A DNA stretch of 64,000 bases from an uncultured Armatimonadetes bacterium. GTDB taxonomy: Bacteria; Armatimonadota; UBA5829; DTJY01. Position numbers and translations under genes: made by a program. Location of the stretch: assembly GCA_963717145.1 (NCBI GenBank), contig OY970325.1, positions 64,001 to 128,000 of the forward strand. The letters run 5' to 3'. This document shows positions 1 through 64,000 of the stretch, piece after piece. Within the stretch, counting starts at the first letter, position 1. Each line of letters starts with the position of its first letter. A model generated the notes under the pieces. It was given only the letters and a program-made list of their open reading frames with translations. It had not been told where the DNA came from and searched no databases.

Positions 1-1
1 G

Positions 2-557
2 CATTATCTTGCCGGCCAGTTGGTTCCCCTCGGGTTCGATGCCTTTGGCTACAACTACCAGGCGCGCTTGTTCCGCGGCTATTATGCCAACGCCTACCTC
101 GGCGCGGACGGCCTGCCGCCTTACGAGGGCGACACAGAATCTTATCTCGCAGCCAATCCGAGCGCGGCCACCAAAGCTTACTGGCGGGCTCGCGACACCT
201 GGCTGGAGATCAAGTGGAACGACGCGTGGTTGAGCAACCGGGACGCCAACAGAGACGGCTTCTTGGATCGTCACCTCGGTTTTCCGGGCTATCCGGGGTC
301 GGGCGCATGGCTGATCAACCACCTTTGGGGTGAAGACCCCGATGGCACGCGTTGGGAGAACTTCGCACACATCGTGGCCGTGCCGTCCACCGCGGTCAAA
401 GTCGCGGGGGTTTGGTATGACGCCTCGGGCGACGGAAATCGGACGGGAAATCTGGGATTCGTTCGCCATTGTGTTGGAGATCATCAACGATCCCGTATGG
501 GGTCAGCATGGCAGAAACTATGTCAGTCCTGCGGGGCCAGGGTTGGGCAAGTACTAG
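2..557 (+). CDS. hypothetical protein, 5'-partial, one frameshift near 430
   Basis: Protein-like frame (GFDAFGYNYQARLF...KWNDAWLSN...WYDASG) continues in another frame as TEIGREIWDSFAIV...PAGPGLGKY*. Confidence 0.6.
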
Positions 558-892
558 CCCATCAGGAAGGGTCTTCGGGCCATGGCTGGGGGGTGTTCCC
601 CGCTGACAGTGCAAGAGCCTGTTTAAAAAACCCGCCCGGTCAGGGGACCGCTACAACGACTGTGGCCCGGACGACAGGGGCGTCACCCTCGGTTTGGCCT
701 GTTGCTAGGCCGGGCCATTGTTTTCCTTAACCACTCAAGCGCCGCACAGGCTGACTCCCGCGCCCGCCATCATGGGGGCATTGCTCGGACGAGAAAGAGC
801 GTTTCTAAGAGAGGTCAACTTTATCCAGTTCACCACAATCGTAGAACCCTTGGCCGGCGTGGACGAGAAAGGTCTCCAAGCCGGCTCCGGCT

Positions 893-1540
893 TCAGGACT
901 GTTTCAGGGCAATCCGAAATACGACGTTGCCCGCGTCCAAGCAGCGGTCATAGACCTTCTCCAGCAACTCAAACAGATCCCTGAGCACAAGCACCTGAAC
1001 GGCCTCCCGCTCCCCGCTGTAGAGCTCATGGAGCACCGCCAACATGAGGCGGTCTGCCTCGCCTTCGATCCGACCCAGCTCTTCTTTCTGGGTCTTGACC
1101 TTCTCTATGTTGGCGCCTTGGCGCAGCTCCCTCACCATCACTCTGACCAGTTCAGCCGCCTTGGCCAGTAATCCGACGTGCCTGGACACGTCAACGCCGC
1201 AAGTGTGTTCGCCGGCGATGATGTAGTGGTCGCCGAACTTCGTCGCGGTCTTCGGAATCTTGTACAGGGCGTTGGAAAGCGCCTCAATGTCCTCCCGGTC
1301 CAGCGGCGTCATCATGGTTTTGCTGAGGTAATGTTTCAGGTCATGGGCAAAAGCTTTTTCTCGGCTCCGGGCGTTGCGCAGTTGTTCCATGACACAGACA
1401 TCTCGAGAATGCTCGCCCTCCGGGGCACTGAGCATGGCGCTCAACCTTGCGACGGCCGTGTGGGCCTCCTCCGCAGCGCCTTCGAGCAAGGCAAACAACC
1501 TCAGGTCTTTGGTAAACAGGCCTGGCAGCACGAGCTTCAT
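893..1540 (-). CDS. DUF47 family (PhoU-like) phosphate transport regulator
   Basis: Motifs TPLDREDI, IEGEAD and LEKVYDRCLDAGNVV; about 215 aa. Confidence 0.85.
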   Translation of the reverse strand: MKLVLPGLFTKDLRLFALLEGAAEEAHTAVARLSAMLSAPEGEHSRDVCVMEQLRNARSREKAFAHDLKHYLSKTMMTPLDREDIEALSNALYKIPKTATKFGDHYIIAGEHTCGVDVSRHVGLLAKAAELVRVMVRELRQGANIEKVKTQKEELGRIEGEADRLMLAVLHELYSGEREAVQVLVLRDLFELLEKVYDRCLDAGNVVFRIALKQS

Positions 1541-1634
1541 GTCCAGAATAATATGCCCCGGCTCCGATGGAAGCGCAGGGCCTGACTTTGATCCGACGCG
1601 CTGCGGCGACTGGATGGCATACGCAAAGAGGCGC

Positions 1635-3446
1635 TTACGCAACAACAGGCGGCAGCAGGCCAAAAGAAGTAAGTCCCGCATCCTCACGGGATGCTCTCTC
1701 CAGATCGCCCGCGGAAATGAAACGAATCAGCTTGTTTTCCGGAGGAGCAAATCCGGCTTTGGCTTGCGCGGGGTCAAAGATGGCGCAGATCTTCATGGAC
1801 CCATCCAGGGCAAAACCGATGATGCCTGCGCTGCCCGCAAAGGCATACCCGGCCGCTGAGATCTCCGTTTCATCCGGATCAAAGCGGGCGAAGAAATCAT
1901 CGCCCGCCTGATAGACGATCCCATGGCGCGCGGTGCGCCTGAAGCCCACAAACACGACCTGGCCGGGATTCATCTTGATGGCGTCATTGCCAATGGCAAA
2001 TATGTCAGCCCCGGCGGCCCCCCGGTAGTTCTCGCGTATTCCCAAAGCCGTTTTGTAGAACAAGGTGTCTTCCCGGCTCGAAGGCCAGATGAGTTCGGAG
2101 CCGCCTGCCTCATCCGTGAATTCCTGGGCCCCCTTAAAAGCAATGCCTGCCTTGGCCAGGGCGGCTCGCAGGCTGGTCGGGATCTCTCCGAGAAAGCTTT
2201 CCGTGGCAACAAAGGTAAACCCGCCTGTTTTTCGAATGTCCTTCTCCCAGTGGCAACTGAGGCCAAGAAACGCGTGGCCAGGGCGATTGCAGGTGTCGCC
2301 GGTTTTCCCGTTTTCCAGCAAGGTGTGGTCAAGACCACAACGCACGGTCATCTGATTGCGGCAGAAGGCCAGGTGGTGGCTGATGGTGAGCACGAAACCG
2401 GAGAAACGAGGCCCCATGATTTGCTCCTCGCTTAAGCTTAAGAGCGAGTAGTTGTTCTCAACCAGAATGCACTTCGTTCCTGCATTGGCCTCCATGCACA
2501 GCTCCAGGGCATCAAAGGCCGCGGTGTTTCTTCGTTCGGGACTGAGCAGGGCCGCCTGCCTGAGCAATTCACCGGTGATGTCGGCCTTGACCGCAGGTTC
2601 GGGAATCGGGGGGGCCAGGGGCCCGGAAGCTGGAGGGGCGGCTCGGGGCAGACCCGGCTTAACGTCCTGGTCTGCAACCGGGTCTTTCTTGGGCGGAACC
2701 TTGGCCGCATCCTGTCTTCGCACCACCAGTTCGTTGAGTTTGTTCTGCAAGGCAGCTCTGCCCGGTTCGTTCAAGTCATAAAGGTCCTCGCCGATACATA
2801 CAACAATCACCTTGTTCTGGCCGGCTTGCTTCTTGAGCGCTCTGAAACCAGCGGGTTTGCGAATCCAGCCGCTATTCTCCCATGCGTCGAGCGCGTGATC
2901 ATACACCAGGGCGATGGCCTGCTTGTATTCCTTGCTGCCAGGCAGAGAGAATGTCGCCATGAACGAATTCGAAGAGGAGATCACCACCTGGATGCGGCCC
3001 ACGGGCTGGCCAGCCTGGATCGCAGATGGAGCCGGCTCCAGAACGCCTGTTTTTTCGGACGCAGTGACCCCCGCTGCAGGAGGTAACCCCGCCGTCCCGC
3101 CCTTCACCCCATTGCCTGCGGTGGGAGGAGTGGCTGGGCCGGGAGCCCCTGCCTGGCCAGGCGCAAAACGCAGGAGGAATGCTTCCACATCGGAGGCGGC
3201 CACCCTGTGGAGGTTGGGAATCTCAGCAACCGTATTGTAAGTCCGTCGGTCCAGGGCCACCAGCCGCACATCAGTCTGTTGCAGTTTGATCTCCGATCCG
3301 AAGAAGAGCATGGCGTTCAGATCTTCCAACGCCTTGTCCAGGGATTCTTCGCAGTGCCTTGAACCCCGGGTGTAGTGCATTTTGAACCTGCCACCTGCCG
3401 GGACTACTTTAATGGTTTGTTGCGGAGTTGGAGGGGCTGCCTGCAT
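1635..3446 (-). CDS. hypothetical protein (603 aa) with Pro/Ala-rich linkers
   Basis: Long uninterrupted ORF with globular-looking segments separated by linkers; no family recognised. Confidence 0.65.
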   Translation of the reverse strand: MQAAPPTPQQTIKVVPAGGRFKMHYTRGSRHCEESLDKALEDLNAMLFFGSEIKLQQTDVRLVALDRRTYNTVAEIPNLHRVAASDVEAFLLRFAPGQAGAPGPATPPTAGNGVKGGTAGLPPAAGVTASEKTGVLEPAPSAIQAGQPVGRIQVVISSSNSFMATFSLPGSKEYKQAIALVYDHALDAWENSGWIRKPAGFRALKKQAGQNKVIVVCIGEDLYDLNEPGRAALQNKLNELVVRRQDAAKVPPKKDPVADQDVKPGLPRAAPPASGPLAPPIPEPAVKADITGELLRQAALLSPERRNTAAFDALELCMEANAGTKCILVENNYSLLSLSEEQIMGPRFSGFVLTISHHLAFCRNQMTVRCGLDHTLLENGKTGDTCNRPGHAFLGLSCHWEKDIRKTGGFTFVATESFLGEIPTSLRAALAKAGIAFKGAQEFTDEAGGSELIWPSSREDTLFYKTALGIRENYRGAAGADIFAIGNDAIKMNPGQVVFVGFRRTARHGIVYQAGDDFFARFDPDETEISAAGYAFAGSAGIIGFALDGSMKICAIFDPAQAKAGFAPPENKLIRFISAGDLERASREDAGLTSFGLLPPVVA

Positions 3447-3453
3447 TGAACAT

Positions 3454-3693
3454 TCAGGTGCTTCTGGATTTGCGAGCCAGGGCGTGCCAGAGCAGCGTGG
3501 GTGGCACCGTGGGTGGACGTCGTGGCGATTGCGCCGGGGACAGTTGATAAGGGTGGCGGCCGCGAAACGTCACCAGGCGGGCGTCAAGGGCGAGGCGCAG
3601 GATCCCGCCGGCCTTTTGTCTGCCGCAGGCGTCGTAAACGGCCGCGATGAGGTCCCCCAACCTCATGGTCTTCCTGGTCTGAAGGTTCTTCAT
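3454..3693 (-). CDS. small hypothetical protein (LGDLIAAVYDACG motif)
   Basis: AAGGA upstream of ATG; preceded by palindrome/-10 promoter at 3809-3855. Confidence 0.65.
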   Translation of the reverse strand: MKNLQTRKTMRLGDLIAAVYDACGRQKAGGILRLALDARLVTFRGRHPYQLSPAQSPRRPPTVPPTLLWHALARKSRST

Positions 3694-3808
3694 GGCACAT
3701 CCTTTCTTCGTTTGGAGGCAGAACTCATCCGGGCTTCAGCCTCCGCCCGCTGCTGTCTGTCCCGTCCTGGGCGGCAGCCTTGATGCATTCTCGTCCTCAT
3801 ACCCGCTC

Positions 3809-3855
3809 AGGTTAGACGGAGAAAGGGGATCGCCGCCATGGGGTGTTTACCCCAT
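3809..3855 (-). promoter_or_regulatory. palindromic operator 1 (ATGGGGTGTTTACCCCAT, 3838-3855) with -10 TAACCT
   Basis: 7-4-7 inverted repeat; -10 at 3814-3809, 23 nt downstream on the minus strand. Confidence 0.8.
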
Positions 3856-3856
3856 C

Positions 3857-5339
3857 TCAGGGTCGCAGCACTCGGCAGATCTTGCGGAAGTGGTGGCCGT
3901 AGATGGAGAGAGTGACGGCCAGCGACAACTGGGAGGGGCGGCGGAGGAGCGTCCAGAGGAGCAGGCCCCAGTAGTGGAAACGCTCGCGGCCCAGAACGCC
4001 GAGGCGGAAGTTGGCATGGGCAAACGCCACGAGAGATCGCCAGGTCAGCGAGCGGGAGATCTCTCGGCGGCTCGGTATTCGCGCAGGAAGGTGCGGATCC
4101 GCTGGTAGTACGGCCTGGGCGAATAGATGTATTCCATGAGGCTCTGGTAGCCCTGGCGCAGCGTCTCCCGGTTCATCCGCGGAATAAAGTTGGTGGTCCC
4201 ATCGACATTGTCCCCGGTCGTGTCGGCCGAGCAGGCGGCCCTGGCGGTTCAGCCGTTGGTGAAGCTTGGTGCCGGGCAGGGCTTGCAGCAGGCCGACCAT
4301 CGCCGTGACGATCCCGCTTTTCTGAATGAACTCGATCTGCCGCTGAAAGATCGCGGGCGTGTCGTGGTCGAATCCGACGATGAACCCGCCCTGCACCTCC
4401 AGGCCCGCGCGCTGGATGCGCTTCACGTCGGCGACCAGGTCGCGGCCCCGGTTCTGGCGCTTGTTGCACTCGGCCAGGCTGGCCTCCTCGGGCGTCTCGA
4501 TGCCGACGAACACCTGGTCGAACCCCGCCTCGACCATCAGCCGCATCAGCTCCTCGTCGTCGGCGAGATTGATGGACGCCTCGGTGAAAAACGGGATGCC
4601 GCGCTTCCCTTTCTGCCACTGGATCAGGGCCGGCAGCAGTTCCTCCTTGAGCACCCGCTTGTTGCCGATGAAATTGTCGTCCACGAAGAAGACCGCCCCG
4701 CGCCAGCCGAGCCGGGCGAGGCCGTCCAGCTCGGCGATCACCTGCGCGGTGGTCTTGGTGCGGGGCCGATGTCCGAACATGGAGGTGATGTTGCAGAACT
4801 CGCAGTCGAACGGGCAGCCGCGCGAGAACTGCAGGCTCATGCTCGAATAGCGGCGCAGGTCGGCCAGCTCCCACAGCGGCGCCGGGGTCTGGCGGAGGTC
4901 GGGAAAGTTCGACGACGCATAGACGCGCCGGGCGCCGCCCCGTTCGAGGTCGCGCAGGAACTCCGGCAGCGTCACCTCGGCCTCGTTCAGCACGAAATGG
5001 TCCACTTCGGGAAACTGCTCGTGCTCGATGGTGAACAGCGGCCCGCCCGCCACGATGGTCTTGCCCGCCGCCCGGCAGCGCGCGATGAGCGCGCGGGCCG
5101 AGTCCCGCTGGGCGATCATCGCGCTGATGAACACGAGGTCGGCCCAGGCCAGGTCCTTCTCGCGCAGCTTGCGCACGTTCACGTCCACCAGGCGCTTCGC
5201 CCAAGGCGCGCGGCAGCATCGCGGCCACGGTCAGCAGGCCCAGCGGCGGCAGCGAGGCGCGCTTGTGGATGAACTTCAAGGCGTGCTTGAAACTCCAGAA
5301 GGTGTCCGGGAACTCCGGGTAGAGCAGCAAGGCATTCAT
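3857..5339 (-). CDS. B12-binding radical SAM protein (HpnP-like, DUF4070), frameshifted
   Basis: [11 protein letters not shown]12 domain, [20 protein letters not shown]; frame changes near 5205 and 4225. Confidence 0.9.
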
Positions 5340-6342
5340 GTTACGATCGGCCCTCCACCGGCTCGCAGGCCGCGGTAGCCCACCAGCTTCTGGCGCTGTT
5401 CATCCCAGAGCCGAAAGGTGAGCGAATTGAGGCTGGAAAACAGGGTGACGGGCTTGACGGTCTGAAACAGCGGGACCGCGTTCTGGCACTTCTCCAGGTT
5501 GTAATTGGGAATCCGTGGGTTCAGATGATGGATGTGATGAAATCCAATGCTGCCGGTGAACCATTGCAGGACCCTGGGCAGCTTGTAGAAGGAACTGCCT
5601 TGCAGGGCGGCCGCCGCGTAGTCCCAGGCCGCGTGGCGCGCCCAGCAAACGTCTTCAAACTGGTGCTGCACGTAGAACAGCCACACCCCCGCCGTGCCCG
5701 CCACCGCCATCACCGTCAACTGAATGAGCAGGTAGGCCTTGAAACCGAAGATCCCACCCAGCGCCGCCACCATGCCAGAATCGCCAGGTTGGTCCAATAC
5801 ACCGAGTGACGCTCTCGTTTGCCGGCGCGGGGCGAGGCAAAGCGCTGCTTCACCAGGAACAGGAAGAGCGGCGCCAGCACGAAGAGCACGACCGGGTTGC
5901 GGGCCAGCCGATAGGCCAGCCGTCTCCAGCGAGAGGCGTCCAGGTATTCCTGAACGGTCAACGTCCACACATCGCCCGGGCCGCGCCGGTCCAGATCGCC
6001 GGCGCTCCAGTGGTGGAGGGCATGTTCCCATCGCCAGTGAAAGTAAGGCGTGAAAGTCAGCACGCCGGTGATGAAGCCGAGCCGGTCCGCGGCTCGTTGG
6101 GACCTGAAAAAGGAACCGTGCCCGCAGTCGTGGAAGATGATGAAGACCCGCACCAGGAACCCGGCCGCCAGGATGGCCAGCGGCAGGGCGAGCCAATAGG
6201 AAACGGCCAGGCTGAGGTACATCAGGTACCAGAGGACCGCATACGGAACGAGCGTGTTGACCACCTGCCAGAGGCTGCGCCCGACGGTGGGTGTCTGGTA
6301 GGGAGCCACGAGCGTCTTCCAGGGTTGCTCGGTATGGTTCAC
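5336..6342 (-). CDS. fatty acid desaturase (Des/DesA-like), frameshifted
   Basis: His boxes HDCGH, HALHH and [16 protein letters not shown]; frameshift near 5775. Confidence 0.9.
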
Positions 6343-6348
6343 CGTCTC

Positions 6349-6395
6349 ACCATAACGCAGCGGACTGGCAGATCGCCATGGGGTGTTCACCCCAT
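6349..6395 (-). promoter_or_regulatory. palindromic operator 2 (ATGGGGTGTTCACCCCAT, 6378-6395) with -10 TATGGT
   Basis: -10 at 6354-6349, gap 23 nt. Confidence 0.8.
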
Positions 6396-6413
6396 CGGGG
6401 GTGGCATCACCCC

Positions 6414-8035
6414 TCACGCGCAGGAGTTCTGGTCCCCGGATGGTGAGGCGTTGCGCAGGCTGATCGTTTGGTTTCCGACCCGCCCTTGCGTCCAGCCGGT
6501 GGCAGACCGGGCTTCACGGTCCGGCTCCTCAAGTCCGGCATCCAGCATCCGGGCCGGGAGTTCGGGCTTGCGGGTCAAAGTGCGCCGGCGAAAGGGACTG
6601 CAAAGCAGCTTGACGATGTCGGACGTCTTCATGTGGCGGCCGAAGGCGCGCAGGAGCTTCCAGGTTCGGATCGGGCGCCTGAGAACCCGGTGGAGGAAGA
6701 GCCAACCGTAACCTTTGGCCCGCAGCCGATTCACCACCGCGCTGGGCAGGGTGGTGGGGTCGATATCCGAGCACTTGAACCACTTGTGCCAATCCCGTTC
6801 GTCGTCAATGATCCCGCGCGCCACATACTCCTGCCAGAGCGGCGTCCCGCGATAGGCGCACAAGCGATTGAAGCCGAAGGTGTCCAGCTCCAGGCGCGCC
6901 GCGAAGCGGAAGCTTTCCGCGATGTCCTCTTCGGTTTCATCGGGCGAGCCGACGACAAAGAACCCGTGGACCCTGGCGATGCCCTGCCGCTTGGCTTCCC
7001 GGACGGCGTGCTCCACCTGGGCGGGGGTCTGCTTCTTGTTGAGCCGGTCCAGCACTTTTTGCGTGCCCGCCTCCACGCCAAAGGCCAGGAAATTGCAGCC
7101 GGCCTGGCGCAGGAGCGGCAGTTGCTCAATTCCGACCGAATCGACGCGGCCTTCGCAGCCCCAGTGAAACTCCAGTTTGCGTTCGATGATGCCGCGGCAA
7201 ATCGCCTCAATGCGCTGGCGGTTGATGAGGAAATGGTCGTCGGTCAGGTAGATCGAGCGGTAGCCCAGGTCGTTGAGCTCCTGCAACTCGCCCAGGACAT
7301 GCTCCGGCGAACGGCTTCGCAGCCGGCCCTCGCCCAGGGACGGGATATCGCAGTAGATGCAGGAGTAGGGGCAGCCGCGCGAGGTTTGCACGGTGCAGAA
7401 CTTGTCCAGCGAGAGGACCGCCGGAACATCCAGGGGCAGGGACTCGATGTAGTCGATCGGCAGACTGGTTCGGTCGGGATACGGAAACCGGTCCAGGTCC
7501 TGAAGGAGGGGGCGGGGGGCGTTGGTAACGATGGTCCCGTCGCGCCGCCAGACCAGCCCCGCCACGGAGCCGGGGTCATCGAGGTGGTCCAAATAGTCCG
7601 GCAGGAGCTCCTCGCCTTCACCCACCCCCACGCAGTCGATGTCGGGACAGTCCCCCAGAATGCGGTCCGCATTCAAGGTGGCGAAGGCTCCGCCGACGAT
7701 GATCGGGAGTCTTCGGCGCCTCGGCCTTGAGTCCGCCGGGCCATGCTCTTGACCGCCGGGTAGGTGGTGGTCGAGAGAAAGGAGAGCGCGATCACGTCAG
7801 GTTGTTCTTGTGCAACCGCCTGCGCGATGTGCTCCGCCTTCATCTGCGGGTGGCAGGTATCAAACATCCGCACCTGGTGCCCCCGTTGGCGCAGCACCGG
7901 CGCGAGCGTCTGGATCCCCAGGGGCGGAAACGCCATCACCTTGACCCGGCCGTTGTCCGACTTCGACCGATCCAGGCGCTCGGGAAGCACCCGGCAGAAG
8001 TTTTCATCGCCCACGTAAACGAGGAACGTATTCAT
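6414..8035 (-). CDS. B12-binding radical SAM protein, frameshifted
   Basis: FPPLGIQTLA N-terminal domain, RGCPYSCIYC, YLTDDHF; frameshifts near 7680-7730. Confidence 0.88.
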
Positions 8036-8130
8036 GGGCTGGATCTTCGTCTCTGGCCACGGCCGCAAACGGTTGCGCCGCAAACCCCAAGCGCCAGGTT
8101 CTTTAGCTGGTGGCCGCGTTTCATAACGCC

Positions 8131-8177
8131 AGAGTATCGAGGGGACCCCGCGGGGCGCCATGGGGTGTTTACCCCAT
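8131..8177 (-). promoter_or_regulatory. palindromic operator 3 (8160-8177) with -10 TACTCT
   Basis: ATGGGGTGTTTACCCCAT; -10 at 8136-8131, gap 23 nt. Confidence 0.8.
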
Positions 8178-8972
8178 TGCGACTGCCTGGCGCAGGGCCG
8201 GCAGGCGAGGGGGAGGTTTGATCCGGTTTGATTGGGTTTGATTGGGTTTGATCGGGTTGGATGGGAGGAGGCGATGGCTGCAGGAGCGCCCCCGGCCGGT
8301 CAGGGTACCCGGCTCCAAGTCGTGGTTGATCTCGGTTACCAAGGCCGCGATCTCCCGGGCTTTTTCGCCGCCACCGAAGGCCTGGGCGAGAGGCTGCACC
8401 TCCAAAGCGGCCCAGATGGGGGCGGTGGCGCGCCGTTTCTCCTCCTTTGTTTCGCGGTCGCGCTCCTGTGCATCCAAACGATCCTTTTCCCGCTCCCAGC
8501 GCTCCTGCTCGATCTGGAGCCGGGCGGCGTGACCGTCGTTTTGACGCAACTGACTGAGGGCCTGGAGGAATTCGCGGAGGCGTTGCCAGCGCTCACGGGG
8601 GTCTGAGACCTCCTTGAGGAGCGCCTCGGAGGCGCGCGCCAGTTCGACGGCAAGGAGGGTGGCGAAGCGATCACTCAGGGGCCGCTCTTGGGCGCCGGGC
8701 TCCAGGTCCTCGGATTGCTCGGTCAGGCGCTGGACCAGGTCGCAGGATTCCTGGTGCTGGAGCCAGTCGAGGTAGCCGCCCTGTCTCCACTCGGAGAGGT
8801 TCTGCTCGCTGATTGGGCGGCTGCCGAACTGGGACTTGAGGACTTGGTGCACGTCGGGCAGGCCGTTGAGCCAGTCCACGAGTTGTCGGGCCTGTTCACC
8901 GTCATCGAGGCGGTGGTTCAAATCGAGGCGGATGTGTTTTGGGAGCCGGGCGATTTTGCCGTTGCGAGTCAT
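8169..8972 (-). CDS. hypothetical protein with DUF3486/Mu gp27-like N-terminus
   Basis: GKIARLPKHIRLDLNHRLDDG...NLSEWRQGGY; coiled-coil middle. Confidence 0.65.
   Translation of the reverse strand: MTRNGKIARLPKHIRLDLNHRLDDGEQARQLVDWLNGLPDVHQVLKSQFGSRPISEQNLSEWRQGGYLDWLQHQESCDLVQRLTEQSEDLEPGAQERPLSDRFATLLAVELARASEALLKEVSDPRERWQRLREFLQALSQLRQNDGHAARLQIEQERWEREKDRLDAQERDRETKEEKRRATAPIWAALEVQPLAQAFGGGEKAREIAALVTEINHDLEPGTLTGRGRSCSHRLLPSNPIKPNQTQSNRIKPPPRLPALRQAVAMG
8216..8265. repeat. 10-bp tandem repeat (GTTTGATTGG-like, 5 copies)
   Basis: gtttgatccg gtttgattgg gtttgattgg gtttgatcgg gttggatggg, at the 3' end of the 8169-8972 gene. Confidence 0.85.
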
Positions 8973-9868
8973 AACGAGGAGGCAGGGTTGGAGGTGGTGA
9001 GGTTGTTCCGCCGCCGCCCCGCTGCGGGGCTATGGCGCGACAGGCAGGTCTTCAGGGGGCAGGTGACAGGAGGATGGGGTCTGGGGTCTGGCGTCTGGGG
9101 ATGGATAGCAGATGGCAGACCGCAAGACGGCCAATGTCCAAAGGCATAGGCGCGCTGGGGCAGGGCACAGCGGCGGGACCACGAGTTCCGGGCTCCCGGT
9201 TCCGCGTTTCACTTTTCGAGATTGCGTTCTTCATGCACGCGAGGATCGCATGGGCACCCGCCAAAACGCACGTTACCGGGTAACAGAAAATGCAGGAGGT
9301 TTTCACATTGTCAGCGGGTCAGGTTCCCAGGCTCAGAGTAGTGGAGCCGGTGGGCAAGGGGGGATCGTGTCGTCAAGTTGCGGGAAGCGATGAGACGGAT
9401 GGGACGAACGCGACAAGGGGGACGAACGGGCAGGGGCTGGGAGGATGGAGGTCCGGTTAGTCTTCGCCTTAATCGAAACCAGCCCCGATGGATTCGATCA
9501 GTTCAAGGGGTGGAACAAGTGCCGGCGGCCAGCCGCTCCGCCGGCAGCGAGGCGTGTCCATCCTGACCGACGAGAGCGACGGATACGCGGTGGCGCCGGC
9601 GGTCCTGAGACAGGTGGAGGTGCACATCCAACAGGTGCTGGAGCGGGCCGCCCGAAACCGTCTGGCGGCAGGTGTCGTGGCGGTCGGCGGGGTGGAAATC
9701 CTAAAATCCGCCGTCGGGAAGCCGTCGCGATCGGGTCAGCCCTTGTCATGGTGAAACATGGCGGCCAGGAGGACCAGCTCGGGATGAGCGGCCGACAGCT
9801 TGGGCAGGATCAGGCGGACGCGGGAGCGATAGGCGGACAGGGCCCTGGCCGTTCAGCGCAGGGACAGG

Positions 9869-10047
9869 TCACTCGTTTGCCGGTGCGGCCATTCCCCCCT
9901 GATCTGTGCCGCCTCCACGGGCGAGCCGTTGGGGAGGCGAAGAGTCGCGGCGCTCCACCCAGATGATAGCCAGGAGGAACACGAACGAGGAGAGGCTGAT
10001 GACCAGATAGATGATGAAGGCCCAGTAGAGCATGGAAACGTGTTCAT
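9869..10047 (-). CDS. small single-TM membrane protein (probable frameshift after MNTF)
   Basis: Hydrophobic helix MLYWAFIIYLVISLSSFVFLLAIIWVERR; leader homologous to that of the gene starting at 8035. Confidence 0.55.
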
Positions 10048-10142
10048 GGGTTGGGTCTTCGTCTGCGCGCCGCACCGCAACGGCCCGCACCGAAAACCCG
10101 AACCCCTCGTGCCCACGGTGGGTGGACGTGGTTCATGGGAGC

Positions 10143-10188
10143 AGGATACGGGAGACGCCGTGCGGATGCTATGGGGTGTTTACCCCAT
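10143..10188 (-). promoter_or_regulatory. palindromic operator 4 (10171-10188) with -10 TATCCT
   Basis: ATGGGGTGTTTACCCCAT; -10 at 10148-10143, gap 22 nt. Confidence 0.8.
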
Positions 10189-10326
10189 GCTGCTGCCCGG
10201 CCCAGGCCCGGCCGGCGATGGAGAAGTTTGGGGGGATGCCGATCGTGATGCCGGACGAGCGAAAGGCCGAAGGCGCCCAGGATCAGCCGGAAGGTTTGCT
10301 CATCACTCATGGAGGCGGCTGAAGGG

Positions 10327-11024
10327 CTAAACAATGGTCAACTGGACGCTGCTTTCGACGATGCCCGCCGAGATGGCGTAGCGGGTGAGGCCGGCGGTGT
10401 CGTGGATGTTGAGCTTTTGCATCACACTCTGCCGGTGTTTTTCGACGGTTTTGACGCTGATGCCCAGCTCGGCGGCGACCTGTTTGTTGGGCTGCCCTTC
10501 GGCGATGAGTTGGAGGACCTCCGCTTCGCGCGAACTGAGGCGGGGGGCTCCTTTCTTGACCCTGTTTCCCGTGAGCCGGGGCTGACCCCTCCGGGTGGCG
10601 ACAGGCGCTGGGCAATGGCGGGGCTGAAATAGGTCTTGCCTTTCTGGACTTCGCGGATGGCCTCGACCAGGAAGTGAGCGGAGGTTTGTTTGATCAGGTA
10701 TCCGACCGCGCCCAAGGCCACCACTTGCTCGACGTAAGCGTCATCACTGTGGGCCGAGAGAATGAGCACCTTGGTGTCCGGGACGGCCTGGCGAATCTGC
10801 CGGGTGGCTTCCAAGCCATTGAGCAGGGGCATGGCGATGTCCATCACGATCACGGCCGGGCGAAGTTTCTTGGTCAGTTCCACGGCCTGGCGGCCGGTCT
10901 CGGCTTCGCCGACCACCTGGATATCCCCTTCGGCGTCCAACAAGGTGCGGAGTCCTTCCCGAACGATCATATGGTCTTCGGCCAGCAGGACGGTGATAGG
11001 TTTCGTAGCGGTGACATGTTTCAT
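10327..11024 (-). CDS. NarL/LuxR-family DNA-binding response regulator, frameshifted
   Basis: REC domain (LLAEDH, IVMDIAMP, GYLIK); after a shift near 10540, the HTH reads LSSREAEVLQLIAEG..NKQVAAELGISVKTVEKHRQSVMQKL. Confidence 0.92.
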
Positions 11025-11079
11025 AGAAACTCGGGATTCGTTATCATTCATCAGTCAGTGATCAGTAACAGGTTGGCAG

Positions 11080-12294
11080 TCATCCGGCCCTGCGCGCCGG
11101 GGTGTCGCGGAAAGGAATCCGCGCCTGGATGGTGGTGCCGCGGCCGGGTGCGGATTTGACCTCGAGCGCGCCCCCCACGGAGGCGGCGCGCTCGCGGATG
11201 CTGAACAGACCCAGGCCGCCCGTTCCGTTTCGTTTGGCCGGGTGACGATCCGGATCGAACCCGATCCCGTCGTCCGTGACGGCCAACTGAACAAAGTGGC
11301 CCTGCTGACGCAGGCCCACGGCCAGGTGGCGGGCGCGGGCGTGCTGCTCGACATTCTTCAAGACTTCCTGAAGGATGCGGTAGAGGGCGGTCTCGACGTC
11401 GGCGGGCAGGCGAGGGATTCTGCGCACGCCCCGCAGGTTGAGCTGAACGCGCGCGCGTTTGCCGAACTGGTTGCAGGCCATGCGCAACACGGGGAGCAGA
11501 CCCAGATCATGCAACGCGCTGGGATGCAGATCGCGGGCCAGGCACCGGACTTCCGCGGTGGCCTGGTCGAGGAGGTCGCGGAGCTTGAGCAGCTCGGCCC
11601 GGGAGGTGTGGGCCCGGGCGGGCAGCTTGCCCGCCAGGGTGTCGCAGCGCATCAGGACGGCGTAGGTCAACTGGGAAATGTGTTCGTGCAGCTCGATGGC
11701 CACACGCCGTCGCTCGGATTCCTGCACGTCCACCAGGCGGTGGGAGAGGGCCCGCAGCCGTTCCTCGCTCCGCCGGGCCTCCGTCATGTCGGTTACCACC
11801 ATGGTGATGGTCGCGCCCGGGGCCCCCGACGCGGGCAGCGGACGGATCGAGAGATGCACCGGCAGTTGCGAAGCGTCGCCGGCCTGGAGGAGCGCTTGGA
11901 TTTTGGAGCCGGATCGGGCCGCCTTTTTGAGGAGGGGTCGCAGCGCGGCCTGGTCGGCGGCGGAGAGAAAGCGGTGAAAGGAGCCACTGACCACCTGCTC
12001 GAGCGGGAGTTTGACCATGCGGGCGAAGCACTGGTTGGCGTAAAGAATCACCGCGTCCGCCGTCAGGGTGAGCCCGCCTTCGTTCATGGATTCGATGAGC
12101 ACGCGGTAGGCCTGTCCGGCCCCATCCAGGGTATAGACCTGCGGGCCCTGGCGGCCCGCCACCACCACCGCATCCACTTCGCCGCGGCGGATGGCCTGGA
12201 GGGTGAGCTCGGCGTCGGCCAGGCGGGCCCGAAGTTCGGCGAGCTGGCGGGCCGGGGCAGGGCGCGAGGAGGATTGGCGGCGGGCGGTTTTCAA
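11080..12294 (-). CDS. PAS-domain HisKA_3 sensor histidine kinase with AIRRGEVDA N-terminal motif
   Basis: ERRRVAIELHEHISQ H-box, QEVLKNVEQHA, DDGIGF, GLGL; start overlaps the kaiB stop. Confidence 0.92.
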   Translation of the reverse strand: MKTARRQSSSRPAPARQLAELRARLADAELTLQAIRRGEVDAVVVAGRQGPQVYTLDGAGQAYRVLIESMNEGGLTLTADAVILYANQCFARMVKLPLEQVVSGSFHRFLSAADQAALRPLLKKAARSGSKIQALLQAGDASQLPVHLSIRPLPASGAPGATITMVVTDMTEARRSEERLRALSHRLVDVQESERRRVAIELHEHISQLTYAVLMRCDTLAGKLPARAHTSRAELLKLRDLLDQATAEVRCLARDLHPSALHDLGLLPVLRMACNQFGKRARVQLNLRGVRRIPRLPADVETALYRILQEVLKNVEQHARARHLAVGLRQQGHFVQLAVTDDGIGFDPDRHPAKRNGTGGLGLFSIRERAASVGGALEVKSAPGRGTTIQARIPFRDTPARRAG

Positions 12295-12645
12295 AGGGTG
12301 GTGTTGCCGGTGGTGTCAAGATCCATGCCGACAAACAGGCCGGTGAGGCTGGACAGGTTGCCAATGAAGCGGCGCACCGGCCTGGGGAATTCCTTGACGA
12401 GCGTGGGGGTGGCGAGAATCTGGCCGTCGCGCGCCAGGATCGGCTGCTGGTAGATGTCGATCACCTCCAGTTCGCAGTTGCCGTGGAGTTCGGTTTCACA
12501 CAGTTGCCGGGCGCGCAGGATGGCCTGGCGCGACCGGGCGGTGGCCCCGGCCACGTAGAGTCGCAGGACGTATTTGCCGGCGGGCCGGGTGGCCAGGGCC
12601 TTTTCAAAGGCCTTGGTCGCACGGACGGGTTTTGTTTGTTTTCAC
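12291..12645 (-). CDS. kaiB: KaiB-family protein (second copy), frameshift near the 5' end
   Basis: YVLRLYVAGATARS...LEVIDIYQQP...ILATPTLVKEFPRPVRRFIGNLS. Confidence 0.9.
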
Positions 12646-12660
12646 GGGCGTTCCTTTCGA

Positions 12661-12990
12661 TCAATTGGCGGGGCGCAAATCCAAGCCGACGAGCACGCGG
12701 GCGGTGTCGGACAGGTCGCCAATGATTTTTCGCACGGGCTGGGGCAGCTTGCGCACCAGGGTGGGAATGGCCAGGATTTGGTCGCCCTTGGAAAGGCGGG
12801 GCTGCTCCAACAAATCGATCACCTCGATGCGATAGCGGCCGTGGAGGTGGGTTTCGCAAATCTGCTTCAGGTTGGAAAGCGCCGTCAGCGATTTGGGCGT
12901 CTGCCCGGCCACGTAAAGGCGCAGTTGCCAGAGTTTGGCCGGCCGGGGATGGGAACCGGAGGCGCGTCGTTTCATGGTTTTGGTTTTCAC
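12661..12990 (-). CDS. kaiB: KaiB-family protein
   Basis: [12 protein letters not shown]...IEVIDL...[23 protein letters not shown]. Confidence 0.95.
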
Positions 12991-14753
12991 TTTTTGTTCC
13001 CTGGTTTGGAGCTGCCGCGCGGGCCGCCTGCCCCGCCGGTGGCATCGGCCTGGCGCAGACGGGCCAATTCGGTCCGCTCGGCGTTCAGCACGCGCGTGCG
13101 CGTGCCGGCCTGCTCGTCCAAGCGCCGCAGTTCCACTTCGTCGCCCTCCTGCTCGGAGCGCAGCTCGGCGATTTGCCGTTCGAGCGCGGCGCGTTTGCGC
13201 GCCAGGTCGCGCTGGCGGCGGGCGGCTTCCTGCCGGGCGGCCAGGGCTTCGGCCTTTTCGCGGGCGGTTTGCGCCACCCGGGCCGCGCCGGTGAGGACGC
13301 CGCTGGGACCGATGTAGGCGTCCACCAGGTCAATGCCCCGGTTGGAAATGAGGAATTCGCGGACCTGGTTGGAGTGGGCCATGCCGCGGGCTTTGAGCAC
13401 GTAGAGCACGCGATTGCGTTCGCCGTTGCCTTCGAAGTCCTGCAAGAGCAGCCAGGCGTCCATGAGCGAGGACATGGCGATTTCACTTTGTTGCAGGGCG
13501 TGGCCGCCGTGGGTCAGGCTGGTAAAGAGCGAGGTGATTTGGCCGCCCTTGAGGAAGTCAATCAGCCGCGTGACCATGCCCTTGGTTTCGGTGTCGGTGC
13601 CGGCGACCAGCAGGCTGGTGATGGGGTCCACAATGACGAGGGCGGGCTGAAAGGCGGCGATCTCCTTGAACATGGTGGCCAGGTGCATTTCCAGGCCGTA
13701 GAGGGTGGGCCGGGCGGAGTGAAAGCGCAGCCAGCCGCGCTGGACCAGCGGCCCCAGGCGCAAGCCGATGGAACGCATGTTGCGGATGATCTGGTTGGGC
13801 GATTCCTCGAACGAGAAGAAGAGCACGCGCTCGCCGCGGCGGGCGGCGGCCTGGGCAATACAGGCGCCGACGCTGGTCTTGCCGGTGCCGGCGGTGCCCG
13901 TGAGCAGAATGCTGCTGCCGCGAAAGAAGCCGCGCCCGCTGAGCATGGCGTCGAGCCGCGGGATGCCGGTGGCAATCCGCTCGCTGGACACCTTGTGGTT
14001 GAGCCCCAGCGAGGTGATGGGCAGGACGCTGAGGCCCTGGTCGCCGATGAGGAAGGGAAATTCGTTGGTGCCGTGCAGGGCGCCGCGATATTTCACCACC
14101 CGCAGATGGCGCGTGGCAATCTGGTCATGGACCCGATGATCGAGCAGGATGACGCAGTCGGACACGTATTCCTCCAGCCCGTGGCGGGTGAGCTGCTCGC
14201 GGCCGCGCTCGGCCGTAATGACGGCGGTCACGCCCTTGTCCTTGAGCCAGCGGAAGAGCCGGCGCAGTTCGGCGCGCAGGATGGCTTCGTTAGGCAGGCC
14301 GGCAAACAGCGCTTCCAGGGTGTCCAGCACCACGCGCCGGGCGCCGATGGAATCGATCGCGTGATTGAGGCGGACGAACAACCCTTCCAGGTCATACTCG
14401 CCGGTCTCCTGGATTTCACTGCGCTCGATGTACACGTAATCGAGCACGATTTTTTTGCGCCGGACCAGGCCCGCCAGATCAAAGCCGAGCGATGCGACGT
14501 TGGCCGTCAACTCGGCTTCCGTCTCCTCGAAGGCGATGAACACGCCCGGCTCGCCGAACTGCGCGGCGCCGCGCACGAGGAATTCGGCGGCCAGCAGGGT
14601 TTTGCCGCAGCCCGCGCCGCCGCAGACCAGGGTGGGCCGCCCGCGCGGCAACCCGCCGCCGGTGATTTCGTCGAGACCCTGGATGCCCGTCGGACACTTG
14701 GGCAAACCAGGTGTCGGGGAGGTGGTCGAAGGAATGGTTCTGTTCATCGTCAT
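12987..14753 (-). CDS. kaiC: KaiC-family double-domain ATPase/kinase with C-terminal coiled-coil extension (KaiC2-like)
   Basis: Two P-loops ([16 protein letters not shown]), FEE motifs, MSSLMDAW phosphosite region, KARGMAHS. Confidence 0.95.
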
Positions 14754-14779
14754 TCAAGGTGTGGTTTTAGCGGACTGCA

Positions 14780-16197
14780 TCAGCGGGTCCCCCCCTCGGC
14801 TGGGCTGCCATCGAAAGGAATCTGCGCCCGGATGGTGGTGCCTTGGCCCGGTGCGGATTCGACGCTGAAGTTGCCGCCGACCATCTCCACCCGTTCTCTC
14901 ATGCCGAGCAGCCCCAGGCGCTTGTTCCTCTTGGCGTGCAACACGCGCTGCACCTCGAAGGATTTGCCGTCGTCTGTGATTTCCATGCGAATGGCGTCCG
15001 GGAGTTTCTGGAGGCTCACTTCCACCCGGCTGGCCTGCGCATGCCGGGCGACATTGGTCAGCGCTTCCTGGGCGACGCGATAGAGGACCGTGCGCTTGGC
15101 ACTGTCCAATTCGCTCAATCCGGCCGGAAGTAAAGGTCGTGAAGTGAATGCGGATACCCGTCCGCTTCGTGAAGTCCTTCATGAAGGAATGAAGGCGTGG
15201 CAATCAGTCCCAGGTCGTCCAGGACCGTCGGGCGCAGTTCGCGGGCGAACTGATGCACGATGTCCACCGACTTCTCCACCAGCCGTTGCGTCCGGGCGAT
15301 CGTTTTCTCCGAGCCCTTGGGGTTGACCCGGGCCTCGCTGGGCCAAGGTCGCCAGATGGACATTGATGCCCACCAGGGTCTGGGCGATTTCATCATGCAG
15401 CTCGCGGCTGATGCGCTTTCGTTCTTCCTCCTGCGCCTGCAGAATCTGATGGGACAGATGCCGCAGTTGTTCCTGCATGTGGCGCGACTGCTCCAACAAC
15501 TGGCTTTGGTGTTGCTCGCTTTTCTTGAGGGCTTCCTCCACCGCCTGCCGCCGGACAATTTCCCGCTCGCAACTCCCGGTTCGCAACCGCCAGAGCCTCC
15601 AGGCGGCGTTGCGCCTCCTCCGCCTGCTTGAGGGCGGTGATGTCCGAGACCGCCACCCGGCACCATTTCCGCGGACCGCTGAGGGAGATGGCGGAGGTGG
15701 CGTGGAAGTTCGCCCAGAAGGTGCGTGCCGTCCTCGTTCCGCAGCGGCGCCTCGCAGACCTGTTTTCCGGGCCCGGCGAAGACCTCTTCCAGGAAGGCCA
15801 GAAAGACCGGCTGGCTCGCCGGGGCCACAAAACGCGGCAAGCGCCGGTTGATGAGCCGGGACCGTTCCACGCCGAGCAAGGCGGCTCCCGTCAGGTTCAC
15901 CTCCAGGATCCGGCCCTGTTCATCCAGGGAGAAATAGCCGACCGGGGCGAAATCGTAGAGGTCGGTGTATTTCTCCAGCAGCGCCTCCATCCGGTCCCGG
16001 GCTTCCTGGAGCTCGGCGTTCTGCATCTCCAGTTCGACCTGGTGGACCTGCAATTCGTGGAGCAGCCGCTGGGGGTCGGCTGCCGACTTCGGATCTCCAG
16101 CCTCGGACGCTGATTTCCGCCGGTGCTCCCGCAGCCGGGCTTCGGCGCGGCGGCGCAGTTCGGCGGCATCGGCTGAGGTGTTTGACTTTCTCTTCAT
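14780..16197 (-). CDS. PAS-domain HisKA_3 sensor histidine kinase, multiple frameshifts
   Basis: LHELQVHQVELEMQN, YDFAPVGY PAS, ERKRISRELHDEIAQ, QEALTNVARHA, DDGKSF. Confidence 0.88.
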
Positions 16198-16296
16198 GGC
16201 GCGGTCTTTTCCAGGTGATGGCAGCAATGAGTCATCAGTGATCAGCTGGTCACTCGGTCCGGCCCCAGGACCCGGGAAAGGATCTCCTGCAGTTTG

Positions 16297-17957
16297 TCAC
16301 CTGTCAAAGGGTTTCGCCAGGACGCCCTTGAACCCGTAGCGTTCAGGTTCCAGAACCACGGGATCGTTGGCGTATCCGCTCATGACAATGGCCTTCACGG
16401 CCGGGTCAATCTTGAGCAGCGCCTGGATCGCCTCCTGGCCCCCAACGCCAGCGCGAACCGTCAAATCCAGGAGGACCGCATCAAAGGGACGCCCCTGGTC
16501 CTTCGCGCTTCCGTAAACCTCGACGGCCCTCTGTCCATCCTCCACCAGTTCCACCTCGTGGCCCATCCGCTGGAGCAACGCTCCCAACCAGCTTTCCTCA
16601 CCCCTTCCTCGTCATCCATCACCAGGATCCTTCCCGGCCGCGGAAGGCTCGCTCGGCACCGATGCTTTCTCTTCGCCGAGCAACTTCCGGGAAGCGGGAA
16701 GGTGGATGTGGAAGGTGGTCCCCACCCCCAGCTCTGACTCCACGGCAATCGCTCCTCCATGTTTCTGAATGACCGTATGGCAGATCGTCAGCCCCAGACC
16801 CATGCCCTTTTGATCCCCCCTCTGCTTCGTCGAGAAATAGGGATCAAAGATCTTCGGCAGCACCTCCTTCGCAATGCCGCCGCCCTGGTCGGCAATGCTC
16901 ACCCGAACGTAATCCCCCGGCGGCAGGGAAGGATTTTCATGGGATCCCAGAACCACATTCTCCGCCCGGACGGAGATCACTCCTCCCTCCGGCATCGCTT
17001 CCCGCGCATTCAGGACCAGGTTCCGGATGACCTGTCCGATCTGCCCCGCGTCCACCTCCGCCAGCCAGAGATCCTCCGCCAGGGAGAATTCACACCGCAC
17101 CCGGGAACCGCTCAAGGCCGGCCGGACGGATTCCTGGATCACTCCGGACAGGCAGGTCGGCTTCCGGACCGGCGCGCCTCCTTTGGCAAAGGTGATGAGC
17201 TGCTGGGTCAAGCCTCGGGCCAGTCAAGGCGGTCTGCTTCGCCTCCTCCAGACGATGCGCCAACTCCTCGCCGGGCGGGATGAGCGTCTGGGCCAGTTCG
17301 AGGTTGAGGAGGATCACCGTGAGCAGATTGTTGAAATCATGGGCAATGCCGCCCGCCAGAATCCCCGTGGACTCCAGCTTGTTCAGAATGAGACGATCCT
17401 CCTCGGCCCGCTTGCGCTCGGTGATGTCCGTCAAGCACCGCGCGGCACTCCCGCCCCGACGCCGCCACCGCCGCTTCGATCCGCACCTCGACCGGGGGCT
17501 TGCCTTCCTTGAGGAGCGTCACCTCGCAGAACTCCCTGGCCTTGCTCTCGAAGACCTTCGTGAGGAAGGCGTTGAAAGCGGGCAGGTCGGCCGCGGAAAC
17601 GTAAAGCCCGAAGCGCCGCTTGACCAACCGGGATCGTTCGATCCCCAGCAGGCTGGCGCGGTGAGGTTGGCCTCGCGGATCGTCCCCTCGCGGTCGAGGG
17701 TCAGGTAGCCCACCGGGGCGAAATCATAGAGGTCGCTGTATTTTTCCAGCCCCGCCTCCATCTCGTCCCGGGCTTTCTGGAGTTCCTCGTTTTGCATCTC
17801 CAGCTCGATCTGGTGGACCTGCAATTCGTGGACGAGGCGCTGCGTGTCGGCTTCGGTTCGGGCCTGGCCCGTTTCCGGGTGCTGCTCCCGCAGGCGCTCT
17901 TCGGCGCGGCGGCGCAGTTCGGCGGCATCGGGTGAGAGCGTTCGGTTTCTTTTGCAT
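16297..17957 (-). CDS. hybrid PAS-HisKA-HATPase-REC sensor kinase, multiple frameshifts
   Basis: LAGGIAHDFNNLL, NLVLNAREAMP, PYFSTK..GMGLGL, C-terminal receiver (VMDDE, LLDLT, KPF). Confidence 0.88.
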
Positions 17958-17998
17958 GGCGGGTGCTTTCCAGTGAGTTGCCGGTCATCAGTGATCGA

Positions 17999-20673
17999 CT
18001 ACGGCCCTGGTCCCTTCCTTCGCCTCCGCTTCGCGGCTTGGTCCGCGACCCGCTTCTCCAAACCGGCCTGCTTCGCCCGCAACTTCGCCTCCAGCGTCTT
18101 GGCCGCGGTGATGTCCGCGAAGGTGATCACGACGCCGTCAATCCGGTCGTCCAGCGTGCGGTAGGGCATGATGCGCACGGTAAACCAGCGGCCGTCGCGC
18201 GCGCCAATCGGTTTTTCCGCCGAGGCCAGCGTCCGCAGCACCTCCCGCGCATCGTCGGCCAGTTCCGGGTAGCGCAGCTCCGAGGCCAGGTCGGTGATGG
18301 GCCGGCCCACGTCGGCCGGGATGAGCTTGATGATTTTCGTCGCCTGGGGGGTGAACCGCCGCACGTTGAGATCGTTGTCCAGAAACAGGGTGGCGATATC
18401 CGTGCTGTTGAGCAGGTTCTTCATGTCGTTGCTGGCCCGCGAAAGCTCGTCCACCTTGGCCTGCAACTCGGTGTTGAGCGTCTGGAGCTCCTCGTTCATC
18501 GATTGCATCTCCTCCTTCGAGGTGGTGAGTTCCTCGTTGGTGGACTGCAGTTCTTCATTGGTGGATTGCAGTTCCTCGTTGGCGGACCGGAGTTCCTCCT
18601 GCGAGGTCTGCATCTCTTCGTGGGTGGCCCGCGCCTCGGCGCGGACCTGCAGGAGTTCCTGCTCCAGTTCCGCCAGCCGCGCGCTGCGGGCGTGAGCCTT
18701 GGGCGGCCGGCCCGCCGCTTTGGCGGCCTCGGGCGCGGCCACGTCGGTGAAAACGATCATCACCAACCCCTGCAGCGGCCCGGGTTCCTCGAGTCGCTGG
18801 ACGGTCACATCCACGCACTGCTCGCCGCCGTTGGTCCCGACCTTGAGTCCGTGCAGCGCCACGCTGCCCTTTTGCCGGAGCGCTTTCTGGAAGGCGCCGG
18901 ACAGTTCGTAGCGCAGACCTTCGCGGGCCATGGCGAAGATGTTCCAGTTGGCCTTGCCGGCGGCCGGTTCCAGGTATTTGCCGGTGCGGCCGCTGATGTA
19001 GAAGATGTCGCCCTTGTCATTGACGAGCACGGCCGGCGGGGCGTAACGCTGCAGGACCAACTGATCCGCCAGGGACTGGAGACTGAGCGGCGGTTTCGCC
19101 GCCGGCCGCGCCTCCGGCCCGCCGGGCGGGGCCGCGCTAAAGGACGAGGGAAACTCGACCGGCTCCGGTCGCAGGCCGGACTCCGTCCGCCGAAAGATCC
19201 TGCGATTTGCCGCTGAGCGGGGCAAACAGGTCGGTGAAGCCGCCAATCGTCTCCGCGCTGCCGAGAAACAAAATGCCGCCGGGACTGAGGCTGTAGTGAA
19301 ACAGCGGAATCAGTTTCTTCTGCACCTCCGGGGCCAGATAGATCAGCAGGTTGCGGCAGCTCAGGATGTCCAGCTTGGTAAAGGGCGGATCCATGATGAG
19401 ATTCTGCGGCGCAAAGATCACCATCTCGCGAATCTCTTTGCGCACCCGGTAGCCGCGTTCTTCCTTGGCAAAGAACCGGCTCAGCCGCTCCGGCGACACG
19501 TCGGCGGCGATGTTGTCCGGAAAGACGCCCTGGCGGGCCTTGTCAATCGCGTCCCGGTCCAGGTCGGTGGCGAAGATCTGCAGGGCGAAATTCCCCTTGG
19601 GCTTGGCCTGCTCGACCGCCTCCTTGAACACGATGGCCAGGGAATAGGCCTCCTCCCCGGTGGAGCAGCCGGGCACCCACGCCCGCAGGGCCTGGCCGGG
19701 CGACCGGCTCGCGAGCAGCGCCGGAATGGCCTGCGTCGCGCAACTGCTCCCAGGCGGCGGGATCGCGGAAGAAGTTCGTCACCCCGATCAGCAACTCCTT
19801 GAAGAGCAGATCCAGCTCCTGCGAGTTCTCCTGCAAGTAGCGGACATAGGCGGCCATCTTGTTGATCTGGTGAATGCCCATGCGGCGCTCGATCCGGCGG
19901 TAGAGGGTGTTCCGCTTGTAGAGGGAAAAGTCGTGGCCGGTGTGGGCGCGCAGCAGGATGACCACCTTTTCCAGGGCGCTCTGCGTCTTGTCTTCCAGGG
20001 CCACTTCCGTCCGGGCGATGAGCGGGGTGCGCTGCAGATAGGCGATGATCTTCCCCGGCAGCTCGTCCACCGGGGCCACGATATCCGCCAGCCCGGCGTC
20101 AATCGCGCTGCGCGGCATGCCGTCGAATTTGGCCGTCGCCGGCTCCTGCACCAGCACCACGCCCGCCTTCTCCTTGATGGCGCGCAGGCCCAGCGTGCCG
20201 TCGGAGCCCATGCCGGAAAGAATCACGCCGATGCTGTGCTCCTGCTGGTCCTGCGCCAGGGAGCGGAGGAAGAAATCAATCGGCAGGCGCAGCCCGCGCG
20301 GCGCCGCCGGCTCGAGCAAGTGCAGGACCCCGTGCAGGATGGACATGTCCTTGTTCGGCGGGATCACATAGACGCAGTCCGGCCGCACCCGGGTGCGATC
20401 CTTGACCTGGATGACTTTCATGCCGGTGGCGCGCTGGAGCAGTTCGGGCATGATCCCCTTGTGCGTCGGGTCCAGGTGCTGGACGATGACAAACGCCATG
20501 CCGCTGCCCGCCGGCACGCGCCCCAGGAACTGCTCCAGGGCTTCGAGTCCCCCGGCGGAGGCGCCGATGCCGACGATGGGGAACGAGTACGCCTTTCGGG
20601 GAGGCGGGTGTTGCGCGGCAAGCAGCCTGGGCAGGCTTTTTCGGTCGCCGTTTCGGTGCAGATTTCGTTTCAT
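17999..20673 (-). CDS. CheB/CheR fusion with coiled-coil and PAS domains, frameshifted
   Basis: IVGIGASAGG, VQHL, LSGMGSDG (CheB); GCSTGEEAYS, SCRNLLIY (CheR); NEELQSTNEEL repeats. Confidence 0.93.
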
Positions 20674-20862
20674 GATCCTGTCTCCTCCGGCCGCGAATCT
20701 GGCTCTGTCGCAGCGGCGCGTCCGGCTGGCTCAACTGGACACGGGTCTTCATCGCCGTGAAGCGAGTGTGCTCGATGGAATCGTTGGTCTCAACACGAAA
20801 GAGGGCCGGCTATCGCCTCCCCGGAGGTCTCGGTCGCAAGAGCCAAAGTGCCCATACGCGGG

Positions 20863-20937
20863 AGTTTATGGCTCGGAGCAACGTCCGAGCAATGGGGTGA
20901 ACACCCCATAGCGGCAGGTTTGGTCATGCCCTAAATT
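20863..20937. promoter_or_regulatory. palindromic operator 5 (ATGGGGTGAACACCCCAT, 20892-20909) flanked by divergent -10 boxes
   Basis: Minus-strand TAAACT at 20868-20863 (gap 23); plus-strand TAAATT at 20932-20937 (gap 22). Confidence 0.82.
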
Positions 20938-21040
20938 CTCCGCCAGTCGGCCAAATCCGGAAACGAGTGATCCTTAGATGTGCGCGCGAGCAATCCCGAC
21001 CTGGAATTGTCGTCCAGCCACCTGCCAACCCAAAAAGCTT

Positions 21041-21550
21041 ATGGAACAGCCCGGCCTGATGGAACATCGCCGCACGCGGAGCGGGAGCGAGCGTTCCTCG
21101 GACGAATCGCGGTATCTATTGAGCGTCGTCCTGGTCTTTGAAGATCTCGCAACGCGCGGATGGGCGGCGCAAGCTTTTGAGCGGGTGCAGCGGGCCAGCC
21201 AAATGCAAATTCAGAGCACCGAATGGCGCATCCGCCGCCTCCTGGACGAGCAGGAATTTCCAGAGGCGGTCGGGGCGGCGGCTCGGGCCGACGTCCTTGC
21301 GGTGGCGCTCCGTGCCGTCGAAGAGCCGCCCATCCCGCTCTGTGTGTGGATCGATGCCTGGCTGCCACGCCGGCTCCAGCGTCCGGGCGCCTTGCTGGCA
21401 TGGATCGGCCGGCTCGAACGACCGGGGGCCGGACCTTCGAGCGCCCAACAGTATCTGCAGGCGGTGGCGCGCCGGGCCGGCCTGGATTTTCTGCCAAGGG
21501 AAGCCCGCCCCGAGCGAAGGGTTGATCTGTGTTCAGAATACACCCTTTAG
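21041..21550 (+). CDS. hypothetical protein (alpha/beta, possibly a degenerate receiver-like fold)
   Basis: SVVLVFEDLATRGWA...AARADVLAVAL...WIDAW...YLQAVARRAGLDF. Confidence 0.65.
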   Translation: MEQPGLMEHRRTRSGSERSSDESRYLLSVVLVFEDLATRGWAAQAFERVQRASQMQIQSTEWRIRRLLDEQEFPEAVGAAARADVLAVALRAVEEPPIPLCVWIDAWLPRRLQRPGALLAWIGRLERPGAGPSSAQQYLQAVARRAGLDFLPREARPERRVDLCSEYTL

Positions 21551-21571
21551 GCTCAGAGCCGAGTCCGAACA

Positions 21572-21618
21572 ATGGGGTGTTCAGCCCATAGGCCGATCTC
21601 CGGCCCCAGGTGTAAATG
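21572..21618 (+). promoter_or_regulatory. palindromic operator 6 (ATGGGGTGTTCAGCCCAT, 21572-21589) with -10-like TAAATG
   Basis: One mismatch to the consensus; hexamer at 21613-21618, gap 23. Confidence 0.7.
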
Positions 21619-21653
21619 TGATATATTGATTCATGTTGAAAGGCGTACCGAAT

Positions 21654-22403
21654 ATGAGAACCTTGCTCTCCTGCCTGGCAGCGATTCCATTCCTGCTCAC
21701 ACCGTGCGCCCACGGCGCGGGTTGGCTCGACCGACTCGGCTTCGGCACCAAGACAACCAACCCACCTTCGGGGATCGCCGCCAGCGCGCTCTCCCAGGAC
21801 CAAATGGTTGGCGGACTCAAAGAAGCCCTGGGCAAGGGGGTCGAGCATGCGGTCGGCTCGCTCGGCAAGCCGGACGGCTTCCTCAAAGACACGAGCGTCA
21901 AGATTCCCCTGCCGGCCACACTGAAGAAGGTGGAAAGCTCCCTGCGGATGCTGGGTCAGAAACAACTGGCCGATGACTTCGTGACGACCCTGAATCGCGC
22001 GGCGGAACAGGCCGTGCCCGAAGCGGCGGGCGTGCTGGGCCAGTCCATCCAGCAGATGAGCCTGACTGACGCCAAAGCGATCCTGACCGGCACGAACAAC
22101 GCCGCCACCCAATACTTCCGGCGGACCAGCGAGACCAATCTCTACGAGCGGTTCCTCCCCATCGTGGCCAAGGCCACCGAACAAACCGGCGTGACCAGCG
22201 CCTACAAAAAGATGGTGGGCCAGGCCAGTTTCGCCGGCTCGCTCCTGGGTCAGGACGCGGGGAACCTCGACGCCTACGTGACGCACAAGACGCTCGACGG
22301 GTTGTTCGTGAAGATCGCCGACGAGGAGAAACGCATTCGGGAGAATCCGGTGGCCCGCACCACCGATTTGCTGCAAAAGGTGTTCGGCGCTGTTCAGAAA
22401 TGA
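21654..22403 (+). CDS. DUF4197 domain exported protein
   Basis: Signal peptide; GLKEAL..G, LNRAAEQA, EEKRIRENPVARTTDLLQKVFG. Confidence 0.9.
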   Translation: MRTLLSCLAAIPFLLTPCAHGAGWLDRLGFGTKTTNPPSGIAASALSQDQMVGGLKEALGKGVEHAVGSLGKPDGFLKDTSVKIPLPATLKKVESSLRMLGQKQLADDFVTTLNRAAEQAVPEAAGVLGQSIQQMSLTDAKAILTGTNNAATQYFRRTSETNLYERFLPIVAKATEQTGVTSAYKKMVGQASFAGSLLGQDAGNLDAYVTHKTLDGLFVKIADEEKRIRENPVARTTDLLQKVFGAVQK

Positions 22404-22571
22404 CGGGCGGGTGGCTCGGCCCGAGCTGCTGCGAGACGACCTCCGTTGGCGCGCGTGGGCGGGGCGACCCGCGCCCAGCCGCTCTGGCGGGTAAGTGACA
22501 GAGGGCCGAAGCGCCTCGCCCCCGCCAGCAATCCGCCCCGCGTTGTCGGCGAACACCGGCGCGAGGGCAAG

Positions 22572-22616
22572 GTAGGGTTTTACCCCATAGCCAGGGACGG
22601 GCCTGGGGCGGAGACT
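22572..22616 (+). promoter_or_regulatory. operator 7 (GTAGGGTTTTACCCCAT, 22572-22588) with -10-like GAGACT
   Basis: 7-3-7 variant; hexamer at 22611-22616, gap 22. Confidence 0.7.
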
Positions 22617-22631
22617 GAGTAGGACGAAGCT

Positions 22632-24924
22632 ATGGAAGCTCCATCCGACATTCGTAAGATCGCATTTCTCGGCGATTACCTGCCGCGCAAATGCGGCATC
22701 GCCACGTTCACGTCCGACCTGCTTTCCGCCGTGGCGGCCGCGCACCCCGAGACCGAGTGCTTTGCGGTGCCGGTCAACGACCTCCAGGGCGGCTACGAGT
22801 ATCCGGCGGAGGTTCGCTTCGAGATCGAGGAGCAGGACCTGGCCTCCTATCAGCGGGCGGCGGATTTCCTCAACATCAGCCAACGCCGACATCGTCTGCG
22901 TGCAGCACGAGTTCGGGATTTACGGCGGGCCTGGCCGGCAGCCATCGTGCTGGCGCTGCTGCGCGAGTTGCGCATGCCGATCGTCACCACGCTGCACACG
23001 GTCCTGCGCGAGCCCAACGCCGACCAGCGGCGCGTGATGCAGGAATTGATCGCGCGCTCGACGCGGCTGGTGGTCATGGCGGAGCGCGGCCGCCAGATGC
23101 TGCAGGAGATTTACCAGGCGCCGCCGGCCAAGATCGATCGTCATCCCGCACGGCATTCCCGACATGCCGTTCGTCGATCCGAATTTCTACAAGGACCAGT
23201 TCGGCGTGGAAGGCCGGCTGGTGCTGCTCACCTTCGGCCTGCTCTCGCCCAACAAGGGCATCGAGCACGTGCTCAAGGCGCTGCCGGAGATCCTGGCCGA
23301 GTTCCCCAACGTCGTTTACATCGTGCTGGGCGCCACTCATCCCAACCTGGTGCGCGAGCACGGCGAGGCCTACCGCCTCAGCCTGGAGCGGCTGGCCAAG
23401 AAGAACAAGGTCCAGAAGCACGTCATCTTCTACAACCGCTTCGTCGAGCTCGAAGAGCTCAAGGAGTTCATCGGCGCGGCGGACCTTTACCTCACGCCCT
23501 ATCTGAACGAGGCGCAGATCACCTCGGGCACGCTGGCCTACGCCTTCGGCGCGGGCAAGGCGGTGATCTCGACGCCCTACTGGCACGCGGCGGAGTTGCT
23601 CGCGGAGGACCGCGGCGTGCTGGTGCCGTTCGGCGACTCCAAGGCGATCGCGCGGGAAGTCATCGGCCTGCTGCGCGACGAGACGCGCCGCCACGCCATG
23701 CGCAAGAACGCCTACAAGCTGGGCCGCGAGATGGTCTGGAGCAACGTGGCGCGGCTCTACATGCGCTCGTTCGAGCGCGCGCGCCGCGAGCGGGCGGTGC
23801 TTGTCGCGAAAGTCGTTTGCCGACGAAAACCCTGGACCAGCAGCCGCGCGCGCTGCCCGAGCTGAAGCTGGACCATCTGTCGCGGATGACCGACTCGACC
23901 GGCCTGTTCCAGCACGCCCTGTTCACCGTCCCGAATTTTTCCGAAGGCTACTGCACCGACGACAACGCCCGCGCCTTCATTCTCGCCGTGCTGCTGGACG
24001 AGATGGAGGAGGAACCGGAGAAGCGTGCGGACGCTGGCGACGACTTACGCGGCGTTCCTGCATCACGCGTTCGATCCCAAGACCCGAAGCGGTTCCACAA
24101 CCACCTGAGCTTCGACCGGCGCTGGCTCGATGAACAGGGCTCGGAGGATTCCCACGGCCGGGCGCTCTGGGCGTTGGGCGTGGGCGTGGGCCGCTCGCCC
24201 TACCGCAGTTTTCAGGTCATGTCCGGACAGGTCTTCGCCCAGGCGCTGCCGGCGGCGACCGACTTCACCTCGCCGCGCGCCTGGGCCTTCACCCTGCTGG
24301 GCATTCATGAGTACTTGCAGCGCCTGAGCGGAGATCGCCTCGCCCAGCAGATGCGCGAAATCGCTCACCGACGCGGCTCATGGAGCTGTTCGACCGGACG
24401 ACGCAGCCGGACTGGCCCTGGTTCGAAGACGTGCTGTCCTACGACAACGCCAAGCTCGCCCACGCCTTGATCCTGAGCGGGCGCGCGACGGGGCAGACGC
24501 CGGTGCTTTGAGCGCGGATTGCAGGCGCTGCGCTGGCTGGCCAAGGTGCAAACCGCCGAGAGCGGCGACTTCCGGCCCATCGGCAGCAACGGGTTCTTAC
24601 CCGCGCGGCGGCCCCCGCGCGAACTTCGATCAGCAGCCGATCGAGGCCCACTCGATGGTGTCCGCCTGCCTGGAGGCCTACCGCGCCACCTCGGATGCCT
24701 GGTGGTACGAGCAGGCCCAGCGCGCCTTCGACTGGTTTCTCGGCTGGAACGATCTCGGGCTGGAGCTGTATTCGCCCAGCACCGGCGGCTGCCGCGACGC
24801 CTTGCACGTGGATCGGGTCAACCAGAACCAGGGGGCCGAATCGACGCTCGCCTTCCTGCTCTCGCTGGCCGAAATGCAGCTCATGCAAAACGCCGTCACC
24901 GCCTTCAACCCGCCCGCTTCGTAA
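22632..24924 (+). CDS. GT4 glycosyltransferase fused to a C-terminal alpha/alpha-toroid-like domain, multiple frameshifts
   Basis: PRKCGIATF, TFGLLSPNKGIE, SGTLAYA, YCTDDNARA, FDQQPIEA, NQNQGAEST. Confidence 0.88.
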
Positions 24925-24936
24925 GCCCTCCCAGCC

Positions 24937-26399
24937 ATGAAGACCGCCACCGTCCAGCGCACCCAGGTCATCCTGCATCCCGACCGCTCGCGCGTGCTGC
25001 TCCGGCCGTTTCTGCTCCCGAACGACCCGCGCGCCGCCAGAATCTGCGCCCAGGTCATGGCCCTTCCCGGAAGCCGAGGTCCACACGCTCTGGCAACAGG
25101 TGCAAGACGGAATTCGGCGAGCGCCACGCGAAGACCCGCGAGTTTCTCCAAGCCGACGATTCGAGCAGGTCCGCCCCTGCCTGCGCACCGACGAGAACCT
25201 CTCCGAAGAACGGCAGCTGCTTGCTCGGCGCGTATTTCACCCACGAGTATTCGCTGGAAGCCGCGGCGCTGTTCAATCCCTCGATCGTGCCGCACCCGGA
25301 CCAGTCGGACCTGCCGCCCGGCTCGCTGCGTTTCATCCTGAGCCTGCGGGCCACGGGCGAAGGGCACATCTCCTCGATCACTTTCCGCACCGGGTCTGCT
25401 GGATGCCCGCGGCAACATCACGATCAACGCGCCCACGCGCTACTGCCTCGAACCCGAGCAGGTGCCCAACGCCTCCTACGAGAAGAGCCTGTTCGAGCGC
25501 AAGCTTCAGGAACTTGGGCTGGTCGGGCGACTTCAGCCGGCAGGTGCTCCAGGACCTGGGAAGCTCCTTCACGCTGGACGAACTGCGCGCCAGCCTCAGT
25601 CGCGCGGCGGAACAGTTCCGCGCCCGCGACCAGGCAAACCGGCGCGGTGGCCCGGAAAATCCTGACGCTGGCCCAGTCCAATTACGAAGTGCAGTTCGCG
25701 CCCGACTCGCGCTTGTCCGAGCGCGTGCTCTTTCCGGTCACGCCCTCGCAGAGCAACGGCATCGAGGACGCCCGCTTTGTTCGCTTCCAGCACGACGACG
25801 GCACGCAGACCTATTACGCCACCTACACCGCCTACGACGGCAAGATGATCCTGCCGCAGTTCATCGAGACGCCGGACTTTCTGCATTTCAAGTTCATCAC
25901 GCTGAACGGGCCGGCGGTGCAGAACAAAGGCATGGCGCTCTTCCCGCGCAAGATCAACGGCCACTACGCGATGCTCAGCCGGCAGGACAACGAGAACATC
26001 TACATGATGTTCTCCGACCATCTGCACTTCTGGCACACCACGCAACTGCTCCTGAAGCCGACGTTTCCCTGGGAGTTCATCCAGTTGGGCAACTGCGGTT
26101 CGCCGATCGAGACCGAAGCCGGCTGGCTCGTGCTCAGCCACGGCGTCGGGCCGATGCGCAAGTATTGCATCGGCGCCTTCCTGCTCGACCGGGACGATCC
26201 GACCAAGGTCATCGGCCGCCTGCGCGAGCCGCTGATCAAGCCCAATGAAAATGAGCGCGAGGGTTACGTGCCCAATGTGGTCTACTCCTGCGGCAGCCTC
26301 CTGCACGGCCGGCAGCTCATCATCCCCTACGCCATGTCCGACTACGCCACCACCTTCGCCACGCTGTCGCTCGACGAGGTGCTGGCCGCGATGGAATAG
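24937..26399 (+). CDS. glycoside hydrolase family 130 protein, frameshifted
   Basis: ALFNPSIV, NGIEDARFV, NKGMALFPRKI, GNCGSP, REGYVPNVVYSCG. Confidence 0.9.
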
Positions 26400-26459
26400 A
26401 ACGACGGAGAACAGAAACAGCCAGCCAACCCTGGCCACGGTCACCAAGAATGTGCTGAT

Positions 26460-28154
26460 ATGAAAGCACTGCTGCTCTACCCGGAATTCTCCGGCCTGGG
26501 ATTCTGGAACTACAAGTCCGTCTGCCAACTGATGGGAGCCAAGTACCCCGCCTCGCCCCTGGGCCTCCTGACCATGGCCGCGCTCCTGCCCGCGGAGTGG
26601 GAGCTGCGCCTGCTCGACCTGAACACCGCGACCCTGGACGACGCCGACATCGACTGGGCCGATTTGGTGTTCATCGGAGGCATGCTGCCCCAGCAACCGC
26701 GATTCCTGCGGCTCATCGAGCGGGTTCACGCCCGGGGCAAGAAGGTGGTGGCGGGCGGGCCTGACCCAACCTCGCAGCCGGAGATTTACCGTTCGGCCGA
26801 TTACCTCGTCCTGGGCGAGGCGGAAAGCTCTCTGCCGCCATTCCTCGCCGACCTCGCGCGAGGCGCCCCGGGCGGCACCTATGAGTCCGCCGAAAAGCCG
26901 GATTTGGCCAAGACCCCCGTTCCCCGTTTCGATCTCCTGGAGCTCAAGAACTACCTCATGATCGGGGTTCAGTTCTCGCGGGGCTGCCCTTTCAACTGCG
27001 AGTTCTGCGACATCATCGAGCTCTACGGCCGAACGCCGCGGACGAAGACTCCCCAGCAGATCGTCGCCGAACTCGACGCCCTCTACCGGCTGGGGCACCG
27101 GGGCCACGTGGACTTCGTGGACGACAATTTCATCGGCCACAAGGCCAAGGCGAAGGAGATCCTCAGGGCGGTGAAGGACTGGTCCGAGGATCACGGGCAT
27201 CCCTTCTTCTTCTCCACGGAAGCCTCCATCAATCTCGCCGACGATGAAGAGCTGCTGGGCCTGATGCGGGACCTGGATTTCCGATACGTCTTCGTGGGCA
27301 TCGAATCGGCCGACAGCGAGGTGCTGCGGTCGATGCACAAGCAGCCGAATCTCACGCGGAACGTCGTCGAGGATCTGCACCGGATCTACCGCTACGGAAT
27401 GGTCGTGAACGGCGGTTTCATCCTGGGGTTCGATGGCGAGACGAGCGAGTCCGCCAGGAAGATGGTCGAAGTCATCGAACAGCGGCAAAATCGTCATGCC
27501 CATGATCGGCTTGCTGTTCGCCCTGCCCAACACCCAGTTGACCCGGAGGCTGAGGGAAGAGCACCGGCTGCTGGAAGACACGGGCCGGCTGAGCGAGGCC
27601 CGCGAGTCCACCGAGGTGGACCAGACGACGAGCGGCCTCAACTTCATCCCCCAGAGACCGGAGGCGGAGATTCTGGGGGATTTCCTCCACGTGCTGCAAG
27701 GCGGCCTATTCGACGAGGAACTACTTCGACCGGTGCTTGAGCCTGAGCCAGGCCCTCAGCATCCGCTATCGCTTCAAGCCTTCGTGGAGGCGAAAGGTCC
27801 GCTACGGCACGGCCTTTCTCAAGATCGTGGTCAAGCTGGGCCTGCCGTCCTTCCACCGCGTATTACTACTGGAGAAACCTCCTGGCGGTCCTGTTCACCC
27901 GGCCATCCGCCCTGGAGACCGTGGTCAACCTCATGGCGATGTACCTGCATTTCGGCCGGCAGACAGAGTTCGTCTCCGGCGTCATGGCCCGGAACATCCA
28001 GGTGCTGCACGCCGGCGCCGCGGGTGAGGCCCACATGCCAGGGGTCCAAGGCGGTGCGGACGGCGATCGAACGCAAAAACGGAAGCCAAAGACCGCCAGC
28101 CATCCTTGGCAGGAGCCATCCGTAGCCTTGACCGATCCAGGGACCTCCGCTTAG
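26460..28154 (+). CDS. B12-binding radical SAM protein (HpnP-like, DUF4070), frameshifted
   Basis: [48 protein letters not shown]. Confidence 0.9.
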
Positions 28155-28165
28155 CGTGGCTGCCA

Positions 28166-30344
28166 TGCCGCCCAGGTTAAGAGTGGAACACACGTGGATC
28201 ACCAACCTCATATTCTCTGCCGTCCTGGTCTTCACGCCTGGCGCGGCCTGGTTGAGCCTCGCCGCCCCGGGTCCCGGTGCGACGGAACCAAAGCAGGGAG
28301 CGACCGTTGTCAACTACGGCCGACCGTTCGAGCCGCTCACACGTCCGGCCCTCCTGGCGTTGCCGGCGGGCGCGATCGAGCCGCAGGGCTGGCTGCGGGA
28401 CTGGTGCCTGGATGGCCCGGGACGGATACACCGGGCACATGGATGAGTTTCATCCGGACTTCCGCAAAGCCTGGGCGGCCGATTACCGGATGACCGGGGA
28501 CCCGCTCTCCTACTGGGACAAGGGAGCGTGGCCTTACGAGGGCGGCGGATACTGGTTCGAGGGCCTGGTCAGGCTGGGCTATGCCCTGCATGATGATTTC
28601 CTGATCAACCAGGCAAGAGCCCGCCTGGGTGTGGTGGTCACCAACATGAACGAAAAGAGCATCGTGTTCATGTGGTGGCTCGACCGGAACAACCCCGATC
28701 ACGTGCAAGCGGCGGCCAAAGCCGCCGGGGGCGAGGCGCAGGAGTGGCCCCTCTGGGCCAATGGATTGCTGGGACGGGCGCTGGCCGCCTATTACGCGGC
28801 TTCCGGCGACCAGCGGATTCTGCGGGCCATGGAAATGGCCTACAGCGGGGACCCCAGCCTGGTGGGCAAAGGGTGGTCGATGTCGAATCCCTGGGCGGCG
28901 TTTGAAGCCTATACCTGGACCGGCAACCCCAAAATCAAGGCCGCGCTGACGGAGCTGTTTGGGAACAACCCGATTGCGGGGCCCAACAGGAGTATTGACC
29001 TCTATCATTCCTGGTACAACCGGATGCCGGATGAGACCATTCCCTGGTATCTGCAAGGCGATCATGGGGTGCACTTCAACGAGAGCGTCGCTCCGTGGGC
29101 CCTGGGTTATCTGTGGACGGGCAACCGCGCTTTTCTCCAAGGCAGCTTCCCGGTGGTATGAGATGGCGGAACGGGGTGACGATGGCATGCAACCCCACGG
29201 CGTGCCGGTCAGCGACGAGCACAACGGAGCGACCGGATCTTTGCGGGGCACCGAGACCTGCAATGTAGCCGGCTTTATGGCGGCTCAAATCGCGTTGATG
29301 CGGGTCGGTGGCAACGGGCGCCTGGCGGACCGGGTGGAAAGGGCGTTCTTTAATGCCGCGCCGGCGGTGGTGTCACGCGATTTCAAGGCGCACGTCTATC
29401 TGCAATCGCCCAACCGCATCAGCCGGAAGCTGCCCGGGGCCGGGCAGTTTTCCTACCGGGAGACGCACGGGCCGCTGTGCTGCACCGCCAGCCTGAACCG
29501 CATGCTGCCTTATTACGTGGGCCACATGTGGATGGCCACTTACGATAACGGATTGGCCGCCCTGCATTACGGGCCCTGCAAAGTCTCTGCCTGGGTCGCC
29601 GATCGGGTGCCGGCGACACTGACCTGCCAGACCGATTATCCCTTCAACGATTCCATCGATATCGCCGTGACCCCGGCCCGCCCGGCGGTGTTCCCGCTCT
29701 CCATCCGCATTCCCGGCTGGTGCGCAGCTCCTGAACTCAGGGTGAATGGGTCTCCCCGCAAAGTGGGGCCCGATGCCAACGGGTTCGTGCGTCTCGAACG
29801 GCTGTGGAAACCGGGCGACAACATCCACCTGCGTTTTCCCATGACCCCTCGCGTCAAGGTGGGCCACGACAACGACGCCCAGGACACGCCTTACGCCACG
29901 GTTTCCTACGGACCGCTCCTGTTTGCCTTGGGGATTCCGGACACGACGGACGCAAACACTCCAGACCCAGCCGTGTCCTGGAATTATGCGCTGGACGCGC
30001 CCGATGGCAAGACGCCAGCCAACCTGGCCATCGAGCGTCGGCCAATGCCAGCCCATTGGGACTGGCCGTTCGACTCGCCGCTCAAACTCAAGGCCCTGGC
30101 CCGTCGCTTCGACTGGAAACCTGAAACACGTGAGTCGCTTCCCATCGGCCGATCGATTTCGCAAGGAACGGCCTCAACCTTTCAATTCGCCAAGGTGAGG
30201 ACCCTGTTGCCGGCGGAACCGGTCGCCGGCGGCGGCGCTCCCGAGATGATTACTTTGATCCCCTACGGCTGCGCCAAGTTCCGCATTTCGATGTTCCCGA
30301 TCACGGAACGCGCCGGCCAAGCGTTCGCGTTGGAGAAACCGTAA
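28166..30344 (+). CDS. GH127/GH146-like (beta-L-arabinofuranosidase domain) secreted glycosidase, frameshifted
   Basis: GAIEPQGWL, WPYEGGGYW, HGVH, ETC, CCTAS, TDYPF, RIPGW, LIPYGCAKFRIS. Confidence 0.85.
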
Positions 30345-30350
30345 CGCTGG

Positions 30351-30533
30351 TTGAACTCCGATGCCATTATCATGGGCGGGGGCGCCGCCGGCCTCTTCTG
30401 CGCTCGTGTGGCCGGCTTGCGCGGGCGGCGCGTTCTCGTGCTCGAACATCCGGCGCGGCTCAGAAACAAGATTCTCAGTTCCAGCGGCGGACGCTGCAAT
30501 TTCACCCCCCTCGGCGCCCCGGCCGCAAACTAG
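30351..30533 (+). pseudogene. truncated HI0933-family flavoprotein fragment
   Basis: IIMGGGAAGLFCA...KILSSSGGRCNFT then stop at 60 aa; full-length members are about 400 aa. Confidence 0.7.
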
Positions 30534-30614
30534 GTCACCAGCGGCCATGCCGCGGGACCGCCAGTTTGGCCCGCGGGTCGGTCGGCGGGCAAGCAGGGGA
30601 GCCGCTCCCTGCCT

Positions 30615-31829
30615 TCACCCAAACCTCAAATAAATGGCCTTCAAATACTGGGCTTCAGGGAACGTCGCCGGGTGATCGGGGGGGTGGCCGGTCGTTTGCC
30701 ATTCGGTGAATGGTCGCGCGGTTTCGCGGGCGGCCTGACGCACCGCGCCGAAGAATTCCTCGCTCGAAACATGCGCGGAACATGACGCCGCCACCAGCAC
30801 GCCACCCGGGGCGAGCCAGCGGAGTGCGTCCGAGTTGAGTCGCTGGTAGGCGCCGAGGGCGCGGGCGCGCTCGGCTTCGCGTCTGGCCAGAGAGGGAGGA
30901 TCGAGCACGATCAGGTCGAACTGCCGCACCGGTTTTGCCGCCAGCCATTCCAGGGCGTTTGCCCGGACGCAATCATGGCGGCAGGCGGCCACGCCGGAAG
31001 CGGCTTGATTTAAAGCGAAATTGCGCCGGGCTCCCGCGAGCGCGTGCTCGCTGAGATCGAGATCGGTGACTGATTGCGCCCCGCCGCGTGCGGCGTATAG
31101 CGAAAACCCGCCGGAAAAACTGAAGGCGTTCAGCACGCGCCGGTTGCGCGCCAGCGACTCGACCCGCCGGCGGTTCTCGCGCTGATCGAGGAAAAAGCCG
31201 GTTTTCTGTCCCTGCAGCACGTCGGCTTCGAAGCGCAGGCCGGATTCGAGAAACGTCACCGGGCCGTCAGGCGTTTCCCCGAGCAGAAGCTGGCCGTCTT
31301 CGCGCTGACCCTGTTCTTTGGCGAGGGATTGAATGTTCCGGCTGAGCCGGAGAACGAGCCGCTGCGGATGCAGTGCGGCCCGAATCCAGTCTGCGACTTC
31401 ATCCAGGCGCGGCAACCATGCGGCGGTGTAAAGCTTCAGCACGAGGGTCCGATCGTAACGATCCAGGACGAGACCGGGCCACCCGTCGCTCTCGCCGTTG
31501 ATGCAGCGGCCGCCATTGGTTTGCGCGTCGAACAGTCCCTGCCGGCGCGCCAGCGCTTGCTGCAGCCGCCCCTGCCACCAGGTGGCGTCAATCGTGGCCG
31601 GTTTGCCCGTGTGCAGCACCCGGACGCGGATGGGTGACTCGGGGTCAAACAGACCGATGCCCAAGAATTTGTCGTTACGATCGAAAATGACCGCCAATTC
31701 GCCGAGTCGCCCGGCACGGTTTGCCTCGCGGATGCTGTCGCCATACAGCCACGGATGACCGGACCGGAGGATGGTTTCGGCGGTCGCGGTGACGCGCAGT
31801 CGCAATCGTGGCCTGGGCACAGGGTCCAT
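30615..31829 (-). CDS. RlmI-family class I SAM-dependent rRNA methyltransferase
   Basis: GHPW PUA domain, [41 protein letters not shown]. Confidence 0.9.
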
Positions 31830-32022
31830 CTTGCGCCCAGCTTGCGCCAAGTCCCACGGGAGTTCAAACTTACTTGTCCTCCACCTGATTCCTAGAGGTG
31901 ACAGGTTTCGGGATTCGTTATCCTTCATCGGTCAGTGATCAGTAAACGATGTTTGCGCGAATAGGCGGAGCGGCCGCGGCGCGCCCGGGGCTGAAAGCCC
32001 ATCCCCACAGGCCGGACCAGAG

Positions 32023-32067
32023 GTAGGGTTACACCCCATGGCGCAGGGCCGGCCCACGGCTTAGTGG
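32023..32067 (+). promoter_or_regulatory. operator 8 (GTAGGGTTACACCCCAT, 32023-32039) with weak -10 TAGTGG
   Basis: 7-3-7 variant; hexamer at 32062-32067, gap 22. Confidence 0.65.
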
Positions 32068-32098
32068 TGTCCTCGGCGATAAAACGAAAGACAGTCAT

Positions 32099-32302
32099 GT
32101 GAACTACCGGAACCTTCTGAAACACAGGCAACTCACCATCACCTGCCTCGCCGTCACGGCTTTTGTGATGGGCTGCAAATCCTCGGCGGAATCAGACCGC
32201 AAAGCCACGGCCGGGCAGTTCGACAAGGTCGAAAAGGGGACCAAGCGGGAGCCGGACGAGGTAGGGTTAGACCCCATAGCACGCTGCCAGCCGATGGCAT
32301 AA
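32099..32302 (+). pseudogene. short or truncated lipoprotein
   Basis: Lipobox VMGC; the ORF runs into operator 9 and stops. Confidence 0.5.
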
Positions 32303-32305
32303 TGT
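32261..32305 (+). promoter_or_regulatory. operator 9 (GTAGGGTTAGACCCCAT, 32261-32277) with -10 TAATGT
   Basis: 7-3-7 variant; hexamer at 32300-32305, gap 22. Confidence 0.75.
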
Positions 32306-32396
32306 CCTTTCGCAATTGCGGTAAAAGCAGACTGAGAAACAAAGAAAACTGAGAAACATAAAGACACGTCTAAACATCGAACAAAAGAACAAATCC

Positions 32397-33017
32397 ATGA
32401 TGAAAAGAACCCTCATATCACTCAAAACCATAACCAGCCTCCTGGCGATCACGGGCTTTGCCCTGAGCCTGCAGGCAGTTCCGATACCAATCTCCGGCGC
32501 CCTCTCCTTCTCCGGCACCTCGACGATCGACGGGGCGAGTTTTGTCACCGCCACGAGATTCTTGGGTTTCGAGAATGTGTTCGTCGGCGCACCCTCGGCG
32601 TTGAGCGGGGATTACGCGGGCACGAGCGGGGCGGCAGTCACCGTCACGCCTTTCATCTGGGATCCGCCGGCGGCGAGCACTCCGGTCCAGCCACTGTGGA
32701 CGTTCGTTTTCGGCGGGGATACCTATTCGTTTGATCTGAGTGTTCTGCACCAGGACTTCGCTTCGCCTACCAGTCTCCTCCTGTCTGGGTTGGGCACGGC
32801 GCACATCACCGGCCCGGGAGCGGACAAACTGGACACCACCGGGTTCTGGAACTTTTCTGCGCAGACGCTGGGGTTGTCGACGTTCACCTTTTCGTCCACG
32901 ACCGGGGTTCCCGCTCAGGGAGTTCCCGACGGCGGGGCCACCGCGGCCATGCTGGGCGCGTCTTTTCTCGGCCTGGGATTGATCGGCCGCAAGAGCATCC
33001 GCTCGAAAGGCTCCTGA
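32397..33017 (+). CDS. VPDSG-CTERM sorting-domain surface protein
   Basis: Signal peptide; C-terminal VPDGGATAAMLG followed by TM helix and basic tail. Confidence 0.9.
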   Translation: MMKRTLISLKTITSLLAITGFALSLQAVPIPISGALSFSGTSTIDGASFVTATRFLGFENVFVGAPSALSGDYAGTSGAAVTVTPFIWDPPAASTPVQPLWTFVFGGDTYSFDLSVLHQDFASPTSLLLSGLGTAHITGPGADKLDTTGFWNFSAQTLGLSTFTFSSTTGVPAQGVPDGGATAAMLGASFLGLGLIGRKSIRSKGS

Positions 33018-33018
33018 A

Positions 33019-33037
33019 GTCCCTTCAAAGAAGGGAC
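33019..33037 (+). terminator. hairpin after the VPDSG-CTERM gene
   Basis: GTCCCTTC-AAA-GAAGGGAC; weak U-tract. Confidence 0.5.
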
Positions 33038-33471
33038 GTTCCTGCCTGCCTTGGCCCAAGTCGAGAGGCTTGGGCCAGGGCCAGGTCTTTATGGCCGTAA
33101 GCCTTCCCGAGGGTAATGTAGAGTTCCGATGCCTCCCACTCGTGTTTGCCGATGACATCGGAGGGTTGCCAGATAGTCAGCTTGCGCGCCACAGCGATAT
33201 TGGCGAGCACATCTATGGCGTTGCTGTGCTCACGGTACGATCGGAGGAGTTCTGCATCTACTTTCGAGGTGATGACGTTCTCGAGCCGCCCGGTCTGCAC
33301 GTTCGCGAAAATCGCGCCGCCGGCATCGTACGCGACCAGGCCATCGACCATATCCAGGACCCGTGTCCAAGTCTCGGTGGCCAGCGTGTCGGAATATGCT
33401 TCGCGGACAATCTGGGATAGCAGGTCGACTTCATTGCCCCCGAAAAGGCCGGGATTCATGCCGTCTTCCAT
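33025..33471 (-). pseudogene. N-terminal (GAF-like) fragment of a probable LuxR-type regulator, truncated at the segment junction
   Basis: Protein-like up to ...EWEASELY...GHKD, then runs into hairpins; no HTH present. Confidence 0.5.
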
Positions 33472-33828
33472 GCGTCTAATATTATCATCATCTCAGCCGG
33501 ACGTCAAGCGATGCCGCCGCAAATCCTACTTTAGTAGGATGAACACTCCAGCAAGCTCCCTATAATGCCATCAGCTTTTCCATAGTTTGAAGGACAGTGT
33601 AAATGGCGGACTCGCTGTATCATATGTAAGGACGTGGCCAACCTCCCTTCACGACGGATGTGGCTCACATGGCCGCTGACAAACTGGAGACAGCCCGGCA
33701 TGGAGGCCACCAGACCAAGCCGGGCTGTCGTTTTCTGGAATCCGCCGGCGCCGGCCGCAGTGCACCGACGGCCTGTCGCCCCCAGCGGATACAAGAGGAC
33801 GCTCAAACGTCCCGGAAATGGAGGAGAA

Positions 33829-34548
33829 ATGAAGAGACTCTTGTTCCTATGCCTGGGCATCCTCTGCCTAGTGGCTTCAGGAGCAGCCTGGTCCACGCCT
33901 CTGAACGAGTTCAATGAGATCCAGAATGGGGATTTCGGAACAGGGATCCTGTCGCCCTGGCAGGCGGGCGCGGACATCCTGGTCGCCCAGGACGGGCCCG
34001 GTCACGGCTTGGCAGCCACCTGTAAGTCCTCGGGTGTCGATGTCTGGCTCCGTCAGATCGTGGATGATTCCCTGAACCCCTACTGGAACTGGAACTACCA
34101 CGCCAAGAGGATCGATCTGGTCGCCGACATCACCTGGTCGGGGCTCGCACCCGATTCGCTCTCGGGCATCTCGTTCCGCCTGGACTGGTGGGACGAGAGG
34201 TACAATGGCGTTGGGGCTCCTGCGGGACTCCCGTACTATGCGGGGCCGCCCCCGGCGACTTCCGACCCGGCGCTCGGGTACTTCGTGAGCGACTGGGTGA
34301 CCTACAACTTCGCCGGTACGCAGCAGGGCAACTGGACCGTGGTGAACCCGTTCGACCGGTTCACCCTGCCCATACAGCCTCGATGGGTGTCGGTCGAGGT
34401 CAGCTACCTGCAAGCGCCCGGAGAAGCGGTTTGGCTGGACAACGTGCTGCTCACCGCCGAGTGTGTCCCTGAGCCATCCGGCGTTCTGGCCTTGCTTACG
34501 GGGATCGTCCCTCTCGTGTGGTCACGCCGGTATCTCAAGAGGAAGTAG
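33829..34548 (+). CDS. PEP-CTERM surface protein
   Basis: SD GGAGGAG, signal peptide, VPEPSGVLALLTG...RRYLKRK. Confidence 0.9.
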   Translation: MKRLLFLCLGILCLVASGAAWSTPLNEFNEIQNGDFGTGILSPWQAGADILVAQDGPGHGLAATCKSSGVDVWLRQIVDDSLNPYWNWNYHAKRIDLVADITWSGLAPDSLSGISFRLDWWDERYNGVGAPAGLPYYAGPPPATSDPALGYFVSDWVTYNFAGTQQGNWTVVNPFDRFTLPIQPRWVSVEVSYLQAPGEAVWLDNVLLTAECVPEPSGVLALLTGIVPLVWSRRYLKRK

Positions 34549-34800
34549 ACATTCGCGTATCGACTTGCAGGCGTCGCCCGGTGCTGGGGCCGGGCGATGC
34601 CTGCATGGTTCGCAGCATCCGCCTCCCAGCCTGCTACCGCACCATGCTCGACCACACCAGGAGGTGAGGCCTATCTCGTGGCCCAATGTGGCCGCTCAAT
34701 GCAACGAATCTGCTCTACGACAAGCGACTTTCAATCAGTCGGAGTTCGATCCTGTCGCATAGACAGACAGGACGGCCGGCAATGCTAGAAGGAGAAAGAG

Positions 34801-35673
34801 ATGAAGAGATCAATCACGGCTATTCTGGCGGCGATCATGCTGCTGTGCCTGACAGGACTCGCTCAGGCCGACGTCGCGACCTGGGGAGTGGCGACGGTCC
34901 ACGGGACCAACGAGTTCACCATAGGCCCGGGCAACAGCTCGCTTCATTACAATGGACAGGGGTGGACGAACTATGTCTGGTACAACAACAACGGATCGCC
35001 CCCGGGGACGATCGCACAGGGGATGTACGGCGATCGCACAGGGATGAGGACCTTTGCCACTACAAACGTGGCTCACGGGCGGAAGCTGAGCGATCTGAAG
35101 CTGGAGTTCGAATTCCACAACACCCTTGGCGGCTACCCCACCATCAACTTCTTCGTGACGGACGGTCTCGGACATCAGGGCATCTTTGCGCCAACATCGT
35201 CAGGCATCGGAGACGTGGGAGTGATCGACCCCATCAATGGATGGAGCAAGATGACCGTCGACCTCACGCGGACGGACATCTCCCAGACCGCCAACATGGC
35301 CATCTATGAGCACAACGGGCTGTCCAACAACTACGTGTCTCCCTTCACCACTTTCCAGTGGGGCGAGATCAAGGACCTGACCATCGCCGGCTGGTATGAC
35401 TATCAGAGGAGTCCAACCGGCGGTTGGGATGCCTGGGGCACGAACTTCGATGCCGATGATGGCTTGGCGCTGATATGGGGCGACACCGTCAACAGCAACA
35501 ATTCCTATGGGTTACAGCAGCGTGAGATCCGCAACGTCGCAGTATCCTTCGGCGGGACGACCTACGACGCGACGTTTGCCAATTCCACGGTTCCCGAACC
35601 GGGGTCGCTCCTGGTGATGTGCAGCGGTCTCATCGGTTTGGCGGGATGCATGATGAGAAAGCGGCTCCGCTAA
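34801..35673 (+). CDS. PEP-CTERM surface protein
   Basis: Signal peptide, VPEPGSLLVMCSGLIGLAG..RKRLR. Confidence 0.92.
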   Translation: MKRSITAILAAIMLLCLTGLAQADVATWGVATVHGTNEFTIGPGNSSLHYNGQGWTNYVWYNNNGSPPGTIAQGMYGDRTGMRTFATTNVAHGRKLSDLKLEFEFHNTLGGYPTINFFVTDGLGHQGIFAPTSSGIGDVGVIDPINGWSKMTVDLTRTDISQTANMAIYEHNGLSNNYVSPFTTFQWGEIKDLTIAGWYDYQRSPTGGWDAWGTNFDADDGLALIWGDTVNSNNSYGLQQREIRNVAVSFGGTTYDATFANSTVPEPGSLLVMCSGLIGLAGCMMRKRLR

Positions 35674-35747
35674 TGTAAGTGTATGGGCACAAGAAGGCGA
35701 TCCTGCAACAGACAGGACGCCTCTATTCCAAGGAAGAGGAGAGAAAG

Positions 35748-36499
35748 ATGAAAAGAGCTATCGTAGTCATGCTGGCAGCGACCCTGCTGCTGGCAATGGG
35801 GTCCGGCATGGCATCGGCCATTACGGTCACCTTGAATGCGGACACGGCGACGAATGCGTCGGGATCGCCGCTCTGGGCCGCTTACCGCACAGCGGCCTTT
35901 GCTGATGTCGCAGCGGGTACGTTTGTCGACATGCGGAGTGGCACGTATGTAGGACGGAGCATGTTCGAGGCGACTGAAGCCATCGTGTACAGCACCGGTG
36001 ACCTCGGCAAGAGACTCCACTGGTTCTACTGGCTTCCCGGCCAGACCGTCGCCGGCATGAACGGCCTGTTCCAGGTCAAAGACGTCACAGACTGGGACGG
36101 TGTCGATTGGACGTATGACTGGGGCACAGGCACTCAAGTCGAGGATGGTCCGGAAGTCGGCTGGATTCAGCCCGGAAGCTGGATCAACTACAACGGCGGC
36201 GTGATAGGGACCTTCGGCAATGCATACTGGGCGTGGGATGACGCCGCTCTGCCCTATGACACAGGGGGTAACGCGTACAACGAGACCGACGCGGCCGACA
36301 TCCAGGCGCTCGCCGGCATGATGTACGCCAGTCAGACTCACTGGACCGGTGTCGTACGCTTCCGGGAGAGTGTGAATGACCCGTGGGTCGTTCAGAGCAT
36401 GAGGGTCGACATGGTCCCGAGCCCGGCGGTATGGCCGTGCTCGCGACCGGTCTGATCGGGATCGGCGGCGCCTTTCTGAGAAGGCGCAGAGCGATCTAG
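35748..36499 (+). CDS. PEP-CTERM surface protein (1-nt deletion at the VPEP motif)
   Basis: Restoring one base near 36418 gives VPEPGGMAVLATGLIGIGGAFLRRRRAI*. Confidence 0.85.
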
Positions 36500-36532
36500 T
36501 CAGCTTAGGACTGGGGCTGAGCGCAAGAACTC

Positions 36533-36566
36533 GACCGGGCTTGGATTCCAGGCCCGGTCTTCTTTT
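36533..36566 (+). terminator. rho-independent terminator
   Basis: GACCGGGCTTGGA/TCCAGGCCCGGTC stem followed by TTCTTTT. Confidence 0.8.
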
Positions 36567-36647
36567 CGTGTCGCCCAAATTGCCGATGGAACGCATCATA
36601 TGGTATAGTAACCGTCGGTTCACTCTCCTCCCGAAGGGACCGACGAC

Positions 36648-38045
36648 ATGCCCAGTGCTCCTCAGACTCTCATCATCGGCGCAGGACCCGCGGGGATCAC
36701 CGCCGCGAACGAGCTGTCGAAGCACGGCATCTCCGGGATGATCCTCGAGGCAGATGACGTCGTCGGCGGCATCTCGCGGACCGTCGAGCGCGAGGGCTAT
36801 CGCTTCGACATCGGCGGCCATCGGTTCTTCTCCAAATCCCGCGAAGTCAACGACATCTGGACCGAACTCCTCTCCGAGCCGATGCTCACCCGTCCGCGAC
36901 TGTCACGCATCTTCTATCGCAACGACTTCTACGACTATCCTCTGAAGGCGCGCAACGCGTTGGAGAACCTCGGCGTCCTCGAGGCGATGCGGTGCATGTG
37001 CAGTTACGCCGGCGCTCGACTCCGACCGAATCCGTCGCCTGCGAACCTCGAGGAGTGGGTCTCGAATCAGTTCGGGCGGCGGCTCTACGAGATGTTCTTC
37101 AAGGTCTACACGGAGAAGGTCTGGGGCATCCCGTGCACGGCGATCGGCGCTGACTGGGCCGCCCAGCGCATCAAAGGGCTGAGCCTCGGCGCGGCGATTC
37201 GTCATGCCGTCCTCGGGCGAAACGGCAGCGTCGTCACGACTCTGATAGATGAGTTCCAGTACCCGAGGCTCGGGCCCGGGCAACTCTGGGAGGACGGCGC
37301 TCGGAAGGCGGTCGAGAGCGGCTGGTCACTGCGCACGTCGAACCGAGTGACGGAGATCGACGCCAGCGGGGGAGCGGTCCGATCCGTGACGTGCGACGAC
37401 GGTTCGAAGCACGAATGCAGCGAAGTGCTCTCGTCGATGCCACTGAGGGAACTCGTGCTCAGCCTCAATCCCGAGCCGCCCGACGACGTGAAGACCGCCG
37501 CCCGCGAACTGGCGTATCGTGACTTCATCACCGTCGCGCTCGTGGTCGATGCCGCCGATGTATTCCCCGACAACTGGATCTACATCCACTCGCCCGAAGT
37601 CACCATGGGCCGCGTGCAGAACTTCAAGAACTGGAGCCCCGCGATGGTCCCCGATCCGGCGAAGACGTGTCTGGGCATCGAGTACTTCTGCAACGAGGGC
37701 GACGACCTGTGGAACATGCCCGACGACGCATTGATCGATCTCGGCTATTCCGAACTGAAGACGATCAAGCTCCACGGCGGCGACCTCCTCAGCGGGCACA
37801 TCGTCAGGGTGAAGAAGGCGTACCCGGTCTACAACACCGGTTACGCCGAGCGGCTTTCCACCATTCGTCGCTACCTGGATACCATCACCGGCCTCCAGTG
37901 CATCGGTCGAAACGGCCAGCACCGGTACAATAACATGGACCATTCGATGATGACCGCCCTGATCGCCGCGCGAAACATCGCCGGGGACGCCCGAAAGGAC
38001 GCGTGGGCGGTCAATGAGGACGCGGAGTATCATGAGGAAGCTTGA
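36648..38045 (+). CDS. FAD-dependent oxidoreductase (UDP-galactopyranose mutase/HemY-like family)
   Basis: [34 protein letters not shown]. Confidence 0.9.
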
Positions 38046-39444
38046 CAGGCCGCGACTGGTACTGGCGCTCATTCTGCTGGTCGCCGCGATATGCCTCAGT
38101 GTGCAGATCGTCGGCCACCAGTATGACCCCGTCATCGCCGATGCCGCGAGCTACAACAGGCTGGCGATCAACCTCCTCGAGAACCATCACTACTCCGGCA
38201 CGTTCCGCATGCTCAACGGTCCCCACTTCATCTATGACAGCATGTACCGCCCGCCCGCGTACCCGTTCTTCCTCGCGGGGGTCTACGGCGTATTCGGGGT
38301 GGACAATCGTCTGGCGGTGTACATCATCCAGGCGATTCTCCTGCTGCTGTCGATCGTTCTCGCCCACAGGATCGCGCTCGCCCTGACCGGCGATTGGCTC
38401 GTCGCGAACCTCACGGCCGCGATCAGCGTCGGGTTCATCGGGTGGCAGGGGCGAATGGTGACCGTCCTCGGCGGTGAGATCCTCGCGCTCTTCACGATAT
38501 GCGCGGCGGTCCTCTGCCTGATCCTCGCCTTACTCAGTGCGCCCCCACCGTCAGTCCTGAGTGCGCCCCCACCGTCTAGTCCTGAGTGCGCCTCTGGGCG
38601 TGTAACGAAGGACGGCCTTGTGGCACTCCGTAGGCCGTCCTTCGTTACACGCCCAGAGGCGCACTCAGGACTAGACGGTGGTAACGGGGGTGGGGTGCGG
38701 CCGTGGATGCTCATCGCTGCCGGACTACTCTACGGACTCTCGACCCTCAACAAGCCGATCCTCCTCCCGGTGATCCCACTCACCGCGCTCGTCGTGTGGC
38801 GATGGAAGGACCTCCGATGGGCCGCCGTGTTCGCGATCGTGTCGATGGCCGTGATCCTCCCATGGACCGCCCACAACTACGCGATCAGCCGGCGGATCGT
38901 GCCCGTCGCGACCGGCCTCGGCTTCAACTTCTGGATCGGCAACTGGCCGCGCTACTACACGGCGGGGTGGGGGGGCAGGACCATGAACGAGGGCCTCCAC
39001 CTCGCCACGCAGGGGAAGCCGACCTGGGACGCCGACCCGATCTTCATGCGCGAGGGCATCTCGTACATCGAGCAGAACCCGCTCCGTGCCTCGCGGATAT
39101 TCTTCCTCAAGTTCGGCCGCACGTGGCTCGGAGACCTCGGGATGTCACCGAGGGAGTCGCCGGACATCGCACTCCGCATCGGCGACTTCGGCATCCCATG
39201 GATGGCATTCTTCATGGTCCCCGCGTTCGTGCTCGGGATCATCGGGATGAAGCGGGCCAAGAGCCCGGGCGCGCTCCCGATACTCATCCTCCTCGCCGTC
39301 TGGACCGCCGGCTACGTCGCCGTCACCGCCGAGCACCGATACACCTTCGCCGTCGCCGAGCTGCTCTTCATCTTCACCGCCGTCCCCCTCGCCGGACTGC
39401 TGGGGAAGGGTGTTGGGTGTTGGGTGTTGGGGTGTCGGGTGTAG
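38032..39444 (+). CDS. ArnT/GT39-like membrane glycosyltransferase with an in-frame palindromic insertion
   Basis: [36 protein letters not shown]; multiple TM helices. Confidence 0.85.
38569..38681. repeat. perfect 50-bp inverted repeat (13-nt loop) inside a CDS
   Basis: 38569-38618 is the exact reverse complement of 38632-38681. Confidence 0.95.
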
Positions 39445-39532
39445 GGTGTTGGGGCAGACTCCCTCTCCGTTGCGGGGAGGGTTGGGGAGGGGTGATCCGG
39501 GATTCCGCATTCCGCATTCGCAATTCCGCATT
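39410..39532. repeat. cluster of heptamer repeats (TGTTGGG)n and (TTCCGCA)n around a CTCCCTCTCC..GGGGAGGG palindrome
   Basis: Directly visible in the sequence. Confidence 0.8.
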
Positions 39533-39735
39533 CGTAGAGTTGCCTACGTCCTGACCGCGTGGTCATGGCCCGGTCGTCCACCCCCGCCGATTCGATTGTG
39601 TAAAGAGCGATCTTACATTCCACATTGTCGGCCCGATTTGAGAAACTCTTTACATTTTTTTCGGGGGAGAGAAGAAATGTGAGAAACCTTCAGGCATACC
39701 AGGTGGAGGGAAGGGGGGTCATAGCAGAGGGGGGA

Positions 39736-40149
39736 TCAGATCGGGAACTCGAAGTTGGGATGTTCCACCCGCAGCACCGCGTTGTACTGCTTCTTGAACC
39801 GGTGACTTCTATTCTGGAGGTCAGTCCCCAGAAGAGGCATCCGCCGGCTGATGACAAAGGCCAGCTTCGGGCAACACCTGGCATCCGCGCTGATCTGCTT
39901 GATCGTCTCCTCGATCTGTTCGAGCGCGTGCTTTACGTCGGACCCTTTGAGTTCAACGTAGTGCTCGACGGCATCCCGAGTGATGATCAACCAGTCGCAC
40001 CGTGGGCCGTCGGTGATGGCGCAACCATCCACGACAATGCGTCGCACCTTGAGCCCCTTTGGGTTGATAAAGAACATATTGCATCGCTTCTCGGCGAGAG
40101 GAATGCGCCGCCTTCGGTCACTATGTTCGCATTTACCGAAGTCGGGCAT
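39736..40149 (-). CDS. small hypothetical protein with PD-(D/E)xK-like motif
   Basis: RCDWLII...HYVELKG.D..HALEQI; starts 2 nt after the ATPase stop. Confidence 0.75.
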   Translation of the reverse strand: MPDFGKCEHSDRRRRIPLAEKRCNMFFINPKGLKVRRIVVDGCAITDGPRCDWLIITRDAVEHYVELKGSDVKHALEQIEETIKQISADARCCPKLAFVISRRMPLLGTDLQNRSHRFKKQYNAVLRVEHPNFEFPI

Positions 40150-40151
40150 AT

Positions 40152-41417
40152 CTACTCCAGTTCCAGGAGATCGCCGAACTGCACTGCGAGGTCGTCAGAT
40201 ACTCGGTCGATCAGTTCCGCCGAGATCAAGCCGGTGTCCGGGTCTATGATCGAGCGCCCGCCTCCCCCTTCGAGGACGTATGCGGCGACGACATCCGGAT
40301 CGAGTCTCTGGGCGGCGGGAACGATGGCGTCGAGTTCCTTGATCTTCTTCTTGGGCAGCGTCTTGGCGAGCGAGCCGGCTTGCATCAGGTTGTTGAAAGA
40401 CGTCAGGATGTATGGGCTGTGGGTGGTGATGATGAACTGCAGAGGAACCCTCGGGACATTGAACACCATGGCCAGTAACTCGACCACACTACGTTGAGCT
40501 GTGGGGAAGAGATGGGCTTCCGGCTCCTCGACGCAGACAGAGTATCCATATTCGGGAAACGCCATATAGGGCAGCAGTTCAAGGACGCGAGCCAGAGGCA
40601 ACATCTCCTGCTGGCCCGAGGAGGAATAAGCTAGCGTAGTAACGCGACCGTCATCCAGCCTGATGAAGTCCTCATCCTTCTGGCGAATATGCTCTCCGCA
40701 CAGAATGGAGCGAACCAACTTACGGATATCGTCCGTCGGCTTCTCTCCAACACGCTTGACGCTATACATGGACTCGGTGCCAATTCTTTCGTAGAAGCTC
40801 CCAAACTCCATTATGAAAGGATCAGCTGTATAACCGCTCTTCATGAGCGAGAACATTCCTTTTTGCACGTATGCAAAGAACGAGCGACCCGCTGGAATGA
40901 ATATCTGATCAGAGAAGGCATCCCAACCTAGCTTATTGGCTATCGTGTTACGCAGGTGCAGATATGCCGGCAGAAACGCTGCGCCAAAGTCCAGTTTGTG
41001 CTCGTCGCTCTCTTCGCCTCGCGGTGGCACTATTCGCCGATGAAACGATCTCAATTCCGTATCGAAGAACTTGGAGTAGTCCAGCTTGAGGCCAGATTCT
41101 GGATCACCATTCCCATGGACTTGTATGAAGCCGTCCCCAAGTTCGTATCTGACCCGGAACTCTCCTGCAGACCAACTGCTTGGCGAGAAGTAGCTCTCGA
41201 ACTTGCGCACAAGCGAAAACCGGAAGTCCTCAATGGGGTCACCGGTATGCCAGACCCCAGCCGAAAGCTGGCCTACGAACCCCTTGAAGTAGTAGAGCAG
41301 TTTGGCGCAGATGCTCTTGCCGACAGCCTGCGGTCCTATCAGAATGTTGATCTTCTTCAGGTCCAGTTCGAGGTGCTCAATCCCGGCAAAGTTGTCGATG
41401 ATCAGTCTTTCGGCCAT
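40152..41417 (-). CDS. ABC-type (AAA_15/AAA_21-like) ATPase
   Basis: Walker A GPQAVGKS, signature SSGQQ, Walker B VEEPEAHLFP, ITTHS; SD GGAGG. Confidence 0.92.
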   Translation of the reverse strand: MAERLIIDNFAGIEHLELDLKKINILIGPQAVGKSICAKLLYYFKGFVGQLSAGVWHTGDPIEDFRFSLVRKFESYFSPSSWSAGEFRVRYELGDGFIQVHGNGDPESGLKLDYSKFFDTELRSFHRRIVPPRGEESDEHKLDFGAAFLPAYLHLRNTIANKLGWDAFSDQIFIPAGRSFFAYVQKGMFSLMKSGYTADPFIMEFGSFYERIGTESMYSVKRVGEKPTDDIRKLVRSILCGEHIRQKDEDFIRLDDGRVTTLAYSSSGQQEMLPLARVLELLPYMAFPEYGYSVCVEEPEAHLFPTAQRSVVELLAMVFNVPRVPLQFIITTHSPYILTSFNNLMQAGSLAKTLPKKKIKELDAIVPAAQRLDPDVVAAYVLEGGGGRSIIDPDTGLISAELIDRVSDDLAVQFGDLLELE

Positions 41418-41539
41418 GGCTACCTCCAGGCAACCCTTCCTTACGCTACACCAATGCTCAATACCCAGTGTCAACCCGTTGCTCAACCGCGATTATATCA
41501 ACTTGCATGGTTGAAAAGCAACATGAAGCACCGGAAGGT

Positions 41540-43393
41540 TCATTCACGGCTCGGCGGCACGAAGTCGAGGAGGGTGACCGCGTTGGTTTCGAGGCGGAAG
41601 GTGTGCTCAAAGGTCGGTGACTTGGTGAGGGGACGGGTCTCGGCGAGTTCGAGTTCGCGGCGGTCGCGGTTGTTCCAGATGTTGCTGTGGTCCTTGTCGA
41701 CGAGATAGCGGTTGAGCGCGCCTCCCTGAAGCTGGGCGGGGAGATTGGCCAGAGTGAGCGTGATGTCCCTCCGCGCGCCGTATCTCTCCGCGAAGTTGAG
41801 GATCAGCACCGTCACGCGGCCCGTCCGTGGGTCGAGGGACGCAATCCCCGCAAGCTCGTCATCCTCCCCTGAGAGCGCGATCCGCTGAGGCGCGAGCATG
41901 TTGAACATCCTACACGTATTCGCGATCGGCTTCGGCTTGTTGCCGCCCATCAGCATCCCCCACGCGCCCCGGAACGATTCGTCGCCGTCCTTCGCCAGGA
42001 AGTAGCACGTCTTGTCGATGCCGCCGGGGATCATCCCCCTGATGACCGACGCCGCGCACCATGCCGCGCCGAGTTCGTTGTCATGCGGGCGGTCGTTCCA
42101 CCAGGCGTAACTCCACTCGGTGAGGATGAACTCGCGGACCTGCGCCTTCACCCTGGGATAGTCCTGCAGGTATCGGCGCGTCGTCTCGGCCTCGTCCTTT
42201 ATCGTGCGCCACTCCTGGAAGTATTCGTGCCAGGTGATGAAGTCGAGCGGCATGCCCGTCGTCTCGCAGTGAGCCATCAGCCCGCGCATGAAGTCCTCGC
42301 CGCGGATGAACGCGGTCCCCTTCTCGGCGTTCCAAGGCCCGGCGGCATTACAAGGGCCACCGACCCACGCCTTCGGGTCAGCGCGCCTCACTCCACGGGC
42401 GCAGGCGTCGTAGAGCTTGAGGTAGGTCTGCAGCAGGTCCTCTCCGGGATTGGGAACGATCCATCCGGCGTTCGACTCGTTCCACACCTCCCAGTACTTC
42501 ACGTATGCCCCGCGCTCGACGTTGCACCGGTGGACCGCCGCGTAGACGAGGTCCTCCCACTCCTTCCAATCCCGCGGCCGGGCATGGCGGTCGGTGTTCC
42601 GAAACGCCTCGATCGCCTCGGGCATGTATGACAGGCAGATGATCGGCTCGGCCCCGATGCTCTTGATGAAGTCGACGCGCCGGTCGAAGTCCTCCCAATC
42701 GTACCCGATCGAGCCGTCGTCGCGCTTCTTCACAACGTTGGTGAGCACGTTGTCCATGCGAAACCACTTGATCCCGATCTCGCGGAACTTGGCCGCGGTC
42801 TCGGGCGAGTAGTCCGGCATCCCGCCGCCCTGCGAGAGTCCGGCGAACGGCTGCACCAGCTTTCCGATGGACTTCGCGCAATCGACGTTGATCGGGAACG
42901 GCTCATTGACGCGCTTGGGATCAACGAGGGTGAAGTCGGACTCGTTCAGCTCGCCGTCGCCCTCGGAGTCGTCGGAGAGGCCCATGAATGCGCGGACGGC
43001 GACCCAGACGTTCTGCCCCTTGCGCGCGCGGTCGGTGAGAAGGATCATGCCCGCGTGGTCGTTGTCGTAGCGCGACTGGAGCTTCCCATTCACGTAGATC
43101 TCGCCGCCGCCGGGGGTATTCCACTTCATGCCGACGGGAAGGCCCTCGGTCGGCTTGCCGTCGAGCGTCTCAGGGATGGCGACGATTCCCCTGAACCATG
43201 CGTATCCCCGGCACTTCCACTTGTAGCCGCATCGGACGGTCTCCCAGCCTGAGTCGTCGAACAGCATCTTCTGCGCGCCGGACTGATCGCCGGGGTGGAA
43301 ACTCCATTCGAGCTGTCGGCCGGGGTTCTCGGCGGTCTGGCCTGGGGACACTATGATGATCAGGATGGCTATGACTGCGATAATTCTGAGCAT
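41540..43393 (-). CDS. secreted GH39-like glycoside hydrolase with N-terminal sugar-binding domain
   Basis: Signal peptide, YWEVWNES, VGGP, LDFITWHEY, LTEW. Confidence 0.85.
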   Translation of the reverse strand: MLRIIAVIAILIIIVSPGQTAENPGRQLEWSFHPGDQSGAQKMLFDDSGWETVRCGYKWKCRGYAWFRGIVAIPETLDGKPTEGLPVGMKWNTPGGGEIYVNGKLQSRYDNDHAGMILLTDRARKGQNVWVAVRAFMGLSDDSEGDGELNESDFTLVDPKRVNEPFPINVDCAKSIGKLVQPFAGLSQGGGMPDYSPETAAKFREIGIKWFRMDNVLTNVVKKRDDGSIGYDWEDFDRRVDFIKSIGAEPIICLSYMPEAIEAFRNTDRHARPRDWKEWEDLVYAAVHRCNVERGAYVKYWEVWNESNAGWIVPNPGEDLLQTYLKLYDACARGVRRADPKAWVGGPCNAAGPWNAEKGTAFIRGEDFMRGLMAHCETTGMPLDFITWHEYFQEWRTIKDEAETTRRYLQDYPRVKAQVREFILTEWSYAWWNDRPHDNELGAAWCAASVIRGMIPGGIDKTCYFLAKDGDESFRGAWGMLMGGNKPKPIANTCRMFNMLAPQRIALSGEDDELAGIASLDPRTGRVTVLILNFAERYGARRDITLTLANLPAQLQGGALNRYLVDKDHSNIWNNRDRRELELAETRPLTKSPTFEHTFRLETNAVTLLDFVPPSRE

Positions 43394-43474
43394 GGTGAAC
43401 CTCCATGGGGGATCGGGATACATTCTATGCGCGGCCGGGGGCGGTGTCAAGGACTGTGCGAAGCATCTGGTTGT

Positions 43475-43572
43475 GTAGGAGGGATTTTCCGGGATGGTTT
43501 GTGCCCGGTAATCCCGAATGACGATGCGATCGGGATTACCGGGCACAAACCATCCCGGAAAATCCCTCCTAC
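43475..43572. repeat. REP/REPIN-like perfect 43-bp inverted repeat beginning GTAG
   Basis: 43475-43517 is the exact reverse complement of 43530-43572. Confidence 0.92.
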
Positions 43573-43580
43573 GCGGAGAC

Positions 43581-43667
43581 AAAAAAAAGAGCCAGAACGG
43601 GGTACAGACGCTGCCCGGACCTGCCCGTTAAGGCCGGCCCCGACGAGTCTCTGTGCCTCACTCTGGC
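43581..43667 (-). ncRNA. candidate small hairpin RNA
   Basis: 5' GCCAGAGUGAGGCACAGA pairs with 3' UCUGUACCCCGUUCUGGC; U8 tract; -10 TACACT 5 nt upstream. Confidence 0.45.
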
Positions 43668-43800
43668 AATTAAGTGTACCGGGGGCACTTTCGGGTACGA
43701 CTTATGATACCCCTACCGACGAGCGGGCAAAACTTCTTTTGGAGTTTCTTTTTTACAGGCATGCCAACTTGGCATATGGGCTACCGAGAGGTTCAGCGGT

Positions 43801-44844
43801 CTACAGTCTGTCCTTATAGGTGTGGCCTGGCCCCGCCGCCACCGTCCGGCCGATGGAGAGTATCCGCGACCTCATGCATCCATCGCAGAGTTCAGGATCC
43901 TCGGTGATGCAGCGCTTCTCGGGGTAGATCTCGTAGTCTACGCGATACTTGAGCGGCGTGTAGTTCGGCATCACGACGTTCGCCCCGGCCATCAGTGCTT
44001 TCTCGCGCCCGAACTCGTCAATCGACCCAACGGCCGTGGTCGCCGGCATCAAGGCGTTCCGAGTGACGATCCTGACGACCGCGATCATCTGTAACGTCAG
44101 CGTCAGGTCGCCGCGGGGTGATTCCGCCAGCGGCGTGTTGGGGTGGGGGATGAACGGCCCGATGCCGATCATGTCGGGGTCGAGTTCGCGCAGGAACTCC
44201 ACGTCGTTCGCCATGTCCTCAACCGTCTGACCGGGAAGCCCGACCATGCAGCCCGCGCCAACCTGGTAGCCCAACTCCTTCAGTTGGTACAGGCACTGAC
44301 GCCGGTTCGCGAACTGCGAGTCGGGGTGGAGGCGTCCGTAGAGTTCGGGGCTCGCGGTCTCATGGCGCAGGAGAAACCGATCAGCGCCGGCCTCCTTCAT
44401 GATGCGGTAATCCTCCCCGGAGCGCTCGCCGATCGAGAGGGTGACCGCGCAGTCGGCCCGCAACTTGATGCCCCGGACGATCTCGGCCACCCGCTCGGAG
44501 GTGAACCAGGGATCCTCGCCGGACTGGAGTACGACCGTCCCGATCCCCTTCCCCGCGATGACGGCCGCCCTCTCGATGATCTCCTCGGGTGTCATGCGGT
44601 ATCTGTGAACCTCGACGTTCTCGCGCCGGAGTCCGCAGTAGAGGCAATCTCGGGCGCAGATGTTGGAGAACTCGATCAGCCCGCGGATGTGTACATCGTC
44701 GCCAACGCATTCCCTGCGGACGTGATCGGCCGCGTCCACCAGACGTGCGATGCCATCGTCATCTCCGAGCGAGAGGAGCGCGATAATCTCCTCCCGCGTC
44801 AGATCGCCGGTCGTTCGTGCTTTCGCCAGTGTATCGTTTGACAT
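43801..44844 (-). CDS. hydE: [FeFe]-hydrogenase maturase HydE
   Basis: RGLIEFSNICARDCLYCGLR, LLRHET, GIGPFIPHPNTP, PATTA, GANVVMPN. Confidence 0.93.
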   Translation of the reverse strand: MSNDTLAKARTTGDLTREEIIALLSLGDDDGIARLVDAADHVRRECVGDDVHIRGLIEFSNICARDCLYCGLRRENVEVHRYRMTPEEIIERAAVIAGKGIGTVVLQSGEDPWFTSERVAEIVRGIKLRADCAVTLSIGERSGEDYRIMKEAGADRFLLRHETASPELYGRLHPDSQFANRRQCLYQLKELGYQVGAGCMVGLPGQTVEDMANDVEFLRELDPDMIGIGPFIPHPNTPLAESPRGDLTLTLQMIAVVRIVTRNALMPATTAVGSIDEFGREKALMAGANVVMPNYTPLKYRVDYEIYPEKRCITEDPELCDGCMRSRILSIGRTVAAGPGHTYKDRL

Positions 44845-44955
44845 TGTGATTCTCTTCACAGACCAATTGTACCTGAATTCGGTGCTGTAAGTCCAGCGTT
44901 TGCCGGCGTGCATGTGGTATACTATATGCAATCGCGTGCGAATCCGAGGAGCCAC

Positions 44956-45228
44956 ATGTCATTGACTTACACCGTAGTTGTGATGAGAGAGAAGGACGGC
45001 CGATACTCCGTGATGGTGCCTGCGCTGCCCGGTTGCGCCACGTGGGGCGAGACTCTCCCACAGGCTCTCCGCATGGTGGAGGAAGCAGTACTGGCCTATA
45101 TGGACGGTCTGGAAGCGCTGGGCAAGTCGGCGCCCCATGATGTCGAGGCCGTGACCGTCGACTTAGGAGATGCCGCTGAGGCTTCAGTCTACAAGGTGAC
45201 CGTTCAGGAGGAAGCGAAGGTTGCCTAA
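44956..45228 (+). CDS. hicB: HicB-family antitoxin
   Basis: YSVMVPALPGCATWGET..QAL....EA; SD GAGGAG. Confidence 0.9.
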   Translation: MSLTYTVVVMREKDGRYSVMVPALPGCATWGETLPQALRMVEEAVLAYMDGLEALGKSAPHDVEAVTVDLGDAAEASVYKVTVQEEAKVA

Positions 45229-45448
45229 GCTTCCGAACGTGTCGGGCCGCCAACTGGTGAGTGCGCTGCAGCGATCAGGCTTTGAGACATGCCGCCAGCG
45301 GGGAAGCCACGTGACAATGGTCAACCGCTCAAAGGGACTTACTGTCGTCGTGCCAGTCCATCGTGGAAAGGACCTGCCCCCCGGGACGTTAGCCGGTATT
45401 CTCGCAGGCGCCGGCATCACCGCCGATCAGCTTCGAAACCTGTTGTAG
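45221..45448 (+). CDS. hicA: HicA-family toxin
   Basis: GF...RQRGSH...VVVPVH...LPPGTLAGIL. Confidence 0.92.
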   Translation: MPKLPNVSGRQLVSALQRSGFETCRQRGSHVTMVNRSKGLTVVVPVHRGKDLPPGTLAGILAGAGITADQLRNLL

Positions 45449-45454
45449 CCCCGC

Positions 45455-46891
45455 CTATACGTACAAATCCCGCTTGCCGTCACGGAGCGCGCCGAGCATC
45501 ATGCGGACCCTCTGCTGGTGCATCGGAGGAAGCTCATCGAGCTGATCGTGGATCAGCCGCTCGCCGGCCTCGCGGGCCTGAGGCGTCGCATGGTCGAGCA
45601 GGTACTCCTGGAACGAGAGGATCGCATTCGGGAGGCACATGTGCCCGATGTCGCCGGTCTTCGCAAGGGACATGAACCGGTCGCCGGTGCGCTCGAGCCG
45701 GTAACATGCCGTGCAGAAGCTCGGTATGAACCCCTTCTGAGAGAGCGTCTCGATCAGCTCCGCGAGACTGCGAGTGTCCCCGATCTCGAACTGCTCGGCC
45801 TCCGGTGCGTGCTGCGCCTTCTTCCCGTATGCGCCCGGCGATGTGCACGACCCCGCGCTTAGCTGCGAAACACCCAGGTCGAACAATTCGTCCCTCAGGT
45901 CCGCCTGTTCCCTGGTGGATAGGATCAGCCCTGTGTACGGCACCGCCAGCCTCAGTGCGGCGACGATCTTGCGGAAGTCCATGTCCGACACGGGGTATGG
46001 CGGTTCGATGGCGACCGGTGCATTCAGCGCCGGTTCGAGCCTCGGTACGGAGATCGTGTGCGGACCGATCCCGAACTTGGCCTCCAGGTAACGGATGTGT
46101 GACAGGAGAGCCAAACATTCGTAGCGAAAGTCGTACAATCCGAACAGCGCGCCGATCCCGACATCGTCGATCCCTGCCTCGATCGCGCGGTCGGGGGCCG
46201 TCAGCCGCCACATGTAGTCGGCCTTCATCCCGGACGGATGAACATACTTGTACGTCTCGGGGTGATAGGTTTCCTGGAATATCTGGTACGTACCTATACC
46301 GCATTCCTTCAGCCTTCGGAAGTCGCCGACGGTCATCGGGGCGGCATTGACGTTGACGCGTCGGATCTCGCCGTCATCGGAGTGAGTGCCGTAGACCGCC
46401 GAGATCGCCTCCTCCAGGTACTCGATCGACGACTTCCCCGGGTCCTCGCCTGCAACGAGCAGGAGGCGCTTGTGACCCTCGGCGAGCAGGACCTTGACCT
46501 CGTCCCGGATCTGATCGGGAGTGAGGCGTGTCCTGTTTAGTTCCCTATTGTCTCGCCGGAAGCCGCAGTAGAGGCAGTTGTTCGTGCAGTAGTTCGAGAG
46601 GTATACCGGCGCGAAGAAGACGAGCCTGCGTCCGTAGACGGTCTCCTTGACCTCGCGGGCCGTCTCGAACACGCGCTCCATCATATGCTCATCTTCTATG
46701 GCAAGGATGGAAGCCAACTCCGCAAGCGTGAGCCCCTTGAGACCGCGAGCGGCCTCGAGGATCGCGTCCAACTCATCGGCGGTCGGCGCTTTGGCCGAGT
46801 CGAGAACGGCGATGATCTCGTCCGGCTGCATGTGGTCGCCGATGTCGACGCTCTTGTCTATGCGAATGGTATGCGGATGTCTCTCTTCCAT
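45455..46891 (-). CDS. hydG: [FeFe]-hydrogenase maturase HydG
   Basis: FAPVYLSNYCTNNCLYCGF, GPHTISVPR, PSFCTACYR..RTGDRFM. Confidence 0.95.
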   Translation of the reverse strand: MEERHPHTIRIDKSVDIGDHMQPDEIIAVLDSAKAPTADELDAILEAARGLKGLTLAELASILAIEDEHMMERVFETAREVKETVYGRRLVFFAPVYLSNYCTNNCLYCGFRRDNRELNRTRLTPDQIRDEVKVLLAEGHKRLLLVAGEDPGKSSIEYLEEAISAVYGTHSDDGEIRRVNVNAAPMTVGDFRRLKECGIGTYQIFQETYHPETYKYVHPSGMKADYMWRLTAPDRAIEAGIDDVGIGALFGLYDFRYECLALLSHIRYLEAKFGIGPHTISVPRLEPALNAPVAIEPPYPVSDMDFRKIVAALRLAVPYTGLILSTREQADLRDELFDLGVSQLSAGSCTSPGAYGKKAQHAPEAEQFEIGDTRSLAELIETLSQKGFIPSFCTACYRLERTGDRFMSLAKTGDIGHMCLPNAILSFQEYLLDHATPQAREAGERLIHDQLDELPPMHQQRVRMMLGALRDGKRDLYV

Positions 46892-46940
46892 AACTGCCAA
46901 CTTACTGCCTCCTGGGTCTCGAAAGGAAACGCCCGAACGT

Positions 46941-47003
46941 TGTAGGGGCGTGCCTCGTGCCGCCCGGTATCGTGTTAAGGGCGGCACAAGGCACGCCCCT
47001 ACA
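46941..47003. repeat. GTAG-type REP doublet
   Basis: TGTAGGGGCGTGCCTCGTGCCGCCC ... GGGCGGCACAAGGCACGCCCCTACA (1 mismatch). Confidence 0.88.
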
Positions 47004-47023
47004 GCGCCTTCATTACTCCTACG

Positions 47024-48796
47024 TTAGCGTGATTTCGCCAGCTCTTGCGGCATGTCGATCGCAGGGTACTTCTGCCTGCGAGTGTAGTGAGTGTGCAACA
47101 GCTTGTGCGACATCTCACCGTTCGGCGCTCCGAGGAACTCCTCGTACAGAGTCGCTACTGCCGGGTTCTCGTGCGACTTGCGCATCGGCATGCCGCGGTC
47201 GTCGTCGTAGATCGCCCGCGCGCGCGCCATGCGGATCTCCGGAGTCGTCGGGAACGGCTGTCCGCCGCCACCGAGACATCCGCCGGGGCACGCCATGATC
47301 TCGATGAAGTGATAGTCCGAGTCGCCATTCTTGATCGCCTCGAGCAGCTTGCGGGCATTGGCCAGACCGTGGGCGACCGCGGCCTTGACCTGCAGACCGT
47401 CGATGTCGACTGTGGCCTCTTTGACGCCCTGCATGCCTCGGACCGCGTCGATTTCGACGTCATCGAGCGCGTCGCCGGTGATCACCTCGTAGGCGGTCCG
47501 AAGCGCCGCTTCCATGACGCCGCCGGTCGCGCCGAAGATGACGCCGCGCCGGTGGACATGCCGAGCGGGTCGTCGAACTCGCCGTCATGCAGGTTCGGCA
47601 GGTCGATACCGGCCTCTTTGATCATGCCGGCCGCCTCGCGAGTGGTCAGGACGTAGTCCACGTCCTTGATAGCCGCTGGAGATACATCTCAGGCCGTCGC
47701 GACTCGAACTTCTTCGCGGCGCACGGCATGATCGAGACGACGACCATGTTCGTCGGGTCGATGCCCGATCTTCTCCGCGTAGTAGGTCTTCGCGAGCGCG
47801 CCGAACATCTGCTGCGGGATCTTGCAGCGTCGAGAGATGCGGCAGCAGCTCCGGGTAGAAGTGCTCGATGAACTTGATCCAACCCGGGAGCACGACGTGA
47901 TCATGCGGGAGCACGCCGCCGTTCTGGTCACGCGCTCGATCAGCTCGTGCCCTCTTCCATGATGGTCAGGTCGGCGGTGAAGTCGGTGTCGAACACCTTG
48001 TCGAAGCCGAGCATCTTCAGCGCAGTGACCATCTTGCCGGTGACGCGGCTTCCGGCGGCATGCCGAACTCCTCGCCGATCGCCGCGCGGACAGCCGGGGC
48101 GGTCTGCACGACCACGTACTTGTCGGGGTCGTAGATCGCGTCCCAGATCTCCGGAGCAGGGTCCTTGGCCTTGAGCGCGCCGGTGGGGCAGCGGTTGATG
48201 CACTGGCCGCAGTTCACGCAGACCGACATCCGCGAGTCGGCTTGCCGAGGGCCGGGCCGATCGTCGGTCTCCCATCCGCGATTGCTCGCGAACAGCGCGC
48301 CGACGCTCTGGATCTCGTGGCACACTCGGACGCATCGCTTGCACAGGATGCACTTCTCCGGGTTGCGGATCAGGGACGGGCTCGATACGTCGAGCGGCTG
48401 CTCGCGGCGCTCGCCCTTGAACCGGACCTCCTGGATGCCCAGCTCCTTCGCCAGCTTCTGAAGCTCGCACTTCTGGTTGGCGGAGCAGGTGAGACAGTCC
48501 TGAGGATGGTTCGCGAGCAGCAGCTCGACGATCATCCGGCGCGCCTCGCGGACCTTCGGGGAGTGAGTGTTGACCTCCATCCCTTCGGACACCGGGTACG
48601 CGCATGCCGGGCACAGGAGACGCTGTCCCTTGACCTCGACCACGCAGATTCGGCACACACCCTCGACGCTCAGGTCCGGATGGTAGCAGAGCGTCGGGAT
48701 GTATATCCCGGCCTTCTGCGCGGCCTGGAGGATTGTCATTCCCTCCTCGGCCTGCACTCGCTGGCCGTTGATCTTGATGTTCACTGAATTAGCCAT
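47024..48796 (-). CDS. hydA: [FeFe]-hydrogenase catalytic subunit (group A3-type), many frameshifts
   Basis: IPTLC, HPQDCLTC, two CxxCxxC motifs, H-cluster motifs ITSCS.GW, MPCAAKKFE, EIMACPGGCLGGGGQP. Confidence 0.92.
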
Positions 48797-50442
48797 TTGC
48801 TTGGGCACCCCTTCCGACTTGCTCCATCGCGCACACCCCGGTGGGGCAGTTACCTGTCCTGCGACGTGAGCCAAGATACTCGTTCTTCGAACAGCGGCAG
48901 GCTGGTGACTGAAGGCGATCCCGGCGAACTGGCCGAGTCCGCACCTGGATGACGAGGCCATCTTGTTGGCCAGGATCAAGCATCATCTCGATGTCGCCTC
49001 GCTTCTCCGTCGCCTGCCGTCCACCAGTTGAGCATCTCGATACATGCGCTTGGTGCCTTCGCGGCACGGAATGCACTGTCCGCACGACTCGTGCTAGAAG
49101 AACTGCCAGCGCAGTTCTGCATCAGATCGACGATGCACTTGTCCTCGTCCACGACGATCAGCGCGCCCGCGCCGGGCGAGAGGTCCTCGTAGGCAAAGCT
49201 TGCGGTCGAGGCTCTCTTTGCCGACGCATACTCCGGACGGACCGCCGATCAGGACCGCCTTGAGCTCCTTGCCGGACTTCGATGCCGCCCGCCATTTCGT
49301 AGATGCACCTCGCGCATCGTGACTCCGAACGGGACTTCGATACACGCCCGGCTACAGTACGTCGCCGCACGGGCGAGAAGATCTTGGTTCCCTTGCTCTT
49401 CTCGGTGCCGATGCCGGAGTACCAGTCGTCGCCGTTCAGCGATGATGTGCGGGATGTTCGCGAGGGTCTCGACGTTGTTGATGACGGTCGGCTGCGGCCC
49501 ACAGTCCCTGAGTCGGCGGGATACGGCGGCTTCACCTGCGATTCGCCCCGTCGTGCCTTCGAGCGACTCGAGCAGGGCCGTCTCTTCGCCGCAGACGTAA
49601 GCGCCCGCGCCCTTGAAGACCTCTATGTCGAAGTCGAAGCCCGAGCCGAAGATGTCCTCGCCGAGCAGGCCCATCTCACGCGCGATCTGCGATTGCCCTC
49701 TGCAGGTTGTGCGACCGACTGCTTGATACTCGCCGCGGATGTAGATGTAGCCCTTGTCCGCACCGACCGCGTAGCCCGCGATGATCATCCCCTCGACGAT
49801 CTGTGCGGGTCGCCTTCGAGGATCAGCCTGTCCTTGAAGTTGCCCGGCTCGCCTTCGTCCGCGTTGCAGATGATCGTCTTCGGCGCGCCTGGTGCGACTT
49901 GGCGGCGAACTCCCACTTGAGTCCTGTCGGGAACGCGGCCGCCACCGCGTCCGCGCAGGTTGGACTTCTTGATCTCGTCGATCACCTGCTCGGGAGTCAT
50001 CGTCGTCAGAGCCTTGCCGACAGCTTCGTAACCGCCGACCGCGATGTACTCCTCGAACGATTTCGGGTCGATGACTCCGACGTTCTTCAGCACGACTTTC
50101 TGCTGCTTGGCGACGAACGGCACCCCGCCTGCGGGACCGCTCTTCGCAATGTCGCCCTTGTATATCAGCCTGGGAACGACTCGTCCCTTGAGGAGGTGCT
50201 CCTCCACGATCTCCTGCGCGTCGGAAGGCATCAGGTTGGCGTAGATCGTCCCCTCGGGGTAGACCACGATGACCGGACCGCACTCCGAGGACGCCCAGAC
50301 AACCGGTCTCGACAACCCGGATTTCGTTGTCCAGCCCCGCCTTCTGTATCTCGTCGTTCAGCGCAGCCTGGACCGCCCTGCTTCCCTTGAGCACGCACGA
50401 TGCGCCGTTGCATACCAGAATGTGTGATCTGTAGAATGGCAT
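48789..50442 (-). CDS. hydB: HydB/NuoF-like diaphorase subunit, copy 2 (no C-terminal ferredoxin domain), many frameshifts
   Basis: LRGRGG, NADEGEPGNFKDR, GAGAYVCGEE, GGPSG; ends CPTGVCAMEQVGRGAQANG*. Confidence 0.85.
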
Positions 50443-50443
50443 G

Positions 50444-50935
50444 CTAGGCCTCCTTTCCTGCGTAACTGCCGAGAATATCGGGTATCATCTCCGGCGTCAG
50501 GTTGCCGTGAACTTCGTCGTTCACCATGATCGCCGGCGCGACGCCGCAGACCCCGAAGCAACTCACGTGTTCGAGTGTGAACATGCCGTCGCCGGTCGTC
50601 TCGCCATTCTTGATGCCGAGCCTGTCCGCGACTGCGCCGATGATCGCCTTCGAGCCTTCGATGTGGCACGGGGCGCTGTCGCACACTCTGACGACGTACT
50701 TGCCTTTCGGTTTCGTACTGAACAGCGTGTAGAAAGTCGCCGTGCCGTAGACTTCACTGACCGGAATATCCAGTCCCTCTGCCACTTCCTCCATGGCGCT
50801 CTCCGGCAGGAAGCCGAATTTCGCCTGTACCTCGTGCAGGATCGGCAGCAGGTTGCCCCGGAACGCGTTGTGCCTGGCAACGATTGTCTTAATGTCCGCA
50901 GAGCAACACTCTGCGCATTTCTGCCCTGAACTCAA
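50444..50935 (-). CDS. hydC: HydC/NuoE-like [2Fe-2S] subunit, copy 2
   Basis: TATFY, VCDSAPCH, SCFGVC; SD GGAGG before TTG. Confidence 0.9.
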   Translation of the reverse strand: MSSGQKCAECCSADIKTIVARHNAFRGNLLPILHEVQAKFGFLPESAMEEVAEGLDIPVSEVYGTATFYTLFSTKPKGKYVVRVCDSAPCHIEGSKAIIGAVADRLGIKNGETTGDGMFTLEHVSCFGVCGVAPAIMVNDEVHGNLTPEMIPDILGSYAGKEA

Positions 50936-50960
50936 GCGTACACCTCCGTTTATTAGTTCA

Positions 50961-52745
50961 CTAACCTTTGATGATTGCCTCAAACTGGCAATTCTCTATG
51001 CAGATTCCGCATTTCGTGCACGTCTCGTGGGATATGACGTGCGGCTCCCTGCGGTTGCCCGAAACGGCGCCCACAGGGCAGTTCTTCGCGCACAACGTGC
51101 ATCCTCGGCAGCGCTCCGCGATGATCTCGTAATGGATCATCGCGGTGCACACCCCTGCCGGGCAGCGCTTCTCCCGCACATGCGCCTCATACTCATCGCG
51201 GAAGTACCGGAGAGTCGCGCGCACCGAGTTCGGCGCAGTCTGTCCGAGGCCACAGAGCGATGTCGCTTCGATGGTAGTCGCCAGGGTCTCCAGGAGTTCT
51301 ATGTCCTCCGGCTCTCCCTGGCCTTTGGTGATCCGGGTGAGGATCTCCAGCATTCTCTTGCAGCCCTCGCGGCACGGAGCGCACTGGCCGCATGACTCCT
51401 CGATCGTGAACTCGAGGAAGAACCTGGCTACATCGACCATGCAAGTATTGTCGTCCATGACGATCAGGCCGCCCGAGCCTATGATCGAGCCAGCCTTCTG
51501 AAGGTTGTCGTAGTCGACAGGCATGTCGAGCAACGACACGGGCAGACACCCGCCCGAAGGCCCTCCGGTCTGGATCGCCTTGAACTCCCGGCCGCCCGGG
51601 ATTCCTCCGCCGATGTCGTAGACGATCTCCCGCAGCGTCGTGCCGAAGGGGACCTCGATGAGCCCGGTGTTGACGATGTTGCCGGCGAGGGCGAACACCT
51701 TGGTGCCCTTGCTCTTCTCCGTGCCATACTGAGCATACCAGTCGCCGCCGTTGCGGATGATGTTGGCGACGTTGCCGTAGGTCTCCACGTTGTTGATCAG
51801 TGTCGGCTTGCCCCACAGCCCCGAGACGGCGGGGTAGGGCGGCTTGGGCCTCGGTTCGCCGCGCTCTCCCTCGATCGACGCCATCAACGCCGTTTCCTCG
51901 CCGCAGACGAATGCTCCAGCTCCCTTACGGATCTGGATGTCGAAGTCGAGTTTGTCGAAGATGCCCTTGCCGAGCAGCCCAAACTCGCGCGCCTGGTCGA
52001 TCGCCTTCTGTAGCCTTTGGATCGCCAGTGGATACTCAGCCCGGACGTATACGAAGCCTTCCTGAGCGCCGATCGCGTGCGCCGCGATGGTCATCCCCTC
52101 GATGACCGCGTGCGGATCGCCCTCCAGAAGCGAGCGGTCCATGAATGCACCGGGGTCACCCTCGTCGCCGTTGCATACGATGTATTTGATGTCGCCCTCC
52201 GCTTGGCGGGCGAAATCCCACTTCCTCGCGGCCGGGAATCCAGCGCCCCCACGACCTCTGAGCCCTGACTTCGCGAGTTCCGCGATCACCGCTTCCGGCG
52301 TCATCTGAGTCACAGCCTTGCCCAGGCCCTCGTAGCCTCCTCGAGCAATGTAGTCCTCGATGACGTTCGGATCGATGGTGCCCAGGTTCTTCAGCACGAT
52401 CCTGGTCTGCTTCGCAAAGAACGGAATGTCCTCGTAGCGAGGCATGTGCTCCTCGCCCTTCTTTGCGAGCAGCCGCTCGACGAGTCGCCCCTTCATGAGG
52501 TGCTCGGAGACGATCTCCCCGGCATCCGCGGCGGATACACTGGTGTAAAAGATCCCCTCGGGATATATGATGATGACGGGCCCGAGATCACACGTGCCGA
52601 CACAACCGGTGTCATAGACGCTGACCTCGGTATCCAGTCCGGCCGCCGCGATCCGTTCCTTCAGCGATGCTTCGACCTCGCGCGCCCCTGAAGCGATGCA
52701 TGCCGCTCCGGCGCATACCAGAACATGTGAGCGATCAAGTTTCAT
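50961..52745 (-). CDS. hydB: HydB/NuoF-like diaphorase subunit, copy 1 (with C-terminal 2x[4Fe-4S])
   Basis: NGDEGDPGAFMDR, GAGAFVCGEE, GGPSGGC, CRGCTLC...CTKCGIC. Confidence 0.95.
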   Translation of the reverse strand: MKLDRSHVLVCAGAACIASGAREVEASLKERIAAAGLDTEVSVYDTGCVGTCDLGPVIIIYPEGIFYTSVSAADAGEIVSEHLMKGRLVERLLAKKGEEHMPRYEDIPFFAKQTRIVLKNLGTIDPNVIEDYIARGGYEGLGKAVTQMTPEAVIAELAKSGLRGRGGAGFPAARKWDFARQAEGDIKYIVCNGDEGDPGAFMDRSLLEGDPHAVIEGMTIAAHAIGAQEGFVYVRAEYPLAIQRLQKAIDQAREFGLLGKGIFDKLDFDIQIRKGAGAFVCGEETALMASIEGERGEPRPKPPYPAVSGLWGKPTLINNVETYGNVANIIRNGGDWYAQYGTEKSKGTKVFALAGNIVNTGLIEVPFGTTLREIVYDIGGGIPGGREFKAIQTGGPSGGCLPVSLLDMPVDYDNLQKAGSIIGSGGLIVMDDNTCMVDVARFFLEFTIEESCGQCAPCREGCKRMLEILTRITKGQGEPEDIELLETLATTIEATSLCGLGQTAPNSVRATLRYFRDEYEAHVREKRCPAGVCTAMIHYEIIAERCRGCTLCAKNCPVGAVSGNRREPHVISHETCTKCGICIENCQFEAIIKG

Positions 52746-52766
52746 TGCTTCCCAGACCCCTCCGGA

Positions 52767-53135
52767 CTACTCCCTGGAGGATGCCACGACCCATTCCCCG
52801 ACGATGTTGTCATTCACCAGGTGCTGGCCAATGATAGTGCGCGCCCGTTCGGGCGTCACGTATCCGTATGTGACCGTCGGCTGTCCGGGTTTGCTGACGT
52901 CGATCATCGGCTCCTGCTCGCACAGCCCCTTGCAGCCCGTCTGGGTCACAGCGACATCCTGGATGCCGCGCTTGCTCAGTTCGTCCATGATCGCAGACAT
53001 AGCATCCCTGGCGCCGGCCGCGATCCCGCAGGTCCCCATGGCGATCACGATCCTGGCCCTGTACTGGCCCTCGCGGACTTTCATCGCCTGCTGCGCCTGC
53101 TCTCTTACTTTTCGAAGATCCTCAAGACTCTTCAT
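52767..53135 (-). CDS. thioredoxin-like [2Fe-2S] ferredoxin (HydD-like)
   Basis: MGTCGIAAGA, TGCKGLCEQEP. Confidence 0.9.
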   Translation of the reverse strand: MKSLEDLRKVREQAQQAMKVREGQYRARIVIAMGTCGIAAGARDAMSAIMDELSKRGIQDVAVTQTGCKGLCEQEPMIDVSKPGQPTVTYGYVTPERARTIIGQHLVNDNIVGEWVVASSRE

Positions 53136-53154
53136 CCGGTTTTTCACCCTTTCT

Positions 53155-53703
53155 TCAATCGATCGTTCCTGCGTCCCGGATGCCTTCATCCAGGTACTGC
53201 TTCATCCACTCGATCACGAGCGGCTCATTGACCGGGACGTCGCCCAATTCTGCGGCGATTACCCCTGTATCAAACAGAAAACTCTTGTCGTCAACCTCGT
53301 ACCGGAGGATGAACCGTACCTCCGGGTTCGTTACTACCAGACTGATCGCTGTTTCCGCCACGTTTCCCAGCGGCGGACGGTCGATGTTGTCGTACTCGAA
53401 CGTCGCAGACACCATCGTGCCCTGTCCGGGCGACGATCGGACCCGGAGGGCTCCTCCGCTGCGTTCGGACGCCGCTCTCAGAAGCGGCAGTCCCAACCCG
53501 ACTTTCCGCGTCGTCCGCGTCGTCACGAACGGGTCCGTTACCGTGACCAGCATCTGCTCGTCCATACCTCGGCCATCGTCGCAGATCTCCGTCTTGAGGA
53601 GATTCTCCTCCGACCGTCTCGTCACCGTCACCGTCACGGTTGATGCCCCCGCTGACAGCGAATTCTGCGCTATGTCAAGGATGTGCAAGGAAATATCCCG
53701 CAC
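53155..53703 (-). CDS. stand-alone HATPase_c protein
   Basis: LHILDIAQNS, DDGRGM, DPFVTTRTTRKVGLGLP. Confidence 0.9.
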   Translation of the reverse strand: MRDISLHILDIAQNSLSAGASTVTVTVTRRSEENLLKTEICDDGRGMDEQMLVTVTDPFVTTRTTRKVGLGLPLLRAASERSGGALRVRSSPGQGTMVSATFEYDNIDRPPLGNVAETAISLVVTNPEVRFILRYEVDDKSFLFDTGVIAAELGDVPVNEPLVIEWMKQYLDEGIRDAGTID

Positions 53704-53724
53704 CCTATCCTCCGTGTCTCTTGC

Positions 53725-54223
53725 CTAACCGGTTCCTTCCGGCTTCTTCTCGAGCAGCTTGAAGACCTTGCTCGGACATACTTTCGCGTGAACCTTCTCG
53801 CCGATCACGACCACCGGCGCAAGGCTGCAAGCCCCCACGCAGCGCACTGCCTCCAGAGTGTAGTCACCGTCCGCTGTGGTCTTCGCCTTCCCTAATGCCC
53901 AACCCAGCCATGATCCGGTTGAAGACACCCTGCGAGCCTCTGACGTAGCAGGCGGTCCCCATACACACCTGGACTTTCTGTCGTCCCTGCGGCTTCAGGT
54001 GAAAGAAGTTGTAGAAACTCGCCACACCCGCCGTCTTGCTCAGCGGGATGTCGAGACCCTGCGCCACCTTGAGGAGCGCCCACTCAGGCAGATAGCCGAG
54101 CCGCTCCTGAACGGCATCGAGCACCGGGATCAGCGGGCCCTGCATGTCTTTGCGACTGGCTACGATCCCCTCTATCTCGCCGACGAGGTCCTTGCTCCCT
54201 GCCGGTATCGCTGTATCGGTCAT
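53725..54223 (-). CDS. hydC: HydC/NuoE-like [2Fe-2S] subunit, copy 1, frameshifted
   Basis: VASFY, VCMGTACYVRG, RCVGACSLAP. Confidence 0.88.
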
Positions 54224-54975
54224 TTCGAGTACACCCATGTGTCGATGTGCCTTCCCTCTAAGCCCTTGCAGGCCAGTCCGATCTCGCCGGCGCTGCGTGA
54301 TTCCACGTAGAATACCGTCCTGGCGGCGCCCAGATCGGTCAGATAATGCGCGTCCGAACTCGAGATGATCGTAGTTCCTCGAAGGCTCGGAAACCTCACT
54401 ACGGCCTGCTCCGCGGTCGTGTTCTTCGAGACCTCCACCGCGGGGACCTCCAGGTCCGGAGGTATGAACCCCAGCACCGCGATCAGGCTCATCGAGGGCC
54501 GATCCACGTGAGCCGGGATCGCCAGCCCGCCGAGCGACCGCACCCTCTCGATCAGAGCTTCCAGACTGATGTCCGTCGGCGCGGAGCACAGATGCTCATT
54601 GAACCCCAGGAATTCGCCCCGGGCGTCGACCTTCATCTGTTCCTCGAAGCTCTCATGGCCGCGAGGCGTCTCCGGCAGCGCGGCGTACACCTCTTGCTGC
54701 AGAGTCAGAGCCGTATCCAGATTGTCAAAGATGCAAACGACGTGTATGCCTTCCCGCGTCTCGCATTCCATCCCCGGCAGCACCTTTACAGAACTGCCCC
54801 TGGACGCTTCCAGAACGGCCCATACGTTGTCCGCCGTGTTGTGATCGGTTATCGCGATCAGATCCAGACCCTTGCTCTCCGCCTCGCGGATGATCAAGTC
54901 CGGAAGCATCTCCACCGCCGCACACGCGGACAGCAGAGTGTGAACGTGCAGATCGGCTTCCACACGCCTGAGCAT
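54220..54975 (-). CDS. PHP-domain phosphoesterase
   Basis: DLHVHT, ITDHN, PAHVDR, SSDAH. Confidence 0.92.
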   Translation of the reverse strand: MLRRVEADLHVHTLLSACAAVEMLPDLIIREAESKGLDLIAITDHNTADNVWAVLEASRGSSVKVLPGMECETREGIHVVCIFDNLDTALTLQQEVYAALPETPRGHESFEEQMKVDARGEFLGFNEHLCSAPTDISLEALIERVRSLGGLAIPAHVDRPSMSLIAVLGFIPPDLEVPAVEVSKNTTAEQAVVRFPSLRGTTIISSSDAHYLTDLGAARTVFYVESRSAGEIGLACKGLEGRHIDTWVYSK

Positions 54976-54976
54976 C

Positions 54977-55312
54977 TTACCGGAGCCCCAGTTCATAGAG
55001 CTTGCCGGCGACCTCGAACGACTTCATTGGAGTGGTCAGGATGACGACTCCCTCTTCCTCGGCCTTCGCGAGGGTCTTCTCCTCGGGCTGCGCGCCACCG
55101 GTGATCACGATGGCCGAGAGCCCGAGCAGCGTGCTCACCGCCACAATGTTCAGATGGGTCTGTATCGTGATCCAGATGTTGCCGACCTTCGCGTTGCCTA
55201 TCACGTCGCTGAGCATGTCGGACGCATAGCCTCCGGTCACTTCGACTCCATCCGGAGAGCCGCCCGTCCTCTGTGTCATGTCAAGTTTGCCGATCGCTGT
55301 TGACAGCATCAT
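54977..55312 (-). CDS. DRTGG-domain protein
   Basis: GGYASDMLSDV, WITIQTHLNIVAV. Confidence 0.88.
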   Translation of the reverse strand: MMLSTAIGKLDMTQRTGGSPDGVEVTGGYASDMLSDVIGNAKVGNIWITIQTHLNIVAVSTLLGLSAIVITGGAQPEEKTLAKAEEEGVVILTTPMKSFEVAGKLYELGLR

Positions 55313-55317
55313 GGCGC

Positions 55318-56739
55318 TTACTCCCCGGATGCGGAATCGCCGGCGGGCGTCCCGACTGCGTCCTGCAGTTCCTTCACTTTTTGCTGAGTGCCCATCGCGG
55401 GCGGGACCTTTTCGGCGAGCATCATAAGCTCTTCCGCCAGGACGTGGACCCTTTCTCGCAGGATGAACACGCAGTCCGTGTCGACCGCCAGCCCGCGCAC
55501 GATATCCTCGGCCAGCGCCCGACAGTTCGGAGCCCCGCACGATCCGCAGTCGAGGCTCGGCAGGGATTCCACGATCTCCTCGAGCCTCTCCATCTTCTGG
55601 ATCGCGGCCCTCATGTCATCGTCGAGGCTGAGCGTCGGTCTCGGCTCGATCTGCTTGTCAAAGTCCAGCAATCGCCGATCCGTCTGCTGCAACAGGTCCG
55701 CCTGGTGCACCGCGATCTCTTCCTCGGTCGGGTTGACTCCACCGTCCGAGGCGATGTCCCTGATTCGGCGTCTGGAGATGAACGGGTTCTCGACGGCGAG
55801 TACGCCTCCGACACATCCGCCGACGCAGGCCTGCAACTCGATGTAGTCCATGTCGAGCAACTTGCCGCGGTCGATCTCCTCCATGATCTGTATCACATTG
55901 TGTATGCCGTCCACCGATATATGTCTCTGAGCGCCGATGGACAGCACCTCGCCGCCGCTTCGTGCCCAGCCGACTCCGACTCCGGATGCCTGGCGGAGCA
56001 CTCTCTTCACTTCGTCTTCGGTGGCGCTGTATACGAAGCTGTGCAGCCTGCCGAAGACGTCTTTGATCGGGATCGCCCCGTCGATGCACTTGTCTCTGTA
56101 ACCTACCGGATCGGCGATCGCGCTCACCTTGCCCGGGCACGGGGAGATGAAGAACAGACCGATCTCCTCCGGCTTGAGCCCAAGCTCGGCGCATTTCTGT
56201 GCGCGTGCCATTCTCGCCGCCACCCGCATCGGCGATGCAACCGGAATGATGTTCCCAATCATCCCGGGGAAGCGGACCTGGATCAGTCTTACAATCGCAG
56301 GACAGGCCGACGACAGTAGCGGCTTCAGACGGTCCGGATCCCTCAACATCTCACGTATCCGGGCCGATACGACCTCCGCGGCATAGGCCACTTCGAACAC
56401 GTCGTCGAATCCCAGGCTGATCAGTCCGGCGATGATCGTGTCCGGCTGTATCCCGCCCTGGAACTGTCCGTAGAGAGCCGGCGCGGGAAGCGCGATCCTG
56501 TACTTGAAATCCTCCAATCGGTCGAGCGTGTCCGCCACCGCCGTCTTCGCCTGGTTCGGGCAATTGCGGATGCACTCGCCGCAATCGACGCACTTCAGTT
56601 CGATGATCTGCGCCTTGCCTTCCCGGACGCGGATCGCCTCCGTCGGGCAGTGCTTGATGCAGTTCACGCAGCCCTTGCATTTCTCTTCGATCAGCCGAAC
56701 CGAGTGGAAATAATGTTTGCCGTCCGCTTGTTCACTCAT
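55318..56739 (-). CDS. putative sensory [FeFe]-hydrogenase-like protein (group C/D-like, no PAS)
   Basis: N-terminal 2x[4Fe-4S], SSACPA, SPCPGK, ELQACVGGCVGG, C-terminal DCGSCGAPNC. Confidence 0.85.
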   Translation of the reverse strand: MSEQADGKHYFHSVRLIEEKCKGCVNCIKHCPTEAIRVREGKAQIIELKCVDCGECIRNCPNQAKTAVADTLDRLEDFKYRIALPAPALYGQFQGGIQPDTIIAGLISLGFDDVFEVAYAAEVVSARIREMLRDPDRLKPLLSSACPAIVRLIQVRFPGMIGNIIPVASPMRVAARMARAQKCAELGLKPEEIGLFFISPCPGKVSAIADPVGYRDKCIDGAIPIKDVFGRLHSFVYSATEDEVKRVLRQASGVGVGWARSGGEVLSIGAQRHISVDGIHNVIQIMEEIDRGKLLDMDYIELQACVGGCVGGVLAVENPFISRRRIRDIASDGGVNPTEEEIAVHQADLLQQTDRRLLDFDKQIEPRPTLSLDDDMRAAIQKMERLEEIVESLPSLDCGSCGAPNCRALAEDIVRGLAVDTDCVFILRERVHVLAEELMMLAEKVPPAMGTQQKVKELQDAVGTPAGDSASGE

Positions 56740-57203
56740 TCTTGAACACCATATCCAGTGTCGTTCCGACTCCCACCGTCGTCCGAATCTCCAGCGAATC
56801 GGTGCACTTCTTGATGTTTGGCAGACCCATCCCGGCGCCGAAACCCAACTCCCTGACCGCGTCGCTTGCCGTCGAGAAGCCCGGGCCGCATCGCCAGGCC
56901 GATGTCCGGGATGCCCGGGCCCTCATCCGTCACCAGTATCCTGATCCTGTCCGGATTGGCGGCGAGGGATATCTCTCCACCCGACGCATGGATCACCGCG
57001 TTCATCTCGGCTTCGTAAGTCGCCACAGACGCCCGACGGATCGTATCGGGCCCAACGCCGATCTGCTGCAGGATCCTCTTGATCCTCGTCGACACGCTCC
57101 CCGCGTTTGAGAAATCCCCTCCGTGGAGTCTGAACGTGTAGCGCAGTTCAGCGTTCTGAGGATCGTTTTCTACAAGAATCTGAGCGCCGTCGGAATCACT
57201 CAA
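56736..57203 (-). CDS. anti-sigma-factor-like Ser/Thr kinase (HATPase_c), frameshifted
   Basis: YEAEMNAVIHA, DEGPGIPD, GFGAGMGLPNIK. Confidence 0.88.
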   Translation of the reverse strand: MSDSDGAQILVENDPQNAELRYTFRLHGGDFSNAGSVSTRIKRILQQIGVGPDTIRRASVATYEAEMNAVIHASGGEISLAANPDRIRILVTDEGPGIPDIGLAMRPGLLDGKRRGQGVGFRRRDGSAKHQEVHRFAGDSDDGGSRNDTGYGVQE

Positions 57204-57591
57204 TGTGCATGCAACCCCTTAGCCCATTGGCGTATAGTAATCCGCAACTCTCATACAGCGGATACGGCGAAGAGAGCAGGGGAATCCCGATGTCCCTCGC
57301 CATGGAGATCGTCGCCTCATCAGGGCGTTTGTCTCGAACGAAAACTACGACCTTCAGGTCTAGAATCTCGGCCGTCCGTATTACCTGGCGGTTCGTGAGC
57401 CCCGTGAGCAATACTGCGCCCGGCTTCGTGAAGGCAAGCACATCACTCATCAGGTCGCATCCACAGCCGCTGTGAACCTCATCGCTCAACTTGTCTTCAC
57501 AGCAGAGCACCTCGGCTTTCAGGGTGGTTCTTATGGCCTCGATCCTCAGACCCGCGGGAGGCGTTTCGTCCATCAGTTCCCCAGATGTCAT
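57196..57591 (-). CDS. DRTGG-domain protein
   Basis: CDLMSDVLA, LLTGLTNRQVIRTAE. Confidence 0.88.
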   Translation of the reverse strand: MTSGELMDETPPAGLRIEAIRTTLKAEVLCCEDKLSDEVHSGCGCDLMSDVLAFTKPGAVLLTGLTNRQVIRTAEILDLKVVVFVRDKRPDEATISMARDIGIPLLSSPYPLYESCGLLYANGLRGCMHIE

Positions 57592-57626
57592 GAGCAGCGT
57601 TGAATCCTCCGCTTCGTTACGAGAAC

Positions 57627-57644
57627 TTGTGAAAATATTCACAA
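57627..57644. promoter_or_regulatory. Rex operator (TTGTGAAAATATTCACAA)
   Basis: Exact match to the Rex consensus TTGTGAANNNNTTCACAA, upstream of the hydrogenase operon. Confidence 0.85.
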
Positions 57645-57690
57645 ATACCCACAAAATAAATCGGGACACGCTCAAACGGCAGCCATCCCG

Positions 57691-57706
57691 ATGTAATCGG
57701 TTACAT
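57691..57706. promoter_or_regulatory. LacI/cre-like palindrome ATGTAATCGGTTACAT
   Basis: 6-4-6 inverted repeat with central CG. Confidence 0.55.
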
Positions 57707-57849
57707 GTGACGAATCCTCGTCCATGCGGCACAGCTTATTCTAACACAAATCCGCGCGCTCGCCAAGTGCCTGAGGAAGGTGATTCGCATCAAATGGGCA
57801 AAAACCGGTATATTTGCCGGGTTTCTTGTGCATTATTTTGAACAAATGT

Positions 57850-57908
57850 TTGACAAAACCCAGGACTTGTGGGATAATAACACTAGATGAGACTGAGACT
57901 ATATCTCA
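57850..57908 (+). promoter_or_regulatory. sigma70 promoter (TTGACA-17-GATAAT) followed by a Fur-box-like TGAGACT-A-TATCTCA
   Basis: -35 at 57850-57855, -10 at 57873-57878, 7-1-7 element at 57894-57908. Confidence 0.75.
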
Positions 57909-57930
57909 ACAAGCTCGAAAGGACGCGCCG

Positions 57931-58377
57931 ATGGGCAAGGGTGAGGAACTGACATTCAGAGAATATCTGGCCAAGGCGGGACTCCGGTTCACTGCCGAGC
58001 GCAGGATGATATTGGAAGAGGTTTTCCGCCGGCACGATCATTTCGAGGCTGAGGACATCGTCCTTGGCCTGAGGAGACCGGGTACGCGTGTCTCGCGCGC
58101 GAGCGTCTATCGGGCACTTCCGCTTCTGATGGAGAGCGGGTTGCTGCGTCCGGTGTACTCCGAGGAGAAGCACGGACACTTCGAGCACGTGTTCGGCCAC
58201 GAGCATCACGACCATATGATCTGCACGCGATGTCATGGAGCAGTCGAGTTCAAGGACGACGGTATCGAAGAGACTCAGGTTCGGGTGTGTGCCGAGCACG
58301 GTTTCACGCCCACTCACCATCGATTGGAGATCGTCGGCATCTGCGCGGACTGCAGGCGTTCGGAGGAGAAGAAATAA
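57931..58377 (+). CDS. fur: Fur-family transcriptional regulator
   Basis: SRASVYRAL, HHDHMICTRC, GICADC. Confidence 0.92.
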   Translation: MGKGEELTFREYLAKAGLRFTAERRMILEEVFRRHDHFEAEDIVLGLRRPGTRVSRASVYRALPLLMESGLLRPVYSEEKHGHFEHVFGHEHHDHMICTRCHGAVEFKDDGIEETQVRVCAEHGFTPTHHRLEIVGICADCRRSEEKK

Positions 58378-58588
58378 TGACGCTGGATCAGGCAAAGAAG
58401 GGCTCCGGGTCCGCATCCTCACGATCCATGATCTGGAGCATCGGACGCATCTTGTGAGGCTCGGAATCTCCGAGGGAACCATGGTGACGTGCCAGGAGAA
58501 GCTCCCCATGGGCCCCGTAGTACTGCGATGCAACCGTCAGGAGATCGCAGTCGGTCGGCAACTGGCGCGCGGCATAACGGTCAAGTAG
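58377..58588 (+). CDS. feoA: FeoA protein, frameshifted
   Basis: LVRLGISEG..V.....GPV.......IAVGRQLARGITV. Confidence 0.85.
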
Positions 58589-58607
58589 TACGGTCATTTC
58601 GGTGATC

Positions 58608-58676
58608 TTGTCATTCTGAGTGAAGCGAAGAATCTCATGTCATGCGCGAGATTCTTCGCTGCGCTCAGAATGACAA
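58608..58676. repeat. palindromic repeat TGTCATTCTGAG..GCGAAGAATCT / AGATTCTTCGCT..CTCAGAATGACA
   Basis: Imperfect inverted repeat of about 29 bp between feoA and feoB. Confidence 0.88.
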
Positions 58677-58698
58677 CCTTGATTGAGACTGAGGTATT

Positions 58699-60568
58699 TT
58701 GCAGCAACAAGCAGGTCAGCACAGACATCGCCATCAGCACCGGCATCGGGACGTCCTCGATGCGCCCGTGAGAAAGATCGTCCTCGCAGGCAATCCGAAC
58801 GTGGGCAAGTCGGTCTTTTTCGGCTACCTCACCGGCATCTATGCCGACGTATCGAACTACCCCGGCACGACCATTGAGGTCACGAGCGGCCACTCCGGGA
58901 CCGACCTCATTATGGACACTCCCGGCGTCTACGGGATATCCTCTTTCAACGACGAAGAACGGGTGGCCCGTGACATCATCCTTGACGCCGATGTCGTCAT
59001 CAACATCGTGGATGCCGTCCACATGGAGCGCGATCTTTTTGTTACACTCCAGCTCGCGGACATGGGCGTACCGATGGTTGTCGCCCTCAACTTCATGGAT
59101 GAGGCGAAGCACGAGGGGTCTGGAGATCGACATCGACCTGCTCTCCGACCTTCTGGGCGCGCCGGTCATCCCCACTGTGGCTACCAAGCACATCGGTCTC
59201 CGCGAACTCCGATCTGCGATAGACAGCGCTCGTCCGGGACATCCCGATCCCGAGATCGCGCGGCGACTGACCGAGGAACTTCGAGTGGTCGGCTCCCCGC
59301 GTGAGGCCCTGCTCGTCCTCGAGGGTGACGAGGTGGTCTCCGAGCGGCATGGTGTCGAGCCGGGGACACATCGCGAGGAGTTCTATGTGCGTCGCAGGGA
59401 GCGGGTAAACGACATCGTGGGCCACGTCCAACGGGAGATCAGCGTCGGGCGACGGTTATCGTCACGGCTTGGCGCACTGATGATCAACCCGTGGGCCGGC
59501 CTGCCGATCCTCGTCGGCATCCTGTTCATGATGTATCAGCTCGTTGCCGTGCTTATCGCCCAGACGGTGGTCGGGTTTACTGAAGGCACGGTGATGAACG
59601 GCTACTGGGAGCCGGCTGCGCGCGCTTTTGTGCACAGGTTTGCGCCCGAGAGTTCGGCCGTCGCGATACTGCTGGTCGGGCAGTTCGGCATGGTCACAAT
59701 GACCGTGACATATCTCATCGGCCTGCTTCTGCCCTTGGTTGCCGCGTTCTATCTTGCACTCTCTGTCCTGGAAGACAGCGGATATCTGCCACGATTGGCG
59801 GCACTGGCCGATCGGATGCTTAACAGCATCGGCCTGAACGGGCGGGCGGTCGTCCCGATCATCCTCGGGTTCGGCTGCATTACGATGGCAACCATCACCA
59901 CCCGGCTGCTGGCGACTCAACGGGAGAAGACGATCGCGACATCGATCCTCAACTTCGCAATCCCATGCTCGGCTCAACTCGGAGTAATCGTCTTGCTGCT
60001 CGGGAGGGTCGGGCCGATGTACAGCCTCGCGTATGTCTTGATCCTGGGCGCATGTCTCGTTGCGGTCGGAACGGTCCTTCACAGGATGCTCCCCGGCGAG
60101 TCGTCGCCACTTCTCATCGACCTACCTCCCATGCGGCTGCCCAGTCTGCAGAACATCCTGCGCAAGACAGGCAGCCGGACGATGGCATTCATGAGGGAGG
60201 CCGCGCCGTGGTTCCTGGTCGGGTCAGCGGTTGTAGCTCTGATGCAGATCAGCGGCTTGCTGGCGGCGTGGGAAAGAGCGTTCGCGCCGCTTACGACCGG
60301 ATGGCTGCGACTGCCTCCTGACGCGGCTCGCGCGTTTGTGATGGGGATGGTCCGCCGTGACTTCGGCGCTGCAGGGTTCGCCACGATGGCGCTTTCGCCC
60401 CCGCAGACCCTTGTGGCGATGGTGACCATGACGCTCTTTGTGCCGTGCATAGCTTCCATCGTCATCCTGTTCAAGGAACGCGGAGGTCGTCAGGCCGTGG
60501 CGATCTGGCTTGGTACGTGGGTCACAGCTTTCGTGGTAGGAGGGCTGGTCGCAAGGGTAGTGCTATGA
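58699..60568 (+). CDS. feoB: ferrous iron transporter FeoB, frameshift near 59115
   Basis: GNPNVGKS, NYPGTT, DTPG, NFMD, LEDSGYLPR, GFGC, FVPCIA. Confidence 0.93.
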
Positions 60569-60744
60569 ACAAGGCCGGCGAGATAGTCTGTGAAACGTGC
60601 GGGGCCAGATATGACCGGCTGCCCGCGTTCCGATGTCCGAGGTGCGGGGCATCACTCTGCGCAACCGGCTGCGAGGGATGCACTGCCAAGTGCGGTGTCA
60701 GGAAGCCGGTGGTTCATCGGACCTATCCTCATCGCCAACCGTAG
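60565..60744 (+). CDS. small Cys-rich protein coupled to feoB
   Basis: ATGA overlap with the feoB stop; CETC..CPRC..C..GCEGC..KC. Confidence 0.7.
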   Translation: MNKAGEIVCETCGARYDRLPAFRCPRCGASLCATGCEGCTAKCGVRKPVVHRTYPHRQP

Positions 60745-60910
60745 TGGCCGTGCCTCTGTGCCGGCCCAGCGAGGTAACTGGCCGGCACAGAGGCACGGCC
60801 ACTACGGTCGGCGATGATGGCTTAGGCGACCCTGAGGTGGCCCAGACAGGAGAAAGCGGAAGGATGTGCTCCCTCCGCTTTTCCGTAAGACATTCTGGCT
60901 GAAACGCTGC

Positions 60911-61096
60911 TTAACGAGCGCTGCGCCGTCCGCCGCCGTGACTCAACTGGCCACCTTTGCGTCCGGCCTCTCGCGCCTCGTCGCTGCTCCACTCGTGCGC
61001 GGTGCCCTTAGCGTGTGCCGCTCTGCCACCCTTGCTGGCGATGTCCTTCTGCTTTGACTCATCCATGGATGCAAAGCCACGCCTCACTCTTGCCAT
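60911..61096 (-). CDS. KGG-repeat (GsiB/YciG-like) stress protein
   Basis: RGFASMD...IASKGG...EAREAGRKGG; SD AGGAGG. Confidence 0.92.
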   Translation of the reverse strand: MARVRRGFASMDESKQKDIASKGGRAAHAKGTAHEWSSDEAREAGRKGGQLSHGGGRRSAR

Positions 61097-61449
61097 AGGT
61101 ATAACCTCCTCCTTGCACTGTCAGGTCGCATGAATTGTCCCATAGGGTCATACCCTCTGTGGCAGAGCTTCAAACCTGCTGAGGCTGTTTGCGAGGCATT
61201 TCGGAGAGGAGAAGCCGCCGTCCGGACAAGCGCAAAAACCGCCCCGAAGCCATCGGGACGGCAGCGCGTGATTATCGGCGGGCATGACAGGCGCATGCGG
61301 ACTGCGCTCATCCGGCGCGGAGGAGGATGCACGTTCCTGTCACGCCCGCCATCTTCGGGGAGGATCGCAGGCAGATCCCTTCGTACTTGAGTTGTTCCAC
61401 GCCCTGCCACCCTACGTGCCTGACTGCAATACCTGATTGTTCGCCTACA

Positions 61450-62460
61450 TCAGTACCTGCCGAATTCCTGCCAGGCTTCGAACATCGCCCGGACATTCTC
61501 GAGCGGTACATCCGGCGCAATCTCCCCATGGCCGATCAAGCCTCCGTTGTAGCTCCCCAGTGCCTCGTACACCTCTCTGACGTGCGCTCGGATCTCGTCC
61601 CGAGTCCCGTGCGGGAGGATATGCTGGCGGTCGAGGTCCGACCGGAACGCTACCTTGCCGCCGAACCGCTCTGCGATCCGGCCGATGTCCATGATGGTGT
61701 GCTGGATGTTCAGCACGTTCACGCCGACTTCGACCAGGTCGGGCATGATCTCCCACGTGAAGCCGTCACTGTGGAAGTGGACATCCTTCCCGGCCGCTCT
61801 GCATGGCTCGAACATGCGAGCGTAGGCCGGCTTGAAGAACTTGCGCCACGTCGCCGGGCTCGTGATGAGACTCACCTGAGTACCCCAGTCGTCGCCGAAG
61901 TGGATACCGTCCGCGTCGGTATTCACCGCCCGGTGGATGTACTCCAGAGCATACTCAACCAATCTGTCTCGAAGCAGATATGCCTCCTCCGCATCGAGCG
62001 CCAGATCGTACATCAAGTTCTCGTACCCGCGAAGCCACTGCATCCGCTCGAAGAGGTTCATCCCTCCGAGGAACGTGTAGTTCTCATGGCCGGAATCCTC
62101 CAGTCCCGTCTGGAAGTTGACGAACCACTCATCGTCCGGGTTCGGAGGGGGAGCATAGTTCGCGAAGTTGTCCCAGTCCGCAAGCGGGTGGCCGACCGGG
62201 ATGCCGAGCATGCCGTCGTAGTCGTTCTTCCATGTGATTCCCCAGCCGTCGGTATGTGTCCCGGCCTGATATGCGGGATCGAGATGCTCGATGATCGGCA
62301 TCGCGTAAGACTGCCCAACGTCGCTCCCATACTCGTTCAGCAGGTCGATCAGCGGCTGTCCGTGCTTCAGGATTGCCGCCGGGAGGACTCCGTGGAAGAG
62401 CGGCACACGGTCCGGCCCTGTGAAGTCAATCGCTCGTCGTACTCGTTCTCGGCTTGTCAT
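61450..62460 (-). CDS. uroporphyrinogen decarboxylase/MtaA-like family protein
   Basis: MTSRERV, FGDDWGTQ, FHSDG, LDRQHILPHGT. Confidence 0.88.
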   Translation of the reverse strand: MTSRERVRRAIDFTGPDRVPLFHGVLPAAILKHGQPLIDLLNEYGSDVGQSYAMPIIEHLDPAYQAGTHTDGWGITWKNDYDGMLGIPVGHPLADWDNFANYAPPPNPDDEWFVNFQTGLEDSGHENYTFLGGMNLFERMQWLRGYENLMYDLALDAEEAYLLRDRLVEYALEYIHRAVNTDADGIHFGDDWGTQVSLITSPATWRKFFKPAYARMFEPCRAAGKDVHFHSDGFTWEIMPDLVEVGVNVLNIQHTIMDIGRIAERFGGKVAFRSDLDRQHILPHGTRDEIRAHVREVYEALGSYNGGLIGHGEIAPDVPLENVRAMFEAWQEFGRY

Positions 62461-62653
62461 ATCTGCTCCTATGGAACTGCGCCCATCCGCGATCAGTCCA
62501 ACAAAGTGAGGGAGTGGGCGTAACCTTCAGGCTCATTCGCGCGTTTTACCATTAGCCTGTTCTGCAGGCGAATCCTCTGATGCCGCCCGGTTGTTGGGTC
62601 AGGATTTCAAATCCTGACCCAACAACCGGGCGACGAATGATAAGGAATCCGAC

Positions 62654-63247
62654 ATGCGCAAACAGAGTGGAATGACTTTCCTCGAGATACTCCTTCTCCT
62701 GGCTCTGCTCACGTGTATGCTGCTGCTCCTCTTCCCGACGGTGGTTTCGATGCGGGCCAAGGGACGGAAAACCCAGTGCATGTCGAACCTCCGCCAGATC
62801 GGCATGGCCCTCGAACTCTACTCTCACTCCTACGAGGGGCGACTTCCACCGTGGCTCAACCGGCGGCGTGATGCATTCGGGCACACCACGAAATGGGATA
62901 ACCCGGAACTGCTCTACCAGGCGATCCGCAGGGGCATCGCGGACAGCGGGGTAGCCTACTGCCCGAACGATCAGATCGCGGGCAAGGATGAGGAGCGCTT
63001 CGGCATCGACCACCGGTACTTCAGCTATTATTTCGGCACGCGGCCTGAGCAGAAGGGCGCGCACGTGACCCTGGAGGGCCTCACGATTAATGGGAGGGTC
63101 GCCCTCGGGTCGGCGGAATACGTTATGGTCCGAGACGCCAACATGGCATTCGTGAAGAAGCTGCCTGGGAAACCGCCCAGGGGATGCGAGCATCTCGGCG
63201 GTGTCAATGCGGTCTACCTCGACGGCCACGCGAAGTGGATCCGATAG
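62654..63247 (+). CDS. prepilin-type N-terminal cleavage / H-X9-DG (DUF1559-like) protein
   Basis: GMTFLE, CMSNLRQIGMA, HLGGVNAVYLDGHAKW. Confidence 0.9.
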   Translation: MRKQSGMTFLEILLLLALLTCMLLLLFPTVVSMRAKGRKTQCMSNLRQIGMALELYSHSYEGRLPPWLNRRRDAFGHTTKWDNPELLYQAIRRGIADSGVAYCPNDQIAGKDEERFGIDHRYFSYYFGTRPEQKGAHVTLEGLTINGRVALGSAEYVMVRDANMAFVKKLPGKPPRGCEHLGGVNAVYLDGHAKWIR

Positions 63248-63255
63248 GGGGATTG

Positions 63256-63342
63256 TTGATGGTTCATGGTTGATGGTTGATGGGGGAGCAGACCTCCATT
63301 TCCCATCTGCCATTAACCATGAGCCATGAACCATTAACCATT
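63256..63342. repeat. inverted heptamer arrays (TGATGGT)n ... (ACCATNA)n between convergent genes
   Basis: Directly visible; the same heptamer recurs at about 63988-64000. Confidence 0.75.
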
Positions 63343-63909
63343 CGGCACAACGATCTCGTCCATCGTTCGCTTGGGCACGTGGTGCACGCCTGCTGAGTCG
63401 CGGTAGTACTTGATGTTGCCATCGGGGCCGACATCCTCCAGCACGACCTTCTCCTTCGGGTAGCCGAGCGCCAGGATGAGCACAATCTCGTATCGCGCGG
63501 GGATATCGAGCACCTGACGCAGTGTATCCCGATCGATCGAGCCGATCATGCACCCTCCGAGGCCCTTTTCAGCCGCACCGAGCATGATGCTCTGAGCCGC
63601 GATCCCGTGGTCGCATCCGAATCCCTTGCTGATCTCCGTGTCGCCGAGAACGACGATGTACGCCGCCGGTCGCTCGCCTTCCTCAGGTCCCGGCCAGTCC
63701 TTCAGGTAGCCCGCCCACAGCGTGGTTGGGAAGACTTTGGCGTTTACATCGGGGTCGCTGCAGATGATGTACTTCAGGGGCTGAAGGTTGGCCGCGGAGG
63801 GTGACAATCTGCCCAGGTCCACGAGGTCCCTGAGCAAGCCGGCCTCGATGCGCTTGTCCTGGTGGAAGCGCCGGTAGCTTCGATTGGCCTTGACAATGTC
63901 TTCGATCAT
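63334..63909 (-). CDS. nitroreductase family protein
   Basis: NRSYRRF, SPSAANLQP, DHGIAAQSIML, LALGYP, PKR. Confidence 0.92.
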   Translation of the reverse strand: MIEDIVKANRSYRRFHQDKRIEAGLLRDLVDLGRLSPSAANLQPLKYIICSDPDVNAKVFPTTLWAGYLKDWPGPEEGERPAAYIVVLGDTEISKGFGCDHGIAAQSIMLGAAEKGLGGCMIGSIDRDTLRQVLDIPARYEIVLILALGYPKEKVVLEDVGPDGNIKYYRDSAGVHHVPKRTMDEIVVPNG

Positions 63910-64000
63910 CTCCCGATCCTCCTGATCTGTTCTGCGATGCATGTTAGAGGTGCAAGGCGGAAAAGTCAAGAGAGATCAGCGGGGAAATGGTTGATGGTTC

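Follow-up and report, generated by a model that had tools for sequence, protein, structure and literature searches.

Dyad sites in the window and in the genome

A palindrome that recurs ahead of successive genes, at a nearly constant distance from a -10-like hexamer, raises the question of which factor might bind that sequence and what the binding might do to transcription. We considered this question in a 64,000-nucleotide stretch from an uncultured Armatimonadetes bacterium (contig OY970325.1, positions 64,001 to 128,000; hereafter, the window), where an earlier note had described a local regulon with nine operator sites. The form ATGGGGT-N4-ACCCCAT was confirmed without mismatches at 3838, 6378, 8160, 10171, and 20892 and with one mismatch at 21572, and the form GTAGGGT-N3-ACCCCAT at 22572, 32023, and 32261. 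Chance would provide 0.26 matches to the former and 0.17 to the latter, against the six and three found, and none of 100 shuffles attained either number; the window thus contains 9 sites for about 0.4 expected. All nine are real, but the total becomes 11 within 33 kb when we include two sites that narrowly precede the window, AGTGGGTGTTCACCCCAT at genome position 63340 and ATAGGGTAAACACCCCAT at 63785. Public runs contained only small shares of the stretch.

Within the genome (5.37 Mb), perfect copies comprise five 18-mers and three 17-mers, every one of which is inside the window. A relaxed scan, allowing up to 3 mismatches with an obligatory [T/G]AnnnT at 22-23 nt and using the reversed genome as the control, returned 33 rows, 12 of which (9 distinct sites) lay at genome 63.3-96.3 kb; the remaining 21 equaled the number in the control (21). 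The regulon is therefore local, as had been proposed, the genome outside the 33-kb region exhibiting chance-level matches only; and the motif scan of source genome and relatives that the earlier note had recommended revealed a nonrandom placement, clustered here and recurring beside KaiC loci elsewhere. Sequence is shared beyond the motif in two pairs only, 8160/10171 (199 bp, 71%), in which the promoter and leader of the one are a paralogous copy of those of the other, and 20892/21572 (47 bp); the remaining dyad sites are independent occurrences.

The 18-bp form is a perfect palindrome, ATGGGGTG-WW-CACCCCAT, and the 17-bp form is GTAGGGTT-W-CACCCCAT. The promoter-proximal half is in both forms CACCCCAT followed by RGC and is nearly invariant, the variation residing in the distal half. 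The 17-bp form brings the half-sites 1 bp nearer to each other, which difference in spacer length is awkward for one rigid dimer and could reflect either two binders or two binding modes.

Predicted targets

The -10-like hexamers quoted previously were all recovered, on the gene side of the dyad at a distance of 22 or 23 nt, and the list of targets proposed along with them—three radical SAM genes, a desaturase, a GT4-GH130 operon, DUF4197, small proteins, and a surface protein—proved to be broadly right. On the minus strand, the 18-bp site at 3838..3855 (ATGGGGTAAACACCCCAT on that strand), with TAACCT 23 nt downstream (3814-3809), is predicted to serve small ORFs and then a 603-aa unknown gene (1635-3446) and a PhoU_div-like gene (893-1687). 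The 18-bp site at 6378..6395, followed at 23 nt by TATGGT (6354-6349), precedes a frameshifted fatty-acid desaturase gene (~6346-5336) and a B12-binding radical SAM/DUF4070 gene (5188-3857) as predicted targets, which pair also lies, in locus L017 of the comparison set described below, behind a site that immediately follows the regulator gene. For the 18-bp site at 8160..8177 (TACTCT 23 nt downstream, 8136-8131) the predicted target is a B12-binding plus radical SAM gene (~8038-6414); and for that at 10171..10188 (TATCCT 22 nt downstream, 10148-10143), which is located 139 nt past the stop codon of the regulator, a small membrane-protein ORF (~10090-9869) and perhaps the gene at 8972-8169.

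The 18-bp site at 20892..20909 faces both directions, with TAAACT (20868-20863) on the minus and TAAATT (20932-20937) on the plus side, and heads on the minus side the same-strand gene run from 20673 to 10327. On the plus strand, the mismatched site at 21572..21589 (ATGGGGTGTTCAGCCCAT; TAAATG 23 nt downstream) would serve the DUF4197 gene (21633-22403); whereas the 17-bp site at 22572..22588 (GTAGGGTTTTACCCCAT; GAGACT 22 nt downstream) would serve a frameshifted GT4-glycosyltransferase gene (from 22632), a GH130 gene (ending at 26399), and further genes from a B12 radical SAM gene (26460-27740) onward, homologues of the GT4 and GH130 genes likewise following two paired sites in L083. The 17-bp site at 32023..32039, with TAGTGG 22 nt downstream, is predicted to act on a 67-aa predicted lipoprotein (32099-32302), and that at 32261..32277, with TAATGT 22 nt downstream (32300-32305), on a VPDSG-CTERM surface protein (32397-33017); this last site falls within the 67-codon ORF. 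Among all these hexamers TAAATG, GAGACT, and TAGTGG are the weaker ones.

That all the sites lie upstream of genes, as had been claimed, holds insofar as genes do follow, but four minus-strand sites are also situated 0-139 nt past the preceding gene's stop codon. This position, together with the capacity of the 18-bp form to fold into a stem of 7 bp closed by a loop of 4 nt, would suit a palindrome acting as RNA—a 3'-end hairpin serving as a terminator, stabilizer, or processing site—or else a REP-like repeat. We regard such a function as scarcely credible, however, for among 53 changed "pairs" in imperfect palindromes 45 were broken, 7 were G-U, and only 1 was compensated, which pattern indicates a DNA site rather than an RNA hairpin. 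Moreover, two 17-bp sites that were folded proved no better than shuffled sequences (z -0.27 and +0.88), a T-run after the sites was absent, window positions 1-34000 gave no Rfam match, the flanks of most site pairs were unrelated, and the sites occurred in both orientations, always facing a -10 box and a gene.

The KaiBC operon and its regulator

The NarL/FixJ-type response regulator that had been noted nearby (10327..11051, minus strand) was confirmed to consist of a receiver domain plus a GerE/LuxR-type helix-turn-helix (HTH), encoded in two frames with a frameshift in the linker; and, as the earlier note had not mentioned, that gene is the last of a kaiC-kaiB-kaiB-PAS histidine kinase-regulator operon. 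Its L050 orthologue has VraR, DesR, NarL, and DevR as nearest solved relatives, and LuxR/GerE-type HTH dimers bind inverted repeats of 16-20 bp. This regulator is the most likely candidate binder of the dyad. If the frameshift is real, the sites in this genome are orphaned.

All the genes of the run are on the minus strand. The kinase (PAS-HisKA_3-HATPase, 11080..12294), the start of which overlaps the end of the second kaiB and which is present in 70 of 80 loci, is the presumed cognate kinase of the regulator; the two kaiB genes (12661-12990 and 12291-12554) were found in 77 and 76 of the 80. The kaiC gene (12987..14753) is of the kaiC2 type, with two RecA-like domains, a Ser-Ser phosphosite pair, and a C-terminal extension of some 50 aa; its product aligned over residues 16-567 with structure 8dba (E 3.8e-195) and scored 716.6 bits against NF006799 (cut-off 408). 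No KaiA was found, the system thus being KaiA-less. Directly upstream of kaiC is a second PAS histidine-kinase gene (14780..16227), frameshifted into a PAS (15115-16227) and a HATPase_c part (14780-15118); in L023, L039, L040, L050, and L089, sites precede genes for HisKA_3 proteins located ahead of kaiC. The run begins with fragments, in several frames, of a CheB-CheR-PAS_10-histidine kinase-receiver gene set (16297..20673), with homologues in 14-16 of the 80 loci. A site upstream of the CheB-CheR-PAS_10 gene likewise exists in L025 and L051 (Pfam), and one at 138-455 nt before a CheB-CheR match in L048, L053, L066, L080, and L086. The regulator's own long operon sits, in this genome, behind the site at 20892, and kaiC carries its own site in other genomes.

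The comparison set consisted of those 80 loci around KaiC homologues (KaiC 76-88% identical), mostly from Verrucomicrobiota, with the reversed motif as the control. The dyad was present in 50 and, at the thresholds used, lacking in 30; among the loci of at least 15 kb, 27 of 37 carried it. The 18-bp form gave 15, 22, and 16 matches at 0, 1, and 2 mismatches (control 0, 0, and 2), and the 17-bp form, 69 with at most 1 mismatch in 35 loci (control 0). The 17-bp "variant" is therefore present as had been described, but instead of being degenerate is the commoner of two conserved forms in other genomes (69 versus 37 matches at up to 1 mismatch). In 34-36 of the 80 loci, an intact orthologue of the regulator accompanies kaiC at a distance of no more than 10 kb; a site lies directly past the regulator's stop codon in L017, L050, L057, and L070, and at least 12 loci have one immediately ahead of kaiC. 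The predicted targets elsewhere include, in addition to kaiC itself and the CheB-CheR-PAS kinase, genes with stress-type domains such as BON, PRC-barrel, DUF883, YflT, and a sigma factor. The motif travels with the operon of the regulator across many genomes. In 52 other genomes of the organism's class, in which the best KaiC matches had 56-62% identity and a single 169-aa fragment 72%, no motif cluster was found, while in a 400-genome sample from the rest of the phylum KaiC (at most 66% identity) occurred in 17 genomes, each with at most one strict match: the distribution of the motif follows the gene cluster and not the host.

The linkage between regulator and site is nevertheless loose, since the regulator is missing from the 10-kb flanks of several site-rich loci (L020, L022, L038, L060); seven of the 30 loci without a site, each of at least 9 kb, moreover contain the regulator (L033, L063, L067, L077, L078, L092, L094). 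Another factor might consequently bind the dyad, either a second LuxR/GerE-type protein or an unrecognized DNA-binding protein encoded elsewhere: in L043 a site precedes the gene of a separate GerE-domain protein, each spacer class might belong to a protein of its own, and 21 of the 69 scanned ORFs in these loci had no family. We nonetheless consider this alternative rather unlikely, in that the loci have no other recurrent DNA-binding family; the conserved core, as obtained by tblastn with the proteins of the window, comprises KaiC, two KaiB, the kinase, and this very regulator, whose gene is flanked by sites in several genomes; and all five genomes tested that had sites but lacked the regulator in the locus possess an orthologue elsewhere at 63-66% identity, unrelated NarL-type paralogues being at most 47% identical.

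Promoter geometry

The arrangement of dyad plus -10 box that had been inferred in the window is real and conserved: in the KaiC loci TAnnnT begins 22-23 nt downstream of 41 of 71 oriented 17-bp sites (22 nt in 33, 23 nt in 8), whereas at any other offset from 10 to 39 it occurs in at most 2 of those sites and at 22-23 nt on the opposite side in none. A weak -35-like hexamer, T-R-G-C-n-A, has as its first base the last base of the dyad, and seventeen bases beyond this hexamer comes the TAnnnT box, of the housekeeping type; these elements fix the distance, so that the center of the dyad is predicted at about -43 to -44.5. An ATG, in the place where transcription would be expected to begin, follows the -10 hexamer by 5-9 nt in 22 of 50 18-bp and in 10 of 48 17-bp sites, many of these ATGs beginning long ORFs (99-825 aa), which proximity suggests that the mRNAs from these promoters are leaderless.

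The near invariance of the promoter-proximal half might otherwise mean that an alternative sigma factor, and no separate transcription factor, recognizes CACCCCAT-RGC as an upstream promoter element, and sigma-70-family genes do lie downstream of sites in L018 and L022. This explanation appears to us very improbable: the -10 box is of the housekeeping type, the gap of 22-23 nt between CACCCCAT and that box exceeds the 16-19 nt of sigma-70-family spacers, no sigma gene was present among the scanned ORFs of this genome's 33-kb region, and the conservation of the distal half as an inverted copy points to a dimer.

The same regulator could, on the other hand, be a repressor that, by occlusion, denies RNA polymerase the -35 region and its contacts further upstream, the regulon being de-repressed when the regulator is inactive; the site extends from about -52 to -35, sharing one base with the -35-like hexamer, and NarL-family regulators can repress. 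Judging from general promoter knowledge, we find repression unlikely, because promoters with so weak a -35-like hexamer should need help and not restraint, and because occlusion would not need a spacing to the -10 fixed to within 1 bp (41 of 71 sites). A fixed single-base spacing of that kind is typical of activators in contact with RNA polymerase.

Proposed mechanism

The sites, their statistics and geometry, their conservation beside kaiC elsewhere, and the domain content of the genes were observed directly. On these grounds we think it probable that the dyad is the binding site of a dimeric factor, the likeliest being the NarL/FixJ-type regulator functioning as a class-II-like activator linked to KaiBC; the steps that follow, namely the binding by the regulator, the activation, and the control by KaiC, are inferred. 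The phosphorylated regulator would bind the dyad at the promoter and recruit RNA polymerase in the manner of a class II activator, turning on a set of 11 promoters confined, in this genome, to 33 kb. The regulon would then contain the three B12 radical SAM genes, the desaturase, the GT4-GH130 operon, DUF4197, small lipoproteins, surface proteins, and the kaiBC-regulator operon itself, whose increased expression would constitute a positive feedback. The kinase, in turn, would sense the state of the KaiBC timer, and the sites would thereby mark out the genes through which a KaiA-less Kai system acts on transcription. A regulon located around a KaiC-KaiB operon, and accompanying such operons in many Verrucomicrobiota, suggests how noncyanobacterial Kai timers may control genes.

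Comparison with known systems

In the literature searched, the motif was described in no paper. With NarL, DevR/DosR, VraR/LiaR, DesR, and ComA the present system shares the receiver plus GerE/LuxR HTH and the HisKA_3 kinase partner and, with the operators of the NarL/FixJ family, an inverted repeat (here of 17-18 bp) upstream of promoters. The NarL "7-2-7" site has TACYYMT heptamers facing each other; compared with that site, the C-rich halves are here reversed in arrangement, as 8-2-8 or 8-1-8. The upstream signaling partner, moreover, is here the KaiBC module.

The comparison with lux-box and FNR class II promoters that had been advanced earlier is apt for the geometry (center at about -43 to -44.5) but not for the protein. 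As in the promoters of LuxR (lux box), TraR (tra box), FNR, and CRP, the dyad abuts or overlaps a weak -35 at a fixed distance from the -10. The class II centers of CRP, FNR, and LuxR are at -41.5/-42.5, the center predicted here being about 1-3 bp further upstream, and the regulator contains a receiver in place of a domain that binds autoinducer or cNMP.

[quoted passage not shown] In contrast, the system described here is without KaiA; its kaiC2-type KaiC bears Ser-Ser sites and, at the C terminus, a coiled-coil extension, in which features that protein resembles the hourglass KaiC of Rhodobacter sphaeroides; the kinase has an N-terminal PAS and a HisKA_3 instead of a KaiB-like domain; the regulator is NarL-type and not OmpR-type; and the regulon is, in this genome, small and local. 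In Pseudomonas, genes for a KaiC homologue, a kinase, and a response regulator occur together as a module that has been linked to stress resistance and the stationary phase, and the associated regulators are reported to be single-domain proteins with no direct DNA binding (10.1101/2022.01.26.477890). Unlike the regulators so described, the one considered here possesses an HTH, and the sequence itself reveals a candidate operator.

Dyad Sites and Their Concentration in One Region

An earlier note, made from the sequence alone, had placed nine copies of an inverted repeat upstream of genes in the window and had read them as the operator of a local regulon under a co-located NarL-family regulator. 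We found all nine: five perfect copies of the 18-bp form ATGGGGT-N4-ACCCCAT (at 3838, 6378, 8160, 10171, and 20892), one copy of that form with a single mismatch (21572), and three copies of the 17-bp form GTAGGGT-N3-ACCCCAT (22572, 32023, and 32261); the −10-like hexamers quoted were likewise present at the distances that had been given. The numbers expected by chance in the window were 0.26 for the 18-bp pattern and 0.17 for the 17-bp pattern, and the six and three sites observed were reached in none of 100 shuffles.

The source genome is a single contig of 5.37 Mb (the window being its bases 64001–128000), and all the perfect 18-mers (5/5) and 17-mers (3/3) of that genome lie inside the window. 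Two extra sites were located shortly ahead of the window's first base: AGTGGGTGTTCACCCCAT, at genome position 63340, followed 23 nt on by GATGAT and then by the ORF of a 99-aa lipoprotein, and ATAGGGTAAACACCCCAT at genome position 63785, followed by TAAATT and by a gene for a secreted protein that extends into the window, which additions bring the total to 11 dyad sites within 33 kb. A relaxed scan of the genome, allowing up to three mismatches with an obligatory [T/G]AnnnT at 22–23 nt downstream, returned 12 rows (nine distinct sites) in the 33 kb and 21 rows elsewhere, this latter figure being equal to the 21 matches in the reversed genome used as a control. With the perfect copies confined to the window and the matches elsewhere at the control level, the regulon is indeed a local one in this genome. 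The sole other strong match, ATGGGGT-TGT-ACCCCAT (perfectly palindromic, its halves 3 nt apart), at genome 3341411–3341427, outside the window, had no −10-like box at 22–23 nt on either side.

Because flanking sequence is common to only two site pairs—8160/10171 (199 bp, 71%) and 20892/21572 (47 bp)—the repetition of the dyad is not mainly the product of duplication. Just past site 8160, at about 8222–8270, a short stretch of tandemly repeated units resembling GGTTTGAT was also seen, either within the ORF 8169–8972 or at its end.

We further considered whether the repeat might act as an RNA hairpin, an intrinsic terminator, or a REP element, and rejected that reading because the base changes were uncompensated, the 17-bp sites folded about as their shuffles did, and both an Rfam match and a T-run were absent. 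Among the 53 changed pairs in 18-bp sites with one or two mismatches, 45 were broken, seven became G-U, and one was compensated; two 17-bp sites gave folding z-scores of −0.27 and +0.88, and the 18-bp site tested one of −1.82; no Rfam family matched within window positions 1–34000, and no T-run followed the sites.

The Regulator Belongs to a kaiBC Operon

Pfam confirmed the receiver (Response_reg, E 7.7e-28) and the GerE/LuxR HTH (GerE, E 6.6e-17) of the co-located regulator, and assigned the gene to a minus-strand operon, kaiC-kaiB-kaiB-kinase-regulator, which had been overlooked in the earlier note. The interpretation offered there was upheld in part and considerably enriched: the sites, their spacing, and the regulator stood, and the control exerted by that regulator keeps the status of a prediction. 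On the minus strand the operon comprises kaiC (12987–14753), a first kaiB (12661–12990), whose product, at 107.9 bits, fell short of the NCBIfam cut-off of 110, a second kaiB (12291–12554), a PAS-HisKA_3-HATPase_c kinase gene (11080–12294) that overlaps the second kaiB and adjoins the regulator gene, and the regulator itself, with the receiver at 10422–11051 and the HTH in another frame down to 10327, which gene is frameshifted here and intact in its orthologues. Upstream of kaiC on that strand are a frameshift-split second PAS kinase (16227–14780) and the fragments of a CheB-CheR-PAS_10-kinase-receiver gene set (20673–16297). Since site 20892 points into this same-strand run of 20673–10327, the kai genes and the regulator may themselves be located behind a site.

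The KaiC, identified by Pfam, is a full-length, double-domain protein (716.6 bits with NCBIfam NF006799, whose cut-off is 408) that aligned with PDB entry 8dba at E 3.8e-195 over residues 16–567, the C-terminal extension (residues 500–567) being covered; its Ser-Ser pair aligns to the SS of 8dba, which pair is mutated to EE in 8fwi. The entry 8DBA is the KaiC of Rhodobacter sphaeroides (Pitsawong et al., 2023; PMC10076222), and that article describes an hourglass timer of the kaiC2 subgroup having a C-terminal extension of some 50 aa and two serine sites. No match to KaiA (PF07688) was found in the source genome, the control search being positive in Synechococcus elongatus. The locus thus has the composition of a kaiC2-type, KaiA-less KaiBC module—a double-domain KaiC with the Ser-Ser pair and the extension, together with KaiB—for which a timekeeping function would be predicted.

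Conservation across Genomes

The motif cluster was absent from 40 relatives and from all 52 other genomes of the class, where the best KaiC proteins were 56–62% identical, plus one 169-aa fragment at 72%; the organism's own family contained no comparable KaiC, the matches there being merely 27–29% identical. From a KaiC search with one genome per species, which yielded at least 296 confirmed loci among 600 candidate stretches, we took the best 80 (1.2 Mb in all), whose KaiC proteins are 76–88% identical and which are mostly labelled Verrucomicrobiota (Opitutaceae, Verrucomicrobiae, and others). The 18-bp form was matched in these loci 15, 22, and 16 times at zero, one, and two mismatches, respectively (0, 0, and 2 for the reversed pattern), and the 17-bp form 69 times at no more than one mismatch, in 35 loci (control, 0). 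At that last stringency, 50 of the 80 loci had at least one site of either form, as did 27 of the 37 loci of at least 15 kb and 4 of the 10 shorter than 8 kb. Among the 30 loci with no such site were seven of at least 9 kb that hold the regulator (L033, L063, L067, L077, L078, L092, and L094). The 17-bp form had the consensus (G)GTAGGGTT-W-CACCCCAT-RGC and the 18-bp form ATGGGGTG-WW-CACCCCAT-RGC, the promoter-proximal half being nearly invariant in both.

Of 400 other genomes sampled from the phylum, 17 had a KaiC, in every instance no more than 66% identical, and each had at most one strict motif match. A single other sampled genome, G353, showed many: nine strict strand matches, as TRGGGT-CAG/CTG-ACCCCAT, over at least seven contigs. 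We rejected this phylum relative as a second carrier, there being no KaiC match in its genome (85% complete); its matches are probably an unrelated dispersed palindromic repeat.

In the whole genomes behind five of the 80 loci, the strict strand matches numbered 21 (on 9 contigs), 11 (3 contigs), 4 (1 contig), 3, and 0, all the controls giving 0, and in some hosts the regulon therefore includes more sites, more widely scattered, than in the source genome. Paired sites 20–60 bp apart were frequent, as in the loci L025 (15434/15484), L083 (7268/7320), L020 (2992/3015 and 13108/13131), and L043 (2878/2934), and consisted of an 18-bp site and then a 17-bp one, two tandem 17-bp sites, or divergent sites, which pairings suggest cooperative or divergent promoter arrangements.

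The element is conserved in many Verrucomicrobiota and has probably entered the source genome as an island; the locus is also a clean example of a regulator and operator-bearing promoters that have apparently travelled as one into a lineage from whose relatives both are absent.

Promoter Geometry and Predicted Leaderless Starts

Because the 17-bp form is asymmetric, its orientation is defined. At 71 such oriented sites, a TAnnnT box began 22 nt downstream in 33 instances and 23 nt downstream in 8 (41/71), all the other offsets from 10 to 39 giving no more than two each and the opposite side giving none at 22–23; for the palindromic form, a box occurred at 22–23 in 25 of 88 orientation-instances. 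The position matrix revealed T-R-G-C-n-A starting from the last base of the site, which constitutes a weak −35-like hexamer at 17 nt from the −10 box. If that box is taken as −12 to −7, the dyad would span about −52 to −35, with a center at −43 to −44.5. The site thus abuts or overlaps the −35 region at a fixed distance from the −10 box, as at class II promoters, for which arrangement a dependence on a bound factor is predicted.

Of 50 18-bp sites, 22 had an ATG situated 5–9 nt past the hexamer, as did 10 of 48 17-bp sites (32/98 in all); the counts at the other offsets between 0 and 29 were mostly 0–2, apart from a count of four for the 18-bp form at offset 22. From many of those ATGs a long ORF extends (e.g., of 825, 253, 242, 209, 191, 172, and 99 aa). 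This position provides independent support for the assignment of the −10 box, and would fit mRNAs without a leader, their 5′ end lying at the predicted transcription start. The ATGs following the −10 boxes of sites 3838, 8160, 10171, and 20892(−), at 3809–3800, 8131–8122, 10143–10134, and 20863–20853, respectively, were discarded as genes, their ORFs being just 21–36 codons in length with poor coding scores.

As to expression data, none of the public sequencing runs contained more than 0.13 of the sampled words, and the material consisted only of contigs, mostly pieces of conserved genes about 90% similar. One contig from an RNA library spans 9749–10110, just downstream of the start predicted for site 10171, which contig proves neither transcription nor the start.

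Predicted Targets in the Source Genome

The targets predicted in the source genome are a 603-aa protein with no known family together with a PhoU_div-like protein (site 3838); a fatty-acid desaturase and then a B12 radical SAM/DUF4070 gene (6378); a second B12 radical SAM gene (8160); a small membrane protein (10171); DUF4197 (21572); a GT4, a GH130, a third B12 radical SAM gene, and the genes after it (22572); a small lipoprotein and a VPDSG-CTERM protein (32023 and 32261); and two secreted proteins, one being the 99-aa lipoprotein (genome 63340 and 63785). The three B12-binding radical SAM genes, of which one bears DUF4070, are paralogous (3857–8161; 26460–27740), and the desaturase adjoining them is a membrane protein; none of the three products reached the cut-off of any NCBIfam equivalog, and a lipid modification would be only a guess at their chemistry. 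A desaturase and a B12 radical SAM gene recur in locus L017, behind a site immediately 3′ of the regulator, and homologues of the GT4 and the GH130 occur in L083, downstream of its site pair.

In several genes of the island the reading frame is split: the desaturase (5336–6417), the regulator (10327–11051), the second kinase (14780–16227), the CheB-CheR-PAS-kinase set (16297–20673), and the GT4 (22632–24470). Overlapping frames occur elsewhere in the window as well, for example at 47940–48979 and 49249–50442. Since so many genes are frameshifted and such frames are found elsewhere in a single-contig assembly, indel errors of the assembly are as likely a cause as gene decay. An ORF at 15628–16113 (+) scored well for coding and was matched by tblastn in 14 loci, but was rejected as the antisense of the PAS kinase at 15115–16227 (−); conserved antisense frames can give a misleading impression of this kind where the GC content is high.

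Predicted Targets in the Other Loci

In the other loci the first plausible ORF downstream of a site with a −10-like box was picked automatically, palindromic sites being counted on either side having a box, so that some of the picks may be wrong. Of the 81 ORFs obtained in this way, 12 were kaiC, and the remaining 69 were scanned against Pfam. That scan identified BON proteins (6 ORFs), single receiver domains (5), HisKA_3 proteins (5), CheB or CheB-CheR-PAS_10 (4), PRC-barrel (3), HBM-like helical proteins (3), full sigma-70-family factors (2), OMP beta-barrels (2), glycogen-binding CBM proteins (2, one fused to HPr), and ice-binding-like proteins (2), along with single examples of DUF883, YflT, Gly-zipper, RRM_1, DUF2934, DUF3185, GerE, and others; 21 ORFs had no family. 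General-stress or stationary-phase regulons typically include BON (OsmY), DUF883 (ElaB), YflT, and PRC-barrel proteins, and a sigma factor is likewise known from them; by that analogy the resemblance of the predicted targets to members of such regulons offers a lead.

The Candidate Dyad-Binding Protein and a Proposed Mechanism

In tblastn searches with the window proteins, KaiC was matched in all 80 loci, the first and second KaiB in 77 and 76, the PAS-HisKA_3 kinase in 70, the receiver and HTH parts of the regulator in 34 and 33, and CheB-CheR and PAS_10 in 16 each. The regulator, which in the loci follows the kinase or precedes kaiC, is the sole DNA-binding protein among these recurring families. 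In five genomes that have sites and no regulator within 10 kb of kaiC, an orthologue was encoded elsewhere in all five (63–66% identity); one further match at 56% was interrupted by a stop, and unrelated paralogues reached at most 47%. A site lies immediately 3′ of the regulator stop in the loci L017, L050, L057, and L070, and 139 nt past that stop in the source genome. In the phylum sample, where seven candidates per genome were scored, nothing went past E 1e-65, the organism's own split regulator included.

The elements expected of a NarL/FixJ operator are thus present—a receiver-plus-HTH gene, a HisKA_3 kinase alongside, and an inverted repeat of 17–18 bp—and binding of the regulator to the dyad is predicted. 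That a different protein binds the dyad we consider unlikely. In favor of such a protein, the regulator is missing from the vicinity of kaiC in several site-rich loci, and the two spacer lengths may reflect two proteins, or else a flexible dimer or two binding modes; against it stand the regulator's being the only DNA-binding protein to recur and its orthologues in the five genomes. The recognition region and the motif are both highly invariant across the loci, too much so for an analysis of covariation. The best description of the element is that of a putative operator for the NarL-type response regulator associated with KaiBC, located at promoters predicted to be of the activator type and often leaderless.

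In the mechanism that we propose, the kinase, whose gene overlaps the second kaiB, would probably read the state of KaiBC; a dimer of the phosphorylated regulator would bind the dyad and, like a class II activator, bring the housekeeping RNA polymerase to promoters whose −35 region is weak; and the regulator would feed back on the operon that holds kaiBC and its own gene. The opposite sign, by which the regulator would act from the dyad as a repressor whose site overlaps the −35 region, strikes us as improbable: from general promoter biology, the weak −35 region and a spacing fixed to a single base favor activation. On the activator reading, a KaiA-less KaiBC hourglass timer would control transcription in non-photosynthetic Verrucomicrobiota with the dyad as its cis-element, the signal passing from the state of KaiC to the PAS-HisKA_3 kinase, then to the NarL-type regulator, and from there, by class-II-like activation, to the kai operon itself and to leaderless genes of the stress or dormancy type; the timer, its regulator, and the promoters that bear the operator would move between lineages as an island, with a lineage-specific cargo here (the B12 radical SAM enzymes, the desaturase, and the GT4-GH130 operon). 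We advance this scheme in its entirety tentatively, at somewhat below an even chance.

Comparison with Known Systems

How Kai proteins control genes outside the cyanobacteria is an open question, which this locus may help to answer. In the openly available literature searched, we found neither a DNA-binding regulator output or an operator for KaiBC outside the cyanobacteria nor any joint mention of both motif halves with "binding site"; a search on KaiC in Verrucomicrobia yielded nothing relevant among the 15 of 46 papers listed. For the hourglass KaiC of Rhodobacter, the available portions of the article describe no output pathway (PMC10076222), and for Pseudomonas a preprint describes KaiC homologues accompanied by a kinase and by single-domain regulators without direct DNA binding (10.1101/2022.01.26.477890). 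The present locus and at least 50 related ones have a DNA-binding regulator in the kai operon and a sharply defined predicted operator with a fixed promoter geometry, by virtue of which combination the regulon can be read from the sequence alone, so that binding, regulon content, and physiology become directly testable. With respect to known regulators, the nearest solved relatives of the orthologue in locus L050 are VraR (4e-44), DesR, NarL, and DevR; and the system differs from the lux box of the LuxR quorum-sensing regulon in that LuxR-type proteins have an N-terminal autoinducer-binding domain, whereas the regulator here has a receiver in its place.

Follow-up and report, generated by a model that had tools for sequence, protein, structure and literature searches.

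A candidate self-activating, island-borne regulon around a predicted Rhodobacter sphaeroides-type KaiC/KaiB timer

Can a KaiC/KaiB timer that operates without KaiA be coupled directly to gene control, including that of its own genes? The question is raised by a bacterial locus in which a minus-strand run of genes, from 20673 to 10327 of the window (the whole stretch of 64,000 nucleotides that was analysed), encodes a CheBR-PAS fusion, a hybrid kinase, a HisKA_3 kinase, KaiC, two KaiB proteins, a PAS-HisKA_3 kinase, and a NarL-type regulator. The initial annotation had read this run as an operon that appears to activate itself.

Gene content and conservation of the operon

Pfam searches and a comparison with the intact orthologous operon of a related locus (L004) confirmed the gene content, order, shared strand, and tight spacing given in the initial annotation. 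All eight genes are present, but the frames are continuous only for KaiC, KaiB1, and the second HisKA_3 kinase. The first gene (17999..20673, minus strand, like all that follow) encodes a fusion of a CheB methylesterase, a CheR methyltransferase, a coiled coil, and PAS_10 (PF01339, E 2e-58; PF03705, CheR_N, E 2e-17; PF01739, E 4e-47), which is spread over three frames with breaks near 19735 and 19201, and no receiver domain was found by Pfam in its CheB piece. It is followed by a hybrid histidine kinase (about 16297..17957) with an N-terminal coiled coil, a PAS-like region, HisKA, HATPase_c, and receiver domains, and by a first PAS-HisKA_3-HATPase_c kinase (K3A, 14780..16197; about six frame breaks), whose HisKA_3 and HATPase_c domains were both matched by Pfam, in separate frame pieces. 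KaiC (12987..14753, 588 aa) is intact and consists of two KaiC domains according to Pfam and structure alignment. KaiB1 (12661..12990) has two candidate starts, GTG 12990, which overlaps the KaiC stop, and ATG 12975, and the stop of the more divergent paralogue KaiB2 (12291..12641) overlaps, in TTGA, the start of the second PAS-HisKA_3-HATPase_c kinase (K3B, 11080..12294, 404 aa, intact; PF07730 and PF02518). The last gene (10327..11051) encodes a NarL/LuxR-type response regulator with REC (PF00072, E 8e-28) and GerE HTH (PF00196, E 9e-21) domains in two reading frames of the assembly, broken near 10601, while its L004 orthologue forms one frame of 227 aa. This regulator is the only DNA-binding protein that Pfam recognised in the operon.

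Conservation was assessed in 80 related Kai loci. Both KaiBs were found in 62 of 73 loci, and KaiC-KaiB-KaiB is followed by a HisKA_3 kinase in 63 of 66, across several families and phylum labels. A NarL-type regulator stands directly after that kinase in 21/62 loci, an adjacency in line with the usual pairing of HisKA_3 kinases and NarL-type regulators that the initial annotation had cited. Another HisKA_3 kinase lies immediately upstream of KaiC in 17/64 loci, and CheBR-PAS occurs in 20/80. The identical eight-gene order was found in L004 and L059. L004 has no broken gene among the eight, and several of them begin in overlap with the stop of the gene before, as K3B does with that of KaiB2 both there and here. 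Judged by gene order, the conserved core is KaiC, a KaiB orthologue, a second divergent KaiB, and a PAS-HisKA_3 kinase, which is extended at this locus by CheBR-PAS, the hybrid kinase, and a second HisKA_3 kinase upstream and by the NarL-type regulator downstream. The literature search found no paper on a NarL output of, or a CheBR link to, such a Kai module.

KaiC and KaiB type and absent partners

By alignment, KaiC is of the R. sphaeroides type (KaiA-independent, coiled-coil; KaiC2 subgroup). It matches PF06745 in two stretches (E 2e-103) and NCBIfam PRK09302 with 716.6 bits against a cut-off of 408, and its best solved relative is the full-length R. sphaeroides KaiC 8DBA (E 3.8e-195; about 66% identity to KaiC-RS). 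Ser428-Ser429 align with the SS pair of 8DBA, which is Glu-Glu in the phosphomimetic S413E/S414E structure 8FWI, and in the tail, a coiled coil of about 90 residues, the 8DBA alignment spans query residues 500-567 (chain residues 485-554). The description as a Rhodobacter-type KaiC with SS at the phosphosite and a coiled-coil tail is therefore borne out by the alignment to 8DBA. The available part of Pitsawong et al. (2023; PMC10076222) describes S413/S414, a coiled-coil dodecamer, and ATP-to-ADP dependence for KaiC-RS, and the two serines are carried by KaiC2 homologues according to the accessible portion of PMC5520375. We infer, only from the identity to KaiC-RS, that the protein would form a dodecamer, autophosphorylate independently of KaiA, and undergo ATP/ADP-dependent dephosphorylation with KaiB.

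The two KaiB proteins encoded beside kaiC match PF07689 (KaiB1, E 1e-26; KaiB2, E 5e-21). KaiB1 is the orthologue of R. sphaeroides KaiB, with 8FWJ chain M as its best solved relative (E 4e-31). The best solved relatives of KaiB2 are 4KSO/8FWJ, and it also matches weakly (E 1e-6, below the cut-off) the KaiB-like N-terminal part of NCBIfam PRK09303 ('histidine kinase'), which we take to be SasA.

In the genome (5.37 Mb, 98% complete), profile searches gave no match to KaiA (PF07688; control matched in Synechococcus elongatus), to the chemoreceptor MCP signalling domain (PF00015; controls matched in 8/14 genomes), or to the CheW domain of CheW/CheA (PF01584; control genomes matched). The absence of kaiA, chemoreceptor, and cheA that had been pointed out for the window thus holds genome-wide. 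Pfam detected neither a KaiB-like nor a pseudo-receiver domain in any of the operon kinases. A self-sustained oscillation of the KaiABC type is not expected here.

The palindrome and its promoter geometry

The operator placed in front of the operon by the initial annotation was confirmed: Operator 5 is an exact 18-bp palindrome, ATGGGGTGTTCACCCCAT, at 20892..20909 (minus strand), and the start codon of CheBR-PAS follows about 220 nt downstream. The window holds six such sites at up to three mismatches, against 0.01 expected, and all eight sites of the whole genome at up to two mismatches lie within 22 kb around the operon (genome positions 63340-85572). Across 400 other genomes of the phylum, the palindrome stays at noise, with only two single one-mismatch matches, no more than with a reversed-pattern control, and neither of these two genomes has such a KaiC. 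The palindrome recurs at up to three mismatches in 38/80 related Kai loci. Of 63 loci whose operon head could be tested, 22 have it no more than 700 nt upstream of the first gene, and the other 41 lack it there. In L004 and L059, which have exactly the same architecture, no operator lies within 700 nt of the first gene at up to three mismatches.

A -10-like hexamer, TAAACT (20863..20868, minus strand), follows Operator 5 by 23 nt and faces the operon. A TAAATT box lies symmetrically on the plus side of the same operator. Among 47 operator sites with 94 flanks, 24 flanks have a [TG]AnnnT hexamer starting at offset 22 from the operator and 17 have one at offset 23 (together 41/94), while any other offset occurred in 0-5. 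At eight promoters, including the operon's own, the palindrome stands 22-23 nt upstream of a -10-like box, which puts its centre near -43.5/-44.5, overlapping the -35 position. In the promoter sequences inspected, no -35-like hexamer was seen at 17 nt spacing from the -10 box, and the promoters therefore look activator-dependent. Class II activation of the LuxR/TraR type uses a palindromic box centred near -42.5, and the likeness extends to the fixed -10 distance of the 18-bp palindrome, its overlap with -35, and the adjacent gene for a GerE-type HTH protein, although the presumed activator here is a phosphorylation-controlled response regulator and not an autoinducer receptor. This activator-type geometry, in which the activator would replace the -35 box, supports self-activation of the operon, and it is solely from the promoter geometry that activation is preferred to repression.

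Operator-marked output genes

The remaining sites in the window precede candidate output genes. Operator 4 (10171..10188, plus strand), 139 nt after the NarL stop, putatively drives a small ORF and an unknown 267-aa gene (8972..8169), and Operator 3 (8160..8177, plus strand) precedes B12-radical-SAM gene 2 (8035..6414, one frame break). Operator 2 (6378..6395, plus strand) precedes a gene for a DesA-like delta-5 fatty-acid desaturase (from 6342, truncated by a frame break near 5766), and Operator 1 (3838..3855, plus strand) lies between B12-radical-SAM gene 1 (5188..3857) and an unknown 603-aa gene (3446..1635). Operator 6 (21572..21589, plus strand), with one mismatch, precedes a secreted DUF4197 gene (21654..22403, plus strand) and faces a possible small minus-strand ORF. 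The outputs differ between genomes, and the desaturase and radical-SAM genes are shared only with L001. A general-stress or dormancy programme had been suggested; the island's outputs, namely two B12-radical-SAM enzymes, the desaturase, DUF4197, and secreted or unknown proteins, point instead to lipid-modifying and secreted proteins, whereas the small stress-type genes marked in relatives (CsbD, DUF2934, PRC-barrel, RRM, and receiver-only proteins) fit 'stress' better.

Alternative explanations

The palindrome may instead serve some other dimeric regulator, whose gene lies elsewhere or has gone unrecognised and which may be a repressor occluding -35; the island would then be co-regulated without a NarL feedback loop. 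A site overlapping -35 can serve repression too, and operon heads have the operator as often without a NarL gene in the operon (14/30) as with one (7/24); with both in 7 loci, NarL only in 17, operator only in 14, and neither in 16, the two are not correlated. Self-activation is favoured by the restriction of the operator to the island within this genome, its recurrence at operon heads, and its fixed spacing, but not by its distribution relative to NarL. Such a regulator is nevertheless unlikely, given that the NarL-type protein is the sole DNA-binding protein of the operon, that the promoters look activator-dependent, and that the operator often directly follows the NarL gene (9-31 nt in L001, L048, and L063, besides the 139 nt here). 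It is somewhat less probable still that the Kai cassette merely shares a promoter with the CheBR/multi-kinase/NarL genes and that KaiBC has a different output. This would agree with kinases that carry no known KaiC/KaiB-docking domain (SasA-like N-domain or CikA-like pseudo-receiver) and with a further CheBR-PAS and coiled-coil kinase pair that has no Kai genes beside it (genome positions 5.143-5.149 Mb). It sits poorly with the near-constant PAS-HisKA_3 kinase after KaiC-KaiB-KaiB and the overlap of its start with the KaiB2 stop here and in L004, and the R. sphaeroides kaiBC operon also has a kinase, as stated in the available part of PMC5520375.

Four or five of the eight operon genes, a point that the initial annotation did not raise, are interrupted by some 17 small indels, almost all of them insertions of one base, which call for two frame corrections in CheBR-PAS, 6-7 in the hybrid kinase, six in the first HisKA_3 kinase, and one in the NarL gene; in KaiB2, the upstream GTG matching the L004 start is out of frame, and an in-frame GTG lies at 12554. 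Were these breaks real, the accessory kinases, CheBR-PAS, and the regulator would be decaying pseudogenes, with only KaiC-KaiB-KaiB-kinase functional. The stretch of 3.7 kb that runs from KaiC to the second kinase contains no break inside a gene body while the neighbouring genes have many, the operon's 20-kb bin is the genome maximum of strong frameshift-like junctions (9 against a mean of 1.35), and at 19735 and 17430 some relatives' contigs read as the window does. However, relatives' contigs also lack the extra base at 15568 and 19735 (at 17430, in a minority of depth) and carry a base missing from the window at 17659, and compared with L004 (DNA identity 81%), almost every break comes down to one surplus base in the window, outside homopolymers, and larger deletions are absent. 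An unsystematic look at frame-wise translations and tblastn segments turned up no conspicuous premature stop, and the broken genes do not fall behind the intact ones in protein identity to L004 (CheBR-PAS, 74-88%, against 84% for KaiC and 62% for the second kinase). Frameshift-like junctions are about twice as frequent in the assembly as in short-read control loci, and each of the essential genes rpoB, rpoC, and dnaE is likewise spread across several frames. Because these genes are fragmented too, the operon's frame breaks are almost certainly assembly errors and not gene decay, which leaves a decayed operon a very improbable reading.

Comparison with known systems and proposed mechanism

In the KaiABC system of Synechococcus elongatus, the phosphorylation state of KaiC is read by the histidine kinases SasA and CikA, which control the DNA-binding response regulator RpaA. 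The logic proposed here is the same, from KaiC state through kinases to a DNA-binding response regulator, but KaiA is missing, no KaiB-like or pseudo-receiver domain is fused to the kinases, and the regulator is of the NarL/LuxR type, not of the OmpR type. In Bacillus subtilis, the HisKA_3 kinase DesK and the NarL-type regulator DesR control a delta-5 desaturase. The pairing recurs here, and one of the operator-marked genes codes for a DesA-like delta-5 desaturase, yet the kinases are soluble PAS proteins without the membrane thermosensor of DesK, and the regulon is larger and joined to a putative Kai timer.

The KaiBC hourglass timer of R. sphaeroides (Cereibacter; 8DBA, 8DB3, 8FWI, and 8FWJ), as far as described in the available part of PMC10076222, is alike in the absence of KaiA, the Ser-Ser pair, and the C-terminal coiled coil; KaiB1 is closest to KaiB-RS, and the sensor kinase in the same operon is a further likeness. 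The present locus differs in its two KaiB paralogues, in a kinase of the HisKA_3 class with a NarL-type partner, and in further carrying a CheB/CheR-PAS fusion and two more kinases, with eight promoters marked by an operator specific to the island. Unlike R. sphaeroides, the host is a non-phototrophic verrucomicrobium from a wetland, and the day/night ATP cue of phototrophs therefore need not apply. The accessible portion of PMC4436063 describes Che3 of Rhodospirillum centenum, a chemotaxis-like Che pathway controlling development; CheB and CheR catalytic domains with a non-motility output, putative here, are common to both, but this genome has no chemoreceptor, CheW, or CheA, and its CheB has no receiver and is fused to CheR and PAS.

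Taken with the frame breaks as assembly errors, the locus is probably an island-borne, self-activating regulon around a KaiA-independent KaiC/KaiB timer of the R. sphaeroides type. If it works like R. sphaeroides KaiBC, KaiC would change its phosphorylation state with the ATP/ADP ratio and pass this state, perhaps through the second KaiB, to one or more of the HisKA_3 kinases, which in turn may phosphorylate the NarL-type regulator. As a dimer, that regulator would then bind the palindrome centred near -43.5 and recruit RNA polymerase to promoters without a -35 box. Its own operon would thereby be turned on in a positive feedback, and with it the genes for lipid-modifying enzymes and secreted proteins. 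With a predicted KaiA-free timer, sensor kinases, and a DNA-binding regulator in one gene string, and a promoter palindrome found only in the island, the locus makes a route from timer to gene control testable.

Organization of the operon

A run of eight co-oriented genes had been proposed in the initial annotation, and it proved to be real: Pfam domains and third-position G+C assign all of its genes to the minus strand of the window, from 20673 down to 10327. The G+C content of about 64% in this stretch makes raw ORF lists crowded. The run starts at 20673 with CheBR-PAS, in which CheB methylesterase is fused to the N and SAM domains of CheR, a Glu/Gln-rich coiled coil, and PAS_10. It is followed by a hybrid kinase (HisKA, HATPase_c, and receiver), a first PAS-HisKA_3-HATPase_c kinase, a KaiC of 588 aa, two KaiBs (KaiB1 and KaiB2), a second PAS-HisKA_3-HATPase_c kinase of 404 aa, and finally a NarL-type regulator with receiver and GerE/LuxR domains, ending at 10327. 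The genes overlap or are separated by 14–99 nt, and the start of the second HisKA_3 kinase (TTGA) sits on the KaiB2 stop. Literature searches, supplements aside, that combined KaiC with Verrucomicrobia, NarL, or CheR/CheB, or that covered kaiBC neighborhoods with histidine kinases, turned up no account of such an operon, and those on CheBR returned unrelated papers only.

Frame breaks in the operon

Only KaiC, KaiB1, and the second HisKA_3 kinase have continuous frames, which raises the choice between gene decay and assembly error. An orthologous operon in an Opitutaceae MAG (locus L004) carries the same eight genes with none broken, several starts overlapping the stop of the preceding gene, and encodes proteins of 906, 573, 526, 585, 124, 117, 411, and 227 aa in operon order. 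Relative to L004, with which it shares 81% DNA identity, the window shows about 17 small indels. Almost all of them add one base to the window, and none falls in a homopolymer. Two are located in CheBR-PAS, six to seven in the hybrid kinase, six in the first HisKA_3 kinase, and one in NarL, and a −1/+2 pair lies at the 5' end of KaiB2. The 3.7-kb core from KaiC to the second kinase has zero breaks inside gene bodies, in contrast to the many in neighboring genes. Outside the operon, frame breaks occur in a desaturase gene (near 5766), in radical-SAM gene 2 (near 7700), and in a family-4 glycosyltransferase-like gene (22632–25400), where several at 22.6–25 kb are also seen against public contigs. 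Alignment of NarL with another related locus, L001, places extra window bases near 10602 and 10547; beyond NarL the two DNAs are about 50–57% identical, too divergent for placing indels, and the desaturase region is more similar, at about 77%.

A genome of the same genus for a direct frame check was not found, the best DNA matches being 64–75% identical and one of them a paralog in the same genome. Public metagenome contigs are about 130–220 nt long and their source sets share at most 0.28 of words with the window, so they come from relatives and not from the source population. In such contigs from four wetland metagenomes, the extra base is absent at 15568 and 19735, though with mixed support at 19735, and at 17430 it is absent in only a minority of the contig depth; at 17659, a base missing from the window is present. 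The assembly itself is a single 5.37-Mb contig, 98% complete. By a codon-score heuristic, it has 1.35 strong frameshift-like junctions per 20 kb, compared with 0.59 in 52 short-read control loci, and the 20-kb bin of the operon, with nine, is the genome maximum; an earlier heuristic based on missing start codons missed even known breaks and was abandoned. Another dense bin is that of rpoBC: rpoB and rpoC (genome positions 2465857–2474126) are each spread across several frames, with read-through of stops, as are two dnaE-like genes (genome positions 3641807–3644863 and 850621–853636). Since these essential genes cannot be pseudogenes, the assembly carries patchy indel errors, and the frame breaks of the operon are most likely errors of the same kind rather than decay. 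With indel errors locally so dense, apparent pseudogenes anywhere in this genome need checking against reads.

KaiC, KaiB, and a possible link to the kinase

The best solved relative of the KaiC is full-length Rhodobacter sphaeroides KaiC (8DBA, E 3.8e-195), in an alignment that includes the coiled-coil tail, and Ser428-Ser429 fall on the two residues replaced by Glu-Glu in the S413E/S414E structure 8FWI, which confirms the SS phosphosite and the tail originally read from the sequence. Pitsawong et al. (2023; PMC10076222) describe S413/S414 as the phosphosites of R. sphaeroides KaiC, its tail as a 12-helix bundle linking two hexamers, and KaiBC as an hourglass tracking the ATP-to-ADP ratio. 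According to Schmelling et al. (2017; PMC5520375), KaiC2-type proteins are marked by two serines, and the R. sphaeroides kaiBC operon includes a kinase. KaiB1 is the KaiB-RS ortholog (E 4e-31), and KaiB2 diverges more. The reported absence of kaiA and chemoreceptors from the window extends to the whole genome, in which searches for KaiA, MCP signaling, and CheW domains found none while the positive controls matched.

KaiB2 is translationally coupled to the second HisKA_3 kinase. In the NCBIfam model PRK09303, labeled only "histidine kinase" and presumably SasA, the N-terminal stretch resembling KaiB is matched by KaiB2 at E 1e-6 and by KaiB1 at 4e-4, both below cut-off. The coupling and the slightly better match of KaiB2 suggest a split SasA-like arrangement. 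A complex prediction for KaiB2 and this kinase, uncontrolled and from 46-row alignments, gave no support (score 0.01, mark 0.32) and counts neither way on binding.

Related loci and probable spread of the module

A scan of species genomes yielded 80 related loci, mostly from Verrucomicrobiota MAGs, with KaiC 76–88% identical. When the window proteins were mapped on them, both KaiBs were found in 62 of 73 loci and a PAS-HisKA_3 kinase after the KaiBs in 63 of 66. NarL immediately follows that kinase in 21 of 62 loci and immediately precedes KaiC in 7 of 64, and the other HisKA_3 kinase lies directly upstream of KaiC in 17 of 64. CheBR-PAS occurs in 20 of the 80 (17 upstream on the same strand), and the hybrid kinase in two (L004 and L059). 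This KaiC is present in none of ten genomes of the window's own family, and KaiCs of 56–72% identity occur in 4 of 30 other genomes of the class; the island KaiC is thus nearer to those of MAGs labeled as other families or phyla. The island (window 4000–32000) has a G+C content of 64–66%, compared with 60.6% for the genome. The patchy distribution, the G+C content, and the affinities of KaiC together resemble horizontal spread, and suggest that the Kai module has moved in this way.

The operator and its promoters

The 18-bp palindrome ATGGGGTGTTCACCCCAT occurs at six window sites with up to three mismatches, compared with 0.01 expected, and its eight genomic occurrences with up to two mismatches all lie within genome positions 63340–85572. 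When 400 other genomes from across the phylum were sampled evenly, only two single one-mismatch matches appeared, no more than with the reversed control, neither in a genome with this KaiC. Among the 80 related loci, 38 have the operator at up to three mismatches, and 39 sites were counted at up to two mismatches, against about 0.05 expected in 1.2 Mb by a rough calculation that is not a shuffle control. Co-occurrence of operator and operon across genomes, put forward as a check earlier, was therefore positive, and in none of the genomes searched was the operator seen apart from this operon type. Not every Kai locus has it. In 22 of the 63 loci with enough upstream sequence, an operator is present no more than 700 nt from the first operon gene, which may be KaiC, a HisKA_3 kinase, or CheBR-PAS, and about 12 more sites come after the NarL gene. 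A link between NarL in the operon and an operator at its head was considered and rejected, the two being independent among the related loci.

Across 47 sites (94 flanks), a [TG]AnnnT hexamer starts 22 nt after the operator in 24 flanks and 23 nt after it in 17, compared with 0–5 flanks at each other offset from 0 to 49. The palindrome then occupies about −52 to −35, with its center near −43.5, the expected place of a −35 box, and no −35-like hexamer was seen at the operator-marked promoters read. A site over the −35 region is the layout of promoters that depend on class II activators. Operator 5 (20892–20909, minus strand), which precedes the operon, has −10-like boxes on both flanks, the operon-facing one being TAAACT (20868–20863, minus strand). 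Self-activation of the operon, as proposed previously, is a likely reading that this promoter geometry supports, operator 5 having activator-type spacing. Many of the −10 boxes have an ATG 6–10 nt farther on, and this spacing suggests that many operator promoters may produce leaderless transcripts.

Several features accompany these promoters. An ATG 8 nt beyond the operon's −10-like box (20853–20855) would open a 21-codon leaderless mini-ORF in the leader of about 180 nt before CheBR-PAS. An inverted repeat, CTCGGA...TCCGAG, lies between operator 5 and the −10 box, with a similar form at operator 6. The transcribed leaders after operators 3 and 4 (8035–8125 and 10047–10136) are paralogous, both starting ...TK(I/T)QPMNTF, so promoter and leader were copied together in one piece. 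Operator 4 is followed by an ORF that has the appearance of a small membrane protein and is interrupted by a frame break.

Operator-marked genes

Besides the Kai operon itself, the operator marks several genes of the island. Two of them, just outside the window on its left, encode a small lipoprotein and a secreted protein of 282 aa. The others encode a 603-aa protein and a 267-aa protein (8169..8972), each with no assigned family, a DesA-like delta-5 desaturase, a DUF4197 protein, and two B12-binding radical-SAM enzymes, for which the closest NCBIfam models concern lipids or hopanoids, with matches below cut-off. Just right of operator 3, at 8195–8240, GGTTTGAT-like units form a short tandem repeat in or at the end of the gene 8169..8972. 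A third B12-binding radical-SAM gene (26400–27740) follows the glycosyltransferase gene, both without an operator.

When 14 island proteins were searched in the 80 loci, the radical-SAM and desaturase genes were common to L001 only, glycosyltransferase pieces recurred in L052 only, and none of the others recurred; a fixed regulon content was rejected accordingly. A Pfam scan of 19 operator-proximal ORFs of other loci found three receiver-only proteins, one receiver of a NarL-type regulator, one LuxR-type HTH, two HisKA_3 kinase heads, two DUF2934, and one each of CsbD, PRC-barrel, RRM, ice-binding-like, and coiled-coil lipoprotein, with five lacking a family. The "general stress" program first proposed fits the relatives better and the outputs of this island more poorly, for which envelope and lipid remodeling is the more direct reading.

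The CheBR-PAS partner

By map reading, about 22 loci show the gene next to CheBR-PAS, and in at least 18 of them it is a kinase that has the same coiled coil at its N-terminus. A second CheB/CheR-PAS gene in this genome (positions 5143335–5148587; 75% DNA identity, one apparent frame break) is likewise followed by a kinase, of 729 aa, whose N-terminus resembles those of the two operon kinases after CheBR-PAS, and no operator lies near this copy. CheBR-PAS and the coiled-coil kinase are a unit of their own. The receptor-less fusion raises the question of which target a methylation/demethylation pair modifies when chemoreceptors are absent. Because chemoreceptor, CheA, and CheW are missing and a Glu/Gln-rich coiled-coil kinase almost always comes next, it could be proposed, as a rather improbable option, that CheB/CheR-PAS reversibly methylates the coiled coil of the kinase or the tail of KaiC, giving adaptation or memory to a Kai-gated two-component switch. 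To our knowledge, such a methylation layer is known for chemoreceptors only.

Proposed path and significance

The conserved members of the path are KaiC, the two KaiBs, the PAS-HisKA_3 kinase, the NarL-type regulator, and the palindrome. The state of KaiC would be passed to the kinase, the kinase would signal to the NarL-type regulator, and the regulator would bind the palindrome. What we know of KaiA-less KaiBC comes only from the biochemistry of the two R. sphaeroides proteins and, for a few species, from growth phenotypes. The locus type described here bears on what such timers control outside phototrophs, as it provides a whole output path in compact form that can be tested, made up of timer, conserved PAS-HisKA_3 kinase, NarL-type regulator, and 18-bp operator, the last at an activator position on a handful of promoters that include the operon's own. 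Because the operator is so specific, with eight sites in 5.4 Mb and every one of them local, the regulon can readily be predicted and reporters designed, and the intact ortholog of L004 is a better experimental template than the error-laden assembly of the window.
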